Of a stretch of DNA of 63,145 nt, positions 1-63,145 are shown in pieces (the first letter of the stretch is position 1; the number at the start of each line of letters is the position of its first letter). The notes beneath the pieces were generated by a model. The model was not told the origin of the DNA. It was given only the letters and a program-made list of their open reading frames with translations, and did no database searches. The DNA is taken from NCBI GenBank assembly GCA_964430735.1, contig CAYSFB010000012.1, positions 1 to 63,145 of the forward strand, given 5' to 3'. The DNA is from an uncultured Planctomycetia bacterium. Its GTDB lineage: Bacteria > Omnitrophota > Gorgyraeia > 2-02-FULL-51-18 > JAGOUK01. The translations under genes were made by a program, and so were the position numbers.

Positions 1-1460
1 GCAACGAGCGAGGTCGCGGTCACATTGTTCGCGGCGGCGTTGGCGTCGGTGATCGCGCCGGCGGTCGCAGTAAGATTGGCAGTACCGGAAGCGGAGACCG
101 TCGTGACGTTCAGGTCACCCGTCGTGGACGTAACCGTCGCATCGCCGTTGGCGGCTGAGACGTTGAGCACATTGGCTCCGTCGGTTTCGTCGAGATTGAT
201 GTTGCCCGCACCGGAAGTGGTGGCGGTCAGGTTCGTGACGGTGGTGTCGAGATCCACACCCGTGGCCGCTGAGGCGACGAGCGAGGTCGCGGTCACGTTG
301 TTCGCGGCGGCGTTGGCGTCGGTGATCGCGCCGGCGGTGGCCGTCAGGCTCGCGTTGCCCGTGGCAGAAACTGTCGTGACATTCAGATTGCCCGTCGCAG
401 AAGTGACCGTCGCATCGCCGTTGGAAGCGGCGACGTTGAGGACGTTGGCGCCGTCGGCTTCATCCAAATTGATATTGCCCGCCCCGGTCGTGGTCGCGGT
501 CAGATTGTCGACATTCGTGTCGAGGTCGATGCCGGTGGCAGCCGAAGCGACAAGGCTGGAAGCGATCACGTTCACGCAACAGCCATTCGGATCGGTGATC
601 GCGCCGGCGGTTGCCGTCAGCGTCGTGGTGCCGCTGGCGTCGGCGGCAACGATGCTCAAATCACCCGTCGTCGAGGTGACGGTCAGATCGCCGTCGGTCG
701 CCTGCGCCTGCACGGAAGCGCCGTTCGATTCGTCAATGAGGATGTTGCCGGTACCCGTCGTTATGGCGGTCAGATCCGCAACGTCGGTATCGAGATCGAT
801 GCCGGTGTCGGCAAGAGCCGCCAGGCTGTTCGCGGTAACGTTGGTCGCGCCGGCGTTGGCGTCGGTGATGGCGCCCGCGGCAGCGGTGAGACTGGCCGTA
901 CCGGAAGCGGAGATGGTCGTGACGTTCAGATTGCCCGTCGTGGACGTGACGCTCGCGTCGCCGTTGGAGGCCGCAACGTTGAGGACATTCGCGCCGTCGG
1001 CTTCGTACAGCTCGATGTTGCCCGCGCCGGAAGTGGTGGCGGTCAGATTGGTCACGGTCGTGTCGAGCTCGATGCCGGTAGCGGCCGAGGCGACAAGCGA
1101 TACGGCGGTGACGTTGTTCGCGGCGGCGTTGGCGTCGGTGATCGAGCCGGCGGTGGCCGTGAGATTGGCCGAACCGGAAGCGGAAATGGTCGTCACAGCC
1201 AGGTTGCCCGTGGTCGAGGTGACGGTGGCGTCGCCATTAGAGGCGGCGACGTTGAGCACATTGGCTCCGTCGGCTTCGTCGATAGTGATATTGCCAGCAC
1301 CCGTCGTGGTGGCGGTCAGGTTCGTGACGGTGGTGTCGAGATCCACACCCGTGGCAGCCGAAGCAACGAGCGAGGTCGCGGTCACATTGTTCGCGGCGGC
1401 GTTGGCGTCGGTGATCGAGCCGGCGGTGGCGGCCAAAGTCACGTCGCCGGTGGTCGAGAT
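1..1460 (-). repeat. Coding tandem repeat, unit 273 bp (91 aa), >=5.3 copies, continues off window
   Basis: Anchor ACGAGCGAGGTCGCGGTCAC occurs at 4, 277 and 1366, with diverged copies near 550, 823 and 1090. The antisense ORF 25..1491 also shows a 91-aa period. In the true frame the unit reads ...AGAITDANAAANNVTATSLVASAATGVDLDTTVTNLTATT.GAGNI.LDE.DGANVLNV.A.NGDATVTS.TG.LNVTT.SASG.A.LTAT... Confidence 0.9.
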
Positions 1461-3698
1461 CACGCCGGTGACAATATTGTTTGCATCCTGAGTGACGGAC
1501 ACCGCTCCGGCTCCGCCGGTGGCGACATTGAGATCCATCGAAGCAGTTCCGACATTCCGAACGGTCACATTGTTGCCGTTCGTGCCGGTCACGGTCAGAC
1601 TGTCGACGTCGAGGTTCAGGCCTTGAGCGCCTCCGGATCCGCCGATGGCGGAGGTGGAGGTCAGAGACAAGGAGCCGGTGGTCGCCAAAGCTGCGCCGGT
1701 ATCGTCGTCGTCGTTGATGGTGGAACCGGAAACGAGCGCGACGTTCTTGGCGCCCAGCGTCAGTTCATCCAGTGTGATCGCGCCGTCGGTGAGGGTCGAA
1801 GCGCCGGTTCCGGCACCGTCCGAGCCCTTCGTGGTCGCCTGACCCAGCGTAACAGTTCCGGTTGAGGAAACGAGATCCAATTCGGTGTCGGTCAGCTGCG
1901 CGCCGGCCGCCGTGCCGAGCGCCATCGCAGTTCCAGTCACCGAATGGGCGATCGCCACGTTGCCTGCGCCCGCATTGATGGCGGAATTGAACACAAAATC
2001 TGAGCCGATCAGCGTGATGTTTCCGCCGCCGCTCGAAAGCGCGCCAAGCGTCAACGTTCCCGTACCGTCGGCAGCGCCGGCGGTCGAATGAACGGAATCG
2101 GCCTCAAAATGAATGGCTCCGCCGGCGGTCGAAATGCTGTCCGCCACGTCGTTAAACGTGATGTGACGGCCGGCCTGGACCACAAAGGATTCACCGGCAG
2201 TCAGACCCGCCATATTGAGGGTGTTGTCCGCCAGGTTGCCAAGGAAGAAGTCTCTCTGCGCCTGAAGGATCACGTTGGCCGTGAGCGCTTCGACGACAGA
2301 CTCGTTCAAGCTCCAGTCCGCAGCGCCGCCGCCGTCAGCAAAGAGAATCTGGGAATCTCCGATCTGAACGTCGTTCCGGGGAGGAGGGGGCGTCCCGCTG
2401 ACGATGGTGATGTCGCGCGGGTCGAGCAGGATCGTACCGGTCGCGCCGTTGGGGGCGCCAAGATCCGCGCCGCCCTGAAACAAAAGATTTTCTTTGCCGG
2501 ACACTTCGGCAAATCCGCCGTTGCCGCCGTTGGCGCCGCCGCGGGCGGAGAGATTTCCATAATACTTCGTGTTCTGATCGGCCCAAACGACGATTTTGCC
2601 GCCGTCGCCGCTGTCGACCGCATCGGCCTTGAGGGTCGCACCGCCGGTCACGACAGTCTGCTTGGCGTTCGCCAAAGTGCCCAAGCCCTGGTAATCCCCG
2701 CCGACGAGCACAGCTCCGCCGCCGTTGGCACCGGAAGCGTCGAGCACAGCTCCGCCGGTCACGCCGACTTTTTCGCCGGTGACTTCGATCCGGCCGCCGG
2801 TCTGCCCCGCGGCAAGACCCGTCGCGTCGGCCGTGCCGGACACAAGGACCACGCCCGCGTCGCCGCCGTCGAACACGACGACGCCGTTGCGGACGCTGGC
2901 GGAACGCGCTTGCGCGATTCCGCTGTGATTGATGATGTTGTCGAAGGCGCCTTCAACGGCCTTGGCAGAAACTTTGACCACGCCGCCGTCCGCCTGCAGT
3001 TTGCCCGAATTCTTGATCGCGTCCGCAACCGGATTGCCGTTCACATCGGTGATGCCGGCGAGCGTCGCCTCATCCACGGCGATATTCATCATGCCGCGCC
3101 CGTCGATCGACAAGGTCGCGCTGTTGCCCGCTCCGAGCAGCACCGACCCGCCGTCGGCGGTCATCCGGCCTTCATTGGACACGGCTCCGCCGAGCAGCGC
3201 GAGATATCCCCCGTCCTGGGCGGTCATCGAACCCTGGTTCACGATCTGACCGGGGCCGGCGCCCTGAAACGCGTAGTTTCCGGCCAAAAAGTCAGAATCC
3301 TTGATGTCGATCGTCGTGGCCACGAGGCTGCCGACGTTGACCTGCGAGTTCGGTCCGAACATGATGCCGTTGGGGTTCAAGAGGAAGAGTTGTCCGTTCG
3401 CGTTCAGGGTACCGAGGATCTGGGAGGGGTCCTGACCCAGGATGCGGAACAGCGCCGCGGACGAAGCCGAAGGCTGGAGCACGTTCACCGTCTCGGGAAG
3501 CCCGACATTGAAGCTGTTGAACTGCGCCACCAGGTTCTCGGAGTTCTGCTGGAAGTTATAGACGTCCCCGTCCACGCTGACGGAACCGGATCCGCTGGTG
3601 ATTTCTTTGAGGTCCGGATTGGCAAAGCCCGCGGGCGCCAATTGCATCAGACCGAACGTGGAGATCAGAAGACTCGTGGTGATTTTTTTGAGATTCAT
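1..3698 (-). CDS. Two-partner-secretion exoprotein (TpsA, filamentous-haemagglutinin-like); C-terminal part lies beyond the left window edge
   Basis: Own translation of minus strand from ATG 3698: MNLKKITTSLLISTFGLMQLAPAGFA (signal peptide). A TPS/haemagg_act-type domain follows, including LFLLNPNGIMFGPNSQVNVGSLVATT (NPNGI motif), then G/A/T/N/V-rich beta-helix-like sequence. The frame stays open to position 1, which explains its absence from the ORF track. It lies 27 nt downstream of a TpsB gene. Confidence 0.85.
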   Translation of the reverse strand, partial: MNLKKITTSLLISTFGLMQLAPAGFANPDLKEITSGSGSVSVDGDVYNFQQNSENLVAQFNSFNVGLPETVNVLQPSASSAALFRILGQDPSQILGTLNANGQLFLLNPNGIMFGPNSQVNVGSLVATTIDIKDSDFLAGNYAFQGAGPGQIVNQGSMTAQDGGYLALLGGAVSNEGRMTADGGSVLLGAGNSATLSIDGRGMMNIAVDEATLAGITDVNGNPVADAIKNSGKLQADGGVVKVSAKAVEGAFDNIINHSGIAQARSASVRNGVVVFDGGDAGVVLVSGTADATGLAAGQTGGRIEVTGEKVGVTGGAVLDASGANGGGAVLVGGDYQGLGTLANAKQTVVTGGATLKADAVDSGDGGKIVVWADQNTKYYGNLSARGGANGGNGGFAEVSGKENLLFQGGADLGAPNGATGTILLDPRDITIVSGTPPPPRNDVQIGDSQILFADGGGAADWSLNESVVEALTANVILQAQRDFFLGNLADNTLNMAGLTAGESFVVQAGRHITFNDVADSISTAGGAIHFEADSVHSTAGAADGTGTLTLGALSSGGGNITLIGSDFVFNSAINAGAGNVAIAHSVTGTAMALGTAAGAQLTDTELDLVSSTGTVTLGQATTKGSDGAGTGASTLTDGAITLDELTLGAKNVALVSGSTINDDDDTGAALATTGSLSLTSTSAIGGSGGAQGLNLDVDSLTVTGTNGNNVTVRNVGTASMDLNVATGGAGAVSVTQDANNIVTGVISTTGDVTLAATAGSITDANAAANNVTATSLVASAATGVDLDTTVTNLTATTTGAGNITIDEADGANVLNVAASNGDATVTSTTGNLAVTTISASGSANLTATAGSITDANAAANNVTAVSLVASAATGIELDTTVTNLTATTSGAGNIELYEADGANVLNVAASNGDASVTSTTGNLNVTTISASGTASLTAAAGAITDANAGATNVTANSLAALADTGIDLDTDVADLTAITTGTGNILIDESNGASVQAQATDGDLTVTSTTGDLSIVAADASGTTTLTATAGAITDPNGCCVNVIASSLVASAATGIDLDTNVDNLTATTTGAGNINLDEADGANVLNVAASNGDATVTSATGNLNVTTVSATGNASLTATAGAITDANAAANNVTATSLVASAATGVDLDTTVTNLTATTSGAGNINLDETDGANVLNVSAANGDATVTSTTGDLNVTTVSASGTANLTATAGAITDANAAANNVTATSLV

Positions 3699-3725
3699 GT
3701 GAGCTTCCCCGATGAGTTGATGAAA

Positions 3726-5879
3726 TTAAAAAAGGTCGGCCGACACGCCGAAATACACGACGCCGTCTCCGCCGTCGGAGGCGGTCTCGGTCAGCGGAAT
3801 TCCGTAACCCACTTGCGCGGCCATCATGTCGTTGAGCCGGAGGCGGACGCCGAACCCGGTTCCAGAAATGTCTTTCTTGCTGCTCTCACCGGGAAGCGCG
3901 CCGCGCAGATCGGCGGTACCGTAATCGAAGAAGGTCAGCATGCGGAGATTCTTGTAGAGAGATTCTTTTTGATAAGGAAGACGCCAATCGCGCGGCATGA
4001 AAAAGACCGGAACGGCAAGTTCGGAGCTGGCGACCGCGCCGTAATCCCCGAGATACTCGCCCTGCGGATAGCCGCGGACCGTGTCAAAGCCGCCGATTCC
4101 GAACTGCTCCGAAGGCGGAAGCTTGTCGGGGCTGAGCTGCCACGAACCTTTGAGGCGGACCGACATGTCGTTGGCCAGGTACTGAATGCGCTGAACTTGC
4201 GATCTATATATAAGGAAAGGGGCTCCGGTGTGCGCGCGGCTCAGGCTGATGTCGTTCTTGTCCGAAGCGCCGAACGCGGAAACGCCGATATGGAGACCGT
4301 GCGGCCAGATCGTGCGGCCGTAATTGTCCTTTTCTTCCCAGGTCACGATCGAATTGATCACGCGCAGCTGGTCGTCGCCGATGCGGGTGCCGAGGATCTC
4401 GTTCTGGACGCTCTTCATATCCATACCGAGCTTCAGGTTGATGTCGTTGTTGACCGTGTCGTACAGCGGCATCGTGGTGTAAAGACCCCAGGTCCGGGTC
4501 TCGCCTTCGATGTTCAGCGCCTTGAAGTCGCCCTGAAGATCGAGTTCGCCGAGCACATACGATCCGCCGAAACGAACGTCGGGGCTTATAAAGGAAAGCG
4601 GGTGCGAATAATCGACCGCGTAGGCGGTTCCGCCTTCGCTGAACTGGAAACGCGTATACAGCTCGTCCATATGTCCGAGCAGGTTCGTATGGACCAGGCT
4701 GAGGCCGTAGCGTTCTTCGCCGGCCAGACGCGTGCCGTAGTTGTTGAAGTCGAGCGAGGTGTGGAACGGCGAGCGATCGGCGACTTCGACGTCGATATCG
4801 GTCGTGCCGGGTTCCTGACCGGGAACAAAGGTGGCCTTCATGTCGATGTCGCGGTGGTTGTCGAGCTTGAGCATGCGGTTCTCGACCTGCTCGTAGGTCA
4901 GCTGACCGCCGGTCGGAAGGTTGAGCTGGCGCATCAGGGTGTCGGTGGAGAAGTGCTGGTTGCCGTGCATCTTGATCTGGCCGATCTTGCCCTCGGTGAC
5001 CTCGATGTCGACGATGCCGTCATCCAGAGTCTGCGGCGGGATCGACACATAGGCGCCGACGTAACCGCGGGTGCGGTACATCTGCTTCACTTCGGAAGCG
5101 GCGGCCTGAATGTCCTGCAGCGTGATGTCCTTGCCGACGAGCGGGGTGAAGCGCGCGAGGATCTCGTCGCTCGGGATGAGCGTGTTGCCCTTGACCTCAA
5201 ATCCCTGAACCTGGAAGAACGGACCTTGCGGCGCAGCCGGGGCGGCGGGCGCGGAAGCGGCGGACGAAGCGGAGGCGCCTTTGGCGAGCTGCTCGGTCTG
5301 CAAGGCACGCATTTCTTCGCGGATCTCGATTGCCTGTTCAAAGTTCAAGTCGGCCACGGCCTGGCTCATCCGGGCTTCCAATTTTTCCTGCTCGTTCCAC
5401 CAGCTCAGGTTCTGGCGCATGGCGCTCAGCTGTTCGCGAAGCTCAATCGCGCGCTCGAAGTCCTGCGACTGCGCGGACTGCCACATTTCTTTTTCGATCG
5501 GGCTGGCAAGATAAAGACCGTTGGCTTGCGGAACCTTGGACCAATCGACGTTTGAATCTGCGGGAGCGACGGCGCGGCGGGCGGGTCTCTTTTTGGCGGG
5601 CTCGGACTGGGTCATCATCGACCACATCGGGGCCATGATTCCGCGCGGCTTTTCGGCGAGCTTCATCTGCGCGGGCGTCGGCGCGGGCTGCGGCATCTGC
5701 TGCATCGCGGGATTCTTCGGCGCGAACTCCATGCCCATCTGGCGGTTGCCCTTGCGCGCATCCTGATCGGCGGAATCGGTTTCCGCATGCAGCGTCGAGA
5801 GCAGACAAAAAACGCTCAACGGGATCGTGAGCGAAAGACTGACAATAACGGCCGAAAATCGGTCGATCGATTTTTTCAT
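3726..5879 (-). CDS. TpsB outer-membrane transporter (ShlB/FhaC/HecB family) with long N-terminal extension
   Basis: 717-aa ORF with a signal peptide. POTRA-type segment: FQVQGFEVKGNTLIPSDEILARFTPLVGKDITLQDIQAAASEVKQMYRTRGYVGAYVSIPPQTLDDGIVDIEVTEGKIG. ShlB-type barrel ends ...VVYFGVSADLF. Located directly upstream of tpsA. Confidence 0.9.
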   Translation of the reverse strand: MKKSIDRFSAVIVSLSLTIPLSVFCLLSTLHAETDSADQDARKGNRQMGMEFAPKNPAMQQMPQPAPTPAQMKLAEKPRGIMAPMWSMMTQSEPAKKRPARRAVAPADSNVDWSKVPQANGLYLASPIEKEMWQSAQSQDFERAIELREQLSAMRQNLSWWNEQEKLEARMSQAVADLNFEQAIEIREEMRALQTEQLAKGASASSAASAPAAPAAPQGPFFQVQGFEVKGNTLIPSDEILARFTPLVGKDITLQDIQAAASEVKQMYRTRGYVGAYVSIPPQTLDDGIVDIEVTEGKIGQIKMHGNQHFSTDTLMRQLNLPTGGQLTYEQVENRMLKLDNHRDIDMKATFVPGQEPGTTDIDVEVADRSPFHTSLDFNNYGTRLAGEERYGLSLVHTNLLGHMDELYTRFQFSEGGTAYAVDYSHPLSFISPDVRFGGSYVLGELDLQGDFKALNIEGETRTWGLYTTMPLYDTVNNDINLKLGMDMKSVQNEILGTRIGDDQLRVINSIVTWEEKDNYGRTIWPHGLHIGVSAFGASDKNDISLSRAHTGAPFLIYRSQVQRIQYLANDMSVRLKGSWQLSPDKLPPSEQFGIGGFDTVRGYPQGEYLGDYGAVASSELAVPVFFMPRDWRLPYQKESLYKNLRMLTFFDYGTADLRGALPGESSKKDISGTGFGVRLRLNDMMAAQVGYGIPLTETASDGGDGVVYFGVSADLF

Positions 5880-6072
5880 AAAATGAATGTTCTCTATGTA
5901 GATTGAAGCGTGCGTTTTGCGAGTGACGGGTGAATGCTACGCTTCCACCAAATCAGAGTCAACGATTCATTGTTGAAAAAAAATCATGTTTGAAATTTTT
6001 GTATTAAAAAGTAGGTTTGCGTCTATTTTGTTCTAAATTTTTATAAGAAACAGGACTGGGGATAAACGGAGG

Positions 6073-8352
6073 TCAGCGGGGCTTGAAGATCCGGAGAAGC
6101 GCAGGCAGAACAAACAGATCGCTCAACGTCACCAATCCGATCGTCGCGCAGCTTAAAAATCCGAACTGCACCGTCGGAACCATGTGACCGAACATCGTCA
6201 CGCCAAAACCGCCCATCAAAATAAGCGACGAGGCTATCACCGGTTTGAAACGTTTGGACAGCATCTGCGTCACCGCGGCTTCCGCGTCCATTCCAGCCGC
6301 GCGGGCCTCGCGGTATCCGCACAACAGATAAACCGTGTTGTCGAACACCAGACCGATCGCGACGCTGGCGATCATCGCTGTCGCGGTATTGAGACCGATA
6401 CCGAGCAAGGACATCAAACCGAAAAGACCGGCAATCGGAACGAAGTTCGGCAAAACCCCCAAAAATGCATAAGGCGCCGACCGCAGAATCAAAATGATGA
6501 GCGCGAGGATCACACAAAACGCCGTCAAAACACTCGCGGCCTCGTCGTGGACCAGCTGTTGCGACATTTCGGCCAGCAACCGCGTTTCTCCGGTCACGGA
6601 CACGCGCCAGCCGCTCCCCAGAACTTCGCCGGCCGCTTGCGGGATTTGCCGCGCGAGCTCCATGACACGCGCCGTGTCGGAGGTGGTGAGCAACGCGGTG
6701 AAACGCAGCTGCAGATTCCCTTCGCCGGCAAAATGCCTCCACCCTTCCGGGTTCTTTTCGGGAATCTCGTCGAGCATGCGTCCGAGGAGTTTTTCCGACC
6801 TCGGGCGGCCGACGACGCCTTCAAAATAGCGGATCACGTCGGTCGGACCGGTGACATGCGAGACGTCCGCGGTCTCTTCAATCCGGCCCTCGAACCGGTC
6901 GAGACGATCCCAGGCGTCCGGGGTCCGCATCCCCTTCATGGTGGGCGGTTCGACCAGGATCTCGAGCGGATAAACGCCGCCGAGCCGCTCGATAAATAGC
7001 TCCGTGTCGCGACGGAAGGGGTCGGAAGGCTTGAAAATCTTGATCAGATCCGTCGACGTTTGAAGCTGTGGAATCTGACGGACGGCCGCGACGACGAAGA
7101 CAACGGCCAGAGCGACCAGGAGCCAGCTGACCGGTCGCGTCAGCCGGGCAATCGTCTTGCCAGTCCATTCGAACGGATCGAAGCGGCCGGTCATCGGCAT
7201 TCTCGGCCAGGTCGCGAACAGCGGCGCCGCCAGCATCGTGAGCAGAAATGCAAAAGCCGTCCCCGCCGCTCCGTATGCGCCGAAGTCCCGGACCGCCGGG
7301 ACCCGGCTGACCAGCAGCGAAATGAACCCGATGAACGTCGTCAAATTGGCCAAAAAAATCGGGACAAACATCCCGCGGATCGCACGCACGAGCCGAAGAC
7401 TCGGCAACGGTTCGTTGCGCACCAGATCAAAAATACCGCAGGCCTTGATCGTCGAGCTCACCGCGACGATCAGGATCACCGGAGCCAGGAGCGCCGTCAC
7501 CGCATGCAGCCGGCCGCCGGCGGCCGTCATCAGTGCCTCCGTGAGCGTGAGTGAGCCGCCCATGACCACCAGGCTGTACAACACGGTCCGCAGGTCCAAA
7601 TGGAACACGATCAGAAGCGCGACGATCACGCCGACGCACAGCGGGACGAATGCGCGGCGGTCCCGGTCGATCTGCTCGCCGAAGGTACGCTGTTCCAGAA
7701 CGGTGCCGGTGAACATCGCTTCCGCGTCGGCCGGCAGACGTTCCGTCACGGCACGGCGGACCGCGTCCAGCGCGACGGATAATTCCGGCGCATCGGGCTT
7801 GAGCGTTACGATCACCGCCGCCGTCCGGCCGTCGGCCGAAAGAAGCTGGGAACCCGGCGGCGGCCAATGCTCCCGGTCAGCCAGAAAAGACTCCGGATTT
7901 TCTTTACCGGAAACCAGCGCTCCGAACAGCGGTTTTTCTTCCATGCGGCCGAACCAGCCGAGATGATGCCGCGTCAGCCCCGCCAAACCGCGGACCTGAT
8001 GCACGCCAGGAATTGTTTTGAGCTCGGCTTCGAGCTCCGTAAGAACCGCCGCAGACGCGGCGTCGATGGGATTCGCGAACCGGAGACCGACCGCGATCGA
8101 CTCTTCGGCGGTGAAGACACGGTTGAAGTTCTCGTATTCGTACCAGGAAAAATTGTCGCGGATGACAAAGGAGTTGTTCGAAGCGTCAACCGGCACCTGG
8201 CGCGAAACCGGCCACACCGCCGCACACAACGCAACCGCCGCCAAGGCGGGAATCCAGCGGAGCCGGTAGAGCCAGACGGCCCAGGCCGGCGCGGACACGA
8301 GCGTATCGGGCTTACGGTCGATCAGCTTGGGGCCGGAAACGTCCGCGCTCAC
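6073..8352 (-). CDS. MMPL/RND-superfamily membrane transporter
   Basis: ORF 6073..8508 has two blocks of about 6 hydrophobic helices separated by large soluble loops (MMPL/HpnN-like layout). The ORF-track start overlaps the upstream gene by 160 nt. The in-frame GTG at 8352 gives a GTGA stop/start overlap, so the start is placed there (uncertain). Confidence 0.78.
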   Translation of the reverse strand: MSADVSGPKLIDRKPDTLVSAPAWAVWLYRLRWIPALAAVALCAAVWPVSRQVPVDASNNSFVIRDNFSWYEYENFNRVFTAEESIAVGLRFANPIDAASAAVLTELEAELKTIPGVHQVRGLAGLTRHHLGWFGRMEEKPLFGALVSGKENPESFLADREHWPPPGSQLLSADGRTAAVIVTLKPDAPELSVALDAVRRAVTERLPADAEAMFTGTVLEQRTFGEQIDRDRRAFVPLCVGVIVALLIVFHLDLRTVLYSLVVMGGSLTLTEALMTAAGGRLHAVTALLAPVILIVAVSSTIKACGIFDLVRNEPLPSLRLVRAIRGMFVPIFLANLTTFIGFISLLVSRVPAVRDFGAYGAAGTAFAFLLTMLAAPLFATWPRMPMTGRFDPFEWTGKTIARLTRPVSWLLVALAVVFVVAAVRQIPQLQTSTDLIKIFKPSDPFRRDTELFIERLGGVYPLEILVEPPTMKGMRTPDAWDRLDRFEGRIEETADVSHVTGPTDVIRYFEGVVGRPRSEKLLGRMLDEIPEKNPEGWRHFAGEGNLQLRFTALLTTSDTARVMELARQIPQAAGEVLGSGWRVSVTGETRLLAEMSQQLVHDEAASVLTAFCVILALIILILRSAPYAFLGVLPNFVPIAGLFGLMSLLGIGLNTATAMIASVAIGLVFDNTVYLLCGYREARAAGMDAEAAVTQMLSKRFKPVIASSLILMGGFGVTMFGHMVPTVQFGFLSCATIGLVTLSDLFVLPALLRIFKPR

Positions 8353-9509
8353 CGGACGGGCTCCGGACGGGACATCCGCACCAGCGGCGCGAGCAGAGCG
8401 GGAGCGGCGCCCAAAACCCCCATCACGATCCGCGATCCGGCGGCAGACCGTTCCGCCGCGCCGATCCAGGACCCGAACATGAATTTTTGTGAAAAAGCTT
8501 TTCTCCACGCGCGCTCAAAATCAGCGGCGACGCGGCGTTCGTCCAAAAGTTTTTGGTCCGTTCGCGCGGCCGCGAGGAGGTCGGCGAGCAGAACGCCCGA
8601 ATGCATCGCGATCGGAATTCCGCCGCCGATGACCGGATTGATCATCGACAGTGCATCGCCGACGCGGAACCTTCCGTCCCGGTAAAAAATCGGGTCGCCG
8701 TCCGGTTCGGCCTGGCACGTTTTCCAATCGCTGATCCGGACTGCATCAGCCATCTGCGACTTGAGCGCGGGATTCGAAGCCCAAAAACCCCGAACCATCC
8801 CGTCCAGATCGGCGGCCGCACCGCGCAGATAACGGCCGTCCACACACAGGCAGAGCGTCGTTTCGTCGGCGTTCAGCGGGTTCAGCCCCACATGCCCCCG
8901 TTCGATGAAGTGCAGCGCCACCGCGCCGGCGAGGCCCCGCACGCCTCGATACACGGCCTTGCACGCAAAAAAAGATCCTGTCCTGCCGTTGGCCGGACGC
9001 CGGCCCGTGGCGTCGATCCAATGCCGTGCCCGCACCGTCCGGTCCGGGCGGCCGTCCGCAAAACGCACGCGCGCCGTCCAAAAACCGTCCGCATGCGCCG
9101 TGTCGGCCGCCTGAGCGCCCGTCCACAACTCGGCGCCCTTGGCCGCCGCCGTATCCGCCATCCAGCGGTCAAAAATTCCCCGATCCACCGCAAACCCCCC
9201 GCCGCGCGGAAGGTCCGACTCAACCAGCCGCGGCCCGGAGCCCGAAATCTGAACGCGCCCGACCGGCGACTTGGGAAGCCGTTCCAACTCCGCCGACCAT
9301 CCCCATCCCCGGACCCAATCGGCGAATTCCGGCCCCAGGAATCCTCCGCACACCCGCACGCGGCCCGGCACCTCCCGGTCCAGCGCCAGAACCGACCACC
9401 CGCGCTCCGCCAGCCGCGCCGCGCAGGCGCTGCCGGACGGACCGGCGCCGACCACCAGCGCATCGAATATTTTTAAATCAGGCTCGGAGCAGTTCAGGCG
9501 GTTTTCCAT
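8349..9509 (-). CDS. FAD-dependent oxidoreductase (geranylgeranyl-reductase / UbiH-like flavoprotein family)
   Basis: N-terminal dinucleotide-binding motif DALVVGAGPSGSACAARLAERGWSVLALDRE. C-terminal GD-type motif RFRVGDALSMINPVIGGGI. About 386 aa. Confidence 0.75.
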   Translation of the reverse strand: MENRLNCSEPDLKIFDALVVGAGPSGSACAARLAERGWSVLALDREVPGRVRVCGGFLGPEFADWVRGWGWSAELERLPKSPVGRVQISGSGPRLVESDLPRGGGFAVDRGIFDRWMADTAAAKGAELWTGAQAADTAHADGFWTARVRFADGRPDRTVRARHWIDATGRRPANGRTGSFFACKAVYRGVRGLAGAVALHFIERGHVGLNPLNADETTLCLCVDGRYLRGAAADLDGMVRGFWASNPALKSQMADAVRISDWKTCQAEPDGDPIFYRDGRFRVGDALSMINPVIGGGIPIAMHSGVLLADLLAAARTDQKLLDERRVAADFERAWRKAFSQKFMFGSWIGAAERSAAGSRIVMGVLGAAPALLAPLVRMSRPEPVR

Positions 9510-10093
9510 ACGCTCTTGAATTGGATTTTCACGTCGGGGAGAACGCGCATCACGCCGAACGCCACCGGCGGCTTGAGTCCGAACCAGTCGATGGAAACGG
9601 TCGTCTCGCCAACCACTTCAATCGCGCCGTCCGCCAGCGCGCGTTCGGTCACTTCCAGAACAAGCGGCCGTTCCGCCTGCCGGATCCTGAGCACGCCGTT
9701 CAACCGGTACCGCGCCGCGCCGTCGCCGCCGGCCGGCACGGGCCCGACGCGTTCGACGCTCGAACCGACGAACTCGATCTGAGGATACTGAGGCGCCTCG
9801 AACATCCGGCGCATGGAGTGGTCGCGTTTGATCATGCCGGTCGTCAATTCCATGACCGGAATCCGGATCACCGTGCCGTCACCGATGCGGCCCGCCGGCT
9901 CGTCCCATACCAGCTCCCCGGACATTGACTTAGCGTCTCCGCTGAAGTCATGGAATGTGGACTTGGCGTCAAAATGGACAGAGCTCGCCTTGGGATCCAA
10001 AACATACTGCGCGGGCGCACAAAAGCCGGCGGAAGCGCCTGCGGCAGTCCAAGCGGTGAGCGTCAGAATCGGGATTAGAAGTCGGGTTTTCAT
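9494..10093 (-). CDS. YceI-like periplasmic (polyisoprenoid-binding family) protein
   Basis: Start placed at the internal ATG 10093 (MKTRLLIPILTLTAWTAAGASA signal peptide, AAAGGA upstream). YceI-like core: SSVHFDAKSTFHDFSGDAKSMSGEL ... YPQIEF ... LNGVLRIRQAERPLVLEV. Confidence 0.8.
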   Translation of the reverse strand: MKTRLLIPILTLTAWTAAGASAGFCAPAQYVLDPKASSVHFDAKSTFHDFSGDAKSMSGELVWDEPAGRIGDGTVIRIPVMELTTGMIKRDHSMRRMFEAPQYPQIEFVGSSVERVGPVPAGGDGAARYRLNGVLRIRQAERPLVLEVTERALADGAIEVVGETTVSIDWFGLKPPVAFGVMRVLPDVKIQFKSVWKTA

Positions 10094-10179
10094 ATCAAGT
10101 CCTTTGGGGTGGTGAACCCCTATTTTACTCCCGCCGGGACCCCGCAACGCAAAAAAGCGCGCATGCTATACTGACCGCC

Positions 10180-10905
10180 ATGATCAACCTCGAATCCGTC
10201 CCCAAACCCGACGGCGACTATATCCGGACCATGTTCGACCGGATGGCGCGCAATTACGACGCGTTCACGTTCTGGATGAGCTTCGGCGGGGCAAAGGCTT
10301 TGCGGAGCGAGGCGCTCAAGGATCTGAAGCCCGGCGACCGCGTCCTGGACATTGCCTGCGGCACAGGCGATTTGGCGCTCGAGGCGGCGCGCCGCACCGG
10401 TGGTACGGGCCGCGTGATCGGACTGGATTTTTCGTCCGGAATGCTTGAGGTTGCGGAGCGGCGGCGGATGCGGGATGCGGAGCGGATCCCCGCGCGGCTC
10501 AACTGGGTTTGCCGGGGCGCCGAAACGCTGCCGATCGAAGGGGAAAAATTCGATTGGGTGGTGTCCGGCTTCGCATTGCGCGGACTTTACGAACACATCG
10601 ACCGGATCCTGGACGGCATCCGGGCATCGCTGGTCGACGGCGGCCGGGTCGCGCTTCTGGACCTGACCGAACCGCGCAACCCCGTCCTCAAATTCCTCTA
10701 CAAAACTTTTTTCTATTCCTGGGTCGCTTTTTTGGGCGCCGTTTTATTTGGAAAAAACTACCCTGTCGCCTACCTGCCCGATTCCTCGTCCCGTTTCCTC
10801 AAAGCCTCGGAATTCACCGAAAAGCTCAAATCCAAGGGCTTCCGCGACGTCTCCGCCCGCAGCTTCATCTTCGGCTCCGTCACGCTCTACCGCGCCCAAA
10901 AATAA
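10180..10905 (+). CDS. Class I SAM-dependent methyltransferase, UbiE/MenG-like
   Basis: MFDRMARNYDAFTFWMSFGGAKALR resembles the UbiE N-terminal motif. SAM motif I: VLDIACGTGDLALEAA. 241 aa. Divergent from the YceI operon. Confidence 0.78.
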   Translation: MINLESVPKPDGDYIRTMFDRMARNYDAFTFWMSFGGAKALRSEALKDLKPGDRVLDIACGTGDLALEAARRTGGTGRVIGLDFSSGMLEVAERRRMRDAERIPARLNWVCRGAETLPIEGEKFDWVVSGFALRGLYEHIDRILDGIRASLVDGGRVALLDLTEPRNPVLKFLYKTFFYSWVAFLGAVLFGKNYPVAYLPDSSSRFLKASEFTEKLKSKGFRDVSARSFIFGSVTLYRAQK

Positions 10906-10942
10906 AAAACCGCCGGAAGCACAGGGCCTCCGGCGGTTTTGG
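10905..10942. terminator. Bidirectional rho-independent terminator candidate between convergent genes
   Basis: AAAAAACCGCCGGA-loop-TCCGGCGGTTTT. A GC stem (10910-10917 / 10929-10936) is flanked by an A-tract and a T-tract. It lies between the stop of 10180..10905(+) and the stop of 10955..11206(-). Confidence 0.6.
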
Positions 10943-10954
10943 ATAAATCAGACG

Positions 10955-11206
10955 CTATTTCTTGGTCGAGCAGGAACCGGTGTCTTTGCCGCAGCAGCAG
11001 GGGCAGGGCTTGATGCAGGTGACGAGCTTCACGAGACCCGCCAGACCCACGAGGATGTACACGACCTTGAGAGCCGTCGGATAGGCTCCGAGCAGCTGTT
11101 CGACGTAGTTCACGTTCACCACGCCGATCGCGCCCCAGTTCAGGGCTCCGATGATTACGAGCAGGCCGACAACTTTGCAAATCGGACAGCATTTGGATCC
11201 GGTCAT
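10955..11206 (-). CDS. DUF378-family small membrane protein with Cys-rich termini
   Basis: Core VIIGALNWGAIGVVNVNYVEQLLG...VVYILVGLAGLV matches the DUF378 pattern (IGALNWG...Y.LVGL.G). It carries an extra N-terminal CCPIC and a C-terminal CIKPCPCCCGKDTGSC. Confidence 0.72.
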   Translation of the reverse strand: MTGSKCCPICKVVGLLVIIGALNWGAIGVVNVNYVEQLLGAYPTALKVVYILVGLAGLVKLVTCIKPCPCCCGKDTGSCSTKK

Positions 11207-11291
11207 TCTTCACCTCACGGTTTATTCGAAAGAACAGGGGTCGTACCGAGCCACACCTCCATTGTACTCCCGAATCCCGTCTTCAGCCCGG

Positions 11292-13643
11292 TCACGCTTT
11301 GCCGCGGCCGGAAACAGCCCACATCTGCAAGGTCTCTTTGAGCTTGGCAATCTGGATCGGCTTGGTCAAAAAGGCATTCATGCCGGCTTCAATACAGCGC
11401 TCCCGGTCTTCGGTGAGAGCGCCGGCGGTCAAAGCAATGATCGGGATGGTCATTCCGAGTTCTTTGCGGATTTTAACAGCTGCTTCAATGCCGCCCATGA
11501 CCGGCATCTGCATGTCCATGAGGCAGCAAGCATAAAGGCCCTTTTGGATTTTTTCGATCGCTTCCGCGCCATTGGACGCCATCTCAACAACACAGCCCAT
11601 TTTTTCGAGCAGAATCCGGATCAGCTTCTGGTTCACCGAATTGTCCTCGGCAACCAAAATCCGTACACCGCGCAAAAGGACCTCGTCGTAAGTGTGGCGG
11701 GTGACAATGGGTCCGGGTTCGGTTCTGCGGTCGCCAAGCGCCGCGGCGATAACTCGATAAAGATCATTTTTGATGATGGGTTTGGTCAAAAAGGCGTCAA
11801 ACCCGGAATCCTGGGCCTCCAAAGCGGAGCCCGGAATCACGTTGGAAGTGACGGCGACCAATCGCGTGCCGTTCAAGTGCTTGAGCGACTTGAGTTTGCC
11901 AGCCAGTTCCAGCCCGTCCATATCCGGCATCATGATGTCCAAGAGCGCCAGATCGACCGTTCCCACCTGCTCTTCAAACCACGCGGCGGCGGTCTTGCTG
12001 TCGTCAAAACTCTTGACGACCTCCATCCCCATCTCGAGGCAATATTTTTGAAGAATGTGCCGGGCGTTCGAATTGTCATCCACGATGACCACACGGCGGC
12101 CCTTGAGTTCAGCCACATCAAGCGGCACAAAGTCCTCCCGCGTGATGGGGCGGCCTTCCTCCAGCTCGAGCGTAAGTCTAAAATCACTGCCCGATCCGGG
12201 TTCGGAGACAAGTGTGAGCGACCCGCTCATCGCTTCCGCCAACCGCCGGCTGATGGCCAGACCCAAACCGGTTCCGCCGTAACGCCGCGTGGTCGACGTA
12301 TCCGCCTGCGAAAATGCCTCAAAAATCGCCTCCTGCTTGTCTGCGGGGATCCCGATTCCCGTGTCACGGACACTGATCATAATCCGATGACGTCCGAGTC
12401 CAGCCGGAGAACCCGGTCCCGAAGCCGGGCGCACCGTCACGAGAATTTCGCCCTGTTCGGTGAATTTAGCGGCATTTCCAAGCAGGTTCAGCAACATCTG
12501 ACGGATGCGCGTCGGGTCGCCCTTAAAAAATGAAGGCACTTCCTCGCTGATGTCATACCCAAGTTCCACAGATTTACCGCTGACCCGCGTTTTAATGATC
12601 TGAAGGGAGCTTTCGACCAAATGCTGCAAATCAAAATCAATCGACTCCAGCTTGATCTGGCCGGATTCGATTTTGGAGATATCCAGAATATCGTTGATCA
12701 CACCCAGAAGCGCCTCGCCGCTTTCCTGGATGGTGTTCAGATAGTCGAGCTGGTAGCGATTCAGCTCGGTGCGCTTCAGCAGATCCGAAAAGCCGATCAC
12801 GGCATTCAACGGTGTCCGGATCTCATGCGACATGTTGGCCAAAAAATCGCTCTTCGCCTTGTTCGCCGCCTGGGCCGCTTCGGTGATCGACTCAAGCTCC
12901 GACTGGTATCGGGCCTTCTCTTCAGAGGCCTTTTTAAACTCGGCCGACAGTTTGCGGCCGTACACCGTGATCCCGGCGATAATCATGACGATGAGCGCCG
13001 CGATCAGCATCTCCAGACCGGCAACCCGTCTGGCGGCGGCTTCCTGATCGGTCAAGTGAGCGGATTGGATATCCCGGACCATGCGGCTCAACCCCGCCAA
13101 CTCCGCGTTGAGCACGGCATATCTGCGGTCCATGGTCGCCATCCGCTCGCCCGCCATATCAGCGCTTCCGGCATCGAAAAAGGCAAATATCTTTCCGGCT
13201 TCTCCGGTCATCGCCTCCATCGCCCGTTCGATTTTGCCCACTTGTGTCAGCAGACGCTCCCGCTCGGGGTCGGGAATCTCGGTGCGGATATCCGTCTTCG
13301 CTTGATTCAAATGGTGGTTAAATTTTTCCAACGCGGCTTGCATCCGGGCGGCTTCACGCGAGACCTCTCGGCTATCGAACACATCGTTTCCGGGCGCATT
13401 CGCATCGCCGGCCAACTCGCCCAAGGTCGAATATCGGTCCAGGCGCTCGGCCCACTCTTTGTTGACGTGCACGGATCGCGTGTACATCGTCACCAGGTGG
13501 TGGCTGAGCATAAGGCCGATCAGCACCGTGACCAGATCGAACGCGGCCAGCAGGTAATACACCAAGTGCCAACGCGCCTCCCGGGGGGCCTTGGATTTTG
13601 GGTCATGACTTGAAGCGGAAGGAAGGGACAGGTTCGGACTCAT
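11292..13643 (-). CDS. Hybrid sensor histidine kinase with two receiver domains
   Basis: Two TM segments flank a sensor loop. H-box: FLANMSHEIRTPLNAVIGFSDLL. ATPase boxes: LLGNAAKFTEQGEI, DTGIGIPADKQEAIFEAFSQAD, GGTGLGLAISRRLAE. Two REC domains follow (RVVIVDDNSNARHIL...LLDIMMPDMDG and RILVAEDNSVNQKLI...LMDMQMPVMGG). Confidence 0.92.
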   Translation of the reverse strand: MSPNLSLPSASSHDPKSKAPREARWHLVYYLLAAFDLVTVLIGLMLSHHLVTMYTRSVHVNKEWAERLDRYSTLGELAGDANAPGNDVFDSREVSREAARMQAALEKFNHHLNQAKTDIRTEIPDPERERLLTQVGKIERAMEAMTGEAGKIFAFFDAGSADMAGERMATMDRRYAVLNAELAGLSRMVRDIQSAHLTDQEAAARRVAGLEMLIAALIVMIIAGITVYGRKLSAEFKKASEEKARYQSELESITEAAQAANKAKSDFLANMSHEIRTPLNAVIGFSDLLKRTELNRYQLDYLNTIQESGEALLGVINDILDISKIESGQIKLESIDFDLQHLVESSLQIIKTRVSGKSVELGYDISEEVPSFFKGDPTRIRQMLLNLLGNAAKFTEQGEILVTVRPASGPGSPAGLGRHRIMISVRDTGIGIPADKQEAIFEAFSQADTSTTRRYGGTGLGLAISRRLAEAMSGSLTLVSEPGSGSDFRLTLELEEGRPITREDFVPLDVAELKGRRVVIVDDNSNARHILQKYCLEMGMEVVKSFDDSKTAAAWFEEQVGTVDLALLDIMMPDMDGLELAGKLKSLKHLNGTRLVAVTSNVIPGSALEAQDSGFDAFLTKPIIKNDLYRVIAAALGDRRTEPGPIVTRHTYDEVLLRGVRILVAEDNSVNQKLIRILLEKMGCVVEMASNGAEAIEKIQKGLYACCLMDMQMPVMGGIEAAVKIRKELGMTIPIIALTAGALTEDRERCIEAGMNAFLTKPIQIAKLKETLQMWAVSGRGKA

Positions 13644-14344
13644 GCAGATTCACCCTCATTCAAACCGAAAAATGATCGATAAAACCTTTGCGTCAGAATC
13701 TGCAATTCAGCCTGGTATGCACGATAAAAGTTCATGACCTCCGCCCCTCCGGGTTTGGCCTCGAACCAGTCGAGCAGCATCGAACCGTTCACTTCAATAT
13801 GAAATTGAAGTCCATATGTCGTCCGTCCGTAGCGGAACGCCTGATGCGGGACCTGGCCGTTGGTGGCCAAAAGGACGGCGCCGTCCGGCAGATCAAACGT
13901 GTCTTCGTGCCACTGCAGAACCTGCATCTCTTTTTTATAAAGGGGTTTGAACAGCGGGTCTTCGAGCGCTTCCGCGGTCAGCTGCACTTTTCCCCAGCCG
14001 ATTTCGGGAGTCGGCGCCTTGTAGACTTTTTTGCCGAGGGCCTTGGCGATGAGCTGGGACCCGAGACAGACGCCGAGGACCGGAATGTGCTCGCGGATCA
14101 ACAGCCGGATGAACGCGTCTTCGGCTTTGAGGAACGGGAACTTCGCTTCATCGTCGACATTCATCGGCCCGCCCATCACGCAGACGGCGCGCAACTTGGA
14201 GAGGTCGGACGGGATCGCTTCGCCGCGATAAAGTTCGATGAACCGGACCGGGATGCCATTGGAAATCAAAAAATCATGGATCGTGCCGGCGCCTTCGTTG
14301 GCGACATGCTTCAGAATCCAGACTTCGCGCGTGTCGGCGGTCAT
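13640..14344 (-). CDS. Class I glutamine amidotransferase-like protein
   Basis: Nucleophile elbow VLGVCLGSQLIA and His/Glu context YGLQFHIE. 234 aa. 4-nt overlaps on both sides. Confidence 0.8.
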   Translation of the reverse strand: MTADTREVWILKHVANEGAGTIHDFLISNGIPVRFIELYRGEAIPSDLSKLRAVCVMGGPMNVDDEAKFPFLKAEDAFIRLLIREHIPVLGVCLGSQLIAKALGKKVYKAPTPEIGWGKVQLTAEALEDPLFKPLYKKEMQVLQWHEDTFDLPDGAVLLATNGQVPHQAFRYGRTTYGLQFHIEVNGSMLLDWFEAKPGGAEVMNFYRAYQAELQILTQRFYRSFFGLNEGESA

Positions 14345-15045
14345 GCGATGATCGTCACCGGAGTCCCCTCCGGCACAAAATTAAAAAGTTCGATCACGTC
14401 CTGATTGTACATCCTCACGCAACCATTGGAAGCCGGGCGGCCAATCAGCCCTTCGCTCGGCGTGCCGTGGATATAGATGAACCGCTCCTTCGAGTCGATC
14501 CCCTTGCCTTGATTCAAGCCGGGCTCCAATCCCTCCAACCAGAGAATCCTGGTCGTCACATCGTCATAAGGCGCACCCTTGAGCGTCCGGTCGATCACCG
14601 CCAGCCTCCCCGTATTCACGCGTTCCTTAAAAATGGTGTAAATCGGCGCCCCTGCCCCGATCTTCTTGGCAACCCGGTGCTTCCCCAGCGGCGTCTTGAA
14701 GCTGCCTGCAGCGCTCCCTATGCCGAATTTGGACGTAGAAACCGGGTATTGTTTCACAACCTTCCCGCCCTGAACGAGAAAAAGCTTCTGATCGGAAATT
14801 CTCACAAGAATAGCGGGCCGGGAGGGTGCGCTAGGAGTTATTGGAGCATGCATCGCCTCTTGGCGCGCGCATCCCGGAGCTAGTGCGAGCAGAGTCGCTA
14901 AAAACGTTAGCTTGAGGAGGGTCCGCCGCCGTCCCGGCTGGCGGCATGCAGCGCCCGCGGCGAGTTTTCGCGGCGCCTCGCCGCGAACTGTCTGAGCCGC
15001 AGCGCATGCCGCCAGCCGGGACGGCGGCAGCACGACGAAACTCAT
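14341..15045 (-). CDS. L,D-transpeptidase (YkuD domain), probable Tat-type lipoprotein
   Basis: Catalytic motif IHGTPSEGLIGRPASNGCVRMYNQD. N-terminus has GRRRTLLKL followed by the lipobox LALAPGC. Confidence 0.85.
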   Translation of the reverse strand: MSFVVLPPSRLAACAAAQTVRGEAPRKLAAGAACRQPGRRRTLLKLTFLATLLALAPGCARQEAMHAPITPSAPSRPAILVRISDQKLFLVQGGKVVKQYPVSTSKFGIGSAAGSFKTPLGKHRVAKKIGAGAPIYTIFKERVNTGRLAVIDRTLKGAPYDDVTTRILWLEGLEPGLNQGKGIDSKERFIYIHGTPSEGLIGRPASNGCVRMYNQDVIELFNFVPEGTPVTIIA

Positions 15046-17678
15046 CGGACTTTAGACAACCATCCGGTGAGATCGGCGCGGTCCCGGGCGGTCCAACGGG
15101 CATTCGCCCGGATCACTTCGAGCGACTGATTCACCGCTCTCTGCGCACCCTTAACGGGGTGAGTCTTGAAAAAGCTCTCTACGTCTTTAGCGTGAGATTC
15201 GGCCCGAAATCCCTGAGTCGCGCCTTCCACGATCCGAGTCATCATGCCGAGATTGCCGCCACTGAAGAAGGATGTGACGGTTTTCCACTCGTGTTTCAGG
15301 AATTCCCAAGCTTGTTCACGCGCGGCTGCGTTGGAACCGAAGCCGCCGAGAAGCACGTAGCGGTCCTGCGACCGTACGCCGTCCGAAAGCGCGAACTTGA
15401 GAATGTCCGCGACGATCGCCTTGTCCCGGAAGCGGGTCAAAGAGCGGAGGACGCGGACTTTTTCTTCCTGGAGCGTCGAGTTTTTGAAGATTGTCATGAG
15501 CTGGTCATAGGTCTTGCGGTCGCCGTGCGCCGCGACGGTGCCGTAGACGGCGCCGCGCAGATTCGGGTCGAGCGTGCCGTTTTTCGAGAAGGAAGCGAAC
15601 TTTTTGCGCGCTTCGGCGACCACGGGCTCGTAGCCGTAATGGCCGAGACGCCCCACGGCCATCGACCGCAGCATCACGTCCAGGTGATGGTCCTTGGGCT
15701 TGGAATCCCAGCCGAGCCGCTCGTGCGTCCAGGCGAAGAGCTCGCGGGAAAACACGTTGAACCGGTGGCGCGTTTCGCCGTGCGCCAGCTCTTCCGTCTG
15801 GCCAAGAATACCGGCGATCGTGCTCCAGACGTTGTAATCCATTTCGCGTTCGCATCCGGCGACGAGGTCCATCACCTGCGACGTCTTCATGCGGCCTGCA
15901 CGGGCCAGCACGAATGCGTCGTCCAGAAGGCCCAGCGCGTCTTCCGGCGCGAAGTCGCCGCGCTTCAGGCCTTCGGCCAGCGGTCCGACCAGGGAAGGTC
16001 CGTAGGCGACGCGGTAAAATCCGCTTTGGCCGGGGTTGAGCTTGATCCAGCGGCCGGGGGCCGCATCGAGCGCGAGCGTGCCGGTTCTGTCCGTGAGCAG
16101 CGTCGCGGGAACGGCTGACGAGCCCTGAACAGCCGCGTTGACCGGAACCTGCCACAGCGTTTTACCAGTGTCGCCGGATCCGTCAAAAATAAACCGGCTT
16201 TGACTGAGTTTGAGCACGCGCTTTTTGACGCCGCCGCGGCCATTGGGGCGCGCGGGTTTGGAGTCTTCGACCGTGACGACCGGGTAGCCGCCCTGCCGGG
16301 TATAGCTGGCCATGACGGCGCGCACGGGCTTGCCGCTCGCCTCTTCCAGCGCCTTCCACAAATCGACCGTTTTGGCGTTCTTGTACGCGTATTTCTGGAG
16401 GTAGGCCTTGAGCCCCTTGCGGAGCGCGGGCTCGCCCAGATAATGCTCGAGCATCCGGTTGACCGACGAACCTTTGGCATACGTGATGTGGTCGAAGATT
16501 TCGCGGATCTCTGCCGGGTCTTTCACGTCAATTTCGATCGGATGGGTATTTTTCAGACTGTCGTCGCGCAGCGCGGACAGGTACTCCGTCGCCAAAAACT
16601 GGGTCCAGATTTTCCACTGCGGAAACTGCGCGTCCACCGCTTTGGGGCCCATGAATGACGCGAAGCCCTCGTTCAGCCACAGGTCGGTCCACCACTCCAT
16701 CGTGACCAGGTTGCCGAACCACTGGTGGGCCAGCTCATGATCAATGACTTCCGCGACGCGCTGGCGCGCGGCGACCGAGGAATTCTTGGGATCGACCAGG
16801 AGCGCCGTCTCGCGATACGTGACGAGGCCCCAGTTCTCCATCGCGCCGGATGAGAAGTCGGGAAGCGCGACCATGTCGAGCTTCGGCAGCGAGTACGGAA
16901 TGCCGAACCAGTCGGCAAAATACGGCAGGCAGAACTTGGCGACGTCGAGCGCGAAGCGGCCCTGGGGGATTTTGCCCGGCGTGGTCCAGACGCCGATGTC
17001 GACGCCGTTCTTGTCCTTCACGAAGATGCCCTCGAGATGCGCGACGACGAAGCACAAAAGATACGTCGACATGATCGGGGTTGGTTCGTAGGTGATTTCT
17101 TTTTTGCTGCCGGACGCGACCATCTGCTTCACGGGCATGTTCGACAGCGCGGTGAATTCCTTGGGCACGCGGAGCGTGACTTTGAAGGTGGCCTTCATGT
17201 CCGGCTCGTCCCAGCACGGAAACGCCCGGCGCGCGTCGGTCGCCTCGAACTGGGTCGCCGCGCCCCAGGTCTTCTTGCCTTGATACTCGTAGGAGGTGCG
17301 GTAAAAGCCGTGCATCTGATCGTTGAGCGTTCCGGCGAACTCGATGTCGAGCGTCGCGGCTTCCTGGGGCAGGAATGAACGGGAAAATTCGATCGTCACG
17401 GTTTCGAACTTGGCGTCAAAACGGATGTTTTTGGCTCCGACCCGGAGGCCCTCGACGGTCATGATCGCCGCCTGGTGGATTTTGAGGTCCAGCGCGTGCA
17501 GCGTGATGCTCTTGAAGCTTTTGGCGGCTTTGATCCAGATCGACGTGCGGCCTTCAAACGTAAAGTTGACCAGATCCGGTTCGATCCAAATGTCGTAGCT
17601 CTGCGGAAGGACGTTGCGGTCGAGGCGGTAAGGGTTGGCGGTGGAAGGACGTGCGGTACGCTTGGCAGCTTTAGGCAT
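15042..17678 (-). CDS. pepN: M1-family aminopeptidase N
   Basis: Exopeptidase motif FSSGAMENWGLVTY and zinc motif HELAHQWFGNLVTMEWWTDLWLNEGFA (HExxH-x18-E). 878 aa with an ERAP1-like C-terminal domain. Confidence 0.92.
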   Translation of the reverse strand: MPKAAKRTARPSTANPYRLDRNVLPQSYDIWIEPDLVNFTFEGRTSIWIKAAKSFKSITLHALDLKIHQAAIMTVEGLRVGAKNIRFDAKFETVTIEFSRSFLPQEAATLDIEFAGTLNDQMHGFYRTSYEYQGKKTWGAATQFEATDARRAFPCWDEPDMKATFKVTLRVPKEFTALSNMPVKQMVASGSKKEITYEPTPIMSTYLLCFVVAHLEGIFVKDKNGVDIGVWTTPGKIPQGRFALDVAKFCLPYFADWFGIPYSLPKLDMVALPDFSSGAMENWGLVTYRETALLVDPKNSSVAARQRVAEVIDHELAHQWFGNLVTMEWWTDLWLNEGFASFMGPKAVDAQFPQWKIWTQFLATEYLSALRDDSLKNTHPIEIDVKDPAEIREIFDHITYAKGSSVNRMLEHYLGEPALRKGLKAYLQKYAYKNAKTVDLWKALEEASGKPVRAVMASYTRQGGYPVVTVEDSKPARPNGRGGVKKRVLKLSQSRFIFDGSGDTGKTLWQVPVNAAVQGSSAVPATLLTDRTGTLALDAAPGRWIKLNPGQSGFYRVAYGPSLVGPLAEGLKRGDFAPEDALGLLDDAFVLARAGRMKTSQVMDLVAGCEREMDYNVWSTIAGILGQTEELAHGETRHRFNVFSRELFAWTHERLGWDSKPKDHHLDVMLRSMAVGRLGHYGYEPVVAEARKKFASFSKNGTLDPNLRGAVYGTVAAHGDRKTYDQLMTIFKNSTLQEEKVRVLRSLTRFRDKAIVADILKFALSDGVRSQDRYVLLGGFGSNAAAREQAWEFLKHEWKTVTSFFSGGNLGMMTRIVEGATQGFRAESHAKDVESFFKTHPVKGAQRAVNQSLEVIRANARWTARDRADLTGWLSKVR

Positions 17679-18357
17679 GTGCGGGTTGGCTCCTGGATTT
17701 GCGAATCAGTGTGATCGCAATGTCCGCGAGAGCCAGCACCACGATCGATCCGGCCGCGATCAGCATCCGGTCCGACCAAACACCGGGACTTTGGTCCCAC
17801 TCTTCGCGCAAATAGATGACAAGGGCGACGACGATCACCCAGATGATGAGCTTGTATTCCTGGCTCCTCCAGTACCGCTCCCACGAAAAAGGCCATTTCT
17901 CGCCCGGAGCGTACGCGGCGCCCAAACGCGGCCATAGCGGCGGAACCTGCGAACGGTAGTGCCGGTACGCGTCGCCGAACTTGTCGGTGAGCATCTTCTC
18001 TTCCTTGCGCATCGTGTCCAGGTAAACGGCCAGAAAAACGGCGACGAAAAGAACGCCCCAGATTTGGGAGTTCAGGATGACCGTGAATCCGACGAGGATG
18101 AGCAGCGTACCGGCGTAGAGAGGGTGGCGTAAAAAGCCGTAGGGGCCGGATGTGGTGAGCTTGTCCATTTTGATCGCGTAGCCGTTGGCCCAGCTGCGGA
18201 CGAGAAGGCCGGCGGCAGCGATCCAGGACCCGTACCGGAACGAGTCGTCGTTTGAACGCAGCACCCAAAGAGCCACTGCGCCCGCCGGATACAGCACGGC
18301 AAAACGGAGCTTGAAAAGGCGCTGGATGCGTTCGGAGAGTTTTTTCTGAAGGCTCAT
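17671..18357 (-). CDS. Isoprenylcysteine carboxyl / phospholipid methyltransferase-family membrane protein
   Basis: Multi-TM protein with TSGPYGFLRHPLYAGTLLILVG (ICMT/PEMT motif). Start placed at ATG 18357 (MSLQKKL). The ORF-track GTG at 18432 lacks an SD and would crowd the divergent promoter region. Confidence 0.68.
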   Translation of the reverse strand: MSLQKKLSERIQRLFKLRFAVLYPAGAVALWVLRSNDDSFRYGSWIAAAGLLVRSWANGYAIKMDKLTTSGPYGFLRHPLYAGTLLILVGFTVILNSQIWGVLFVAVFLAVYLDTMRKEEKMLTDKFGDAYRHYRSQVPPLWPRLGAAYAPGEKWPFSWERYWRSQEYKLIIWVIVVALVIYLREEWDQSPGVWSDRMLIAAGSIVVLALADIAITLIRKSRSQPAHA

Positions 18358-18453
18358 AATCGGAGTATTATAAGCCACAAAAGCGTTCAAGAGTTGTACG
18401 ATTTTTGGTAAAATTGGGGCGTTTCGAAGCACCCAAATCCAAGGAGGTATTCT

Positions 18454-18624
18454 GTGAGCGGTTTACTCGGTTTAGTCATCCTCATCCTCGACATCGTCGC
18501 GATCGTCGACATCATCAAGAGCTCCAAGGACACCGGCAAGAAGATCCTTTGGCTTCTGCTCGTCATCCTGCTGCCGGTCATCGGTCTCGTCCTGTACTTC
18601 CTGCTCGGCAAAAAGTCCAACTAG
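18454..18624 (+). CDS. Small 2-TM PLDc_N-type membrane protein (56 aa), not in ORF track
   Basis: AAGGAGG-N6-GTG. Translation: VSGLLGLVILILDIVAIVDIIKSSKDTGKKILWLLLVILLPVIGLVLYFLLGKKSN, the typical PLD-nuclease-N-terminal small-protein pattern. A strong terminator follows. Confidence 0.65.
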   Translation: MSGLLGLVILILDIVAIVDIIKSSKDTGKKILWLLLVILLPVIGLVLYFLLGKKSN

Positions 18625-18638
18625 TCTCTTTCAAAATC

Positions 18639-18674
18639 AAAAAGGGCGGGGGAAAACTCCCCCGCCCTTTTTTT
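18639..18674. terminator. Bidirectional rho-independent terminator
   Basis: AAAAA-GGGCGGGGG-AAAACT-CCCCCGCCC-TTTTTTT. A 9-bp GC stem (18644-18652 / 18659-18667) has a 7-T tract on the plus side and an A tract on the other. It lies between convergent genes ending at 18624(+) and 18692(-). Confidence 0.8.
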
Positions 18675-18691
18675 GTCCGAAAAATCCCGAT

Positions 18692-19525
18692 TTACTGCGC
18701 CGTTTTCTTGGTCAGCGAGCCGAACAGGTCCGCAACCCCCTTCACCGCTTCGTCCGCCGTTTTCGACAAATCCTTGGTCGCTCCCGACAGGGCTTCCTGG
18801 GCCTGCTTCGCGGTCGCCGATCCCAAATCCTTGAATTTGCCCAGACCGAGCTGCTCGAAGTTGACGCCCGACAGATCCAGCTGCGACGTCAGACCCTTGA
18901 GGTCGAAGTTCACCAGCTTCCCGATCGTCGTGTTGTAAAGCACCTTGGTCATGATGAGCGGAAGGATCGCGTTGACGTTCGACACGTTCCGGTACGTCTC
19001 GTCCAAACCGAGGTCGAACTCCTGGACGGACGGCGAACCGACTTTGGAGTAATCCTTGTAAATCACCTTGCCGATCTTCAGACGCAGCTGGTCGATCTGG
19101 ATCTGGGGAGCCTTGGCGGGCTTGGAGGTCTTGCCCGAGGCGTCTTTCGAACCGGCGGGTTTGAGATAGTCCAAATTGAGCTTCCCGTCCTTGTTCTTCA
19201 CGATTACGAATTCCTTGAGGTCGATCTGCACTTCCTCCAGATGCGGCGCGCCCTTGAACAGCGACGCAGGCACGAGGTCCACGAGCAGAGCCGGCATATC
19301 CATCATGATCGGGTCGGCAAACCCGGCCGGATTCTTGAGTTCGATCGACCGGGCGTCCAATTTGCCGGCCATCAGACCGAGATTCAGCGATCCGATCTTG
19401 AGGTCCAGACCCGTCACCTGCTTGAACACGCCCTGAACCGCCCCCTGAGCGATGCTGTTTTTGAGAACGGCCAGCGCGAACAGCGCCACGACCGCTACGA
19501 GAAGAATGGATCCGATCTTTTTCAT
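18692..19525 (-). CDS. Hypothetical secreted/membrane-anchored protein (AsmA-like flavour, unassigned)
   Basis: Start moved to ATG 19525 (CAAGGAGACCCC ATG). MKKIGSILLVAVVALFALAVL is a signal/anchor. The upstream 65 aa of the ORF-track version are R/S-rich and overlap mscS. Confidence 0.6.
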   Translation of the reverse strand: MKKIGSILLVAVVALFALAVLKNSIAQGAVQGVFKQVTGLDLKIGSLNLGLMAGKLDARSIELKNPAGFADPIMMDMPALLVDLVPASLFKGAPHLEEVQIDLKEFVIVKNKDGKLNLDYLKPAGSKDASGKTSKPAKAPQIQIDQLRLKIGKVIYKDYSKVGSPSVQEFDLGLDETYRNVSNVNAILPLIMTKVLYNTTIGKLVNFDLKGLTSQLDLSGVNFEQLGLGKFKDLGSATAKQAQEALSGATKDLSKTADEAVKGVADLFGSLTKKTAQ

Positions 19526-19538
19526 GGGGTCTCCTTGT

Positions 19539-20387
19539 TTAAATTTTACCGGCGAGAACGCGCACTTCCCGCTGCGGGAACGGAATCTCGATCTTCGACT
19601 GTTTGATCGCGGCGTAAACGGCGGCGTTGACGCGGTACAGGACCTCATAATACTGTCCCGTCGGGACCCAATAGCGCACGCCGAGGTCCACCGAGGACTC
19701 GCCGAATGCGGCGATGCCAACCTGCGGCTTGGGCTGTTGCGCCACGCTGGGATCGGCGGACAGGGTCTTCAGAATCAATTCAACCGCGGCCTTGGAATCC
19801 GACGCATAGCTGATACCGATCTTCTGGTCGACAATCTTATACTGCTTGGAATTGTAGAGAATCTCACCGACGATGTGCTTGTTGGGGATCGTGATCCGGA
19901 CGCCGTCTTCGTTGCGCAGGGCGGTGAGCGCGAGGTTCACGTCCTCCACCACACCGCTGCAGTCGTTGATCGTCACCGTGTCCCCCACCACGAAAGGCCG
20001 GGTCAGGATGATCGTCAGGCCCGCGCCGTAATTCATCAACGGACCCTGAAACGCGAAGCTCGCGCCGAAAGCCGCGCCGGACAGTGCCGCGACGAACGGC
20101 GTCATCGTGATGCCGAGCTGGTCGAGCGCCATGATGACCGTGAACAGCATGATGATGAAACGGACAACGTTCGACGCGAAGTGCGTGAGCGTGATGTCGA
20201 ACTTTTTTGCGGTCAAAAAGCGCGCGAACATCGCCGCCAGCTGGGCGGCGATCCAGAACCCGACGACGAGAATGATGATCGCGCCCAGGATGTTGAAGCT
20301 GTACTTGACCAAAAATTCAATCGCCAGGTTCGCGATTTCCTGAAACTTGGTGGTTTGTTCCTGCATATAACGCTGCATCTCTTCCAT
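19539..20387 (-). CDS. Small-conductance mechanosensitive channel (MscS family)
   Basis: Three N-terminal TM helices, then the MscS beta-domain GDTVTINDCSGVVEDVNLALTALRNEDGVRITIPNKHIV. Start chosen at MEEMQRY (GGAGGA upstream); the ATG at 20414 is possible. Confidence 0.85.
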   Translation of the reverse strand: MEEMQRYMQEQTTKFQEIANLAIEFLVKYSFNILGAIIILVVGFWIAAQLAAMFARFLTAKKFDITLTHFASNVVRFIIMLFTVIMALDQLGITMTPFVAALSGAAFGASFAFQGPLMNYGAGLTIILTRPFVVGDTVTINDCSGVVEDVNLALTALRNEDGVRITIPNKHIVGEILYNSKQYKIVDQKIGISYASDSKAAVELILKTLSADPSVAQQPKPQVGIAAFGESSVDLGVRYWVPTGQYYEVLYRVNAAVYAAIKQSKIEIPFPQREVRVLAGKI

Positions 20388-20464
20388 AAATGAAGAATCC
20401 TCCCCGGCAATCATGCGCCGGGGAGGATTCTTTTGTCAATTGGTCAGAACAACCTCAGAACCGA

Positions 20465-22912
20465 TTAGCGGACCTCGATCACGGGAACGGGCTTCATGTT
20501 GACCTTGGCGTCAAACCCGGAGCTCGACTCGCTGCAAGGCGTGTTCGATCCGTCGTTGACGGTGAGCGTCACTTTGTAAGCACCGTTCTTGCGGTACGTG
20601 TGCGAGACCTTCGCGCCTTCGGCCGTATTGCCGTCGCCGAAGTTCCACTTGTAGGTCAGGACGTTGCCGTCCGCGTCGGTGGAGGCGGTGCCGTCGAATT
20701 CGACCTGCTCATCCAGGCAGCAGACCTGATTCTTGCCCGCGTTGGCCGCAGGGACGGTGTTCACACGGACGTAGGCCGTATCGGAAGCGACGGAGCAGGA
20801 TCCGCCCTTACCGTCGTCGGCCGTCACGGTGACGACGTAGAAGCCGCCCTTCGCGTACGTATGGGTCACGTTGGATCCGCCGGTCTGGGTGGTGCCGTCA
20901 CCGAAGTCCCAGGTCAGCTTCACCGCGTCGCCGTCCGGGTCGGAGGCGGTCGCGGCGATCGCGACGGTCTTGCCGACGCAGGTCGGCTGGGCGTCGTCGA
21001 CCGAAACGCTCGGAGCGGAGTTGATCGTCACAGGCACCGAAGCGGAAGCGGTCGAGCAGGGCGTTCCCTTGCCGTCGTCAACGGTGAGAGTCGCCTTGTA
21101 GTTGCCGCCCTTGGTGTAGGTGTGCGTCGCAACCTTGCCGGTGCCGGTCGTGCCGTCGCCGAAGTCCCAGGTGTAGTTCGCACCTTCCGAGGAACCGGTG
21201 CCGTCGAAGGTCACCGGAGCGCCGGAGCAGGACTTCACGGGCTGGCCCGCAACCGCAACCGGTGCGCGGTTCAGATTGATGTTCACCGAGTCGACCGCCA
21301 CGGAGCAGGCCGCGCCGGAACCGTCTTCGACGGTCAGGGTCGCGCGGTAGCTGCCCGGCTGGCTGTAAACGTGCGTCGCCGAGGCGCCTTCGCCCGTCGT
21401 GCCGTCGCCGAAGTCCCAGCGGTAGGTCAATTTGTCGCCGTCGGCGTCCGATCCGGAACCGTTCAGCTTCACGGTGAAGCCGTCCTGACCCGAACGCTGG
21501 CAAAGCGCGATGTCTTCGCCCGCTTCAGCCGTCGGAGGCGTGTTCACACGAATCGTCTTTTCAGCCGCATCCTGATTGCAGATCGTGTTGGACGCGTCGT
21601 CGACCGAGAGGCGGATCTTGTAGACGCCGCCCTGACCGTACATCTTCGTGACACGCGCGCCTTCGGCGGTCGTGTTGTCGCCCAGCGACCACTGATACTT
21701 CAGCGAGCCGGGAGTGTTGTCGGTCGTGCCGGAAGCGTCCAGCGAAACGGTGTCGTTCACGCAGACCAGGTCCGGCGCGGTGAGCGCGGCCTGAGGCGGC
21801 GTGTTGACCTTGACCGGGGTGCTGGTGACCGCGGTGTTGCAGACGAGACCGGAATTATCCGTGACGGTCAGGATGACGACGTAATCGCCGGCCTTTTCGT
21901 AGGACTTGGTGACGACCGCTTCTTCGCTCGTCGTTCCATCGCCGAAGTCCCAGCGGTACGCGATGCCGTCTTTGTCGTCGTCGTAGGACTTGCGCGCGTC
22001 AAAGGTGTACGTGTTGCACTTGTTCACGGCCGCTTTGGGGGCGGGCATGGGCTTGGGGGCCGGCGCAGCTACGGGAACGCCTTTACGGAAATAAACGGGG
22101 ATCGGGTTGCCCGAACCGTCGGTGATCTTAAGACCCGCGTTGCCGTAAGGCTGAGTCCCCTTGGTGATCACATAGTTCAAACGGGAATTGTTGCCGCCGC
22201 GAAGCTGGACGTCGGTGGTCTTCCACTGACCGCTCAGCGAATCGCCGATCGCGTACTGGGTCTGCTGTTCGCCTTCCAGCAGCACGCTCGAACCGCCTTC
22301 CGCGTCCAAATCCCAGTTGTGCACCGTGATGTTCGTGGTGCTGGCCGGAACTTCGGGATGGAAGGTCATGAGGTCGCCCTGCTTCGGAAGCAGGCGGAAC
22401 GTCATTTTGTAGACGAAGGAATCGGCGTGATCGGGGTAAATGCGGACTTTGAAGAGGTTCTCATCATCACCGGCGGTCGTCTTGGCGACGAGCTTGAACC
22501 GGTAGTTCGAACCGACTTTTTGACCCTGTTCCTTCTTGTAGGGACCGAACTGGAAGTACGCCTGATCGTATTCGGTCGTAAACGACTTGGAATCGATCGT
22601 GGTCGAGCCGACGACGCTGAACTCGGTCGTGGTGTCCCACTGGTTCACCGCCGGATCCTTGCGCCAATCCTTCTTGCCGCTCGTGTCGGGATCGTAGACC
22701 TGGATGATCAGGTCTTCCGAGGAGCTGGCCGGAACGTCCACATACAGCTCGAAGGTGTCCCCTTCGGCGCCCATCAACGGATCGCCTTGAGGGCCGAACA
22801 CGTAGAAGTAGTTGACGTTGGAGTTTTCGCGCGGGACTTCATAGGCCCACGAGGCGCCGCTTCCGGTCAAAAGGAAGCTGACGGCAGCTAGGGTGGCGAG
22901 GATACGTTTCAT
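20465..22912 (-). CDS. Secreted protein with six PKD domains and an unassigned ~300-aa N-terminal domain
   Basis: Signal peptide MKRILATLAAVSFLLTGSGASWA. Six repeats carry W[DNS][FL]GD[GN]T (YRWDFGDGTT, YQWSLGDNTT, YRWDFGDGTT, YTWDFGDGTT, LTWDFGDGTT, YKWNFGDGNT). Confidence 0.9.
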   Translation of the reverse strand: MKRILATLAAVSFLLTGSGASWAYEVPRENSNVNYFYVFGPQGDPLMGAEGDTFELYVDVPASSSEDLIIQVYDPDTSGKKDWRKDPAVNQWDTTTEFSVVGSTTIDSKSFTTEYDQAYFQFGPYKKEQGQKVGSNYRFKLVAKTTAGDDENLFKVRIYPDHADSFVYKMTFRLLPKQGDLMTFHPEVPASTTNITVHNWDLDAEGGSSVLLEGEQQTQYAIGDSLSGQWKTTDVQLRGGNNSRLNYVITKGTQPYGNAGLKITDGSGNPIPVYFRKGVPVAAPAPKPMPAPKAAVNKCNTYTFDARKSYDDDKDGIAYRWDFGDGTTSEEAVVTKSYEKAGDYVVILTVTDNSGLVCNTAVTSTPVKVNTPPQAALTAPDLVCVNDTVSLDASGTTDNTPGSLKYQWSLGDNTTAEGARVTKMYGQGGVYKIRLSVDDASNTICNQDAAEKTIRVNTPPTAEAGEDIALCQRSGQDGFTVKLNGSGSDADGDKLTYRWDFGDGTTGEGASATHVYSQPGSYRATLTVEDGSGAACSVAVDSVNINLNRAPVAVAGQPVKSCSGAPVTFDGTGSSEGANYTWDFGDGTTGTGKVATHTYTKGGNYKATLTVDDGKGTPCSTASASVPVTINSAPSVSVDDAQPTCVGKTVAIAATASDPDGDAVKLTWDFGDGTTQTGGSNVTHTYAKGGFYVVTVTADDGKGGSCSVASDTAYVRVNTVPAANAGKNQVCCLDEQVEFDGTASTDADGNVLTYKWNFGDGNTAEGAKVSHTYRKNGAYKVTLTVNDGSNTPCSESSSGFDAKVNMKPVPVIEVR

Positions 22913-23021
22913 TCACTTCTCCTTGTTCTTGAGCGATTCACAGAAACCAAAAAGTACTTTAATCCAATCGGACCCTGAACGGAATCAGGACAAACTCCAA
23001 CCCCCTCATCGGGGAAAACCC

Positions 23022-23453
23022 TTACTTTTTCAGCAGATCGCGGATCTCTTCGAGCAACACTTCCTGGCGGGGCGGAGCCGGAGGAGGGACCGCGACGCTC
23101 GGAGCGGCCGCTTCCTTCTTCTTGGCGGTGTTGATCGCCTTGACCAGGATAAAAACGCAAAAAGCGACGATGACGAAGTTGATGATGTTGTTGATGAACA
23201 CGCCGTAGTTCAGCGTGGCGGCGCCGGCGGCCTGGGCCTCGGCGAGCGACTTGTACTGCTCAGGACCGAGAGTGACGAAAAGGCTGGAAAAATCCACGCC
23301 GCCCATGAGCTTTCCAATCGGCGGCATGAGGACGTCCGAGACGAGCGACCCCACGATCTTGCCGAATGCGCCGCCGATGATGACACCGACCGCCATGTCG
23401 ACCACATTGCCTTTGACCGCAAAATCCCGGAACTCCTTGAGCATTCCCGACAT
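23022..23453 (-). CDS. mscL: Large-conductance mechanosensitive channel
   Basis: [44 protein letters not shown] is the canonical MscL N-terminus/TM1. 143 aa. Confidence 0.93.
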
Positions 23454-23526
23454 GTCAGACCTTTCTAAAAAGGCACCGGTTCGCTTTACAAAGCCGGCAC
23501 ACGAGGTGAGAGTATGAAGAACGGAA

Positions 23527-23566
23527 GCGAATTTTATATTCGCGCGAAGGGGGTGTCAATACCCCC
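23527..23566 (-). terminator. Candidate terminator hairpins downstream of the RGG-protein gene
   Basis: GGGGGT-GTCAAT-ACCCCC (23549-23566) and GCGAAT-TTTAT-ATTCGC (23527-23543), immediately after the stop at 23581. No clean U-tract. Confidence 0.35.
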
Positions 23567-23580
23567 TCCCCGCGAGGTTT

Positions 23581-23997
23581 TTAGTCGCGATCCTTACGGC
23601 CTTTGTAGAAGGACTTCTTGGGTCCGCCGAAGCCGGGGCGTCCGCCGCCGAAGCCGGGGCGTCCGCCGCTGGGAGGGCCGCCGTTCGGACGGTCGTCCCG
23701 GCGGGGCCGGCCGTAAGAAGGCCTGTCCTGCGAAAAGCCGCCGCGCTCGCCGCGGTCCCGGGGACCCCGGTCGCTGCCGCCGCGGTCCGGACGGCCGTAG
23801 CCGCCGCCCTGGGGAGGTCCGTAGGAACGGAAGGGTTTGGGAGAAAAGTGTCTCTCTTTGAAGGAGGGTTGCTGATCAGCGGCCGTCTGCTGCTGGCTGA
23901 CCAGGAGATCGAGCTTTTTCTCTAAAAAAACCATCTGCTGCTGAATTTTTTTCAACAATGCGATAACGTCGGATTCCTGCTCTAAATGCTCGCTCAT
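23581..23997 (-). CDS. Hypothetical protein: short coiled-coil N-terminus plus R/G/P/D-rich (RGG-like) disordered tail
   Basis: Start at ATG 23997 (AAGGAG upstream). MSEHLEQESDVIALLKKIQQQMVFLEKKLDLL..., then GGGYGRPDRGGSDRGPRDRGERGG...GGRPGFGGGRPGFGG. Confidence 0.55.
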   Translation of the reverse strand: MSEHLEQESDVIALLKKIQQQMVFLEKKLDLLVSQQQTAADQQPSFKERHFSPKPFRSYGPPQGGGYGRPDRGGSDRGPRDRGERGGFSQDRPSYGRPRRDDRPNGGPPSGGRPGFGGGRPGFGGPKKSFYKGRKDRD

Positions 23998-24141
23998 CTT
24001 ACTCCTTTGACTGACTTGGGGTGGGATATCCAGGCAGGACATCCGGGTTGGTGACCCGGACAGTATAAGCGATTCGGCCAAAAAGGGTGAATTTTTATCT
24101 TTTCGCCCTTTTTGGCCGTTTCGGCGGGGTCGGCGGGGTTT

Positions 24142-24876
24142 TTAGTCCCAAAACTCCTCTTCTTTGACCAATTTGCCTTCTGCGTCATAGGTCCGGACGA
24201 TCCGGCGATGCGCGTCCGTCACGGGCGCGGTCCGGGTCGTCCGCACGGAAGACGGGGCCGCCGTGTAGTACACGGTCTGAGGGGTGGACGCAGTCGAGGG
24301 CGTGCCGGTCAGAAAGTCGAGGAGCGCTCCGCCGATCACACTCGTGCCGGCTCCGACCAAAGCGCCGGTTCCCGCGTTGCCGTCTCCGACGCCGGCCGCC
24401 AACGCGCCGACTCCTGCGCCCAAAAGACCCTGTTTGATGACTTTTTTGGCGGAGTCATCCTGGGTCTGGGGCTGGGCATAAGAATAGGCCGGCTGAGAGT
24501 AGGTGTAGACCGGCTCCTGAGCGGGAACCGGTTGGGCGTAGACCGATTGTGAGTAAACGGGCTGAGCCTGCGAGTAATAGACCGGTTGAGCGACATAAGC
24601 CTGCTGTTGGGAAGCGTACACCGTCCGTCCAGACCCGCTCGGTTCGGTCAAAAAGGATAAAAGGGATCCGCCGATGATTTGCGTACCGGCGCCAACCAAC
24701 GCGCCCGTTCCGGCATTCCCTTTTCCGACCCCGGCCGAGATCGCGCCGACGCCCGCGCCCAAAATCCCCTCTTTTAGGAGACTCCTCAGATCAATCTCCG
24801 CATGCGCCTGGCCCGCGCTCACAGACAATCCGACCGCCGCAATCGCCGCCGCCACGCCCCGCTTGAACGTCTTCAT
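24142..24876 (-). CDS. Secreted protein with two glycine-zipper modules separated by a Q/Y/P/A-rich linker
   Basis: Start at ATG 24876 (GGAGGTGA upstream). Signal peptide MKTFKRGVAAAIAAVGLSVSAGQAHA. Duplicated module: GILGAGVGAISAGVGKGNAGTGALVGAGTQIIGGSLLSFLT and GLLGAGVGALAAGVGDGNAGTGALVGAGTSVIGGALLDFLT. Confidence 0.65.
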   Translation of the reverse strand: MKTFKRGVAAAIAAVGLSVSAGQAHAEIDLRSLLKEGILGAGVGAISAGVGKGNAGTGALVGAGTQIIGGSLLSFLTEPSGSGRTVYASQQQAYVAQPVYYSQAQPVYSQSVYAQPVPAQEPVYTYSQPAYSYAQPQTQDDSAKKVIKQGLLGAGVGALAAGVGDGNAGTGALVGAGTSVIGGALLDFLTGTPSTASTPQTVYYTAAPSSVRTTRTAPVTDAHRRIVRTYDAEGKLVKEEEFWD

Positions 24877-25006
24877 GACCTCACCTCCGCTTGAATGTTT
24901 AAAGAGTCTTGCTGCTTTCACTCTTTAGACGCTCCGGCGGAGAAAAAGTTTATTGCCAAAAACTCGGGACATGCACGGATATTAATAGAATAAAAATAGT
25001 GATTAA

Positions 25007-25056
25007 ATAAATAGGGACACGTACTATTTAATCAAATAGTACGTGTCCCTATTTAT
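25007..25056. repeat. Perfect 23-bp inverted repeat (hairpin, 4-nt loop) in an AT-rich intergenic island; possible terminator or operator
   Basis: Arms 25007-25029 (ATAAATAGGGACACGTACTATTT) and 25034-25056 are exact reverse complements around the loop AATC. Lies between the stop at 25073 and the start at 24876 of two minus-strand genes. Confidence 0.9.
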
Positions 25057-25072
25057 ATCGTTGTTGGAAGGG

Positions 25073-25639
25073 TTATTTATTTGACCAGGAGCCGTCGGCC
25101 GATTGAAAAAGGGCGCCGGACGGAAGGCCTTCACGGATACGCTCGGCATACACCTTTTGAACGTCCTGCACCGACGAACCGTTTTTCCGCGCAATCGCGC
25201 GGTAAATGATCATGCGATCGGAGTTTTCCGCGCTCAAAATCGCCTGAGCATTGGCGTCGGCAGACGATCCGCGGGCCGTCACCAGCCCGGTATTCGCTTC
25301 ACCCAGCACGCCCTTCACTTCCAGCGCGATCAAATCGGCCCGGCGGTCCCTGCGGCGATAAGCCGCTTCGGTGGCCTCCAAACCCAACCCACCGTCTTCC
25401 GCATAGGCGGTGCCGACCCAAAAACCAGCGACCGAACTGAGCATCGTGGCCCCTTTGCCGGAACGTCCCTCGACGATGCTCTCGATATCGTCCGCATCCT
25501 TCACCACGTGCTGGTACACGTCCAGCCGCATCGCGATGTCCATCTTGATCGGATCCTTCGGCGCCTTCACCTCGACGGACGCGCAGCCGATCACCGCGAC
25601 CAAAAGACCGAGCGCCAAAAATTGCATTTTATTTTTCAT
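25073..25639 (-). CDS. Lipoprotein: apparent YnbE-like N-terminal module fused to a YdbL/DUF1318 domain
   Basis: Start at ATG 25639 (AAGGGGGA upstream). Lipobox LVAVIGC. ASVEVKAPKDPIKMDIAMRLDVYQHVVKDADDIESIVEG resembles YnbE. The C-terminus GVLGEANTGLV...ILSAENSDRMIIYRAIARKNGSSVQDVQKVYAERIREGLPSGALFQSADGSW resembles YdbL (E. coli sequences recalled from memory). Confidence 0.7.
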   Translation of the reverse strand: MKNKMQFLALGLLVAVIGCASVEVKAPKDPIKMDIAMRLDVYQHVVKDADDIESIVEGRSGKGATMLSSVAGFWVGTAYAEDGGLGLEATEAAYRRRDRRADLIALEVKGVLGEANTGLVTARGSSADANAQAILSAENSDRMIIYRAIARKNGSSVQDVQKVYAERIREGLPSGALFQSADGSWSNK

Positions 25640-25662
25640 TCCGTCCCCCTTGTCCAATCCGG

Positions 25663-26763
25663 TTAAAGAACGTCGTGCAGATTGATTTCAAAATCCCGTT
25701 TTCCCTTGGCTCCGTCGAGCCGGACGCCCAGCCGCAGGTTCCGCTCATCCATGCCGAGCGAGACGGAACCGGCGTCAAAATGATATTCCTTGAAGGCCGC
25801 TTCGACAAGCGCCATCGGCTGCTTCGTGTTCTGCGCCAGGTATCTTAAAAAATCCGCATCTCGAATCACGAGGTTGCCGCCCTTTTCGTCGGCTGCCAAG
25901 TCCCCGTCCAGCTGCCGGACCCCGCCAAGGTCGCCCCGGATGCTGATCTTGCCGGCAAGCTTGCCGTCGACGCTCACTTTTTTCCGGAGGTTGAGGTCGT
26001 CCGTCAACGCATCGAGGTCCAGGTCGCGGATTTCAAAATTGGCCGCATATCCAAACGGGTTCTCCGTTTCCAAGTGCGCGCGGCCGCCGGCCGTCCCCTT
26101 GACCCACGACCCCGAGAGCGGGTCGATCGCAATCACGGTCTCTTCCCACACCACCGTCCCCCGGATGTCGTTCACGCGGACCTTGCCCGCAGTCAAACGA
26201 CCGATGCTCAGCGTGCCGGGCGCCCCGCCGGGAAGTTCCAGCGCGATGGTCTCGGCCTTAAACGTTCCGCTCACGAGCGCATCCGACCGCAAACGTGCGG
26301 ACCGGACTTGAAGCTGCTTCAGGTCGCACACCACCGAGCCCGTGACGTCTCCTTTGATCCCCGGAAGCCTGAATTCGATCTTCAGACCGCGTACCTCAAG
26401 CGCCGAAAACGGAGACTTGAACACAGGTGCAGGGGCGGCGGCCGCAACGCCGGCTGGCCGGGAACCGGAAGGGATTTTCTGGATGCGGATCCGAGGTTCG
26501 GTCAAAAGGAGTTTGAGCGCTGGGTCGACGGAAGCATGGGGGAGCCGAACGGAGTAACCGTCGGCCTCAACGCGCACGTCGGCGACGGCAAGGGCCGGAG
26601 GCCATTCGATCGAAAGTCGCCCGACGGATACCCGGGCGTCCTTGAACACGTTTTGCAGCTCCCGCTCGATCCGGTCCCGCGCCATCCCGGGCAGCACCCA
26701 AACCGCCGCCGCAACCGCAACGGTCAAAACAACGATCCAGGCCCAAACCGCTTTTTTAATCAC
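25663..26763 (-). CDS. Membrane-anchored YdbH-like / AsmA-like family protein (tentative)
   Basis: N-terminal TM MIKKAVWAWIVVLTVAVAAAVWV, then beta-rich repeats. The call rests mainly on synteny with the YnbE/YdbL gene 5 nt downstream. 366 aa, much shorter than E. coli YdbH. Confidence 0.5.
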   Translation of the reverse strand: MIKKAVWAWIVVLTVAVAAAVWVLPGMARDRIERELQNVFKDARVSVGRLSIEWPPALAVADVRVEADGYSVRLPHASVDPALKLLLTEPRIRIQKIPSGSRPAGVAAAAPAPVFKSPFSALEVRGLKIEFRLPGIKGDVTGSVVCDLKQLQVRSARLRSDALVSGTFKAETIALELPGGAPGTLSIGRLTAGKVRVNDIRGTVVWEETVIAIDPLSGSWVKGTAGGRAHLETENPFGYAANFEIRDLDLDALTDDLNLRKKVSVDGKLAGKISIRGDLGGVRQLDGDLAADEKGGNLVIRDADFLRYLAQNTKQPMALVEAAFKEYHFDAGSVSLGMDERNLRLGVRLDGAKGKRDFEINLHDVL

Positions 26764-26944
26764 GGAACAGCCAGAGCCCCGCGGTCAAGGAAACGCCGAT
26801 CAACCACAACAACGGCGTGCTCTTTAAAAAATAACTGCCGGCCACGAGCAGCCCTCCGATGACCATGGGCTTTGGCCGGGCCTGACGGTGGCCGTACAGC
26901 AGCGCGGCCGAACCGATCCCGCCGAAGAGAATACCGCTGAGCAT
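26756..26944 (-). CDS. Small 2-TM membrane protein (62 aa)
   Basis: MLSGILFGGIGSAALLYGH...MVIGGLLVAGSYFL...LLWLIGVSLTAGLWLF. 8-nt overlap with the downstream gene and 5 nt after the RND stop. Confidence 0.45.
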   Translation of the reverse strand: MLSGILFGGIGSAALLYGHRQARPKPMVIGGLLVAGSYFLKSTPLLWLIGVSLTAGLWLFRD

Positions 26945-26949
26945 CAGGT

Positions 26950-29900
26950 TCAGGTTTTCGATGGGCCGACCTCGAGATGAATTTTTTTCTTCGATTCAAA
27001 ACGCGCCAGAACAAGGTACAAGCTCGGCACGACGAACAGCGTGAGCACCGTCGAAACGATGGTCCCGCCGATGATCGGCAGACCCATCGGCGTGCGCGTC
27101 TCCTGGCCGATGCTGTTGCCGATCACCAGCGGCAGCGCCGCCGCGACCGTCGCCACGGACGTCATCAGAATCGGCCGCAACCGCACCGGGCAGGCCTTCA
27201 CGAGCGCCTCGCGGACGGAGGCAGACGGGTTCCGTTCGCGGGTGTGGTTCGCAAATTCGACGAGCAGAATCGAGTTCTTTTTGGCGATGCCCATGAGCAC
27301 GATCAGGCCGATGAAGCTGAAGAGATTGAGCGATGTCCCCGTGCCCCAAAGACTCAGCAGCGCGCCCGTCACACTGAACGGCAGCGCCATCAAGATCGAC
27401 ACGGGATGGACGAACGAATTGAACTGGACCGCAAGAATCATGTAGGCGACCAGGATCCCCATGAGCAGGGCCCCGCCCAAACTCTTGAAGCTCTCCGACA
27501 ACCCGGCCGAGGAACCTTCCAGTGAAAAAGCGTATCCGTCCGGCAGGATTTCGATCGCGATCCTGCGGGCGCGCTCAAGCGTCTTCGACTGAGACTGACC
27601 TGCCTTGAGGTTCCCGAACACCCCGACGGCACGTTGGCGATTCACGCGCGTGATCGATTGATAGGTGTTTTTCTGCTCAAACGTCACCAGCTCGGACAGC
27701 GGGACGGAATAGCCGTAATTGTTCCTCACCAGGATCTTGCCGAGGTCCTCGGGCGTCATGAGGCGATTGTCCGGCAGCTTGATCCGGATGTCGAAGCGTT
27801 TGCCGTCGGCCGTGTACTCTCCCTGGCGGATGCCCGCGACCGTCGCGCCGAGCGTCTGGGCCACCGCGTCGATCGAAACGCCGCGGCGCGCCATGGCGGC
27901 GCGATTGGGACGGATCAAAAATTCCGGCAGTCCGAGTTTGAAGTCCGTATCCATATCCTGCGTGAGGCCCTCCGCATCCAGACGTCCGATCAGCTCCTGG
28001 GCCTTCCCGTTCAGCACCTCCAGGTCCGGACCGACCAGGTTGAACGAAACCGGAAACTGCCGGCCCGACGTGAGACCGCGCGACGAAAAATCCCGCATCG
28101 AAACCCGCACGCCTTCGACTTTCTTGAATTCCCGGCGGAATTCGTCCATCAACTGCTGGTGGGTCACGGGGCGTTTTTCGCGCGGCTTGAGCTCCACGGG
28201 CAGAAAAAACTGATTCACCTCCGCCGCCGGTCCGCCGGCGCCGATCGAACTGATGATGCTGGCGACCTGCGGATGGTCCTTCAAAATGTTCTCAATCTCG
28301 CGGGCCTTGGCCGAGGTGAATTCGAGCGAGGATCCGGGAGCCGTCTGACCGTTCACGATGATGAAGTCCTGGTCCTGGAGCGGCACGAATTCCTGCCGGA
28401 CGCCTTTGACCAGCACCAGCGACAGCGCGAACAGGACCAGCGACGCCAACACGACGAGTTTGGGGAAGCGCAGGGTCGCATCAAGTCGGCGCGCGTACCA
28501 CGCGTCGAGGCGACCGAAGACCTTTTCGAGCTGATGCTCAAAACGGTTGATCCGGGTCTCCGACCCCATGAGCGCCGCGGCGCGCATGGGCGTGATCGTC
28601 ACGGCCTCGACCAGCGACAGAAGCACCGCCGCCGACATCACGACGCCGAACTGGAAAAAGAATTTTCCGATCACGCCGTCCATAAATATCACCGGCAGGA
28701 ATACCGCCACGACCGCCATCGTCGCGGCCGCGGCGGCGGGCAGGATCTCCATCGACCCGTCGTAAGCGGCCTGCGCGGCGGACTTGCCCATGCGCTGATG
28801 GCGGACGATGTTTTCGAGCAGCATGATCGCGTCGTCGACGACGATCGAGATCGCCAGCGTTAGTGCCAGCAGCGTAAAGAGGTTCAGCGTAAAACCGGCA
28901 AAATAAACGACGATGAACGTCCCCACGATCGACGTCGGTATCGAAAAAAGGATATTCAGCGCCGCCTGCCAGCTTCCCAGGAACAGAAAGCAAACGAGGA
29001 TCGTGATGATGCCCGCGACGATCAGCTTTTCGTAGGTCGTGTGCACGACGGCTTCGGTCGGGCGCGTCAGATCGACGTTGATGCGGAGCTTGTAACCTTC
29101 GGGTAGAAGCGGCTGGATCTCCTCCACTTTGTGACGGACGGCCTCGGCCAGCTTCACTTCGTTCTCGCCACGCTGTTTGCGCACACCGATACCGACCCCG
29201 TCGACGCCGTTGATGCGGGCGATCCGGCGGACGTCGCTCAGCCCGTCTTCGACGCGCGCGACGTCCCGGATCCGGATCTGGGTCTGACCGCTCTGCTGGT
29301 GAATGATTTCCCCGCCGCGGCGCAGGAGCTGGATATCCCCCACCTCTTCCGGCGTCACCGCTTCGCCGAGCCAGCGGACGCGCAGCTCATGCCGCCCGTT
29401 CACGAACTGGCCGGCGGCACTTTCGAGATGCTGGCTCTGGAGGGCGGTCGCGATATCCAGCACCGTGAGGTCCAGCGCCTTGAGCTTGTCGGGGTCCGGC
29501 CAGATGCGGAGATTGCGCTCGGGATAACCGCCGATACTGACTTCGCCGATGCCCGGAATCAGCCGGAACTGGTCGAGCAAAAATCCGTCGATCCAGCGGA
29601 ACATCTCGTCGGCGGGGCGGGTCGAGGTCAGGCCGAGGAACATGAAGGGTTGATCTTCGGGGTTCGTCTTGCGGATGACGGGCGGATCCACGCCCAGCGG
29701 CAGCCGCAGCTGGCTCAGAGCCGCCTGGACTTCCTGCAGCGCGACGTCGACGTTGCGCTGGATGTCGAGGTCCAACGTCACGGAGCCGGCCCCCTGACGC
29801 ACCGATGACTTCATCTGAGAGACGCCCTCGATACCGAGCAAACGCTCTTCAATCGGTTCGATGAGCTCGGATTCCACAACTTCCGGAGAGGCGCCCTCGT

Positions 29901-30051
29901 ACGTCACCCCGATCGACAGGGTCGGAAAGTCGATGTCCGGCAGCTGACTGATGCCGAGCCGGCCGGCGCAGACGGCGCCGATGATGATGAGCCCCGACAT
30001 GAGCACCCATGCGAACACCGGACGGCGAATGGATAAAGAAATCAGATTCAA
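26950..30051 (-). CDS. RND efflux transporter permease (AcrB/HAE-type), no adaptor or OMF gene adjacent
   Basis: 1033 aa. MNLISLSIRRPVFAWVLMSGLIIIGAVCAGRLGISQLPDIDFPTLSIGVTYEGASPEVVE is the typical AcrB-family N-terminus. 12-TM layout with two large periplasmic loops. Confidence 0.92.
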   Translation of the reverse strand: MNLISLSIRRPVFAWVLMSGLIIIGAVCAGRLGISQLPDIDFPTLSIGVTYEGASPEVVESELIEPIEERLLGIEGVSQMKSSVRQGAGSVTLDLDIQRNVDVALQEVQAALSQLRLPLGVDPPVIRKTNPEDQPFMFLGLTSTRPADEMFRWIDGFLLDQFRLIPGIGEVSIGGYPERNLRIWPDPDKLKALDLTVLDIATALQSQHLESAAGQFVNGRHELRVRWLGEAVTPEEVGDIQLLRRGGEIIHQQSGQTQIRIRDVARVEDGLSDVRRIARINGVDGVGIGVRKQRGENEVKLAEAVRHKVEEIQPLLPEGYKLRINVDLTRPTEAVVHTTYEKLIVAGIITILVCFLFLGSWQAALNILFSIPTSIVGTFIVVYFAGFTLNLFTLLALTLAISIVVDDAIMLLENIVRHQRMGKSAAQAAYDGSMEILPAAAAATMAVVAVFLPVIFMDGVIGKFFFQFGVVMSAAVLLSLVEAVTITPMRAAALMGSETRINRFEHQLEKVFGRLDAWYARRLDATLRFPKLVVLASLVLFALSLVLVKGVRQEFVPLQDQDFIIVNGQTAPGSSLEFTSAKAREIENILKDHPQVASIISSIGAGGPAAEVNQFFLPVELKPREKRPVTHQQLMDEFRREFKKVEGVRVSMRDFSSRGLTSGRQFPVSFNLVGPDLEVLNGKAQELIGRLDAEGLTQDMDTDFKLGLPEFLIRPNRAAMARRGVSIDAVAQTLGATVAGIRQGEYTADGKRFDIRIKLPDNRLMTPEDLGKILVRNNYGYSVPLSELVTFEQKNTYQSITRVNRQRAVGVFGNLKAGQSQSKTLERARRIAIEILPDGYAFSLEGSSAGLSESFKSLGGALLMGILVAYMILAVQFNSFVHPVSILMALPFSVTGALLSLWGTGTSLNLFSFIGLIVLMGIAKKNSILLVEFANHTRERNPSASVREALVKACPVRLRPILMTSVATVAAALPLVIGNSIGQETRTPMGLPIIGGTIVSTVLTLFVVPSLYLVLARFESKKKIHLEVGPSKT

Positions 30052-30073
30052 GCGGTTCTCCCGATCAGACGCT

Positions 30074-30862
30074 TCAGATCCGATTCAAAAAGTCGGACAG
30101 CTCGCGGTTAAAAACGGACGGGTTCTCAAGATTGGAAAGGTGTGCCGCCTGCGGGATCAAGCGCAGCTCGGCCTGCGGTAACCGCCCGCGCATGGCCTCA
30201 GAGGCCGATGGAGGGGTCAGCGTGTCGTGCTCCCCCACCAGGATCAGCGCCGGGAGGCTCATTTTTTTGAGGGCCTCAGTCGTATCCGTTCGTCCGGCCA
30301 ACGCCAGGAGCGTTCCCGCGATGCCCAGCGGCGTATTCGCACGGATCATGCCTTGAACATATTCGACCGTCTCGGGGCGCGTCCGGAAAGTGCTCTCGGC
30401 CAGCACCCCTTTGACGAACCCCTCGGCGAATTTCGCCGACCCGCCCGCTTTGACCGCTTGAGCGGCCGCGGCGCGCTTGATCCTGGCTTCATTGCCGTCG
30501 GCTTCGCTTTTTGTATCGCACAGCACCACGGCCGCAAAACGGTCCGGATGGCGCTCAACCGCCCGCAACGCAATATAACCGCCCATGGACAATCCGCACA
30601 CGACCGCACGGGAAATACCCAGGCCGTCCATGACCCCGATCAAGTCGTCGACAAAAAGTTCAATGGAATACTGACCGTCGCCGGTGTCGCTTTTGCCGTG
30701 ACCCCTCACATCGTACGCGATGACCCGCCGCGGGCCGGCCAGCGCATCGATTTGCGGCCGCCACATCGTGTGATCGAACGGAAACCCGTGAATCAGGATC
30801 AGCGGAACGCCGGCGCCGGCCCCGCTCTCATAAACCTGAATGCCGCCGATCCTGCGCTCCAT
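30074..30862 (-). CDS. Alpha/beta-fold hydrolase
   Basis: Start at ATG 30862 (MERRIGGIQVYE; TGATG 1-nt overlap with the upstream stop). LILIHGFPFD (HG oxyanion motif). Nucleophile elbow VCGLSMGGYIAL. Confidence 0.85.
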   Translation of the reverse strand: MERRIGGIQVYESGAGAGVPLILIHGFPFDHTMWRPQIDALAGPRRVIAYDVRGHGKSDTGDGQYSIELFVDDLIGVMDGLGISRAVVCGLSMGGYIALRAVERHPDRFAAVVLCDTKSEADGNEARIKRAAAAQAVKAGGSAKFAEGFVKGVLAESTFRTRPETVEYVQGMIRANTPLGIAGTLLALAGRTDTTEALKKMSLPALILVGEHDTLTPPSASEAMRGRLPQAELRLIPQAAHLSNLENPSVFNRELSDFLNRI

Positions 30863-31422
30863 CAATACCCCGGGTCGGACGACTGGGAGGAAGAGGACGA
30901 ACGGGGCGCGGGCTGGCTGAATAACCCTTCCAGCAGTCCCGCAGCCGCTCCGACACCGGCGCCAACGAGCGCACCCTTGCCGGCCTTGCCGCCGGATAAT
31001 CCTGAGGCCAAAGCACCGGTCGCCGCGCCGGTCAAAGCGCCTTTGACCACCGGGTTGCCGAGCACGTCTCTCAGCGTGGGCGGAGGGTTCTGAGTCGCCG
31101 GACGGGCGTTCACCTGGCTGAACCGCGTGATCTGATCGGCGGTCCAAACCCTGGATTCTTCCTGATGTACGGTCACGCCCACCGCGTCGTTCGCTCTCAA
31201 GCCCTTGAGCGACGACACGCCGCTGAAGCGCGTAGCCGACGTCACTTTGAGCGGAAGCGCGTTGGGATAGGGATGACCGTTCGGATCATAGACCACCAGA
31301 TCGACCGCCGAGGGATAAATCCGCCCCACCCGGCCTTCCAGCGTCTCGGCGAATGCCGTCGCCTGAAACGCCATCATTCCCGCAAGAACCCAAAGCGCGC
31401 ACCGGACTGATAGTTTGAACAT
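30862..31422 (-). CDS. Secreted protein with C-terminal glycine-zipper module
   Basis: Signal peptide MFKLSVRCALWVLAGMMAFQATAFA. C-terminus VVKGALTGAATGALASGLSGGKAGKGALVGAGVGAAAGLLEGLF is paralogous to the modules in 24142..24876. Confidence 0.6.
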   Translation of the reverse strand: MFKLSVRCALWVLAGMMAFQATAFAETLEGRVGRIYPSAVDLVVYDPNGHPYPNALPLKVTSATRFSGVSSLKGLRANDAVGVTVHQEESRVWTADQITRFSQVNARPATQNPPPTLRDVLGNPVVKGALTGAATGALASGLSGGKAGKGALVGAGVGAAAGLLEGLFSQPAPRSSSSSQSSDPGY

Positions 31423-31514
31423 TTTTGGATCAAGCCCCCTGTTGGTGTGAAAAATGGATCGGTAGCCGCTATTTTAAGTCAAAATGCCGGACGGAACCAA
31501 CTGCGGACCAGCAC

Positions 31515-32519
31515 TCAAGCCGGACGGCCAAAAATCCACGAAAAGGGCTGCGGCGGCACTTGGGAAAGAATCCTGTCGAATTTTTCTGATTTTTTTAAAA
31601 AATGCGCGGCCAAACCGCACACCTCTTCCTGGCTCTGCCGGGCCTCGGACGACAGCCGGCTCAAACCCGCGATCTGCCAGTACTCGACCAAATGGGCGAT
31701 GATATCGGCATAGTCTTTCGCCGTATACACGCCGGTCCGCTGGGCGACGACCGCGTACCGCTCGAAGATCTGATGGTCCGTTCCGTCCGACATCAACCGT
31801 GCCGGCATCGCGATCCTCCGCTTCATCATCGCCGCAAAAGCAATCACCGCCCCGGACGGATCCCGTTCGACCACATGACCGAAAAAGCGCTTATACGCCT
31901 CTTCGTGACGAGCTTCGTCCCCCGCGATCATCGCGCACATGCGGGCCAGCAGAGGGTCACCCGCCCTTCCAGCCAGCCCCCCAAGGTTCCCGTGCGAAAT
32001 CTTAGTCGCGCGCTCCTGGAACGACGCGTACACCAGCGACAAATAGGCGTCATTGCCCGAATTCAGATCAAAGCCATTGTTGAGCAGGTGCTGGGTCGTG
32101 ATTTCGACTGCATGCATGTTCACCCGGCCCGACAGATAAAGATATCCGCTCAAAAGATCGCCATGTCGGTTCTCCTCGGCGGTCCAGCCCCGGGTCCAGC
32201 GTCCCCACGGCGTGGAGCTCGCACCGGTCGCATCGCTCAAGCCCTTGACCCGGTTGAGCCAGGTTTGATAGGACGGCAGCGCCTCTTCGGTGATGAGGTT
32301 GCCGATCAGCACCGTCATCAACGCATCCGGAACCGACGCCGCATCCCGGCGCAGCGCCGCCACGGCCTCCTGCCATCCGGGCAGGCTCATGTCCGGAAGC
32401 AAGTCACTGGGCTGCCAGCTGTCCGCTATTGGGTGAAGAAGAAAAAGCTGCTTTTCCACAAAACCGCCCATTCCGCTCAGGACCTCGTCCTGCAGGGAAT
32501 ATGGCGGCGCGGTCAGCAC
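31515..32519 (-). CDS. Soluble acyl-ACP desaturase (diiron, FA_desaturase_2 family)
   Basis: Diiron motifs WTAEENRHGD and IAGDEARHEEAY. ITEEALPSYQ is typical of stearoyl-ACP desaturase-like enzymes. 334 aa. Confidence 0.85.
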   Translation of the reverse strand: MLTAPPYSLQDEVLSGMGGFVEKQLFLLHPIADSWQPSDLLPDMSLPGWQEAVAALRRDAASVPDALMTVLIGNLITEEALPSYQTWLNRVKGLSDATGASSTPWGRWTRGWTAEENRHGDLLSGYLYLSGRVNMHAVEITTQHLLNNGFDLNSGNDAYLSLVYASFQERATKISHGNLGGLAGRAGDPLLARMCAMIAGDEARHEEAYKRFFGHVVERDPSGAVIAFAAMMKRRIAMPARLMSDGTDHQIFERYAVVAQRTGVYTAKDYADIIAHLVEYWQIAGLSRLSSEARQSQEEVCGLAAHFLKKSEKFDRILSQVPPQPFSWIFGRPA

Positions 32520-32695
32520 GTAGGGTCGGGGGTAGGAATCGAAGGGTCGGACGTTCGGCTGCCCGGGGTCTGCATGGGCGGAGACGCTTCAGCCGGATCG
32601 GATTTTTTGGCCAGCTTTTTACTGCGCTTTTCTTCCTGCCACTTGCGTTTGGCTTCTTCCCTGCGCTTCTTGTCGCCGCCGTAATTCTGTCTCAA
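32513..32695 (-). CDS. Possible small basic protein (60 aa, TTG start)
   Basis: GGGAGA-N7-TTG. K/R/E-rich N-terminus (GGDKKRREEAKRKWQEEKRSKKLAKK). 7-nt overlap with the desaturase start. No family recognised. Confidence 0.3.
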   Translation of the reverse strand: MRQNYGGDKKRREEAKRKWQEEKRSKKLAKKSDPAEASPPMQTPGSRTSDPSIPTPDPTC

Positions 32696-32713
32696 GCGTA
32701 TTTCTCCCGATGC

Positions 32714-32752
32714 AAAAAATGCCGCAAGGAGGCTGTCCTTACGGCATTTTTT
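32714..32752 (-). terminator. Rho-independent terminator immediately downstream of the initiator tRNA
   Basis: AAAAAATGCCG-(CAAGGAGGCTGTCCTTA)-CGGCATTTTTT. An 11-bp outer stem encloses an inner AAGGA/TCCTT stem. T-run on the minus-strand 3' side. Confidence 0.78.
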
Positions 32753-32762
32753 CGTATCACGA

Positions 32763-32839
<77 letters not shown>

Positions 32840-32883
32840 TCGTTTTTTATAAAGCTAAACAGAGGCGCATTGTAGCACTCCCG

Positions 32884-32928
32884 GCTTAAAAAGGAAACCC
32901 CCCGTTCCCGTAAGGGAACGAGGGGTTT
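32884..32928 (-). terminator. Rho-independent terminator of the porin gene
   Basis: Minus strand: AAACCCCTCGTTCCC-TTAC-GGGAACGGGGGGTTT followed by CCTTTTTAA. 15-bp stem with one mismatch. About 30 nt after the stop at 32960. Confidence 0.75.
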
Positions 32929-32959
32929 GAATACAGAACCGAACGTTGCTTCTATTTAA

Positions 32960-34450
32960 TTAGAAGGTAACGTTGACGCCGGCCACGGTCTGGAAGGCAG
33001 TCGCGTCGACTTCACCGACGCCGTTGGCGCCAGCAGCCGTCACGAGAGCATCTTCATAGACTTCGCCGGGGAAGAACCAGGCAAGGCCGAGCGAGAAGGT
33101 CACGTCTTCGGTGTAGTTGTAGATCACATCCACATCGAGTTCGGTACCCAGGTCGGAACCGACGTTCTGGGTCGGGGTTCCGGCCGTGTTCGAGGCGTTG
33201 ATGATGTCTTCGTCCGACCAGAACCAGTAGTACTTCGCACCGATCGACAGGTCTTCCATCGGGGCAAACCCGCCGGAGACGAAGAAGGTGTGAAGGTTCG
33301 AGCTCGAGGCAGTGTCGCCCGCGAGCGCGGTCTGGTAGAGGGTCTCCAGATAATCGTGGATGTTGCCATAGGTCGGGGAGCGGAAAAGGCCGTTCCAGCC
33401 TTCAAACGTACCGGTGCTGGTAGCATCGTCACCCGTGGTGAGGAAGTACTCAAGACCGACGTACGGCTTGTAGGCGTGATCGGACCAACGGTATTCACCG
33501 AAGATATCGAAGAGATAGGCTTCGATATCGCGCTCGATGACTCCACGCGCCGTGGAAGCGGAGTTGTCGCCGAACTGATAGGAGAACTCAGCGCCGAGGG
33601 TCATGTTGGACACGGGGTCAAACTGAGCCCGGGTACCGACACCGTAGGTCTGCTGAGTCTTGTTCGTCACGGCAGCGGTGGGGACCACGTCAAGCGTTCC
33701 GCGATCGGAATCCGAATAGGCGTAGGCTTCCCACTCCGCATTGTACTCGGAGAACTGGTAGTTCACGTTCAACCACCAGAAACCACGATCGTCTTCGTCG
33801 TTGGCATCGTTCTGATCGATGTTCGCGTACACGAAGTCGAGCGTCCAGGGCTCGAAATCGAGGGTAGCGCGGGCAGCGTCATACGAGGTAACGGCGGAGA
33901 ACTCATCGGCGATGATCGAGCCCTGGGGATCCTGGATCTGGAAGTTTCCGAAGATCAGGCCACGACCGAACTCGATGTCCTGACGACCGAGCGTCAGGGT
34001 GAGCGGGGCGTAGAACGCTTCCTTCAACGTCACGTAGGCCAGGTCAACGCCAAGGTCGAACTCTTGGTTCGCGTTGGCGGCGGCGGCGCCGGTGATGTCA
34101 TAGGTGTTCTGATTCCAGTCGCGCTGGTTGAACAGGTTGATCACGACCGAAACGTTGTCGGTGAGATCAGCCGCGATTTCGACCTGGGCGGTGGACATGA
34201 ACCAGTCAGCGGCGTCATTGCCGGTGGCGGAGGTCACGCCAGCGTTGGGGCCGGCGGGAACCGCACCGCCGCCATTCGCGACGGTCGGGGCGACGCCGAC
34301 GCCGTTGCCTTCACGGAGGTCGAAGTTCTCTTTGTAGATCCACTTGGCATCAAGTGAACCGGAGACCTTAACGGTCTGGGTTTCCGCGAACGCGGTGCCG
34401 GTGAAGGCCAGCGCGAGGGCGAAAACACCGAGGATACGGAGGTGTTTCAT
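32960..34450 (-). CDS. Outer-membrane beta-barrel porin (alginate-export/AlgE-like family flavour)
   Basis: Signal peptide MKHLRILGVFALALAFTGTAFA. Alternating amphipathic strands. LTLGRQDIEFGRGLIFG motif. C-terminal ...AGVNVTF. Confidence 0.8.
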   Translation of the reverse strand: MKHLRILGVFALALAFTGTAFAETQTVKVSGSLDAKWIYKENFDLREGNGVGVAPTVANGGGAVPAGPNAGVTSATGNDAADWFMSTAQVEIAADLTDNVSVVINLFNQRDWNQNTYDITGAAAANANQEFDLGVDLAYVTLKEAFYAPLTLTLGRQDIEFGRGLIFGNFQIQDPQGSIIADEFSAVTSYDAARATLDFEPWTLDFVYANIDQNDANDEDDRGFWWLNVNYQFSEYNAEWEAYAYSDSDRGTLDVVPTAAVTNKTQQTYGVGTRAQFDPVSNMTLGAEFSYQFGDNSASTARGVIERDIEAYLFDIFGEYRWSDHAYKPYVGLEYFLTTGDDATSTGTFEGWNGLFRSPTYGNIHDYLETLYQTALAGDTASSSNLHTFFVSGGFAPMEDLSIGAKYYWFWSDEDIINASNTAGTPTQNVGSDLGTELDVDVIYNYTEDVTFSLGLAWFFPGEVYEDALVTAAGANGVGEVDATAFQTVAGVNVTF

Positions 34451-34624
34451 AATTTTAAGTAACTCCTTACGAGTGCTTTATTTTCGAAGTTAGAGAAACG
34501 TGGCTCTTTTTAGGAGCCGGATGCAACGTTTCAGGCAACCCTCAGACCTATTACCCAGGTTCCACCTCCTCTTTCGGCGTAAACTAGGTTGCCAATTGTC
34601 AGATAATTTAAGAGAGCAAGGTCC

Positions 34625-34653
34625 AATGTACCAAAACGACAGGCGGCTGTCAA
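34625..34653 (-). promoter_or_regulatory. Sigma70-like promoter for the porin gene (long leader)
   Basis: Minus strand TTGACA-17 nt-TACATT (-35 at 34653-34648, -10 at 34630-34625), about 170 nt upstream of ATG 34450. Confidence 0.5.
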
Positions 34654-34672
34654 TACATGCAGGAGTCCGCTA

Positions 34673-34960
34673 TTACTGACTCTTTTTGAGCTCTTCCGGG
34701 GTGACGATCTTGTAGATGACCTCACCCTCTTTGGCGGTCCCGAAGGTGCGGCGGGCCATGTATTCGACGTAGACGGGGTCATTCTTGAGTTGGCGGAGTT
34801 CCTGATCCAGGGCCAAATTTCTGAGCGCCAGACGCTGGATTTCGACCTGAAGATCAGACTTTTGTGTTTTTAACTTTGTGATCTTGGCAATAATAGGAAC
34901 GAAGACCCATAAAAGAAGAACGCCGATCAGCACTGTGATTAGAACTGATCGGCGTCTCAT
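34673..34960 (-). CDS. ftsB: Septum formation initiator FtsB/DivIC family
   Basis: 95 aa with an N-terminal TM, a coiled coil (LQVEIQRLALRNLALDQELRQLK) and DPVYVEYMARRTFGTAKEGEVIY. Confidence 0.8.
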   Translation of the reverse strand: MRRRSVLITVLIGVLLLWVFVPIIAKITKLKTQKSDLQVEIQRLALRNLALDQELRQLKNDPVYVEYMARRTFGTAKEGEVIYKIVTPEELKKSQ

Positions 34961-34996
34961 TATTTTTAGTCTCCTAACCTATCTTGCGTCGACCAG

Positions 34997-36307
<1,311 letters not shown>

Positions 36308-36375
36308 TTATGCGGTTGCGGGCGTTGTTCTGAGTTTCGAATGATGAAAATGAAAAAGCTTTTTCGCAAAAATTC

Positions 36376-37038
36376 CTAGCGGACCGTGACTTGACGGCCC
36401 TTCACAAAAACCCGGCCTTCGGCCAACTTTTTTACAGCCAGCGGGTAGAGCCGGTGCTCGACGACATGGATGCGCTTGGCAAGCGTTTCAGCTGTATCTT
36501 TGGAGCTGACCTGGACCGCTTCCTGAAAAATGATCGGCCCGCTGTCCAGGTCCGGCGTCACAAAGTGCACGGTGACGCCCGAGACGCGCGCGCCGTACTC
36601 GACGGCGTCGCGGATCGCATGGGCGCCCTTGAACGCAGGTAGAAGGGACGGGTGCACGTTGAGCATCCGCCCGGCGAACGACTGAACGAACTTCGCTCCG
36701 AGAATGCGCATGAACCCGGCAAGGATCACGAAGTCGATTCCGGCTTTGCGCAGCACTCCGGAGAGGGCTTCTTCGAACGCGTCACGGTCCACAAAATCCT
36801 TGGGGCTGAGCAAAGCAGCGGGTTTGTTGGCGCGGTTCGCGCGGACGAGAGCGAACGCTTCGGCGCGGTCACAAACGACCAGCGCGATCTCCGCAGGACC
36901 GAGCGACCCTTTGCGCTCCGCATCCAGCAAGGCCTGCAGGTTTGAGCCGTTGCCCGAACAAAAAACCGCCAGCCGCTTGCGCGGCCCGGCGGTTGATTTC
37001 TTTTTAGAGGTGCTTCTGGATGCGCTCACGCAGGGCAT
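36376..37038 (-). CDS. purN: Phosphoribosylglycinamide formyltransferase
   Basis: LAVFCSGNGSNLQALLDA, LNVHPSLLPAFKGAHAIRDA, GVTVHFVTPDLDSGPII. The only canonical start (37038) overlaps the trxA 3' end by 35 nt. Confidence 0.9.
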   Translation of the reverse strand: MPCVSASRSTSKKKSTAGPRKRLAVFCSGNGSNLQALLDAERKGSLGPAEIALVVCDRAEAFALVRANRANKPAALLSPKDFVDRDAFEEALSGVLRKAGIDFVILAGFMRILGAKFVQSFAGRMLNVHPSLLPAFKGAHAIRDAVEYGARVSGVTVHFVTPDLDSGPIIFQEAVQVSSKDTAETLAKRIHVVEHRLYPLAVKKLAEGRVFVKGRQVTVR

Positions 37039-37330
37039 CCTTGGGCAGGGCTCCCACGATGCGGTCGGCTTCCTTGCCGCCCTTGAACACGATCAAAGTC
37101 GGAATGTTCATCACGCCCATCTGGGAAGCGGATTCGCTGTTCTCGTCGACGTTGAGCTTGACGATCTTCGCCTTGCCCGCCAACTCCGCTGCAAGCTGCT
37201 CCAAAATCGGCGCGATCGCCCGGCAGGGTCCGCACCACGGCGCCCAAAAATCCACAACAACAACGGCCGCCGAATCCAACACTTCCGCCTTGAACGAAGC
37301 ATCCGAAATCGCCACAGTCAAATCCGACAT
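37004..37330 (-). CDS. trxA: Thioredoxin
   Basis: Start at ATG 37330 (AGGAGGGA upstream). 108 aa with VVVDFWAPWCGPCRAIAP (WCGPC active site). Confidence 0.94.
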   Translation of the reverse strand: MSDLTVAISDASFKAEVLDSAAVVVVDFWAPWCGPCRAIAPILEQLAAELAGKAKIVKLNVDENSESASQMGVMNIPTLIVFKGGKEADRIVGALPKDALRERIQKHL

Positions 37331-37400
37331 AAATCCCTCCTGCGCTTCAACCCAATCTGCGCGCGGCACAGCCGCGCGTAAAGAGTACTACCCAAACCCA

Positions 37401-37502
37401 GTTTGCTCAAAAAGTACCGGATGCGAGGCGCGAGACCCCGCCGCGTGGCTAGTGCCACGCAAGGGGTCGAGCAACGAAGCAGACGGTGCTTTTTCAGCAA
37501 AC
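37401..37502 (-). other. About 100-nt highly structured element abutting the tRNA-Thr 3' end (complex terminator or small RNA candidate)
   Basis: Outer 19-nt arms GTTTGCTCAAAAAGTACCG (37401-37419) and CGGTGCTTTTTCAGCAAAC (37484-37502) pair 17/19. Inner GACCCC/GGGGTC and GCGTGGC-TAGT-GCCACGC helices. Confidence 0.4.
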
Positions 37503-37578
37503 TGGAGCTGGTGGCCAGGATCGAACTGGCGACCTACAGTTTACGAAACTGTCGCTCTACCGACTGAGCTACACCAGC
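37503..37578 (-). tRNA. tRNA-Thr (anticodon CGU)
   Basis: 76 nt: GCTGGTGTAGCTCAGTCGGTAGAGCGACAGTTTCGTAAACTGTAGGTCGCCAGTTCGATCCTGGCCACCAGCTCCA. All four stems pair. CCA is encoded. Confidence 0.92.
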
Positions 37579-37656
37579 GAAAAATTCAAAAGGTCCGAAA
37601 CGAGGCGGTCATTCTACCCGGTTTGGAGGGTGCTGTAAATCCCGGAGGGACGGGGA

Positions 37657-39264
37657 TCATTCCCCTTCGTAGGGGTTCTGGATGCTGAACTTCTTGGACA
37701 ACGCCTCGAGCTCGCGCTCGTCCTCGTTGTTGGGCCCGTCGAGCGTGATGCGGCTGACGTGGTGGTAGAACTTGTTGAACGCCCAGTTGGTGGCGATGTC
37801 CTTGCCGCCCGGCTCGGCTTCGGCCAGCGACCGGGAAAAAATGAACTCCTTAAGCTCACCGTTGATTTCGCCGACGACACGGACCGAGAACTTGTCTTCA
37901 CCGGTGAATTTGCCGTAAATCACAAATTCCGTATCGCGGTAGAAGTCAGGAAGATCGCGCGGAAAACTTTCGTTTTCCTTCAGACCCGACAGCTGGTACT
38001 GGACATTGATCAAAAGCGGGTTGCGGATCTTGTCGTACAGCTCGGCGATGCGTTTTTTGATCTCGCTCGTCCGAAGCGCGTATTCCGACCAGCCGCGGTT
38101 CTGGTAAGCCAAAAAGTCGAGCAAATATCGGTTCACGCGCGCGCCGCCCGAAAACGCGAAGATGGACCTCGCCTTCCGGTTGATCCGTGCGATTTCGGTG
38201 ATGAGTCGTGTCGTCGAGGTCAGACCCTGCGTGGGGCGGCCGTCCGAAAGAAACACGATATAGGAAGGATTCATCGAAGAACGCTTTTGGATGCTTTCGA
38301 GAAAGGCTTCGTAGATATCCGTGCGCTCGCTGGGCTCCAGCTTGTTGAGCGCCCAGATCGTTTCCTTCACCGCTTCCTTCGTGGGTTCAACGGCCTTGGG
38401 AAACAGCGGCGTGATCTTGTCCTTAAACGTATAGATGTTGTAGCGGTCGCCGGGATTCAAGTTCGTCACCGCGTATTGGATGCCGCGGATGAACTGGTCG
38501 AGACGATCCTTTTTGATCGACAGTGACGCATCCATGAGGAAGATCACTTCTTTCGGCATCACCGGCAGCTTGTCGGCGTCCTTGCCTGGAGAAATCGAAA
38601 TCCGGTAATACTTCTCACCGTCCGCGGGATCTTCGTACCGGGCCACCTTGACCTGGATGAACTCGTCGATCATCCGCTGACCGGTCCCGTCGCCGGGCCC
38701 GAGACCGGAGAACATGCTGTACACCGGGTCCTGAACATTCGTCACTTGACGCGGCGTGAATGCGAACATGGTCTCGCCGAACGCGCCCGGCGTTTCGATC
38801 GAAGAATGCAGCGCCGGGGCCGGGGACGTCTGGTCGGCGATGACGTGCTGGGACGGAGCGCTCTTGGCGAGGATGCGCGGAGCGGAGGGAGCGTTTTCTT
38901 TGAGCAGTTTTTGAGGAACGTTCGGCCGGTAGGGTCCGGAACCGGCGACCAGGGTTTTCTTCTCATCGAAGGCCTTGTCAAAATTCGGGGCCTTCAGATC
39001 TTCCACCTGAACGGGCGCGATCGGCAGCGAGGCGCGCGACTTGGAATCGGGATCTGGATTTTTAAGGTTCTCGATGTAGCTCTGGACCAGCTTCGCTTTT
39101 TGCGTCGAATCGATCTTCACGGGACGCAGGTCGAACATTTTTTTGGTTTCGGTCACCAGGTGTTTGGCTCCCGGGAGGAACCAGAACAGCGAAAGACACA
39201 ACAACCCCGCGTGAATCGCGGCGGAGATCGCGAACGAAGACTGGGCCATCTGCTGACGTTTCAT
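37657..39264 (-). CDS. TonB-like N-terminal anchor fused to a VIT/VWA-domain periplasmic protein
   Basis: N-terminus SSFAISAAIHAGLLCLSLFWFL carries S-x3-H as in TonB TM (SVCIHGAVVAGLL). Pro/Lys-rich spacer. VWA MIDAS VIFLMDASLS and FLSDGRPTQG. Last gene of the ExbB-ExbD-TPR run. Confidence 0.72.
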   Translation of the reverse strand: MKRQQMAQSSFAISAAIHAGLLCLSLFWFLPGAKHLVTETKKMFDLRPVKIDSTQKAKLVQSYIENLKNPDPDSKSRASLPIAPVQVEDLKAPNFDKAFDEKKTLVAGSGPYRPNVPQKLLKENAPSAPRILAKSAPSQHVIADQTSPAPALHSSIETPGAFGETMFAFTPRQVTNVQDPVYSMFSGLGPGDGTGQRMIDEFIQVKVARYEDPADGEKYYRISISPGKDADKLPVMPKEVIFLMDASLSIKKDRLDQFIRGIQYAVTNLNPGDRYNIYTFKDKITPLFPKAVEPTKEAVKETIWALNKLEPSERTDIYEAFLESIQKRSSMNPSYIVFLSDGRPTQGLTSTTRLITEIARINRKARSIFAFSGGARVNRYLLDFLAYQNRGWSEYALRTSEIKKRIAELYDKIRNPLLINVQYQLSGLKENESFPRDLPDFYRDTEFVIYGKFTGEDKFSVRVVGEINGELKEFIFSRSLAEAEPGGKDIATNWAFNKFYHHVSRITLDGPNNEDERELEALSKKFSIQNPYEGE

Positions 39265-39269
39265 GGTTT

Positions 39270-41687
39270 TTATAAAATGGCTTTCAGGCGTTGGTTGGCT
39301 TCCTTCACCCGGGCGTGCTGCGGATAACGCTCCGCGAGCTCCTGGTAGGCTTGGGAAGCCTTTTCGGTGTCTTTGGCCTTTTCAAAGGCCTGTCCGGCGC
39401 CCCATAAAGCTTCGGGGACGGTTTCCGGATCGTCGTACAAGATCGCCACGGCAAAAAACGTCTTCGCCGCGTCTTTGTAATTTTTGGATTCCAGGTACAT
39501 GTTGCCGAGCTCCATCCGGACGCGCACCGACAACCGGTGGTCGTCGCCGGCCAACTTGAGCGCCTCTTCGAGCGCCTCCTCCGCGGCGGGTCCGTTCCCC
39601 TGCTTGGCGAGCGTGAGCCCCTTACCGAGCGCAGCGCGCGCGGACAAATCCCCGTCGGCCGCGAGGACGCGGTCATACCCAGCCAGCGCTTCCGCGAGAC
39701 GGCCCGACAAACGGTCCGCTTCCGCGCGGTAGTAGGCGGTCTCGGCCGGGCGGGCATCCGCACCGAATTTTTTTTCAAAAAGCCGGATGGTTTCCTCGAG
39801 CTTGGCCGCGGATCCCGAATGGGCGAACACATCGGCCGTCCACAAGTACGCTTCGGCGTCGCCGGCGTAGACCGGGTAATGACGAAACAGTTTCAGATAC
39901 ACCTGCGCGGCGCTCGGATAGCGGCTCAGCGTGACGTATCCGAACGCGCGGTTCTTGAGCAGTTCCGCGTAACGTTCCGCCGGCAAGTCCTTGGCCGAAA
40001 TCTTCAGATAGATCTTGAGGGCCGCGCGGGTGTCGCCCGAGCGCTGGGCGTTGGCGGCCCGCAGCATTTCGATTTCTTTGGGATTCACCGCGCCGGCAAA
40101 ACGGCGCACGTGGTTGTCGTAGGTTTCGGCGGCCAGGTCGTAACGCCCTGATTCTGTGTAAAGGCCGGCCATCCGCAAATGCACTTTTTGCGACTCAGGA
40201 CCTTCCGGGTACCGGTCCAAAAAGCGCTGGGAATCCTCGATCGCCTTCGCATAATCCTTGAGCTTGATCTCGGCGAGGATCAGGTCCGAAAACGCCTTGG
40301 GCGCCAGCTCCGCCGCCGGATACGCGGCCAAAAACGCGCGGAATGCTTCGGCGGCGGGCTTAAAAGCGCCGGTCTCCGAATGCAGGTACGCGCGCGCGAG
40401 CATCGCCTCGTCGCGGAAACCCGAAGACGTTTGGGCGGTGATTTTTTCGTATTCGGCGAGCGCCTCGTCCTTGCGGCCGAGCTTGCGGAACGCTTCGGCG
40501 CGCAGAAAAAGAATTTCGTCCGGAGCCAGATTTTTTTGCGCATCTTCGGAGGACAAAAACGCAAGCGCTTCTTCCGCCTGGCCTTGGGCGATCATGTTCT
40601 GCGCGACGCCGAGCTTGGCGGCCTTGGTCTCTTCAGGCTTGAGCCCCTCGGCTTTCATCACTTCGCGGTACACGCCCTGGGCGGCGTCCTTCTGCCCGCT
40701 GCGCGAGAGTCCTTTGGCGGCCAGCAGTTTGAACTCGACCTGCTTTTGCGGATCCTTCACCCGGTCCCGGTAGGCTTCGGACGCCTGCGCGAGCTCTTCG
40801 AAGCGCTCCGCGTTGACCAGCGAATTCATGTAATTCAGGATCGCGTCTTCGGCGACCGATTCATCGGCACCGGGCTTGGCCGCGCGCTTGAAATAGCCCG
40901 CCGCTTCGACGTGCTGCTCCAGCGCCGCGAGCGCCTTGCCGCTTCCCATCCAAGCCATCTGGCGCATGCCTGTGTCGTTGGTCTTCGATGCTTCGGCGAA
41001 CAGCCGCGCCGCCTCTTCGGGCATCTCCTGCGCCAGCAGGACTTCGCCGAGGTAATAACGAGCAAAAGGTTTGTAAGGTCCCGCGGCCGGCGCGTCGATG
41101 ACCTCGCGGAAATGCGTCGCCGCCGCGTTCATGTAGCCCTGGTCGAAGCTGATTTTGCCTTCGTAGTAACGCGCGGCGGTTCGCACCGTCTCGTCCTTCG
41201 CGGCGCGAAGTCCGTGAAACACCGTAAAGGCTTCCTGCTTCTCATCCTCATACAGAAGCGTCTCGCCGATGCGGAGCTTTGCCTTGTCGGCTTCGGGGGA
41301 CTCGGGGTTCCGGTCCGCAAACGTCACGAACCGTTCGCGCGCTTCCGGATACCGCTTGAGAAAAAACAGCGACTCGCCGGAGCCGAGCAGCGCCTCGGCC
41401 GCCGCATCCTTGGCGGCCGCGTCCTTGAGGATGGAATCGTATTCTTCCAGCGCCATGTCGTACATGTCGCGCGCGTATAGACCCTTGGCAAAATCCAGGC
41501 GGCCGCGAAGCGTTTTGCCCGCGGCGGGAGCGGAAGCGGCCGGAGCCGCTATCGTTGCGGCGGCCGGCGCCTGGGTGGATTCGGCCGGCGGGGCCGGGGC
41601 AACGGCTTTCACAGCGTCTTCGGCGGCGGACACGGATGTCCAAGCCGCCAGCAACCACACCGTCAAGGCCGTCGGTCGGTTCATCAT
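39270..41687 (-). CDS. Large periplasmic tetratricopeptide-repeat protein
   Basis: Signal peptide MMNRPTALTVWLLAAWTSVSAAED. 805 aa of repeated A..Y..G/A..A...F-type TPR units throughout. Confidence 0.85.
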   Translation of the reverse strand: MMNRPTALTVWLLAAWTSVSAAEDAVKAVAPAPPAESTQAPAAATIAAPAASAPAAGKTLRGRLDFAKGLYARDMYDMALEEYDSILKDAAAKDAAAEALLGSGESLFFLKRYPEARERFVTFADRNPESPEADKAKLRIGETLLYEDEKQEAFTVFHGLRAAKDETVRTAARYYEGKISFDQGYMNAAATHFREVIDAPAAGPYKPFARYYLGEVLLAQEMPEEAARLFAEASKTNDTGMRQMAWMGSGKALAALEQHVEAAGYFKRAAKPGADESVAEDAILNYMNSLVNAERFEELAQASEAYRDRVKDPQKQVEFKLLAAKGLSRSGQKDAAQGVYREVMKAEGLKPEETKAAKLGVAQNMIAQGQAEEALAFLSSEDAQKNLAPDEILFLRAEAFRKLGRKDEALAEYEKITAQTSSGFRDEAMLARAYLHSETGAFKPAAEAFRAFLAAYPAAELAPKAFSDLILAEIKLKDYAKAIEDSQRFLDRYPEGPESQKVHLRMAGLYTESGRYDLAAETYDNHVRRFAGAVNPKEIEMLRAANAQRSGDTRAALKIYLKISAKDLPAERYAELLKNRAFGYVTLSRYPSAAQVYLKLFRHYPVYAGDAEAYLWTADVFAHSGSAAKLEETIRLFEKKFGADARPAETAYYRAEADRLSGRLAEALAGYDRVLAADGDLSARAALGKGLTLAKQGNGPAAEEALEEALKLAGDDHRLSVRVRMELGNMYLESKNYKDAAKTFFAVAILYDDPETVPEALWGAGQAFEKAKDTEKASQAYQELAERYPQHARVKEANQRLKAIL

Positions 41688-41697
41688 CGGCGCAAAA

Positions 41698-42117
41698 CTA
41701 CCCTTCCTTCGAGGTCGAAAAGGCGATGTTCCAGATATTGGCCGCCGCGCAGGCGTCGAGCACCGAAACGACCGCCTCGTGATAGGTCCGCTTGTCCGCG
41801 CGGATGATCACCGGCTGGTTCGGATACAGCTGCGACAACTTGCCCAGCATCGTCTGGAGCTCGTCCTGCGACAGGCGTTTCCGGTTCACCACCACGCCGC
41901 CGTCCTGATTGACGTTGATGATGATTTCGCCGGCGGCGCGGGCGGCTTCCTGTCCCTTCTCGGCCTTGGGAACGTGGATGCCGAGCTCGGTCTCGCGCTG
42001 GTACAGAACCGAAATCGCCATGAAAAAAATCAGCGTGCAGAGCAGAATGTCGACCAGCGGCGCCAGCGGAATCTGGAGAGAGCCGGCCTGTTCGTTTTGG
42101 GGCGTCAGACGGATCAT
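41698..42117 (-). CDS. exbD: Biopolymer transport protein ExbD/TolR
   Basis: 139 aa: LAPLVDILLCTLIFFMAISV TM, then the periplasmic domain IIINVNQDGGVVVNRKRL...VIIRADKRTYHEAVVSVLDAC. Confidence 0.9.
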   Translation of the reverse strand: MIRLTPQNEQAGSLQIPLAPLVDILLCTLIFFMAISVLYQRETELGIHVPKAEKGQEAARAAGEIIINVNQDGGVVVNRKRLSQDELQTMLGKLSQLYPNQPVIIRADKRTYHEAVVSVLDACAAANIWNIAFSTSKEG

Positions 42118-42917
42118 CGGAACATTTTCTCCGACTCTTCCTGGGGAAGCGCGCTCAAGGTCTCGGTCGTGAAGGCCTCGACCGAATTCGTGATGATCTG
42201 CACGCGGGTGCGGAACACGGTGTAAAACGCCATCGCGGTGATCGCGATGATGAGGCCCGCCGCGGTGCAGATGAGCGCCTTGGACACGCCGCCGGCGACG
42301 ACAAGCGGACTCACCATCACGGATTTGAGCGCGAAGGTGTTGAATGCTTCGATCATGCCCATGACGGTGCCGGCCAGGCCGAGCATCGGGGCGATGGTCG
42401 TGATGTCCGAGAGGTAGTTCACCGTCTGCCAGAGGCCGAGCACCTGCTTGCGGGCGGCCAGTTCCACGGAGTCACGCGCGACGCGCGGTCCGCGCTCGAG
42501 CTTGTCGAGGCCGGCGAGCGTGATCGACGCCATCAGACTGTCATTCTCGAGGCACATCTGACGCGCTTTGCCGTACTTTCGCTCGGCGACGTTGCGGACG
42601 AGTTCGTGGCTGAATTCCTCCGGGACGAGCTTCGCGGGCTGCAGGCGCATCCACGCGTAGACGATAAGCGCGACGGTCAGGATCGAGACGATCCCGAGCA
42701 CCGCCATCATAATGCCGCCCGATTCCAGGACCTGCCACAGCGTCGTGCCCGAGCCGGCTTCGCCGCCCTGCGCGATCGCCTTGAGCGAACCGGGTTTGCC
42801 CTGGCTGGCCATGTTCCAGACGATGAGCACGAGCGCCAGCGCGCCCAGCGCCGCGGCGAACCAGATTGCCGCCGTGCGGACTGAATTTTTCTGTCCCGAT
42901 TCGAGGATTCCAGCCAT
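42114..42917 (-). CDS. exbB: MotA/TolQ/ExbB proton-channel protein
   Basis: Start at ATG 42917 (AAGGAGA upstream). Conserved C-terminal half ITTIAPMLGLAGTVMGMIEAF...ALICTAAGLIIAITAMAFY. ATGA-type overlap with exbD. Confidence 0.9.
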   Translation of the reverse strand: MAGILESGQKNSVRTAAIWFAAALGALALVLIVWNMASQGKPGSLKAIAQGGEAGSGTTLWQVLESGGIMMAVLGIVSILTVALIVYAWMRLQPAKLVPEEFSHELVRNVAERKYGKARQMCLENDSLMASITLAGLDKLERGPRVARDSVELAARKQVLGLWQTVNYLSDITTIAPMLGLAGTVMGMIEAFNTFALKSVMVSPLVVAGGVSKALICTAAGLIIAITAMAFYTVFRTRVQIITNSVEAFTTETLSALPQEESEKMFR

Positions 42918-42959
42918 GGTGTTTACGTTCTCCTTGTGTCTTTGATCATGCACAGAACT

Positions 42960-43391
42960 TCAGGCCGGCGCGCCCTTCTCGAGATCGCCGGTCCAGGATC
43001 CGATCCCGCCCTCGAGCACCGAGCAGCGTTCGAATCCCTTATTTTTCATAAAAATGACCGCGTTCACGCTCACGTGATCCGAATCCGGGTAGCTGAAAAA
43101 AACCACTTCGTCGGATTTGGAAAAAAACTTTTCGGCCAGAAACGGGAGTTTTTTGAACGGAATATTGATCGACCCCGGAATGAACTCGCGCCGGTAATCG
43201 GCCTCGTTCCTGAGATCCACCCAGAAAAAACCGGCGGTTTTCGTGCCGCCCGCGGCGATGCGGTCCGCGAGCTCCCCAGCCCGCATGACCGCGCACTCTC
43301 CATATCCGCCCTGCGTCCCCAACGCCTGGCTTGCGAACAGAAACAAAATCGAAAAAACAACCAACGCGGACCCGGTCCCGAAACGGCTCAC
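42960..43391 (-). CDS. Rhodanese-homology domain protein (secreted, apparently non-catalytic)
   Basis: FWVDLRNEADYRREFIPGSINIP ... VVFFSYPDSDHVS ... VLEGGIGSW. The rhodanese fold pattern is present but there is no Cys in the active-site loop position. Confidence 0.7.
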   Translation of the reverse strand: MSRFGTGSALVVFSILFLFASQALGTQGGYGECAVMRAGELADRIAAGGTKTAGFFWVDLRNEADYRREFIPGSINIPFKKLPFLAEKFFSKSDEVVFFSYPDSDHVSVNAVIFMKNKGFERCSVLEGGIGSWTGDLEKGAPA

Positions 43392-43657
43392 TTGATGATC
43401 CGCCAGTCCATATCCTTAAAACGGTAAATCGGCTCACCGCCGCTACCGGGTCCAAAAACTTTAAGAAGCAGCATCAAAATGCCGATCGACACCAGCGCCG
43501 CGCCCATCAATTTGAAGATGAACGGCACCATCACGCGCGCGCCTTCCGAGGGCCTGCGGCCAAAGTCCGATAACGCCTTGTTTCCGGCCCATGCGAAGAT
43601 GGCCATGGGGCCGAACAGGCACAGGAGCATCACTAAAAGGACTAGAATTTTTTGCAT
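43388..43657 (-). CDS. Hypothetical 2-TM membrane protein (89 aa)
   Basis: MQKILVLLVMLLCLFGPMAIFAW ... FIFKLMGAALVSIGILMLLL. 4-nt overlap with the rhodanese gene. AT-rich divergent promoter region upstream. Confidence 0.5.
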   Translation of the reverse strand: MQKILVLLVMLLCLFGPMAIFAWAGNKALSDFGRRPSEGARVMVPFIFKLMGAALVSIGILMLLLKVFGPGSGGEPIYRFKDMDWRIIK

Positions 43658-43787
43658 CGGCGCGTGTTGTTTTTTCCGGTGGGCTATTATGTCACTTTTA
43701 AAAATTCACGCCAAGAAAAATCTAAATTTTGCACCATATCTGGGAAAGTATTGGTCTTTTTACGCAAAATATTGTATTTTTGACGCC

Positions 43788-44999
43788 ATGAGCCGGTTCA
43801 AGACCCCAGGTATTATCTTCCTATTGAGTCTTTTATCCTTACCTTTATTCACAGGTGTGGGCATAGCCGCCGACACCCCGTCTGACGAAGCCCGCCTCCG
43901 CCAGGTGTTGGACTGGGTATGGCGCACGATGGACAAGGAATACTATGAACCGGTCTCGCGGGAAATTTACGAAGACTATCTGCGCACCTATACCGTTCAA
44001 CAACTGAAGCGCTTGAACGATCAAAAACACCAAACCGAGGACTTCGTCCACCTGGGTGCCGGGCTGCTCGTTCAGAAGCTTAAAAAACCGACCGACCGCT
44101 TCTCGAATTTTGTGCCGCCGAAAAAGGCGGTGGAGTTCAAGCAGGATGCGTACGCGGCACGAACCGATCTGGGTTTGGAAGGTCGGGCGACTGACCGCGG
44201 CTACGAACTGACCCGAGTTCAAAAGCACAGCCAGGCCTTTGCCGAGTTGTTGCGAAGCGGAGATACGGTTCTGGCCGTTGACGGCAAACCGCTCGCGGGG
44301 CTGGATCTCGAGACCGTCCAGGGCCTCCTGAAGCCCGAGGTCGGAGCATCGGTACGGCTGAGCGTTTTTTTTGCGGCGACGGGCCGCAAGGGTGACGTCG
44401 TCCTGACCGCCGCGGATTATTTTACCGAGACGGTTCTGACGCCCGACAGCGGCATCCCCGGGATTTTCATCCTCCGGATCGACCACTTCAATCAGAAGAC
44501 CGGCCTGGACGCCGCCGAGGCGATCAACGCCTACGGATCACAGAACATCCGCCAGATCATCATCGACCTTCGCGAAAACAAAGGCGGACCTCCCCTGGCC
44601 ACGCGCGAAATCCTGGGCATGTTCACCCGTCCCGGAGATCCGCTCTTCATCATCGCGCGGCGCAACCGCCAACCGGCGCTGCTGTCGTCCGAAATGTCGG
44701 ACGCCCATTACCAGGGACCGGTCGTCATCCTCACCTCGGGCAAAACAGCCAGCGCCGCGGAAACGCTCGCCGGAGTTTTGAGAGAAAAACTCGGCGCCCG
44801 GATCGTCGGACAAAAAACTTTCGGCGCCTGCTATCTGAAAAGCATGTTCGACTACGAAGACGGGTCGACGATGCTGCTGGTGACGTCCAAAACATTTTTT
44901 CATAACCGCAAACCGGTTCCTGAAGAAGGAATTCAGCCGGATATCGTGATCCCCGAAGGCGCGGACACGCTCGCGGCGGTGCTCAAGGTTCTGGCGTGA
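43788..44999 (+). CDS. S41-family C-terminal processing peptidase (PDZ-containing)
   Basis: Start at ATG 43788 (MSRFKTPGIIFLLSLLSLPLFTGVGIAA signal peptide). PDZ-like GDTVLAVDGKPLAGL. IIIDLRENKGGP. Catalytic-Ser context VVILTSGKTASAAETLAGVL. Confidence 0.85.
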   Translation: MSRFKTPGIIFLLSLLSLPLFTGVGIAADTPSDEARLRQVLDWVWRTMDKEYYEPVSREIYEDYLRTYTVQQLKRLNDQKHQTEDFVHLGAGLLVQKLKKPTDRFSNFVPPKKAVEFKQDAYAARTDLGLEGRATDRGYELTRVQKHSQAFAELLRSGDTVLAVDGKPLAGLDLETVQGLLKPEVGASVRLSVFFAATGRKGDVVLTAADYFTETVLTPDSGIPGIFILRIDHFNQKTGLDAAEAINAYGSQNIRQIIIDLRENKGGPPLATREILGMFTRPGDPLFIIARRNRQPALLSSEMSDAHYQGPVVILTSGKTASAAETLAGVLREKLGARIVGQKTFGACYLKSMFDYEDGSTMLLVTSKTFFHNRKPVPEEGIQPDIVIPEGADTLAAVLKVLA

Positions 45000-47566
45000 T
45001 CCAGGCCCGGCGATTCCCCGCATGGGCCGCGTGGGCGGCGGCCGTCCTCGTCGCCGGAGCCGCCGGCGTTTACTTCCGCCTCTATCCCCTGACGGTTTTT
45101 CCGCACGACCTGTCCCAAAACAACGCGAAGGTTCTGGTCATCTCCAAAATGCGGCAGACGGCCGCGGAAGCGATCGGGCGGCGCGAACCGGGCCTGCCCT
45201 CCGTCGAGCGGCTCCGCCGCGCGAACGCGGTCGTCGCGCAGAACCTTAAGTCCGACCCTGCCGGATTCAAACGCGCTCTCGCCCGACAGACGCAGGCGCT
45301 CGAGCGCGCGATGCGTGCTGAGACCCGTGGCGGATTTTTGCTCGAAGTCGATCCCTACTATTACCTGAGCCAGACCGAACGGATTCTTAAAACGGGTCGG
45401 TTGGCGGAGCAAACCCGCGGCCGTGAATTCCTGAATCTGATGACGCTTGCGCCGGCCGGATATTGGTATCCGATGGATCTGCATCCTCAGATCGGAGCCT
45501 GCCTCGTCCGCATCGTCCGGATTACGCTTCCGAATGTCGACACGGTGGCCGTCGTCCGCTGGATTCCTCTCCTGGCGGCGTTGGCGGCGTTGGCGGTCTT
45601 CGCCGCATTTTGCCGGCGCACGGCCGGCGTCACCGGATGGGCCGGATTCGCGGGCCTGTCTTATCTGATGCTGTGTCCGATGTTTCTCAAGCGGAGCTTG
45701 GTCGGATGGTACGACACCGACCCCTACAACGTGCTCTTTCCGCTGGCGGCCATCGCCGGCATCTTCACCGCCTTCGGACCGGCGGCTTCCTCGCGTCAGC
45801 GCTGGATCGGCGCGGCCGGAGCCGGCGCGGCCTTCGCGCTGCACGCTCTGTTCTGGCGCGGTTGGCTGATTCCGTTCCTGGTGCTGTTCCTGCTGACGGC
45901 GGCAGGGTTGGCCGTTCCGCGGCGCCTGAGACCGGACGGACTGACCGTGCGGCTGCAGGCAGCGCTGCTCCTGCCCATCGGGCTCATTCCCCTCGCCGCA
46001 CTGACCGTCGTCTGGGGCTTCACGGGCCTCGGACAGGAAGCGGCGTCGGCCATCGATTTTATACGCGGTTTTCTCAAGCCGGGCTTCCAGCCCTGGCCGG
46101 ACGTTTTTATCACGGTGGGTGAGCTCAAACCGATGGGCTTCTGGCGTCTCACCCAGCTATTGGGCGGACCGCTTTGGGTGATCGCCGCTGTCGGCGGACT
46201 CGCGCTGGCGATCGCGCGCCGAATCCGGTCGGCGGACAAAGAGCCTTCCCGGCTCATCCCGATGATCGTTCTTTTGGGTGCGACCTGCGTCTGTCTCATC
46301 GTCTCGGTGCGGATCCAGCGCTTCGCCATTCTCGCGGCCGCGCCCCTGGCTGCGGCCATGCCGTTCGCCTGGGACGAATGGCGCCGACGCGCCGTCGCCG
46401 CGTTGCCGCACATCTTCGCCCCGCACGCCGCGCAGGCGATCGCTGCCCGCTTCCGGCTGATCTGGCCGGCAGCCATCATCGTTTCGCTGACGTTCCTCGG
46501 CGTCCGCGCGCATGCTGAGACCGTCCATTTTTACCCGCTGTACAACACGACCTGGGACCGGATGATGACGCAGGTCCGGACCCAAACACCCGAGGACGCG
46601 ATCATCACCAGTTGGTGGTCTCCGGGACATTTCCTGACATCCATGGGCGGGCGGCGCGTGACATTCGACGGGTCGAGCCAGAACGAGCCTCAGGCCTATT
46701 GGACCGCGAATCTCTTTTTGGAAAATTCCGAACGCGCCGCGCTGGGCATCCTCCGGATGCTCGACATTTCGGGCAACGCGGCGGTGGATCACTTGACCGC
46801 GCGCGGTTTTTCGATCGCGGACTCGGTCGACCTCATCCGCTCCGTGCTTCCGCTCTCCCGCAAGGACGCGCACGACAAGCTGACCCGCCGGTTCACCGCG
46901 GAAGAAGCGGACGCGCTGCTGGATTTGACGCACGGCCGGGCCATTCCTCCTCCCGCCTATCTTTTCGTCTACAACCACATGATCGAACAGGCGCTCGCTC
47001 TCGAATTCATCGGACGGTGGAACTTCCGCAAGGCGGAGGCGTTCGAACAATACCTCAGAGAACAGCCGGATGAAGTGGACCGCCGCCTGCTCACGCGGGC
47101 CACGCCCCAAAACACCAAACTGCTGTGGACGTTGAGTGAAAAACCGACCTTTTACGAAGGTGAAGGTTACCAGGTCGCGGCGAATGGGGACTTTGTGATC
47201 TTTTCAAACGGAGTGCGGCTGAACCTTAAAACCTGGGACGCCGAGATCCGGGGCAACCAGCATGTGAACGGCCGGCCGGTCAGCGTTTTCCGGATCAACG
47301 CTCGGAACGAGCTCGTCGAAACGCCCGTCGCTGAGCCGACCCTCACCGTTTCGGTGCTGCTGATTGAGGACTCCAAGCCCGGAGCTCCTTCCACTTACCG
47401 CTCGGTGATCATGGGCCGTCGGTTCGCCGGGTCGGTCGCGATGCGGCTTTATTATCTGGGAGGGCGCGGGCTGAAGATGATCCGGCAGGCCGCAGCGGAA
47501 GATTCGGCGGCGACCCGTACGCGCCTCGGACTGTTTGAAGTAGATTGGAAGCGGTTCGATTCTTAA
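44996..47566 (+). CDS. STT3/PglB/AglB-like oligosaccharyltransferase (GT-C fold), variant WWSPG motif
   Basis: 856 aa, about 13 TM plus a soluble C-terminal domain. Motifs in order: EVDPYYY (D119), RSLVGWYDTDPYN (D240/D242), TVGE (E376), SWWSPGH (aa 539-545). GTGA overlap with the S41 peptidase stop. Confidence 0.68.
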   Translation: MIQARRFPAWAAWAAAVLVAGAAGVYFRLYPLTVFPHDLSQNNAKVLVISKMRQTAAEAIGRREPGLPSVERLRRANAVVAQNLKSDPAGFKRALARQTQALERAMRAETRGGFLLEVDPYYYLSQTERILKTGRLAEQTRGREFLNLMTLAPAGYWYPMDLHPQIGACLVRIVRITLPNVDTVAVVRWIPLLAALAALAVFAAFCRRTAGVTGWAGFAGLSYLMLCPMFLKRSLVGWYDTDPYNVLFPLAAIAGIFTAFGPAASSRQRWIGAAGAGAAFALHALFWRGWLIPFLVLFLLTAAGLAVPRRLRPDGLTVRLQAALLLPIGLIPLAALTVVWGFTGLGQEAASAIDFIRGFLKPGFQPWPDVFITVGELKPMGFWRLTQLLGGPLWVIAAVGGLALAIARRIRSADKEPSRLIPMIVLLGATCVCLIVSVRIQRFAILAAAPLAAAMPFAWDEWRRRAVAALPHIFAPHAAQAIAARFRLIWPAAIIVSLTFLGVRAHAETVHFYPLYNTTWDRMMTQVRTQTPEDAIITSWWSPGHFLTSMGGRRVTFDGSSQNEPQAYWTANLFLENSERAALGILRMLDISGNAAVDHLTARGFSIADSVDLIRSVLPLSRKDAHDKLTRRFTAEEADALLDLTHGRAIPPPAYLFVYNHMIEQALALEFIGRWNFRKAEAFEQYLREQPDEVDRRLLTRATPQNTKLLWTLSEKPTFYEGEGYQVAANGDFVIFSNGVRLNLKTWDAEIRGNQHVNGRPVSVFRINARNELVETPVAEPTLTVSVLLIEDSKPGAPSTYRSVIMGRRFAGSVAMRLYYLGGRGLKMIRQAAAEDSAATRTRLGLFEVDWKRFDS

Positions 47567-48264
47567 GAAGCTTCGGTCCGGTTTTTGGCTTTTTCCGTAT
47601 AGATCAGATACTCCAGCCTCCGGGCCTGATCCTGCCGGCCCAAACGTCTCATCTCGGTGACAGCGTCCAGAGCCAAGTCGGTCCGACCCGCATAAACAGC
47701 CGTCACACCGATCAGTTTGAGCGTTCGCATAGAATCGGGATTCACGGCCCGCGCCTTTTCAAGCGACGCGAACGCAGCGTCCCAGTTTTTTTTCCGGTAA
47801 TAGATTCCCGCGAGTTCCTGGTGGGCCGCTTCGAAAGACGGCTTGATCCGGATCGCCTCCAGATAGCGCTCCTCCGCCTTGTCGTTCTCACCGATCGCAG
47901 CATAGGCCTTGGCCAGTGTATACAACGTCTTGGATTGACCCGGCTCTCTCCGCAGAGCTTCCTCCAAATGCAGCACCGCCGATTCGTATTCCTGGGTTTG
48001 GACATAAATGAGACCCAAGCTGTGATGGATCGCCGGGATATCGGGGGCGAGCTCCAGCGCGTCCATAAACGCGCGTTCCGCTTCAGCGTACCGCTTCGCG
48101 TTGAGAAGGCGGTTGCCCTTTTCGTAGAGAGCGGTGACACGCTGACGGTTTTCGGGGGAGATGCTTTGGACGGAAGAGCGGGCGGAGAAGTCGGTCTGAG
48201 CCCAGGAAGGTGTCGCCGCCGTCAGCACAACGGCGGCGCAGCAAGAAACGATCAGGCGGGTCAC
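47563..48264 (-). CDS. TPR-repeat protein (PilF/PilW-like), last gene of the T2SS-like array
   Basis: Signal sequence MTRLIVSCCAAVVLTAATPSWAQ. About five TPR units (YAEAERAFMDALELAP, YESAVLHLEEALRREP, DKAEERYLEAIRIKP, WDAAFASLEKARAVNP ...). Confidence 0.75.
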   Translation of the reverse strand: MTRLIVSCCAAVVLTAATPSWAQTDFSARSSVQSISPENRQRVTALYEKGNRLLNAKRYAEAERAFMDALELAPDIPAIHHSLGLIYVQTQEYESAVLHLEEALRREPGQSKTLYTLAKAYAAIGENDKAEERYLEAIRIKPSFEAAHQELAGIYYRKKNWDAAFASLEKARAVNPDSMRTLKLIGVTAVYAGRTDLALDAVTEMRRLGRQDQARRLEYLIYTEKAKNRTEAS

Positions 48265-48899
48265 GCCAGGTTTTTGAGCCCCAGCTTCACGATCGAAAAT
48301 CTGAAACGCAGTTCGTCGTTGGCGGCGCCCTGCCCTCTCAGGCTGAATCCCGCGATCCGGATCGCGGGGTTGGATTGCTCCAGAGACGCCATGAACTGCT
48401 TGATGTTCGAGATGCTGCCGGCCCCTTCCACATCGACTTTAAGGGAGTAAGCCGTGCCTGCTTCTTCGGCCTGCACGGGATTGATGTTGGAGATGAACAG
48501 TCCGACGCTCTGGGAAACGCGTTCGATTTCGCCGAGGTAAGCGGCGATCTCCTCCTCGCGCGAAAGCGCGGGGTCGGTCAAATAGCCGGACAGGGATTCG
48601 TAGGTCTTCTCGATCTGGTCTTTTTTACCCAGGACGGCCAGCTTCTTCGGGATGAGGTCTTCCTTCTGGCGGATCGTCGCAGAGAGCTTGTCCAAATGAC
48701 GGCCCAGGGGCTTGAACATGATCCAATCCATCACGAAAAACATCAGGATGAACGCCGCGACTGCGGCGATCGTCTTCTCCCGCGGCGAAAGCTTGGCGAT
48801 AAAAGCGAGCGGATTGGCTTTGGGCTTGGGTGCGGCTTCCGGCGCTTTTGCGTCAGTTTTTTCGGGGTTCGTTTGGTCGGTCGGGGCAGCGTTCGCCAT
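48261..48899 (-). CDS. PilO/GspM-like bitopic assembly protein
   Basis: Cytoplasmic N-terminus, one TM (TIAAVAAFILMFFVMDWIMF), coiled coil, then a ferredoxin-like C-terminus (GLFISNINPVQAEEAGTAYSLKVDVEGAGSISNIKQFMASLE). Position is after the PilM-PilN-like gene. Confidence 0.6.
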   Translation of the reverse strand: MANAAPTDQTNPEKTDAKAPEAAPKPKANPLAFIAKLSPREKTIAAVAAFILMFFVMDWIMFKPLGRHLDKLSATIRQKEDLIPKKLAVLGKKDQIEKTYESLSGYLTDPALSREEEIAAYLGEIERVSQSVGLFISNINPVQAEEAGTAYSLKVDVEGAGSISNIKQFMASLEQSNPAIRIAGFSLRGQGAANDELRFRFSIVKLGLKNLA

Positions 48900-48903
48900 C
48901 GGA

Positions 48904-50346
48904 TCAGACCTCCTCTAAATTGGCGCTCAGGCCGAAGTCCGTCATGTCCTTACCATCCACTTTTCGGCTTTTGGCATAATCGTTTTTGACGTTCTTGAAG
49001 ACCGGGTTGTTCTCAAATTCGGTGACGAACGAAAACACCCTCGACATCAGCTCCGAAGTGCCCTTGATGGCGACCTTGCCTTCGGCGTCGACGCTCAGTT
49101 CATTCAAATACATCTCCCGGGGGAGGGCTGTTTCCAGCTGAGTCAGCGCGCGCAGACCGGAACCGCGCTTGGCTTCAAACTGGCGGATCAACGCGCTCTG
49201 GTCCGACAAACCGATCAGACGTTCCGCCTGCTGGTTCTTGGCCGCAAAGTTCTTGTCGAGCGCGCCGATGTAGGAAGACTTCAGGTAGACCTTCGCGACG
49301 AACACGCCGAGGAGCAGCGCCGCGATGATCATCGCGAACGTTGCAGCCGCAAAGATCTGCTGGGCCCGCCCGCGGAAGCTGCGGCGGGTTTTGAGGTCGT
49401 CCGGAATAAAATCCATCGCCGCCGGACGGCGGAGAACGGCCGGAAACAGGACCGCGTCCATGGGCGACTGGAACATTTCGGATTCCGAGGCGCGGGCCTG
49501 GGAAGTGGCGGCCACGTGATCAGCCGCGCGCACCTGCTCGAGCGGCAGGCCGCAGGCACTTTTCACTTCGGCCGCAAGCTGGGCGATGTCGGACGAGTCG
49601 GGCCCGATCAACAGAAGTTTCTGAAGCGAGCGGTTGGGTTCGGCGGACTGAAACGCCTCGATGGATTTCTGAATTTCCGCGGCCAGCTCGCGCCGGCTGG
49701 CGACCTGCTGGAGCTGCTTGGTGCCGATGCCGACGCTGCGGACGAAAAACGGCTTGGATTTGCACATGACGATCAAGTCGGCGTGCTCCACATCAACCAG
49801 CACGGCTCCGGTGACGTCCCCATCGGCCACCAGACCGGCTTCGACCAGTCCTTGCGCCACACCCTCAAACGCGACTTCGACCTTGCCGATTTCGACCCCG
49901 GCCAGGCGCAGAACATCGAGGTGCTTGCGAATATTGCCCAGGGAAATGATGACCAGGAGCGCCTTGGTGTAGCGCTCAAGCACCTCTTCGAGATTGAGGT
50001 GGTTGCAGATGATTTCGTCTTTGGAATACGGGGTATGACGGCTGGACTGGAGCTTGACGATGGCTTCGATTTCCTGCGGATCGAAGGAAGGCACTTCCAC
50101 GCTCTTGGTGATCGCAAACTTGGAGGTCACCACGACCCGGGCCGGCACGGACCCGGCGCGGACGGCGGCAAGCCCGCGCACCGTCTCGTCCACAAGCCCG
50201 TTTTCGTCGAGCGCGGAGACGTCGGAATAAAATACGTGCTGGATCTCGGACTTTCCCTGCTGTGTCCGGACGGTCGCCATTTTGAGCGAAACGCCGTCAA
50301 GGTACACAACCAGCTCATCCTGCCGCAGGAACGGAAGATTGCTCAT
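48904..50346 (-). CDS. PilM-PilN fusion / GspL-like assembly protein
   Basis: Start at ATG 50346 (ATGA overlap with the gspK stop). Actin-like PilM pattern (...VEVPSFDPQEIEAIVKLQSSRHTPYSKDE..., LRLAGVEIGKVEVAFEGVAQGL, VLVDVEHADLIVMCKSKPFFVRSVGIGTKQL). TM IFAAATFAMIIAALLLGVFVA, then a PilN-like periplasmic domain. Confidence 0.65.
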   Translation of the reverse strand: MSNLPFLRQDELVVYLDGVSLKMATVRTQQGKSEIQHVFYSDVSALDENGLVDETVRGLAAVRAGSVPARVVVTSKFAITKSVEVPSFDPQEIEAIVKLQSSRHTPYSKDEIICNHLNLEEVLERYTKALLVIISLGNIRKHLDVLRLAGVEIGKVEVAFEGVAQGLVEAGLVADGDVTGAVLVDVEHADLIVMCKSKPFFVRSVGIGTKQLQQVASRRELAAEIQKSIEAFQSAEPNRSLQKLLLIGPDSSDIAQLAAEVKSACGLPLEQVRAADHVAATSQARASESEMFQSPMDAVLFPAVLRRPAAMDFIPDDLKTRRSFRGRAQQIFAAATFAMIIAALLLGVFVAKVYLKSSYIGALDKNFAAKNQQAERLIGLSDQSALIRQFEAKRGSGLRALTQLETALPREMYLNELSVDAEGKVAIKGTSELMSRVFSFVTEFENNPVFKNVKNDYAKSRKVDGKDMTDFGLSANLEEV

Positions 50347-51419
50347 GAAGACTCCATCCATCTTTGGATTCCGCGGCGCAGACCGTAAACGCTCATGGTC
50401 TGACCGCGGGATTGTTTGGCCGACGCCTCAACGACGACGGAAAAATAATTCGAACTCAAGGCCACTGATCTTTTTGCAAACGCATGCCTCAGAGAAACCT
50501 GTTCCTGAAGCCTGAGGCCAAAGGCTGATTTGAGTTTGAGCTCCAAATCCGCCTGACTCTGAAAAACAACGTCATCCGCCGTTCCGCTGATTTCGTCCGG
50601 CCCCGCCCGCAGCGCAAGAATCTTGGTTCCGACGCCGGGATGCAGATCCAGCAGACTGATCAGCTCGGGGCCCGCGGAGTTCAAGTTCACCGCGCCGTCC
50701 CCGTAGACCGTGACATAAAACCGGATGCGGGCGTAAATCTCCCGGGTCATTCCCGGCAACCGCAGAAGCTCGGACACAAACTCGTAATCCGAATTTTTGG
50801 GCGGATAATTCAGCCCCGCCGCATGATACCGGGACTCTTCCGAGCCCCCGGCACCGACAGTTGCGGTCACCGCATCGTCGGCATCCCGATAATCCACTAT
50901 CTGACCCGCGAGGTCCGCGGCCGCTTCACTGTCGAGACCAGCAGCCGTCAAAAAACGCATCAAAAAAAACCTGTCTGCGCGGTTCAGATTTATTTTTCGA
51001 GACTCGTCCATTATACCATAAGTAGTTGTCTGTTTCTGTCTATTCGAGTCAATTTCCGCCTGATTTTGTTCAAATACAGAAATACCCGCTTGGTTTTGCT
51101 GGTCATCCGGTGGAGGAGGGAGCGGCACGACCGGCTTGAACATCGCCTGGTTTAGCTCCCCTTCGGCATACTGGGCGACCGCATAGGATTCCTGCAGTGA
51201 AAACGGCGCTCCTGGCTCCCGCACCCTCAGATGATCGATCGCCGACTTCACCCCGGCTTCCGCCGCCAGTCGCACCCGCTCGCGCTCATCGAGCTTTTGA
51301 AAGAAAAACACGTTTTGCCGTACTTTACCGGCCAGCGTAACGGCCAAAAAAGCGATGAAAGCCGTCGTCCACAGGACGAGGATCAGCACACTGCCCCGGC
51401 GGCCCCATGACCCCCTCAT
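50343..51419 (-). CDS. gspK: Type II secretion minor pseudopilin GspK
   Basis: RRGSVLILVLWTTAFIAFLAVTLA. DESRKINLNRAD. YPPKNSDYEFVSELLRLPGMTREIYARI. GAVNLNSAGPELI (the HhH-like repeats typical of GspK). Confidence 0.78.
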   Translation of the reverse strand: MRGSWGRRGSVLILVLWTTAFIAFLAVTLAGKVRQNVFFFQKLDERERVRLAAEAGVKSAIDHLRVREPGAPFSLQESYAVAQYAEGELNQAMFKPVVPLPPPPDDQQNQAGISVFEQNQAEIDSNRQKQTTTYGIMDESRKINLNRADRFFLMRFLTAAGLDSEAAADLAGQIVDYRDADDAVTATVGAGGSEESRYHAAGLNYPPKNSDYEFVSELLRLPGMTREIYARIRFYVTVYGDGAVNLNSAGPELISLLDLHPGVGTKILALRAGPDEISGTADDVVFQSQADLELKLKSAFGLRLQEQVSLRHAFAKRSVALSSNYFSVVVEASAKQSRGQTMSVYGLRRGIQRWMESS

Positions 51420-51991
51420 GCTTCCTCCGTCCCGACAGGAGCGGCCGGAATCCGCACGTCGCGCGACAAAACCCGCGGTCCGAACCGGCCCTCGTAATCC
51501 ACTCGAATTTTGACGCGGCGCGGGATTTGACCGGGTTCCATTTCGTACTCGAACCGGACGGCGCTCACCCGGCTCATCACCGTTTCGGTTTTTGACGCTT
51601 CCGGAACTTCGAACGTCTGAGGCCGGACCGCTTCCCGGACCAGCCGACCCGTTTCCGCGTCATAGCGGTAGCTCACCTGGATCGGCGACGGGTCAGGCGC
51701 ACCGGCGACCGCCGACAGATCTTCGAGCGAAGCGAAGCTCATCCGGTCTTCGGCGCCTTCAAAAGGAATCAGGGAATAAGCGTTCATGCCGCGCAGGTCC
51801 CGCGTCATCTTGACCATGCCGACGGCGGCCGCCTCCTCCTGAGAGGCCGCGGAGAGCTTGGAAAACATGCGGATGCCCTGCGTCATGAAAACGGCAATCG
51901 TCGCGGCGGAGGCGAGCAGGAGCGCGGAGGCGAGCAGGAGTTCGATCAGCGTGAATCCGGAACGGTCCGGACGGCCGTTAGTTGGCGACAT
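51416..51991 (-). CDS. Minor pseudopilin, GspJ-like
   Basis: Start at ATG 51991. Prepilin-type N-terminus DRSGFTLIELLLASALLLASAATIAVF. 191 aa. ATGA overlap with gspK. Confidence 0.7.
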   Translation of the reverse strand: MSPTNGRPDRSGFTLIELLLASALLLASAATIAVFMTQGIRMFSKLSAASQEEAAAVGMVKMTRDLRGMNAYSLIPFEGAEDRMSFASLEDLSAVAGAPDPSPIQVSYRYDAETGRLVREAVRPQTFEVPEASKTETVMSRVSAVRFEYEMEPGQIPRRVKIRVDYEGRFGPRVLSRDVRIPAAPVGTEEA

Positions 51992-52370
51992 AGGCCGATC
52001 GCGAAAGCCCTGCGGTTCCCTCGCCCATCCAGTTGACCGTGGTCCGAAGCTCGACAAGCGACCCCGCCTGATTCACGGGCAGCGTTTCGATGCGGTAGCG
52101 GAAAGGAGTGCCGTTTTCGACGACTTCTCCTTCGAGCGGAAGCGCGCGGAGGCTGCGGTCCGCCTTGAAGCGGAATTCGGCATCGACGATGAGGTTATTC
52201 AGCACATTTTCGGCGTCAGCGCGCTGGTACAGGTAGCGGAGATGATCGGACGACCGCTGCAGCGCCGGAAGCGCGAGCAAAGCACCGGCGGCCAGAAGCG
52301 TGATGGCCATCAGCACTTCGACGAGCGTGAACCCCCGAAGCGACTTATTGCCAGTTGGCAATCCAGACAT
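51978..52370 (-). CDS. Minor pseudopilin, GspI-like
   Basis: Start at ATG 52370. Prepilin-type N-terminus SLRGFTLVEVLMAITLLAAGALLAL. 130 aa. Overlaps the gspG 3' end by 26 nt. Confidence 0.7.
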   Translation of the reverse strand: MSGLPTGNKSLRGFTLVEVLMAITLLAAGALLALPALQRSSDHLRYLYQRADAENVLNNLIVDAEFRFKADRSLRALPLEGEVVENGTPFRYRIETLPVNQAGSLVELRTTVNWMGEGTAGLSRSAYVAN

Positions 52371-52764
52371 CCGGATTCGACTTGTCGCGTCCGTACGAGT
52401 ACAGGTCGTATCCGACTCCATGCGTGCCCGGATTGGCGTATTGGTAAGGTTCGCCCCAGGGATCGATGGGCTTCTTTTCGAGATAAGGCCCGTTCCAGTT
52501 GCGGGGCGCCGGCGGCGACGTCGGTTTGACGAGCAGCGCCTCCAGCCCCTGAGCCGTCGTCGGAAACATTCCATTGTCGAGTTCGTACAGCTTGAGAGCG
52601 GAAGCGATGTTCGCGCTGATGTCCACTTGCGCAACGGTGACGAGAGCCCTCTCGCCGCGTCCCGCCAGTCTCGGGACCACCATGACGGCCAAAGCGCCGA
52701 TGATCATGACCACGAGCAAAATTTCGATGAGCGTAAATCCGCTCGTACTTTTTAATTTCTTCAA
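52345..52764 (-). CDS. gspG: Type II secretion major pseudopilin GspG
   Basis: MKKLKSTSGFTLIEILLVVMIIGALAVMVVPRL ... ALKLYELDNGMFPTTAQGLEALL ... GPYL...PIDPWGEPYQYANPGTHGVGYDLYSYGRD (T2SSG signature). Confidence 0.93.
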   Translation of the reverse strand: MKKLKSTSGFTLIEILLVVMIIGALAVMVVPRLAGRGERALVTVAQVDISANIASALKLYELDNGMFPTTAQGLEALLVKPTSPPAPRNWNGPYLEKKPIDPWGEPYQYANPGTHGVGYDLYSYGRDKSNPDVWIANWQ

Positions 52765-52776
52765 TTTATCTCCTTC

Positions 52777-54024
52777 TCACCGCAGAACGTCCATTTCAAA
52801 AATAGGCATCAACATCGCGAGCACCACAAATCCGACGATCCCTCCGACGATGACGATCATCGCCGGCTCCAACAGGGAGGTGAACATGCGGATATGGTCT
52901 TCGACTTCTTCTTCGTAGACCTGGGCGATCTCCACGAGGAGGTTCTGAAGATTGCCCGACTCTTCTCCGACGGCGACCATGTCCGTCACCAAAAACGGGA
53001 ACGCCCCGGTCTGGCGGAGCGACTGGCCAAAAAAGGCTCCGGTCCGTACGCGGGCGGCGGCGTCCTGGAGCGCGGCGCGCAGATGGGCCAGGTTCACGAT
53101 CGGGCCGGCAACTTCCAACCCCTGAAGAAACGGAACGCCGTTGGACATCGACATGTGAAGCGCCCGGCAGAAGCGCGCGATCTCCGATTTGAGCAGCAAC
53201 GGCCCGATCAATGGCCATCCGGCGCGCATCCGGTCCCATTCCTCATCGCCCATGCTTTGCCGCATCCGGCGCGGAAGCCACACGGCCGCCGCGTATCCGA
53301 GCAGAATCACGACGGGCCATCCGTAGCGCATGGCGTTGCCCGCTGCGATCACGATTCTCGTCGGAAGCGGAAGCTCCTGTCCGATGTTTTGGAACAACAG
53401 GGTCAACCGCGGCACGACGAACGTCAGAATGAAGAGCACCGTCACAAGGCCCGCACCCAACAAGAAGAGCGGATAGACCATCGCCTGGCGAACCGTGCTG
53501 CGCAGCCGCTCGTGTTTTTTTAAATGTTCGCTCAAGATAAGGAGCGTCTCCTGCAGCACGCTCCCCTGTTCCCCCGAACGGACCATCGCCACGTACATCC
53601 CGGAAAAATATTCCGGATGCGATTCGAGCGCGGCAGAGAGCGTGCGGCCTTCCTTGAGGTCCTTGTGCAGGTCGGCGAGGACCGATCGAAATTCCTTGTC
53701 CTGGGTTTCGTCGCGGATGATTTCGAGCGCCCGAAGCACCGGGATCTGGTTTTTGAGAAAAGCGGACAGGTGCCGGCTGAAGATGATGACTTGTTTCTCG
53801 CGGCGGCCCGAGTTGCGCTGCCATGCGGGGACCGGCGTTCGGACGCCGCGGTCCGAGGCGGCGGAGCGGGGGGAAACCGGCTGGTTTTTTTTGGGCCACA
53901 CCCGGACCGGGAGGTAGCCCTTGCGGCTGATCCGGTCGATCGCTTCCGTTTCGGTCGCCGCTTCCACCGTCCCTTGGACCTGACGGGTCGGACCGTCCTT
54001 GGCCAGGTATTCGAATTCGGGCAC
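52777..54024 (-). CDS. gspF: Type II secretion / type IV pilus platform protein GspF/PilC
   Basis: 415 aa with two T2SSF repeats (FSRHLSAFLKNQIPVLRALEII..., FCRALHMSMSNGVPFLQGLEVAG...) and 3 TM. C-terminal PAMIVIVGGIVGFVVLAMLMPIFEM. Confidence 0.93.
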   Translation of the reverse strand: MPEFEYLAKDGPTRQVQGTVEAATETEAIDRISRKGYLPVRVWPKKNQPVSPRSAASDRGVRTPVPAWQRNSGRREKQVIIFSRHLSAFLKNQIPVLRALEIIRDETQDKEFRSVLADLHKDLKEGRTLSAALESHPEYFSGMYVAMVRSGEQGSVLQETLLILSEHLKKHERLRSTVRQAMVYPLFLLGAGLVTVLFILTFVVPRLTLLFQNIGQELPLPTRIVIAAGNAMRYGWPVVILLGYAAAVWLPRRMRQSMGDEEWDRMRAGWPLIGPLLLKSEIARFCRALHMSMSNGVPFLQGLEVAGPIVNLAHLRAALQDAAARVRTGAFFGQSLRQTGAFPFLVTDMVAVGEESGNLQNLLVEIAQVYEEEVEDHIRMFTSLLEPAMIVIVGGIVGFVVLAMLMPIFEMDVLR

Positions 54025-54027
54025 GCG

Positions 54028-55752
54028 TTAGACGGTTCCTATGCTGGCGACGTTGATCACCTCACCGGTGGTGGTGATGCCTTGCAGCACTTTGCCCCAT
54101 CCGTCCTGCAGCAGCGTGAGCATGCCCTCGGAAGCGGCTAGAAGCTTGATGTCCTGGGCCGACGCCTGCCGGAGGATCGCTTCCCGGATCGGATCCGTGA
54201 CGGTGAGAATTTCGTGCAGGGCCGTTCGGCCGTAAAAGCCGGTCTGATTGCATTCGGAGCAGCCGCGGCCCACCCAGGTCTTGACCGGGTCGCCTGCCGG
54301 AAGCCGAAGGTCGCGGCGGATGCGGTCCCGGATCGGCTGCGGTTCAAACGAGTTCTCCTCCTTGCAATGAGGGCAGATCACGCGGACCAGGCGCTGGGCG
54401 ATGACGGCCTGAACGCTCGACGCGATCAGGAACGGTTCGACGCCGATGTCGACCAGCCGGTTGAATCCGCTCGCGGCATCGTTGGTGTGCAGCGTCGAAA
54501 AGATCAAATGCCCGGTGAGCGCCGCGCGGATGGCGATCTCGGCCGTTTCGAGGTCGCGGATTTCTCCGACCATCATGATGTCGGGGTCGTGGCGCAGCAT
54601 GCTCCGCAGTCCGCTGGCGAAGGTTAACCCGACCTTGGGCTGGACCTGGATCTGCGTGATGCCCTGAATGTCGTACTCGATCGGATCCTCGAGCGAAATG
54701 ATCTTGAGGGAGTCGGAACGGATCTGATTGAGACAGGTGTAGAGCGTTGTGGTCTTGCCGCTGCCGGTCGGTCCGGTGAGCAGAACGATTCCGTGCGGAC
54801 GGTTGATGAGATCGTTGACGATCTCCACGTTTCCGGGCGTGAGGCCCAGCCGGCCCAGGTCGAAGGTCAGTTCGGTCTTCAGCACGCGGACGACGATGCT
54901 TTCGCCGTAAGGCGTGGGAATGCACGAAACGCGCAGATCGAGTTTTTCGTCCCCGATCTTCACGATCGCGCGGCCGTCCTGGGGCAGCCGGTGCTCGACG
55001 ATGTCCAGATTGGACATGATCTTGATGCGCGAAATGATCGGCAGGATGAGCGCGCGAACCTTTGCCGGCAGGTTGGCGTCGCTGAGAATGCCGTCGATCC
55101 GGTAACGCAACCGGAACTGGCCTCGGTACGGCTCCAGATGGATGTCGGTGGCGCGCTTTTTATAAGCTTCGAGAATGATTTCGTTGACCAGACTGATGAC
55201 CGACGCATCGCCCGCCATCTGGTCGGCGGTGGCGATGCTGTTGACCTCGACGTCGTCACGCTGGGTGTCCGCATAGGAGGAGGAAACGATCTGATCGACG
55301 GTTCCTGCCGCCATTCCGTACGCGCGGCGGATCAACTCCTGGATCTCTTCGCGTTTGGCCAGAATCTGCTCGACGGCGAATCCGGTCTGCATCCGAATCT
55401 CGTCCTGGGTCTTGAGCGTGACCGGATAGTGGCAGGCAATGGTCAACCGGTTGCCCTCGATCCGGATCGGGGCGAATTGATAATGCGCCGCAACTTTGAT
55501 CGGGATCCTTCGAACGAGCTCTTGCGGGATCTGCACGGCAGAAAGGGTTTCGTACGGAATATTGAGTTGGCGGGACAGAACGGGATACAAAGCGTCCGGC
55601 TGGGATCCAAAGTCCTGGCAGAGGTGCTCGATCAGGGGCCGGCCGGTCTTTTGGGAGCGGTTCAAGGCTTCCTCAAGCGACCGCCGGTTGACGATCCCCT
55701 CTTCCACCAGACGATTGCCGAACGTGGTGTCGATACGGATGTCGGAACGCAT
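54028..55752 (-). CDS. gspE: Type II secretion / type IV pilus assembly ATPase GspE/PilB
   Basis: 574 aa. N-terminal GSPII_E_N-type domain. Walker A LLTGPTGSGKTTTLY. Asp box, Walker B IMMVGEIRD, His box LTGHLIFSTLHTN. Tetracysteine CPHCK...CSECNQTGFYGR. Confidence 0.95.
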   Translation of the reverse strand: MRSDIRIDTTFGNRLVEEGIVNRRSLEEALNRSQKTGRPLIEHLCQDFGSQPDALYPVLSRQLNIPYETLSAVQIPQELVRRIPIKVAAHYQFAPIRIEGNRLTIACHYPVTLKTQDEIRMQTGFAVEQILAKREEIQELIRRAYGMAAGTVDQIVSSSYADTQRDDVEVNSIATADQMAGDASVISLVNEIILEAYKKRATDIHLEPYRGQFRLRYRIDGILSDANLPAKVRALILPIISRIKIMSNLDIVEHRLPQDGRAIVKIGDEKLDLRVSCIPTPYGESIVVRVLKTELTFDLGRLGLTPGNVEIVNDLINRPHGIVLLTGPTGSGKTTTLYTCLNQIRSDSLKIISLEDPIEYDIQGITQIQVQPKVGLTFASGLRSMLRHDPDIMMVGEIRDLETAEIAIRAALTGHLIFSTLHTNDAASGFNRLVDIGVEPFLIASSVQAVIAQRLVRVICPHCKEENSFEPQPIRDRIRRDLRLPAGDPVKTWVGRGCSECNQTGFYGRTALHEILTVTDPIREAILRQASAQDIKLLAASEGMLTLLQDGWGKVLQGITTTGEVINVASIGTV

Positions 55753-55777
55753 ACTGGGTTGCCGGGGCAGGACCGGC

Positions 55778-57241
<1,464 letters not shown>

Positions 57242-58099
57242 TTAGGCGGGCGCGTTGACCATCATCGCAGTCACCGTCTCGCGGAGACTGGCGTCGATCA
57301 ACTCGCGGCGAGTTTTGACGAACAGCAATTTGAGTTTTTTCTCGAGCTCGTCCAGGTTCTGCAAGCTGCCGTCCAGCTGCATGGCCTGTGCGGCATACTC
57401 GCTGAGCTTGTTGTCCTGGAAGAGGGCGATCAGTTTATAGATGATCCAGATTTCCGACAGGTATTCCATGATCGCGTCGATGTGGGTTTCCTGACAGAAC
57501 AATTCGTCCTTATCGGGCCGGGTGTCTTCGTTTTTTGGATAAACGTCGTGGGCCGGAAGCAGCGTGACCGCGCGGATTTCCTGGGTTGACAACGACACCG
57601 GATCGGCGTAAACCGCGATCACTTTTCCGAACTCCTTTTCCCTGACTTTTTGCGTCACAAAATCTTTGATCTGCGTCGCGACCTCGTGCATGTTCTTGTC
57701 CCGGAATCCTGGAAAAATGGTGTATGGGACACGCTCCTGCTTTAACCGCCCGATCATGCGCGGACCGGTGATCACAAAATGGCAGGGGCGGTTCTCGACT
57801 TTTTCGCGGGCGACCTTGATGACCTTGTTGTTCAATCCCGCCATGAACGACTCGTTGGATGTGATCGCGATCATGCAGATCACCCCCGAATCGGGCTGGA
57901 CGAATGAACTTTTTGTCTTGGAGTGGTCCGCCAGCTGGAAAAAAGTGTTGAACGATGTCGTAAAACGGTCGAAACGCTTTTCGCGCTTCTTTTTTACCTC
58001 AACGAACGACGACATGGCGATGCCCTTCATCGTCCCCATGATCTGCTTCATGTTGGACGCTACGAACCGCTCATTGGCGACGACCGGCAGTGTGGGCAT
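57242..58099 (-). CDS. atpG: F1-ATPase gamma-subunit homologue (divergent)
   Basis: N-terminus MKQIMGTMKGIAMSSFVEVKK (cf. ITKAMEMVAASKMRK). C-terminus LSEYAAQAMQLDGSLQNLDELEKKLKLLFVKTRRELIDASLRETVTAMMV (cf. SEQAARMVAM..A..N...L...L.L.YNKARQAAIT.EL.EIV). Confidence 0.75.
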   Translation of the reverse strand: MPTLPVVANERFVASNMKQIMGTMKGIAMSSFVEVKKKREKRFDRFTTSFNTFFQLADHSKTKSSFVQPDSGVICMIAITSNESFMAGLNNKVIKVAREKVENRPCHFVITGPRMIGRLKQERVPYTIFPGFRDKNMHEVATQIKDFVTQKVREKEFGKVIAVYADPVSLSTQEIRAVTLLPAHDVYPKNEDTRPDKDELFCQETHIDAIMEYLSEIWIIYKLIALFQDNKLSEYAAQAMQLDGSLQNLDELEKKLKLLFVKTRRELIDASLRETVTAMMVNAPA

Positions 58100-58128
58100 T
58101 CAGCGCCTTTGGTTAAACGTCCGGAGCC

Positions 58129-58875
58129 TTATTTGGCCGCGTATTTCCAGGTCAATCCCTGTTTCATCTGCAGGGCGCTTTCGTTGACGCGCTCCGCGAG
58201 ACTTCCGTCGACGACCATCGTTCCGATTTTCATCAGAATACCGCCGAGCAGCTTGGGATCTTCGTTGCTGTACAGACGGACCTGACGGCCGAGCTTCGCT
58301 TGAAGCAGAGTCTTGATCTTTTCCTGATCGTGGACCGCCACAGGCATGCTCGAAATGATTTCGATTTCGTTGACGTCGCTGTTGATCTTGGTGAGATCCG
58401 CCTTCTCAAGCTCCGCAATGAACTCCTCGACGAGCTTTTCGTTCATCTGGGCCTGGACCACGGTCGTAAGTGTCTTGTTCAGAATTTCGGCGCAAATGTC
58501 GATCATCTTGCCTTCGGCCTCGATCATCGCGTCCGTGCGGATCTGCTCCTTGGTCGCCTGCGCCTTGCGGATGATGTCGTCCCCTTCTTCCTTGGCCTTG
58601 CGGATGATGTCCTCGTGCAGCTGGTTGGCGGCGCGACGGGCTTCGGCCTTGATGCGCTGTTCTTCGTCCTGGATGACCTGCTTTTGTTCGTCAATCTGCT
58701 TCTGGGCCTGTTCGAGCTTCCGCGCGAGCAACTTTTCCTTCTCGCGGTTCATATTGTCGAGTTTTGTAAGGCGGTTGATCGCGCTGTTCGTATCCGAAAA
58801 GATCAGACGGCGAAGCAGGGTGATCACCACACCGAGGATGAGGATCTGGGCAAGGACGAATCCGATAATCAGCAT
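58129..58875 (-). CDS. Fused b-like (TM + coiled coil) and delta/OSCP-like C-terminal stator subunit
   Basis: N-terminal TM MLIIGFVLAQILILGVVITLL. Charged coiled coil about 100 aa (EKEKLLARKLEQAQKQIDEQKQVIQDEEQRIKAEARRAANQL...). The C-terminus ...DPKLLGGILMKIGTMVVDGSLAERV resembles the delta-subunit end (..LIGG..V.VGD.V.DGS....L). Confidence 0.68.
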   Translation of the reverse strand: MLIIGFVLAQILILGVVITLLRRLIFSDTNSAINRLTKLDNMNREKEKLLARKLEQAQKQIDEQKQVIQDEEQRIKAEARRAANQLHEDIIRKAKEEGDDIIRKAQATKEQIRTDAMIEAEGKMIDICAEILNKTLTTVVQAQMNEKLVEEFIAELEKADLTKINSDVNEIEIISSMPVAVHDQEKIKTLLQAKLGRQVRLYSNEDPKLLGGILMKIGTMVVDGSLAERVNESALQMKQGLTWKYAAK

Positions 58876-58890
58876 GGGATATGGCTCCGT

Positions 58891-59106
58891 TTAGTAGAGT
58901 TTGACCAACTGGAAAAAAACCAACAACGATACGATGATGAGGCACTGATTGAATATCAGCAGTGTCACCATTCCGATCAGAATCACGGGTCCCGACGAGG
59001 GGTTCCGCGAGAGCGCCTTGACGGTCGTGTGACCTATGATCGCGACGACTCCGGAAGGGCCCAGGATCGCCGCAGTCGTAACCAGAAACAAAATGATGAT
59101 GTCCAT
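58891..59106 (-). CDS. F-type ATPase c-subunit-like hairpin protein lacking a membrane carboxylate
   Basis: 71 aa: MDIIILFLVTTAAILGPSGVVAIIGHTTVKALSRNPSSGPVILIGMVTLLIFNQCLIIVSLLVFFQLVKLY. Two TM helices with a polar loop SRNPSS (cf. ARQPE). No Asp or Glu in helix 2 (only N54/Q55). Confidence 0.62.
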   Translation of the reverse strand: MDIIILFLVTTAAILGPSGVVAIIGHTTVKALSRNPSSGPVILIGMVTLLIFNQCLIIVSLLVFFQLVKLY

Positions 59107-59116
59107 AAAAACCCGG

Positions 59117-59374
59117 CTATCCGGCCGCCGGTTCGTCGGACTCGAACTCTTCGGCGAGTATCAGACACTTGTTGTCATTGAAGGCTACGATCCCCGCCTT
59201 GACCGGAATCGCAATCTTGTTGTTAATGATGATGTCTCCCGCGCGCAACAGCCCCAGCGTCTTCGAATGGAAGCTCATAAGCTCGTATTCCGACTCGTCC
59301 CCGTCGATCAGCACCCGCTCCACCGCGTCCTCAAATATAACCCGCTTGGGAGTCACGATCGTCAGGTCAAACAC
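59117..59374 (-). CDS. atpC: F1-ATPase epsilon-subunit homologue, beta-sandwich domain only
   Basis: 85 aa: MFDLTIVTPKRVIFEDAVERVLIDGDESEYELMSFHSKTLGLLRAGDIII...VKAGIVAFNDNKCLILAEE matches the epsilon N-terminal domain pattern. The C-terminal helical hairpin is absent. Confidence 0.75.
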   Translation of the reverse strand: MFDLTIVTPKRVIFEDAVERVLIDGDESEYELMSFHSKTLGLLRAGDIIINNKIAIPVKAGIVAFNDNKCLILAEEFESDEPAAG

Positions 59375-59375
59375 G

Positions 59376-60872
59376 TCAGGCCCCGCTTTTTGCCGGCGCG
59401 GGCGCGGCGGCTTTTTCTTCGGTCGAAATGAAGCGGGTCAGGTAATTCCGAAGATGCGTTTCGATGCCTTCCTTGATCTTGTCGGTGAGCTTCCGCTCGG
59501 TTCGAATCGTGCGCAGAAGATCTCCCGCGTTCTCCCTCAAGTATCCGGAGATATCGCGCTTGAACTCCCGGACCTGATCCATATTCAAAGGCATCAGCAT
59601 CTTGTTGTTGTGCGCGTAGTAAATGAAGATCTGCTCTTCCTGCGGAACCGGATTATCCTTGTCCTGGGTGATGAGTTCGACGAAGATTGAACCGAATTTG
59701 AGCTGATCCTGAACCGATTTGGAAATATCGCTCGACAGTTTGGTGGATTCGACCAGCTCGCGGTATTGAAGATAGTCGAGGCGGTAGGTCTTGGTCATCG
59801 CCTTCATGATCGACCACTGCACCTTCGTTCCGATGCGGGAAACGGAGAGCCCCAGGTCCAGCGCCGGCTTGAAGCCCTGCGCAAAAAGCTTGAGATCCAG
59901 ACAAATCTGGCCGTCGGTCATCGACACCAGGTTCGTGATGACGTAGCTGGTGATGTCGCCTTCGAGTGTTTCCATGAGCGGCAGGAAAGTCATCGACCCG
60001 CCGCCGCGCTTGGCGTCGAGCTGCGCGGCACGTTCGATCATCTGTGAATGGAGATAAAAAATATCGCCCGGATACGCGTTGCGTCCCGGGGGGCGGCCGA
60101 GGAGAAGCGACAGCTCGCGGTACGCCCAAGCATGTTTCGAGAAATCGTCGAACACGACAAAAACGTCCTTGCCGCGATACATGAAGTATTCGCCGAGCGA
60201 GCAGGCGACATACGGCGCGAGGTACTGCTCACCCTGCGAAGCGGATGCGCCGGCGGAAAGAATGATGGTGTAATCCAGGCAGCCGTGACGGTTGAAAAGT
60301 GCCGAAACGCGCTTGAGGGACATCTCGGCTTTTCCGATGTCGACGTAGATGCAAACGACATCCTTGCCCTTCTGATTGATGATCGTGTCCGTGCCGATGG
60401 TTGTCTTACCGCTCATACGATCTCCCGTGAGCAGCTCGCGCTGGCCGCATCCCAGGGGAATCATGGAATCGATGATCTTAATGCCGGTTTCGACCGAGCG
60501 CTCGAGGGGTCCGCGGGACATGATCGGAGGCGAGTCGCGGAAAATCGGATAATGATCGTCCGCCTTGACCGGCCCCTTGCCGTCGCGCGGTTCGCCGAGC
60601 GCCGTGGTGATACGGCCGATAAAATTACTTCCGACGGGGGTCGTGAAAGGTTCAAGCGTCGTTGCAACGCGGTCGCCTGCGCCAATGGCTCCGCGCTCTT
60701 TGAGAATCAGGACCTGAGCGTACTTTTCGGTGAAGCCGATCACCATGCCGCGTGACCCGCCGCCCAGGTCCACCAACTGTCCGTAAATGCAGTTCGCCAG
60801 ACCTTCGACCACGATCACGCATTGTTTTTTACTGACGACGGTTCCGAATTCTTTGTATTTAAAAAATGACAT
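59376..60872 (-). CDS. atpA: F1-ATPase alpha-subunit homologue (divergent)
   Basis: GQRELLTGDRMSGKTTIGTDTIINQKG (cf. GQRELIIGDRQTGKTA). YLAPYVACSLGEYFMYRGKDVFVVFDDFSKHAWAYRELSLLLGRPPGRNAYPGDIFYLHSQMIERAA. GGGSMTFLPLMETLEGDITSYVITNLVSMTDGQI. GLSVSRIG. Confidence 0.9.
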   Translation of the reverse strand: MSFFKYKEFGTVVSKKQCVIVVEGLANCIYGQLVDLGGGSRGMVIGFTEKYAQVLILKERGAIGAGDRVATTLEPFTTPVGSNFIGRITTALGEPRDGKGPVKADDHYPIFRDSPPIMSRGPLERSVETGIKIIDSMIPLGCGQRELLTGDRMSGKTTIGTDTIINQKGKDVVCIYVDIGKAEMSLKRVSALFNRHGCLDYTIILSAGASASQGEQYLAPYVACSLGEYFMYRGKDVFVVFDDFSKHAWAYRELSLLLGRPPGRNAYPGDIFYLHSQMIERAAQLDAKRGGGSMTFLPLMETLEGDITSYVITNLVSMTDGQICLDLKLFAQGFKPALDLGLSVSRIGTKVQWSIMKAMTKTYRLDYLQYRELVESTKLSSDISKSVQDQLKFGSIFVELITQDKDNPVPQEEQIFIYYAHNNKMLMPLNMDQVREFKRDISGYLRENAGDLLRTIRTERKLTDKIKEGIETHLRNYLTRFISTEEKAAAPAPAKSGA

Positions 60873-60873
60873 A

Positions 60874-62199
60874 TTAAGCCTTGTGCGCCTCGTATTTGCG
60901 GTTCAATTTTGCCTTGGACTGGCCCCACCAGAGCGCATAGAACATAAGGCCCAGGACCGTCAAAAATCCGATGAATCCGTAGATGATCTTCCAAGTGGTC
61001 GACACATCCGGAGTCGCAGGTTTGATGTAGTACGGCAGCGTTTGAGGAACGGGATGCTCGATCTCCTTGACGAGCTCCTTGAGCTTTTTCTCGGCGTCCT
61101 CGACCGCGTTGAAACGGGTCAGGTTCAGGCTGAAATTGGAGATCATGTCCGCCGGATTCTCATACTTGACCTGAAGTTCCTTGATCTGCACGGAAAGCCG
61201 TTCGAGCTCGGCGAATATCTTGTTTCCGGTTTCTTCGTACTGGGATCCCTTTAATTTTTCTTGATGGCTCTGAGCCAGCTTGACGATCTGATCCAGCTTT
61301 TCTAACGGTATCTTCCAAGCATTTTTAAAAACGATGGTCGCAGACACCGTCTCGGATGGCTTCAGATCCATTTCGCGATACAGATAATAAAGTTCACGCT
61401 CGGGGTCGAATTTCACCTCGAAGCCCTGAGCGTCGATGATGTCGGTCGGAGCGACTCCTCTGGGGAGATAGCGGATGACCTTTTGCTTATGCAGCTCTTC
61501 AGACATCGGATTCTTAATCTGGACCGCCATCTTAACCGTTTCGGCGGTTTCGGCGATGCTGCCGGCCCAGCGGGCCTGCTTGACGAAGTCCGTCATCACG
61601 GTGACCCGGCTGCGGATCTGGTCGATTTTATCGGATGCGATCCGGTGCATTTCAATGCGTTGCGGAATCGTCATTTCTTCAGCCTGCGCCTTTTCGATGT
61701 CAGCCAATTCCTTCATCGTTTGGTCCGCCAGGCGCTGACCGGCCTGGTAATCGTCGGTATCCTTTAAAAACTCCAGACGGCTCTGGGTCTGCTTCTTCAA
61801 GAAATCGATATCCGCCTGGGGAATCTGCCAGATATCGCGGACTACAACGCGGTAATTCTTGGATTCCTGCGGCTGTAAAACATTCTCGCCGTACAGGAAT
61901 AATGCCGAACGTTTGTCATCGTAGCGAATCTGAAGGCCGGCGCTGTCCAACACGTCTTCTTTAGAAAGCTCTGCAGGGAGGTATTGAACAATCGGAGTGT
62001 CCTGAGGCTCTGTAGACGCATTCTGCGTCTTGAGATTCATGATCAGGCTCTCGGCTGCCTCGGCTGGTACAGGTGTTGCAGTCTGCAACGCTACAGCAAC
62101 AAGGAACGGGGCCATAGCCCTGAGCGAACTCCATTTTAGGAAGCGCTCAACGCCAGTCGAAGCAACCCTGTTGTGTTTTAAACAATTGCCGTTTGACAT
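60874..62199 (-). CDS. Hypothetical exported protein with internal ~95-aa duplication, coiled coils and a C-terminal TM anchor; first gene of the ATPase/T2SS-like array
   Basis: Hydrophobic leader MAPFLVAVALQTATPVPAEAA. Repeats at aa 70-165 and aa 241-336 (IVQYLPAELSKEDVLDSAGLQIRYD... vs VIRYLPRGVAPTDIIDAQGFEVKFD...). TM WKIIYGFIGFLTVLGLMFYALWW. Stop 1 nt before the alpha-subunit ATG. The start codon is uncertain. Confidence 0.6.
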   Translation of the reverse strand: MSNGNCLKHNRVASTGVERFLKWSSLRAMAPFLVAVALQTATPVPAEAAESLIMNLKTQNASTEPQDTPIVQYLPAELSKEDVLDSAGLQIRYDDKRSALFLYGENVLQPQESKNYRVVVRDIWQIPQADIDFLKKQTQSRLEFLKDTDDYQAGQRLADQTMKELADIEKAQAEEMTIPQRIEMHRIASDKIDQIRSRVTVMTDFVKQARWAGSIAETAETVKMAVQIKNPMSEELHKQKVIRYLPRGVAPTDIIDAQGFEVKFDPERELYYLYREMDLKPSETVSATIVFKNAWKIPLEKLDQIVKLAQSHQEKLKGSQYEETGNKIFAELERLSVQIKELQVKYENPADMISNFSLNLTRFNAVEDAEKKLKELVKEIEHPVPQTLPYYIKPATPDVSTTWKIIYGFIGFLTVLGLMFYALWWGQSKAKLNRKYEAHKA

Positions 62200-62321
62200 G
62201 TTCGTCCGGTGACATTCCCCTCTTATCGAGTCTGGGCGACCTCGGACCGGTGAACGGCTGGGTCTGACGAGGCAGATCGGTCACGCGACGCCGGGCCAAA
62301 AGCCCCCCGCGTCAGCCGATA

Positions 62322-63145
62322 TTACTCGCCCGCTTCCCAAGTGGTTTCGACCTGAGCTCCGCCGACAGACGATTCGACCAGATACTTCAGCATCCGCTGA
62401 TTTTCCTTCGTAATCTTCTTCACGACCTCGATCTCCTTGATCCGATCCAGCTCGTCCAGGTGCAGATCCTGGATAAGGCTGGTGATGGCCTTGCCCTCGC
62501 GGGTACCCTGGTCTGCGATCGCATTCACGATCATGCGGGTCAGTTCTTCGGGGTCAAGACGGTTGTCAACGATCTCGGCCGTCTGTGCTGCCAGCTGCTC
62601 AACGATCGACTTCAATTCAATCACCGTTTTGAAAACAGAGGCTGTGGTCTTTTCATCCGTTTCGAACTCGGGCTGGTCAACGCCGAGTTCTCTGCGGAGC
62701 TTTTGAATCTTGTCAAAGGCATCCTGCGTGAACGTCTTGATGTTATTCAAGCGGCCGAAAACCGACTTCGTCTGCGTGGTGTCGGTCACTTTTCCGACTC
62801 GTCCGAAGAGAGAATCGGTTGACGGGCTGTCGGTGAGCTCACCAATCTTGTCATTGATTTCATCCGCTGTCGTTTGTGCCGCAGTAACGTTCGTATTCAC
62901 CGTGCCAATGGTGCTATCCAAGTCGCCCAATCCTTCCCAGTTCACACCCGCAGCGGTCTGGCGGGCCGTGTCATCCCAGTTGATACCTGCAACCGACAGT
63001 CCGTTCAAATTCGTGAAGTTGATGCCGTTTCCGGTCATGTAAGCAAAATCAGCCCAATTGATCGCGGCATCTGTCATCACCTGGAAGTCTTGGAAGTTGA
63101 TGCTCGAGTCGGTGAGGACCTGCAAGTCCTGGAAATTGATGCTGG
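62322..63145 (-). CDS. Hypothetical protein with 13-aa IN[FW] repeats then a coiled-coil region; N-terminus beyond the right window edge
   Basis: The frame is open to position 63145. The ORF-track start (63125) is a TTG inside the repeats. Repeats: SINFQDLQVLTD / SSINFQDFQVMTD / AAINWADFAYMTG / NGINFTNLNGLSV / AGINWDDTARQTA / AGVNWEGLGDLDS. Confidence 0.6.
   Translation of the reverse strand, partial: SINFQDLQVLTDSSINFQDFQVMTDAAINWADFAYMTGNGINFTNLNGLSVAGINWDDTARQTAAGVNWEGLGDLDSTIGTVNTNVTAAQTTADEINDKIGELTDSPSTDSLFGRVGKVTDTTQTKSVFGRLNNIKTFTQDAFDKIQKLRRELGVDQPEFETDEKTTASVFKTVIELKSIVEQLAAQTAEIVDNRLDPEELTRMIVNAIADQGTREGKAITSLIQDLHLDELDRIKEIEVVKKITKENQRMLKYLVESSVGGAQVETTWEAGE
62913..63145 (-). repeat. 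Coding 39-nt (13-aa) tandem repeat, six copies in the window, continues off the edge
   Basis: Period-39 register verified by translating 63143 down to 62913. Conserved I/V-N-[FW] at repeat positions 3-5. Confidence 0.8.

Follow-up and report, generated by a model that had tools for sequence, protein, structure and literature searches.

F1-like ATPase genes within a type II secretion-like gene array conserved in Omnitrophota

What does a set of F1-like ATPase genes do inside a gene array for a type II secretion system (T2SS)-like apparatus? The question is raised by a 63,145-nucleotide stretch of Omnitrophota DNA, referred to here as the window. It has a single copy of an envelope module that is conserved in Omnitrophota; on balance, this module probably comprises a non-chemiosmotic F1-like motor that would serve a T2SS-like and giant-adhesin apparatus linked to cyclic di-GMP.

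Composition and conservation of the gene array

Sixteen consecutive genes on the minus strand occupy positions 47563-62199, with recomputed intergenic gaps of -26 to +29 nt. Read 5' to 3', X comes first. The ATPase half follows with alpha, a shortened epsilon, the c-like subunit, the fused b-delta, gamma and beta. After a recomputed spacing of 25 nt between beta and gspE comes the secretion half, formed of GspE, GspF, GspG, minor pseudopilins, GspK, PilMN, GspM/PilO and a TPR protein. The open reading frames and Pfam assignments agree with the gene number, order and spacing given in a first-pass annotation of the sequence. Its extent needs one correction, as the unit continues upstream: a seventeenth gene on the same strand, separated from X by 122 nt, codes for the C-terminal end of BIG, a giant repeat protein that is conserved across the family. 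The genes are, 5' to 3':

62322..63145, minus strand: C-terminal part of BIG, reaching past the window end; homologous C-termini in relatives
60874..62199, minus strand: X, bitopic membrane protein; no Pfam or NCBIfam family matched; AF2 model
59376..60872, minus strand: F1 alpha-like subunit; ATP-synt_ab (222 bits) and ATP-synt_ab_C; TIGR00962
59117..59374, minus strand: epsilon-like subunit, 85 aa; Pfam ATP-synt_DE_N at residues 2-76
58891..59106, minus strand: c-like subunit, 71 aa, two transmembrane helices; alignment with E. coli c
58129..58875, minus strand: b-delta fusion; ATP-synt_B (weak) and OSCP profile positions 66-169
57242..58099, minus strand: gamma-like, divergent central stalk; Pfam ATP-synt, 97 bits
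55778..57229, minus strand: F1 beta-like catalytic subunit; TIGR01039 (atpD) passed
54028..55752, minus strand: GspE/PilB-type assembly ATPase; Pfam T2SSE, 426 bits
52777..54024, minus strand: GspF-type inner-membrane platform protein; GspF 343 bits, PilC 248 bits
52345..52764, minus strand: GspG-type major pseudopilin; TIGR01710 passed, Pfam T2SSG
51978..52370, minus strand: GspI-like minor pseudopilin; prepilin N-methylation motif and weak gspI match
51416..51991, minus strand: minor pseudopilin, GspJ-like by position; prepilin N-methylation motif only
50343..51419, minus strand: GspK-type minor pseudopilin; Pfam T2SSK_1st, NF037980 below cut-off
48904..50361, minus strand: PilM-PilN fusion of GspL-like architecture; profile matches, one transmembrane helix at 336-354
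48261..48899, minus strand: GspM/PilO-like bitopic protein; profile matches
47563..48264, minus strand: TPR protein with signal-like N-terminus, final gene of the array; profile match

The start of the GspI-like gene is that of the gene call in relative L001. The TPR gene overlaps at its 3' end by 4 nt with a convergent STT3-like gene, and its position is also held by a TPR gene in related loci L002, L004, L006 and L019. Sequences resembling promoters or terminators occur no more often than in shuffled sequence, and the beta/gspE junction has none.

The X/F1-like/Gsp array is a conserved unit, far beyond chance adjacency, as had been suspected from the window. Of the related Omnitrophota loci, 23 reach beyond beta, which is 51-100% identical to that of the window. 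All 23 keep X, the F1-like set and GspE(-GspF) together, and X adjoins the F1-like genes in every one of them. Locus L037 and one further related locus have the same layout. The ATPase set is ordered alpha-epsilon-c-bdelta-gamma-beta in the window, whereas L018 has epsilon-c-bdelta-c-alpha-gamma-beta and both L021 and L033 have epsilon-bdelta-c-alpha-gamma-beta, yet the block remains between X and GspE. The named homologues of beta and X all belong to Omnitrophota, save one metagenome-assembled genome labelled Planctomycetia, and the array is a gene block strongly conserved in tiny predatory or parasitic members of the phylum. Relatives also add PilZ, response-regulator and Peptidase_MA_2 components to the Gsp part.

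The first-pass annotation knew of no described system of this kind. However, the pairing of ATPase and pilus genes has been known since 2023, when Seymour et al. (Nat Microbiol, PMC10066038) reported non-respiratory 'symbiotic' F-type ATPase clusters adjoining type IVa pilus (T4aP) clusters. On the basis of an alpha-subunit phylogeny and co-location counts, they found the two clusters at most 10 kb apart in 57 of 66 contigs, and such loci in every Omnitrophota class. The module of the window belongs to this class of loci, sharing with it the phylum and the F-type ATPase genes placed directly beside a type IV filament cluster; the ATPase was judged non-respiratory there as well, with a proposed role in host-cell attachment or motility. 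As far as its main text and term searches of its supplement reach, the subunit complement goes unmentioned in that study, as do X, BIG and a secretin.

F1-like subunits and ion coupling

The catalytic residues of alpha and beta are intact. Alpha has the P-loop GDRMSGKT, retains the arginine finger SVSRIG, shares 38% identity with E. coli alpha and passes the NCBIfam equivalog model TIGR00962 for atpA (516 bits, cut-off 484). Beta has the P-loop GGAACGKT, the catalytic glutamate within GERLREG, and EELSTTD where DELSEED is expected; it is 43% identical to E. coli beta and passes TIGR01039 for atpD (519 bits, cut-off 463). The best PDB matches of both are canonical bacterial F1 (454 and 424 bits), compared with 323 bits for beta against M. 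mobile G1-beta. Whereas Seymour et al. place alpha together with the mycoplasma ATPases of Types 2 and 3, both subunits fail the cut-offs of these families (NF045863, NF045858, NF045936 and NF045934).

Gamma is divergent and reaches 68 bits on TIGR01146, under the cut-off of 194. Epsilon consists of the N-terminal beta-sandwich only and matches positions 1-82 of the 130 in TIGR01216 (40 bits, cut-off 67); the C-terminal helical domain, which is inhibitory or regulatory, is absent, and the protein is indeed truncated as first described. The b-delta fusion has an N-terminal transmembrane helix at 2-20 with a conserved glutamine inside it, as well as a coiled coil; of the OSCP/delta domain it retains the C-terminal part. 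The N-terminal domain of delta is absent, and so are about 20 residues found at the N-terminus of E. coli alpha, which form the delta-binding segment. The best NCBIfam match of b-delta is, over its full length, N-ATPase subunit b (TIGR03321; 51 bits, cut-off 225). N-ATPases (atpDCQRBEFAG) are likewise second, divergent F-type ATPases without a separate delta, but the module differs from them in gene order, lacks AtpQ, AtpR and subunit a, and fails the alternative alpha, beta and gamma cut-offs (453 versus 750, 442 versus 752 and 29 versus 282 bits).

The c-like protein has transmembrane helices at 3-21 and 41-59 and keeps the loop as RNPS. It has no Pfam match in the window, and those of relatives match ATP-synt_C weakly. 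Alignment with E. coli c and the relatives places a glutamine at the position of E. coli cAsp61, so the missing carboxylate noted at first is real for the window. Glutamine at this site is confined to loci whose beta shares at least 69% identity with that of the window, and more distant relatives have glutamate. Many lineages also keep a second c-like paralogue with glutamate, which the lineage of the window has lost. The distribution points to a lineage-specific E-to-Q change. Proton transport is known to be lost when glutamine takes the place of the c carboxylate.

The subunit a reported as missing was not found in the window or in 19 related loci when E. coli AtpB was compared with their six-frame open reading frames (best E 0.59), and no ATP-synt_A match is recorded among the called genes of L021-L024 or L037. 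The F1-like insert is predicted to form an alpha3beta3 complex with gamma, the N-domain of epsilon, a ring of c-like subunits and a membrane-anchored b-delta, without a. Compared with canonical F1Fo, gamma, the epsilon N-domain, a c hairpin with a polar loop and b/delta elements are recognisable, but a is missing, b is fused to the C-terminal part of delta only, and the genes stand in a non-canonical order within a secretion operon.

It is unlikely that the genes encode a divergent but otherwise ordinary ATP synthase or ion pump of the F type, with subunit a encoded elsewhere and the operon shared for co-expression or genome compaction. The atpA and atpD cut-offs passed by alpha and beta and their canonical PDB matches fit this explanation, and c, b-delta, gamma and epsilon are all encoded. 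The glutamate of the c-ring is retained in most lineages, and in a survey of 2026 these genes are tallied as the alpha and beta of F1Fo. However, the missing subunit a, the glutamine in c and the truncated epsilon make the ATPase look unsuited to ordinary chemiosmosis, as the first-pass annotation held, and alpha lacks its delta-binding segment, just as delta lacks its N-terminal domain. The block stays between gspCD/BIG/X and gspE over deep divergence despite its internal rearrangement. Moreover, Seymour et al. set a 'respiratory' clade apart from this one (PMC10066038), and V/A-type ATPases are common in Omnitrophota, their subunits being present in 70-99% of genomes for most Gorgyraeia according to the 2026 survey.

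Quite unlikely is an ion-translocating rotary ATPase in which subunit a is replaced by X, by GspF, by the second c-like paralogue or by the transmembrane helix of b-delta, and in which an ion gradient is turned into work on the secretion system or the other way round. The glutamine in the b-delta helix and the glutamates of both c-like proteins would suit such a stator. In contrast, no conserved arginine or lysine embedded in the membrane was seen in X, b-delta or the c paralogues, and no stator partner bearing a membrane-embedded arginine was found. In the lineage of the window, the whole module is intact despite the glutamine and the loss of the second c paralogue, indicating that ion binding is dispensable.

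The secretion-like half, BIG and X

The secretion half is predicted to encode a T2SS-like type IV filament machine with GspE, GspF, GspG, GspI, GspJ, GspK, an L-like PilMN and an M-like protein. GspE scores 566 bits on the NCBIfam GspE model and 555 bits on PilB. GspG passes TIGR01710 (144 bits, cut-off 89), whereas most Gsp components miss their equivalog cut-offs, as does GspK on NF037980 (83 bits, cut-off 130). Seymour et al. name the pilus part T4aP; here, the GspG equivalog is passed and GspF, GspK, GspM and GspC are the best matches. An MshE-like cyclic di-GMP motif lies at residues 11-62 of GspE (26.8 bits, below the cut-off of 38), and GspE carries PilZ in L002, L004, L006, L023 and L037. 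Unlike a T2SS, the module contains an inserted rotary ATPase as well as a giant tethered protein, and the locus has no prepilin peptidase.

No secretin is present within the window, as had been stated, but its absence is probably an assembly artefact, because L016 has GspC and a secretin upstream of BIG and contigs break inside the repeats of the BIG gene. From GspC onwards, the L016 locus has the secretin, a TPR gene, three paralogues that are small and secreted, BIG, X, the ATPase and GspE, in that order. Two inserts, one formed of the secreted repeat or adhesin-like protein BIG with its bitopic partner X and the other of the F1-like ATPase, separate the outer-membrane and inner-membrane halves of the T2SS-like machine.

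In the window, BIG consists of degenerate 13-residue '..GINW.D..' repeats followed by a helical region and the end ..VETTWEAGE, a terminal motif that is conserved among relatives. In most related loci, X is preceded by a homologue of this C-terminus (phmmer, 151-654 bits). Full-length homologues have 1324-3612 aa, and the 39-nt (13-aa) tandem repeat occurs in 20 to 89 or more copies in relatives. X has either a signal peptide or a helix at its N-terminus, a duplicated module formed of a beta-sandwich and a helical bundle (internal duplication E=3e-17), a C-terminal transmembrane helix (TTWKIIYG...) and a short cytoplasmic tail; its AF2 model has a pLDDT of 79. Its family comprises 952 clusters at 50% identity. 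In other lineages X is fused to GGDEF, which is present in all five tested homologues of 610-692 aa and in X of L018, or to BIG: L037 encodes a 3612-aa BIG-X fusion directly followed by the ATPase and GspE. One polypeptide for BIG and X in one lineage implies that BIG is tethered to the inner membrane through the transmembrane helix of X. An X domain also ends the giant protein P0160 of L036, a short contig on which the downstream neighbour is a non-ATPase gene.

FliI, FliJ and FliH are homologues of alpha/beta, gamma and b-delta, and the ATPase genes lie between a cargo-like giant protein and a secretion ATPase, so that a cytoplasmic unfoldase or export-gate energiser feeding BIG or pseudopilins to an export apparatus was considered. 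This analogy, raised in the first-pass annotation, is weak and the explanation very unlikely: alpha and beta score 144-186 bits on FliI/SctN models with cut-offs of at least 380, the complex belongs to the alpha/beta heterohexamers and has a c-like membrane ring and a stator anchored in the membrane, both of which T3SS ATPases lack, T3SS gate proteins are absent, and the Sec-type N-terminal signals on X and on full-length BIG of L016 make a special inner-membrane export ATPase unnecessary.

Proposed mechanism and precedents

For the favoured explanation, a motor serving the secretion-like apparatus, we infer the coupling of ATPase and secretion from synteny and gene fusions. Without subunit a there would be no ion half-channels, and rotation would not be coupled to ion flow. 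Without half-channels, and with glutamine in c in the lineage of the window, the complex would have to run as a non-chemiosmotic, ATP-hydrolysing motor. The conservation of the c-ring glutamate in most lineages is a counterpoint, unexplained if ions play no part, and so is the passing of ordinary atpA and atpD cut-offs. Also against it stand the X domain of P0160, which has no ATPase gene downstream, and a subunit a that may be encoded outside the locus. The membrane part of the motor would consist of the c-ring, the b-delta stator and X, and its work may be applied to the BIG/X tether, the pseudopilus platform or both. As a result, the giant adhesin could be extruded, displayed or moved during attachment to host or prey cells. 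Cyclic di-GMP probably gates the system, because in many lineages X is fused to GGDEF and GspE bears PilZ, and the GspE of the window has the MshE-like motif.

A functional precedent is offered by mycoplasmas, whose F1-like ATPases of Types 2 and 3 drive machinery of the cell surface, the gliding legs and MIB-MIP, and do not make ATP; the Type 3 enzyme is required by the MIB-MIP surface system (PMC3369863, PMC12994834, PMC11864180). Like the module, the Type 3 'F1-like X0' and Type 2 'G1' ATPases have F1-derived alpha, beta, gamma and epsilon without subunit a, and are encoded beside non-Fo membrane proteins, with an architecture that X shares. However, the mycoplasma clusters encode a 12-transmembrane-helix protein together with a small protein of the cytoplasm and lack c, b and delta, whereas the Omnitrophota module has the c-like subunit and the b-delta fusion, lacks the 12-helix protein and is partnered with a diderm T2SS-like system. 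The motor of M. mobile has giant surface proteins as its output, which parallels BIG.

Organization of the gene array

The F-type ATPase-like and T2SS-like genes of the window form one uninterrupted array, and the feature reported in the first-pass annotation is real, while the reading given to it there holds in part. The 16 consecutive minus-strand genes from 62199 to 47563 are borne out by the list of open reading frames (ORFs) and by Pfam scans. With the gene starts called in L001, an identical public contig, the recomputed intergenic gaps range from −26 to +29 nt, as annotated before, and beta is separated from gspE by 25 nt. Matches to promoter and terminator consensus sequences in the window occur at the background level of shuffled sequences and none is positioned at the beta/gspE junction, which is no proof of co-transcription. 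An Rfam search of the window identified two tRNAs only and no riboswitch.

Table. Genes of the array, in order, and selected neighbours in the window.
ATPase half, minus strand: X (60874–62199, 441 aa, bitopic membrane protein, no family), alpha, epsilon (85 aa), 71-aa c-like hairpin, b-delta fusion, gamma, beta
Secretion half, minus strand: GspE, GspF, GspG, two prepilin-type minor pseudopilins, GspK, PilM-PilN fusion, GspM/PilO-like protein, TPR protein
42114–42953, minus strand: MotA/ExbB-family protein
37657–41687, minus strand: VWA protein, then 805-aa TPR protein
20465–22912, minus strand: 815-aa protein with six PKD domains

The remainder of the window contains housekeeping and envelope genes, for example those of MMPL, AcrB, enolase, PurN-like, and PKD proteins, and no secretin, a subunit, or V-type ATPase is among them. 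The G+C content of the ATPase half, together with X and the giant gene upstream of it (55778–63125), is 0.51–0.58, compared with about 0.60–0.64 in the other window genes sampled, including those at 47563–55752. Horizontal origin of the ATPase half was rejected as unconvincing; GC3 is little different and the proteins are rich in coiled coils. Amino-acid composition is a likelier cause of the low G+C content than recent transfer.

Loci of this kind have been noted before in the literature, without analysis of their anatomy, and the present one is a new member. The annotated claim that no such system had been described was wrong, because non-respiratory ATPase clusters adjoining T4aP clusters were reported by Seymour et al. 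2023 (PMC10066038). In that study, the observation extends to 56 of the 111 species of Velamenicoccia, V. archaeovorus LiM among them, the two gene sets lie within 10 kb of each other in 57 of 66 contigs, and such loci occur in every class. The window locus resembles this type in its Omnitrophota host, the likeness being established through named beta and X homologues, and its 25-nt beta–gspE spacing falls within the distance of <10 kb between the ATPase and the type IV filament cluster (T4aP by TXSScan) used there. The main text and the supplementary passages containing the searched terms provide an alpha phylogeny and co-location counts only; the subunit complement, X, the giant gene, and the secretin were not found in them.

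Conservation of the block, BIG, and X

Genomic contexts were retrieved for eight beta or X homologues and for two X-domain proteins from an exhaustive profile search. Genome and metagenome collections were scanned with the X alignment via a single peptide pattern, yielding 9 and 11 loci, respectively, and owing to the use of one pattern these counts are a sample rather than a census. All loci were annotated by one phmmer pipeline. X, the F1-like set, and GspE(-GspF) are present in all 23 of the 23 loci that extend past beta, with beta identities of 51–100% and about a dozen non-redundant lineages, so that the neighbourhood, whose conservation the first-pass annotation had proposed as a check, is kept in relatives. 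The same layout was found in L037 (GCA_028710245.1) and in one place listed without DNA.

Table. Order of the ATPase genes.
Window: alpha-epsilon-c-bdelta-gamma-beta
L018: epsilon-c-bdelta-c-alpha-gamma-beta
L021 and L033: epsilon-bdelta-c-alpha-gamma-beta

Despite this internal reordering, the ATPase set is always located between X and gspE; in L021, a response regulator gene is positioned between beta and gspE. A fixed place combined with a variable order is the pattern predicted by selection for linkage and not by chance adjacency of atp and gsp genes. Three features found in many lineages are all missing from the window: a second paralogue of the c-like subunit, a Peptidase_MA_2 gene that follows gspF, and a GspE with a PilZ domain. 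The named beta and X homologues belong to Candidatus Omnitrophota/Omnitrophica metagenome-assembled genomes, with the exception of L010 (CAZHID010000017.1), a near-identical locus labelled 'uncultured Planctomycetia bacterium' with a beta 92% identical to that of the window. Because all other named relatives are Omnitrophota, the label of L010 is probably a taxonomic misassignment or a binning error.

Upstream of X on the same strand, after a gap of 122 nt that folds no better than shuffled sequences (z = +0.76), the window contains the C-terminus of a giant repeat protein, BIG, whose gene continues past the window end. In most related loci, X is likewise preceded by a homologous C-terminus, and these share a conserved terminal motif (for example VVVKTYFESGE, AQVETTWEAGE, and PVVEGWFEKK). 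The BIG proteins of the main lineages contain a 13-residue repeat, ..SDAGINW.D.D.L.., in 20 to 89 or more copies; at the DNA level these correspond to near-perfect tandem repeats of 39 nt. Contigs end inside BIG in the window, in its twin L001, and in at least 12 further distinct contigs ranging from 12 kb to 1.59 Mb in length, and the tandem repeats explain these ends as a systematic assembly breakpoint. The program TRF detected no tandem repeats in the window part of BIG; the perfect repeats are beyond the window end, as seen in L004. The model of the BIG C-terminus, for which one homologue was retrievable, was unusable (pLDDT 34).

Table. Giant gene in the window and in related loci.
Window: 62322–63145, C-terminal part
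L004: 1–1005
L016: 5931–9905, 1324 aa, LamG-like domain
L018: 3017 aa, beta-rich
L019: 3–4706; length of at least 3083 aa
L032: at least 3203 aa

The N-terminus of X is signal-like, and the protein further comprises two modules homologous to each other (E = 3e-17), each formed of a beta-sandwich followed by a helical bundle, and a single C-terminal transmembrane (TM) helix. In a Foldseek comparison of its AF2 model (pLDDT 79) with the PDB, nothing scored below E = 1e-3, and the generic beta-sandwich overlaps do not allow a function to be read from the fold. The exhaustive profile search recovered 952 clusters at 50% identity, 810 of them with E ≤1e-10, and judged by these matches X belongs to a large, unnamed family. 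Stand-alone members are about 420–480 aa long, whereas those of about 610–690 aa consist of X and a cytoplasmic GGDEF domain. The GGDEF domain was found in five of five tested homologues of the longer class (P0151, P0154, P0159, P0186, and P0193) and also in the X protein of L018 (9738–11675), where it is located after the TM helix.

The X domain and its TM helix also form the C-terminal end of giant proteins of 1167–3748 aa (P0160, P0161, P0268, P0271, and P0279). In L037, one X module with its TM helix directly continues the BIG C-terminal motif within a single 3612-aa protein (197–11035), after which come, with nothing in between, epsilon, c, b-delta, alpha, gamma, beta, an MshEN-only protein, GspE-PilZ, and GspF. 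The BIG-X fusion P0160 is on L036, a short contig that ends too early to show whether an ATPase follows. The fusion in L037 points to joint action of BIG and X, with BIG tethered at the inner membrane beside the ATPase.

Many relatives carry the PilZ domain at the C-terminus of GspE, and response-regulator genes are added in L021 and L037. Residues 11–62 of the window GspE match the MshE-type c-di-GMP motif below threshold (26.8 versus 38 bits). The X-GGDEF fusions, GspE-PilZ, and the MshE-like motif together tie the module to c-di-GMP. The window copy is devoid of X-GGDEF, GspE-PilZ, the response regulator, and the MshEN-only gene.

ATPase subunits and comparison with other rotary ATPases

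Subunits were aligned to those of E. coli from NC_000913.3. Beta and alpha are 43% and 38% identical to their counterparts and pass the family cut-offs for atpD (TIGR01039, 519 versus 463 bits) and atpA (TIGR00962, 516 versus 484 bits); in the PDB, the sequences that match them best are those of canonical bacterial F1 subunits (424 bits for beta and 454 bits for alpha). The P-loop Lys/Thr, the beta catalytic Glu (GERLREG), the Walker-B Asp, and the alpha Arg finger are all retained, so that ATP hydrolysis should be possible. Alpha is missing about 20 N-terminal residues relative to E. coli alpha, a segment that binds delta in E. coli. The b-delta fusion contains only positions 66–169 of the Pfam OSCP profile, which points to an altered attachment of the stator. 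The truncation of epsilon seen in the first-pass annotation holds: the 85-aa protein consists of the N-terminal domain only (40 bits versus a cut-off of 67) and is missing the C-terminal helical domain, which inhibits hydrolysis in ordinary enzymes. Gamma is below its NCBIfam cut-off (68 versus 194 bits). A 2026 preprint counted alpha and beta in 125, and gamma in 30, of 176 complete Omnitrophota genomes, read as incomplete F1Fo, along with V/A-type ATPase subunits in 70–99% of the genomes of most Gorgyraeia. The divergence of gamma from family thresholds may explain its low count in KO-based surveys.

Subunit a is absent at the level of the locus, as annotated from the window and now seen in related loci as well. 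A phmmer search (--max) with E. coli AtpB against six-frame ORFs of the window and 19 related loci identified nothing (best E 0.59), and Pfam ATP-synt_A had no match among the called genes of L021–L024 and L037 or the window ORFs. When aligned to E. coli c, the c-like protein is seen to retain the polar loop RNPS and to have Gln at the position of cAsp61. The annotated lack of a c carboxylate is true of the sub-lineage of the window (beta at least 69% identical), the only one with Gln; however, it results from a recent lineage-specific E-to-Q change, and all other related loci have Glu. Since the whole module is intact in the sub-lineage without the carboxylate, ion binding is arguably non-essential to its function. 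In most distant lineages, a second c-like hairpin paralogue of 78–98 aa is encoded between c and b-delta, and in most of these loci its helix 2 contains a Glu; the lineage of the window has no such paralogue.

Table. Accessory genes of related loci.
Second c-like paralogue: L004 6286–6531; L006 5275–5571; L019 8094–8330
Peptidase_MA_2 (zincin-like) gene: L004 13335–14096; L006 12263–13066; L019 14389–15213

The module shares with canonical F1Fo an alpha and a beta that retain the P-loop, the catalytic Glu, and the Arg finger. It differs in having no subunit a at the locus, no c carboxylate in the window, gamma and epsilon below cut-offs, a fused b-delta, and a short alpha N-terminus. Weighing these likenesses against the differences, we find it unlikely that the genes encode an ordinary synthase whose subunit a is located elsewhere in the genome. 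An ion-coupled machine with a non-canonical stator would be in line with the Glu of the other lineages, the conservation of which sits unexplained beside an ion-independent reading. However, X, b-delta, and the c paralogues contain no conserved membrane-embedded Arg or Lys that could substitute for subunit a, and together with the dispensable carboxylate this makes such a machine quite improbable. A T3SS-like export ATPase, which the first-pass annotation had approached through an analogy with FliI-FliJ-FliH, is very unlikely, as alpha and beta (144 and 186 bits) are far below the FliI/SctN cut-off (TIGR01026, 379.5 bits) and the analogy is weak.

Membership in other divergent ATPase families was rejected on their scores. 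For N-ATPases, alpha reached 453 bits against 750.5, beta 442 against 752, and gamma 29 against 282; the best NCBIfam match of b-delta is the N-ATPase subunit b, over the full length and far under its cut-off. The N-ATPase order beta-epsilon-Q-R-a-c-b-alpha-gamma, with AtpQ, AtpR, and a, differs from the window in content and arrangement. The gliding (Type 2) families of M. mobile (alpha 369 versus 600, beta 402 versus 850 bits) and the mycoplasma Type 3 families (alpha 282 versus 520, beta 414 versus 570 bits) were rejected likewise, and no special affinity of alpha or beta to either is supported by the family scores. The window beta matches G1-beta of M. mobile (9io5) with 323 bits, compared with 424 bits for canonical F1 beta.

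The mycoplasma ATPases of Types 2 and 3 are devoid of b, delta, and c, and the Type 3 enzyme is required for the MIB-MIP surface system (PMC3369863, PMC12994834, PMC11864180). The mycoplasma cluster has seven genes, one for a 12-TM protein and another for a small cytoplasmic protein among them, whereas the window module contains c-like and b-delta subunits and no 12-TM protein. The large mycoplasma protein encoded beside alpha has a signal peptide, globular extracytoplasmic domains, and one or more C-terminal TM helices; X, compared with it by description, has the same architecture. Comparisons of X with NCBIfam sequence families and PDB folds gave no match.

Secretion apparatus and possible function of the module

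The secretion half resembles a T2SS in containing GspE, GspF, GspG, GspI/J/K-like, and L/M-type proteins. GspG passes the cut-off of the T2SS major-pseudopilin equivalog (TIGR01710, 144 versus 89 bits), and the best matches of GspF, GspK, and GspM are T2SS models, below their cut-offs. GspE scores nearly equally as GspE (566 bits) and PilB (555 bits), also below cut-off, and the PilMN fusion takes the place of GspL. Each locus encodes one T2SSE-family ATPase and no second one of the PilT type; the ATPase scores 180 bits against the PilT family cut-off of 319. A type IVa pilus was rejected, there being no PilT/PilU retraction ATPase or PilA-type major pilin and the major pilin being of the GspG type. 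On the strength of the GspG equivalog match, the T2SS best matches, and the single ATPase, we classify the module as a T2SS-like member of the type IV filament superfamily. No prepilin peptidase (GspO/PilD) is annotated in the window array or in any related locus, and its gene may lie in another part of the genome. Most lineages have the Peptidase_MA_2 gene between gspF and gspG, where it is missing in the window.

GspC and the GspD secretin are both missing from the window, and the region upstream of BIG is beyond its end. The annotated lack of a secretin is thus correct for the window; however, it is most simply read as a limit of the assembly, because in L016 the region upstream of BIG encodes a secretin (168 bits) and a GspC-like protein (T2SSC, 33 bits). 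There, positions 199–5906 contain genes of the GspC-like protein, the secretin, a TPR or coiled-coil protein, and three secreted paralogues, each about 190 aa long, which are possible substrates or fibre components. At least in the L016 lineage, a complete T2SS-like operon has BIG, X, and the ATPase inserted between its outer- and inner-membrane parts. West-Roberts et al. 2023 noted giant genes with T2SS-like loci nearby, these having gspD and rcpC, and made no mention of an ATPase.

Rotary ATPases are normally ion-coupled energy converters. We consider it fairly probable that the module encodes an ATP-hydrolysing, non-chemiosmotic motor serving a T2SS-like/giant-adhesin apparatus. The complex would hydrolyse ATP, canonical ion coupling being presumably impossible, and its membrane part, composed of the c-ring, b-delta, and probably X, would be positioned beside the T2SS inner-membrane platform. 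Its mechanical output might act on the BIG/X tether, the pseudopilus, or both, so that the giant adhesin is extruded, displayed, or moved under c-di-GMP control. True rotary mechanical coupling is doubtful. Equally tentative is the specific proposal that an F1/c-ring without subunit a is wired mechanically into the T2SS-type pseudopilus and the BIG-X adhesin, which it would extrude, reel, or move during attachment to prey or host.

If true, this would be the first motor of its sort in a diderm, and the first case known in which a type IV filament system is paired with a rotary ATPase. To our knowledge, the re-use of F1 for surface machinery is known only from wall-less mycoplasmas. The module would bring F1-driven surface machinery to ultra-small diderm bacteria of a widespread phylum and extend the idea to the type IV filament and T2SS field, in which force generation and filament retraction are still debated. 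The anatomy makes a one-line genomic remark testable: there is no subunit a, the c carboxylate can be dispensed with, the stator formed by b-delta is altered, the giant repeat protein and X occur as obligate partners and are fused in one lineage, and the module is located between gspCD and gspE.

The end of the array converges on an 856-aa STT3-type oligosaccharyltransferase-like gene (44996–47566, plus strand), which overlaps the TPR gene by 4 nt and is also present in L002. The STT3-like protein might glycosylate the pilins or the giant protein.

Follow-up and report, generated by a model that had tools for sequence, protein, structure and literature searches.

The 71-residue protein encoded on the minus strand at positions 58891-59106 of the window (the whole stretch of 63,145 nt that was analysed) is, by its sequence relationships, a genuine but divergent F-type c subunit. 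It carries glutamine (Gln54) where canonical c subunits carry the ion-binding carboxylate, and no gene for an a subunit was found near the locus. We consider it probable that the protein forms an ATP-driven c-ring rotor without ion transport, in a non-respiratory F-type-like ATPase tied to a type IV filament machine.

Sequence and homology of the 71-residue protein

The protein encoded by this ORF is MDIIILFLVTTAAILGPSGVVAIIGHTTVKALSRNPSSGPVILIGMVTLLIFNQCLIIVSLLVFFQLVKLY. Translation of the ORF confirmed a preliminary description of the locus in that D2 is the only acidic residue and that helix 2 contains neither Asp nor Glu. In the AF2 model (mean pLDDT 90) two helices, 2-34 and 36-69, form a hairpin, and the gene is flanked by the epsilon-like gene and the b-delta fusion gene, in agreement with the c-like hairpin and gene position proposed in the same description. 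The polar loop was also found to be c-like; the comparison drawn there with ARQPE needs amending, RNPS (codons 58999-59007) being itself already a canonical c-subunit loop. Loops of this type are SRNPS/ARNPS in yeast and bovine mitochondria and GRNPE in Chloroflexus.

A search of Pfam with the 71-residue sequence alone yielded no ATP-synt_C match at E <= 1, and direct Pfam and NCBIfam scans of the single sequence gave nothing useful; the homology call rests therefore on orthologues and on profile-profile comparison. The ATP-synt_C profile check, which had been proposed beforehand, thus failed for the single sequence and succeeded for its orthologues: PF00137 was matched by 24 of 28 family members, with E-values of 4.9e-4, 1.5e-4 and 1e-9 for the orthologues P0004, P0008 and P0011, and the syntenic orthologue of locus L009 matched it with E = 9.7e-6 and 26.2 bits, above the 24-bit gathering score. 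When compared by hhalign with seven canonical c subunits, the Gln clade alone gave a probability of 85.6% (E = 5.6e-6) and 27 family members gave 95.5% (E = 1.4e-8). These results bear out the proposed homology to c subunits.

All five matches of the 71-residue protein in a PDB sequence search were rotary-ATPase c subunits, as were the 50 Foldseek PDB matches listed. The best of these listed matches was Chloroflexus 9itt_I (probability 0.99, TM 0.74); Foldseek E-values for the 71-residue hairpin were weak, 0.19 at best. The R34-N35-P36 motif, part of the loop that makes contact with gamma/epsilon, is retained by all full-length family members save one, which reads RNS, and the family keeps the GP motif, the RNP loop and the Glu column in register. 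The family profile match and the hairpin with an R-(Q/N)-P loop are those of a c subunit; the Glu/Asp of helix 2 is lacking.

Q54 lies 20 residues after R34 of the RNP loop, the same spacing as from R41 to D61 in E. coli, and every alignment (HMMER against PDB c subunits; hhalign) paired it with E. coli D61. This spacing and these alignments place Q54 in the carboxylate column, and the ion-binding position is indeed without a carboxylate, as had been claimed. N53/Q54 was also considered as a Na+ site and rejected, since Val/Ile stands at the helix-1 equivalent of I. tartaricus Q32 and a counter-charge is lacking.

Canonical AtpE (PF00137; Chloroflexus aurantiacus 9itj, spinach chloroplast c14, yeast and bovine mitochondrial c) has in common with the 71-residue protein a hairpin of about 70 aa, a small-residue 'GP' motif in helix 1 (IGPGVG in canonical c, ILGPSGVV here), the cytoplasmic R-N/Q-P loop, of which RNPS is the mitochondrial variant, and the 20-residue spacing from Arg to ion site. 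The gene position is that of canonical c too: b follows directly, and alpha, beta, gamma and epsilon belong to the same operon. The protein differs from canonical c by the Gln in place of the essential Glu/Asp, the absence of a partner a subunit, the lack of a direct Pfam match and a Gly-poorer helix 1.

The ATPase and pilus gene cluster

The cluster (Table 1) runs from the 441-residue membrane protein through alpha, short epsilon, c, the b-delta fusion, gamma and beta to GspE, GspF, pseudopilins and PilMN. From 62199 to 52345, neighbouring genes are separated by 0-29 nt or overlap by a few bases; the GspE/PilB-like gene starts 25 nt after beta. Promoter and terminator scans of the window performed no better than on shuffles, so that the operon structure was read from gene spacing only. 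Related loci were collected by a metagenome scan with an 11-sequence alignment. The same gene set was found in about 45 long loci, and T2SSE comes after beta in 34 of the 35 loci long enough to show it.

Table 1. Features of the cluster, with positions in the window and supporting evidence.
Feature	Position	Strand	Evidence or remark
c-subunit homologue, 71 aa, helical hairpin	58891..59106	-	RNPS loop and Gln54 at the ion-binding column
Gln54 codon (CAG)	58945..58947	-	column of E. coli D61 / I. tartaricus E65; alignments and codon comparison
Asn53 codon	58948..58950	-	beside Gln54
Cys55 codon	58942..58944	-	beside Gln54, other side
Repeat-rich large protein, C-terminal 267 residues in the ORF-finder listing	62322..63125	-	gene may begin beyond the window end
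Conserved membrane protein, 441 aa	60874..62199	-	no Pfam/NCBIfam family
Alpha subunit, 498 aa	59376..60872	-	TIGR00962, 515.9 bits, residues 5-482 vs model 23-502
Epsilon subunit, 85 aa	59117..59374	-	PF02823, E = 3.7e-11, profile 1-79 of 80
b-delta fusion (peripheral stalk), 248 aa	58129..58875	-	PF00213, E = 7.5e-12 (residues 129-234)
Gamma subunit, 285 aa	57242..58099	-	PF00231, E = 1.9e-27
Beta subunit, 483 aa	55778..57229	-	TIGR01039, 518.6 bits, above cut-off
GspE/PilB-type assembly ATPase, MshEN N-terminal domain	54028..55752	-	PF00437, E = 8.8e-128; PF05157, E = 1.5e-19
GspF/PilC platform protein	52777..54024	-	PF00482, E = 1.2e-55
Major (pseudo)pilin, T2SSG type	52345..52764	-	PF08334, E = 3.4e-30; N_methyl
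Two minor pilin genes, N-terminal methylation motifs	51416..52350	-	PF07963; start of the upstream gene approximate
GspK-like minor pilin	50343..51419	-	PF21687, E = 4.4e-14
PilM-PilN fusion	48904..50361	-	PF11104 and PF05137
PilO/GspM-like protein	48261..48899	-	PF10741 and PF04350
TPR protein, last cluster gene on the minus strand	47563..48264	-	same position in L096/L098

Alpha, beta, gamma, epsilon, b and delta were all detected by Pfam and NCBIfam, b and delta being fused. Alpha contains the P-loop GDRMSGKT and the Arg-finger motif SVSRIG, and its N-terminus is about 20 residues shorter than in canonical alpha. The catalytic motifs of beta are intact, including GGAACGKT and GERLREG. Epsilon, which matched TIGR01216 over positions 1-82 of 130, consists of the N-terminal beta-sandwich only, the inhibitory C-terminal helical domain being missing. 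From the motifs of beta and alpha and the loss of this domain, F1 is predicted to be competent in hydrolysis.

The b-delta protein consists of an N-terminal TM helix, a long coiled coil and an OSCP C-terminal domain; the delta N-terminal domain was not detected in it by the Pfam and NCBIfam scans. PF00430 matched weakly, and the best NCBIfam match, TIGR03321 (E = 1.5e-13), remained below its cut-off.

The gene of the 441-residue protein precedes the ATPase genes of the cluster; in the gene order seen most often, its next neighbour is alpha. The protein starts with an N-terminal signal/anchor, continues with two repeats, each of a beta-sandwich and a helical bundle, and ends in a C-terminal TM helix whose TTWK..I..F motif is invariant. 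Searched against the PDB by profile and by fold, it matched nothing meaningful beyond generic beta-sandwich domains. In related loci the cluster opens with a homologue of the repeat-rich protein; these homologues reach more than 2100 aa. Pfam matches on this protein were disregarded as driven by composition and repeats: among the matches listed, all but one had zero significant stretches, and the one that had such a stretch was below its cut-off.

Absence of an a subunit

The preliminary description had noted that an a subunit was missing, and the locus was found to lack one by each approach used. The Arg motif of a subunits (R-[LV]-x-[GA]-N type) was absent from 809 kb comprising the window and 95 related loci; Pfam scans of most large ORFs of the window found no ATP-synt_A; and in the window and related loci only three unassigned ORFs had at least 4 TM segments, none of them ATP-synt_A. 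The cluster genes leave no free space between them for a further gene. The sequences therefore describe no complete F1Fo ATP synthase at this locus, in which an a subunit with the essential Arg would stand beside the other subunits.

No conserved membrane Arg or Lys that could pair with a ring Glu was found in the TM helices of the b-delta or 441-residue proteins. The TM helix of b-delta has a conserved Gln, which did not co-vary with the Glu or non-Glu state of c and is also present in E. coli b.

The carboxylate column across the family

Gln54 is present in the window protein and in all orthologues at least 73% identical to it. The N-Q-C triplet is identical in the window and five orthologous loci, with synonymous differences between codons (AAT/AAC, CAG/CAA, TGC/TGT). 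Together with the low dN/dS, this recurrence excludes a sequencing or frame error as the cause of the missing carboxylate, a possibility that had been raised beforehand. Purifying selection on the gene of the 71-residue protein is strong (dN/dS about 0.03): values were 0.01-0.04 at a saturating dS of 0.7-1.4, and 36 of the 71 columns are invariant across orthologues of 73-97% identity. A c-type gene is present in all 95 loci.

Glu was kept in 79 of the 95 unique family sequences (83%). Orthologues of the Glu type occur at 66% identity or less, in syntenic loci that likewise lack an a subunit (e.g. L009 and L016). The carboxylate has been lost in at least 7 lineages, where it was replaced by Q, M, S, T, G or A, and its column ranks 27th of 56 by entropy across the family, which suggests that the constraint on the carboxylate is relaxed.

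Retention of Glu/Asp in orthologues had been named beforehand as a result that would speak against a carboxylate-less c subunit. Such retention was found for the orthologues of at most 66% identity; those of 73% or more have Gln. It had also been suggested that the lack of a carboxylate fits the missing a subunit. Both are absent here, but the match is not a simple one, since Glu is kept in most of the relatives that equally lack an a subunit. The state without an a subunit is family-wide and older, and loss of the carboxylate came later and recurred in several lineages. Given that the more distant orthologues keep Glu and that at least 7 losses occurred, the loss is a lineage-specific relaxation rather than a hallmark of the family. 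Glu retention in most relatives without an a subunit argues that the residue still matters in those lineages. Glu lineages may have an ion-conducting or charge-pairing partner, which in the Gln lineage may have been replaced and not lost.

Comparison with known systems

A 'symbiotic' non-respiratory F-type ATPase co-located with T4aP clusters has been described in Omnitrophota (Seymour et al. 2023, Nat Microbiol, PMC10066038). The window cluster is an instance of this F-type ATPase/type-4a pilus locus: it belongs to an Omnitrophota genome, and its F-type alpha/beta genes are divergent and no more than 10 kb away from genes of type-4a pili. Four of the five genome matches were titled Omnitrophota MAGs and one Planctomycetia; protein matches were named Candidatus Omnitrophica. 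Seymour et al. classified the ATPase by alpha and beta phylogeny only, alpha clustering with Mycoplasma type 2/3, and their main text and the supplements consulted mention neither c subunit, c-ring, a subunit nor protons (PMC10066038). Our literature search for F-type complexes linked to pili and lacking the a subunit or the carboxylate found this paper only. The anatomy of the membrane sector, the absence of the a subunit and the Glu/Gln polymorphism are additions to the description of the Omnitrophota locus.

In the Mycoplasma Type 2 (gliding G1) and Type 3 (F1-like X0, MIB-MIP-linked) ATPases (Beven et al. 2012, PMC3369863; PMC11864180; PMC12994834) an F1-like alpha/beta/gamma/epsilon module serves a non-bioenergetic surface duty, as would be the case here. 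These systems share with the window cluster the absence of an a subunit, an alpha without the N-terminal helix, and a signal-peptide protein with one or more C-terminal TM helices encoded directly upstream of alpha. The Mycoplasma cluster comprises seven genes, including one for a 12-TM protein and one for a small cytoplasmic protein, and has no b, delta or c (PMC12994834); the Omnitrophota cluster differs from this composition in that it has kept the c hairpin and b-delta stalk and has no 12-TM ORF. NCBIfam scores of alpha/beta favoured canonical atpA/atpD (516/519 bits) over MMOB1660/1670 or MSC_0619/0618 (282-414 bits).

The N-ATPase ('alternate F1Fo', atpDCQRBEFAG) likewise has a long b, of about 246 aa, with a delta-like C-terminus, and a further point of likeness is the TIGR03321 match of the b-delta protein. 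The N-ATPase has, however, an a subunit, AtpQ/AtpR and a c with the full Na+-binding set, none of which is found in the window cluster; the alt_F1F0 models all scored below their cut-offs and there is no space for atpQ/atpR genes.

Hairpins without the carboxylate in V-type c, Acetobacterium woodii c1 and E. coli cD61N/G still fold and pack into a ring. In V-type c and A. woodii c1 the carboxylate is still found in other hairpins of the same ring, and these complexes possess an a subunit; the laboratory mutants are transport-dead; the window cluster differs from the former two in that its only c gene is the one without the carboxylate. The 441-residue protein has the topology of luminal single-pass proteins of the V-ATPase c ring (yeast Voa1, mammalian ATP6AP1/Ac45 and ATP6AP2/PRR), whose C-terminal TM helix lies inside the ring. 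No sequence or fold similarity to Voa1/Ac45/PRR-type proteins was found, and a location of the 441-residue protein inside the c ring would, by this analogy, be speculation.

Discussion

Copies of the 71-residue protein most likely assemble into the membrane ring of a complex of alpha3beta3, gamma, short epsilon, b-delta and c, whose genes would be transcribed together with those of a type IV filament machine (GspE/PilB, GspF/PilC, pilins, PilMN/O) of an Omnitrophota bacterium. That such a ring would bind gamma/epsilon has indirect support in the almost universal RNP loop and in the genes found for gamma and epsilon. Having no a subunit, the complex would have no half-channels, and the Gln at the ion-binding position may act as an uncharged mimic of protonated Glu; with these two features the ring would be no proton or sodium turbine. 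By hydrolysing ATP, the beta subunits, whose catalytic motifs are intact, would drive rotation of gamma-epsilon, together with the c ring attached to it, relative to the b-delta stalk; the ring would serve as a passive membrane rotor or bearing. The torque might be passed to a partner unrelated to subunit a, candidates being the 441-residue single-pass protein and the GspF/PilC platform. The statement in the preliminary description that such a ring could be a rotor or anchor but not an ion turbine is thus the most reasonable reading of the Gln column and the absence of an a subunit at the locus.

The anchor is the less favoured of these two roles. In this role the c ring would stay still, as an anchor in the membrane or a scaffold for assembly. 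The F1-like head would work without turning it, the hairpin serving only as a tether; the head might, for example, serve the pilus machine as an ATPase for docking or unfolding, much as FliI/FliH/FliJ serve type III export. With neither an a subunit nor a carboxylate, nothing was recognised that interacts with a turning ring; the membrane part of the Mycoplasma Type 3 F1-like X0 is unrelated to Fo (PMC12994834), and the alpha subunit short of about 20 N-terminal residues and the undetected delta N-terminal domain point to an altered stalk attachment. The full rotor set (gamma, the epsilon beta-sandwich and the R-N-P loop of c) is nevertheless retained under selection, and so is a full-length peripheral stalk with its TM helix; a stalk is needed only to resist torque. 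Systems of the FliI type, moreover, have dropped both the ring and the alpha/beta heterohexamer. We regard a static anchor as unlikely.

It is quite improbable that ion coupling persists in a non-canonical form, with a non-homologous stator (GspF/PilC or the 441-residue protein) providing the access path and the N53-Q54-C55/S60 cluster or a partner carboxylate binding the ion. The GspF/PilC-type protein PulF of Klebsiella has been reported to form a trimeric ion channel (PMC10790770). The Glu kept by 83% of unique family members despite the absence of an a subunit, the N-Q-C triplet invariant within the clade and the invariant residues in the TM helix of the 441-residue protein would also agree with such coupling. 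On the other hand, the Met, Gly, Ala, Ser and Thr replacements of sister lineages cannot bind ions, and the TM helices of b-delta and the 441-residue protein contain no conserved membrane-embedded Arg. The E. coli substitutions cD61N and cD61G abolish transport, and we know of no rotary ATPase that translocates ions without the ring carboxylate.

That the hairpin is a functionless, decaying relic of a former Fo sector would agree with the loss of the defining catalytic residue and of the a subunit, but is very improbable in view of the dN/dS at saturating dS, the 36 invariant columns and the presence of the gene in every one of the 95 loci. Hardly any credence is left for a generic two-helix membrane peptide with a c likeness due to composition, to which the missing Pfam match of the single sequence and the weak Foldseek E-values might point: it is refuted by the transitive HMM links to PF00137, the hhalign E-value and the exclusive c-subunit matches in the PDB, and is at odds with the conserved GP/RNP/Glu-column register and the position of the gene between epsilon and b-delta.

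Textbook rotary-ATPase mechanisms all depend on the ring carboxylate and the a-subunit arginine. The complex described here is a natural, widespread and strongly selected F-type complex in which ring and stalk are kept, the a subunit is absent and the carboxylate has been replaced repeatedly; the Omnitrophota cluster is thus a natural test of the role of a c ring when there is no turbine. The alpha, beta and c genes of this cluster should not be taken as evidence of chemiosmotic ATP synthesis in Omnitrophota metabolic reconstructions. The Glu-type and Gln-type variants offer a ready comparison for any remaining ion coupling.

The cluster also gives the 'symbiotic' ATPase, so far known only from alpha/beta phylogeny, a concrete anatomy of ring, stalk, single-pass partner and pilus platform. 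More tentatively, the T4P-linked ATPase might be a transmembrane rotary transmission, a possible but doubtful extension of this reading: a c ring without ion transport, completely so in the Gln/Met/Ser/Thr/Gly/Ala lineages, would transmit torque through the inner membrane to a partner from outside Fo, either the 441-residue protein as a periplasmic shaft in or on the ring or GspF/PilC, and so rotate or actuate a pilus or adhesin apparatus used against host cells. Such a transmission, if real, would put the Fo rotor to a new use and would be a bacterial surface motor of a new kind.

Organization of the gene cluster

The gene encoding the 71-aa hairpin lies within a compact cluster on the minus strand: the epsilon-like gene ends 10 nt 5' of it and the gene for a 248-aa protein starts 15 nt 3' of it. 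The 248-aa product is a b-delta fusion, matching OSCP (E = 7.5e-12) and, weakly, ATP-synt_B in Pfam, and TIGR03321, 'alternate F0 subunit B' (E = 1.5e-13), in NCBIfam. The order on the minus strand is as follows: a repeat-rich large protein, a 441-aa membrane protein of no known family, alpha (498 aa), epsilon, the 71-aa hairpin, b-delta, gamma and beta; then a GspE/PilB-type ATPase with an MshEN domain, GspF/PilC, a T2SSG-type pilin, two minor pilins, a GspK-like pilin, a PilM-PilN fusion, PilO/GspM and a TPR protein. From 62199 down to 52345 the genes are separated by gaps of 0-29 nt or overlap by a few bases.

The gene of the repeat-rich protein, the first of the cluster, may start past the window end; homologues were found in the related loci L087 (3-6452, >2100 aa), L073 (1-2784) and L008 (3-2105). 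Its Pfam matches were composition-driven only and were set aside. The N-terminal MshEN domain of the pilus assembly ATPase is elsewhere a c-di-GMP-binding module. No PilT-type retraction ATPase or secretin was found among the cluster genes scanned with Pfam.

Features of the window discussed in the text
Feature	Position	Strand	Remarks
Large repeat-rich protein	62322-63145	-	last 267 residues listed
441-aa membrane protein	60874-62199	-	next to alpha gene
Epsilon-like gene	59117-59374	-	85 aa, beta-sandwich only
71-aa hairpin gene	58891-59106	-	ORF; product MDIIILFLVTTAAILGPSGVVAIIGHTTVKALSRNPSSGPVILIGMVTLLIFNQCLIIVSLLVFFQLVKLY
Pilus assembly ATPase	54028-55752	-	MshEN, E = 1.5e-19
STT3-like oligosaccharyltransferase homologue	44996-47566	+	856 aa; PF02516 E = 2.8e-11
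S41 peptidase	43479-44999	+	
Second c-like hairpin	43388-43657	-	89 aa

The hairpin is homologous to c subunits

The preliminary description had called the hairpin c-subunit-like. For the single 71-aa sequence no ATP-synt_C match was obtained in Pfam, even at E ≤ 1, an outcome that the preliminary description had named as counting against it; the homology is nonetheless secure through family and profile comparisons. A word-indexed search yielded seven close homologues, one labelled 'F0F1-type ATP synthase membrane subunit c' by JGI. With an HMM of their alignment as query, 1.84 billion representatives were searched exhaustively, and 37 proteins were returned at E ≤ 1e-3: a family of hairpins of about 70 aa with the consensus ...ILGPSAVIAAIGYASIRALGRNPSAAPKI....LIFAEAIAVIALLVLFQLF. 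PF00137 was matched by 24 of 28 family members at E ≤ 0.01; the E-values were 4.9e-4 for homologue P0004 (75% identical to the window hairpin), 1.5e-4 for P0008, 1e-9 for P0011 and 9.7e-6 (26.2 bits, cut-off 24) for the syntenic orthologue of locus L009.

Profile-profile comparison with seven canonical c subunits (E. coli, I. tartaricus, Bacillus PS3, spinach, yeast, bovine and M. phlei) gave a probability of 85.6% (E = 5.6e-6) with the clade of the window alone and of 95.5% (E = 1.4e-8) with the wider family. The five matches of the PDB profile search at E ≤ 10 were all rotary-ATPase c subunits (Chloroflexus F-type, E = 0.046; V-type, 0.7-3). AlphaFold2 predicted a hairpin (helices 2-34 and 36-69, pLDDT 90), for which all 50 Foldseek matches listed from the PDB were c subunits, the best being 9itt_I from Chloroflexus (probability 0.99, TM 0.74). 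SRNPS, the loop set against ARQPE earlier, belongs to the canonical variants (yeast SRNPS, bovine ARNPS, Chloroflexus GRNPE).

The ion-binding carboxylate is replaced by glutamine

Translation of the ORF confirmed that helix 2 contains no Asp or Glu and that D2 is the sole acidic residue. Gln54 (codon CAG, 58945-58947) fell on the essential carboxylate in every alignment (Chloroflexus E57, the Glu of yeast-type V-ATPase c, E. coli D61), in agreement with the fixed spacing of 20 residues between the loop Arg and Gln54. The N-Q-C motif is shared by the window and five orthologous loci, whose codons differ synonymously (AAT/AAC, CAG/CAA, TGC/TGT); pairwise dN/dS of the hairpin gene was 0.01-0.04 at dS of 0.7-1.4. 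The replacement of Glu by Gln, for which one base change suffices (GAG/GAA to CAG/CAA), is thus real and selected.

Conservation of the cluster among relatives

Ninety-five loci were collected: five MAG loci from a genome scan (four titled Omnitrophota, one Planctomycetia), 80 from a metagenome scan and further contigs by look-up; BLASTP with the proteins of the window served to assign their ORFs. About 45 loci longer than 6 kb share, with some permutations of order, a common set: large repeat protein, 441-aa protein, alpha (sometimes two alpha-like genes), epsilon, c, b-delta, gamma, beta, GspE, GspF, pilin, GspK-like and PilMN. Among the 35 loci of sufficient extent, 34 have GspE after beta.

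Identity of c to the window hairpin falls as low as about 40%, and the R-N-P loop occurs in all full-length members found by the exhaustive, pattern-free search except P0019 (RNS). The carboxylate column ranks 27th of 56 in entropy. Glu occupies it in 79 of the 95 loci, and also in 79 of 95 unique sequences after representatives were added; L009 and L016 ('FNEA'/'YNEA'), the Glu-bearing sequences nearest to the window's clade, are 59-62% identical and share its synteny. The carboxylate is missing from the window's clade ('FNQC') with P0008 ('FNQA'), from a second Gln group ('FAQS'; L012-14/P0015) and from P0020 (Gln). Met is found in L039/L047, 91% identical to a Glu-bearing sequence, Ser in L071, Thr in L048 with Ser in P0014, Gly in L085, and Ala in P0037 and P0042. 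For most of these groups the closest relative is a Glu-bearing sequence, and the independent losses number at least seven. Under the preliminary description, Glu or Asp in orthologues would have counted against the idea; distant orthologues do retain Glu, which leaves the missing carboxylate of the window's protein standing.

Several loci depart from the common pattern. P0009 and P0010 (L015, 990-1406) are tandem-duplicated c proteins of the same family (138-140 aa, two hairpins) with Glu in both halves, and their gene adjoins an epsilon gene. Two adjacent alpha-like genes accompany beta in L020, L027 (4450-5934 and 5885-7366), L028, L032, L043, L060, L078 and L079; they are about 40-50% identical to the window's alpha, which suggests a head made of three paralogues. 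The ATPase genes are ordered alpha-eps-c-bdelta-gamma-beta, eps-c-bdelta-alpha-gamma-beta or eps-bdelta-c-alpha-gamma-beta in different lineages (L046, L052, L054, L058, L061, L074 and L032, L043, L086, L088), with a constant GspE/GspF link. In L059, c, b-delta and alpha are followed by a 442-aa protein of no assigned family with about 8 hydrophobic segments (7321-8649); gamma, beta and GspE were absent over the next 7 kb, and the cluster may be rearranged in L059, or L059 may hold a different version of it. L005 (CAZHID010000017.1), from an 'uncultured Planctomycetia bacterium' MAG, carries the cluster at 75-96% protein identity; its label is probably a misassignment, other close matches being labelled Omnitrophota.

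The cluster lacks an a subunit

The absence of an a subunit, noted from the sequence at first, was borne out for the cluster. The a-subunit Arg motif (R-[LV]-x-[GA]-N...) gave nothing real in the 809 kb of the window and loci, ATP-synt_A was not found in the only three unassigned ORFs with at least four hydrophobic segments, and in the 95 loci there is no room for an extra gene between assigned cluster genes. Retention of Glu by distant orthologues in an a-less cluster shows that the missing a subunit is the older, family-wide state and that the constraint on the carboxylate is relaxed, not absent. The Glu of most a-less relatives may be structural or contact a putative partner.

Head, stalk and the 441-aa protein

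The motifs of beta (P-loop GGAACGKT, catalytic GERLREG, Walker B region) are intact, and alpha carries GDRMSGKT together with SVSRIG, the Arg-finger motif. Both scored above the NCBIfam cut-offs for canonical atpA/atpD and lower on the Mycoplasma gliding/MSC models. In canonical enzymes hydrolysis is inhibited by the C-terminal helical domain of epsilon; this domain is missing here. Relative to canonical alpha, the alpha of the cluster begins about 20 residues late, and b-delta, which has an N-terminal TM helix, matches only the C-terminal two-thirds of OSCP, so that the attachment of stalk to head is modified. In the 441-aa protein a signal or anchor is followed by two repeats, each a beta-sandwich with a helical bundle, and by a C-terminal TM helix, which an invariant TTW motif precedes; PDB profile and fold searches detected no relatives of known structure.

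A second hairpin in the window

The 89-aa hairpin has a GRRPS loop in the RNPS register, Ala54 at the carboxylate column and an invariant Lys49 in helix 2. It had no Pfam match; its match to the HMM of the pilus-linked c family ran from end to end (36.8 bits; best of 2000 composition-preserving shuffles, 8.1). Conserved in 12 homologues (79-90% identity), it leads a conserved set continuing with rhodanese, (FKBP), ExbB/MotA-type channel, ExbD, TPR and VWA. The STT3-like and S41 genes lie on the opposite strand between the pilus and ExbB/ExbD clusters, as in loci L096 and L098.

A proposed rotor without ion translocation

Retention of gamma, the epsilon beta-sandwich, the c loop, an intact beta and a peripheral stalk argues for a machine that is still rotary and runs in the hydrolysis direction. 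Without an a subunit there are no half-channels, and Gln at position 54 offers no titratable or cation-binding group; the ring is therefore not expected to be an ion turbine in this lineage, and ion flux through a Gln-type ring would be absent. The original proposal of a rotor or anchor holds in its core. Among uncharged residues, Gln best mimics the protonated Glu that faces the lipid in a resting c ring, which would account for its being the commonest replacement. We infer that the hairpins form a ring that rotates; it would be a passive rotor or bearing, turning with gamma-epsilon. As the stalk is useful only if its membrane end is anchored to a component past which the ring turns, a non-homologous membrane partner should exist; the cluster offers GspF/PilC, PilMN/O and the 441-aa protein as candidates, and the type I topology of the last recalls the single-pass proteins held inside V-ATPase c rings.

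The locus represents a gene cluster already published for Omnitrophota and is not categorically new. Seymour et al. (2023, PMC10066038) found the ATPase within 10 kb of type-4a pilus genes in 57 of 66 contigs, with every class represented, grouped it by alpha phylogeny with Mycoplasma type-2 and type-3 ATPases and proposed that it serves attachment to host cells or motility on them; their main text does not mention c subunit, c-ring, a subunit or protons. A 2026 preprint (bioRxiv 10.64898/2026.06.07.730766) reported alpha and beta in 125 of 176 complete Omnitrophota genomes, an 'incomplete F1F0 chemiosmotic apparatus', and V/A-type subunits in most Gorgyraeia, which fits alpha/beta genes belonging to the pilus-linked machine. 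The Mycoplasma Type 3 'F1-like X0' ATPase, required by the MIB-MIP antibody-cleavage system, differs in its membrane part, which is a 12-TM protein, homologues of b and c being absent, and resembles the present cluster in having, just upstream of alpha, a signal-peptide protein with C-terminal TM helices, like the 441-aa protein (PMC12994834).

The finding of a carboxylate-less c hairpin is real, and its initial interpretation holds with the qualifications given. The literature searched contained no earlier description of a natural carboxylate-less single-hairpin c in an a-less F-type complex. What is new relative to it is the anatomy of the membrane sector: the a subunit is missing beside a c ring and stalk, and the carboxylate can be dispensed with and has been lost repeatedly, in the window included; this anatomy is of real interest for the rotary-ATPase field.
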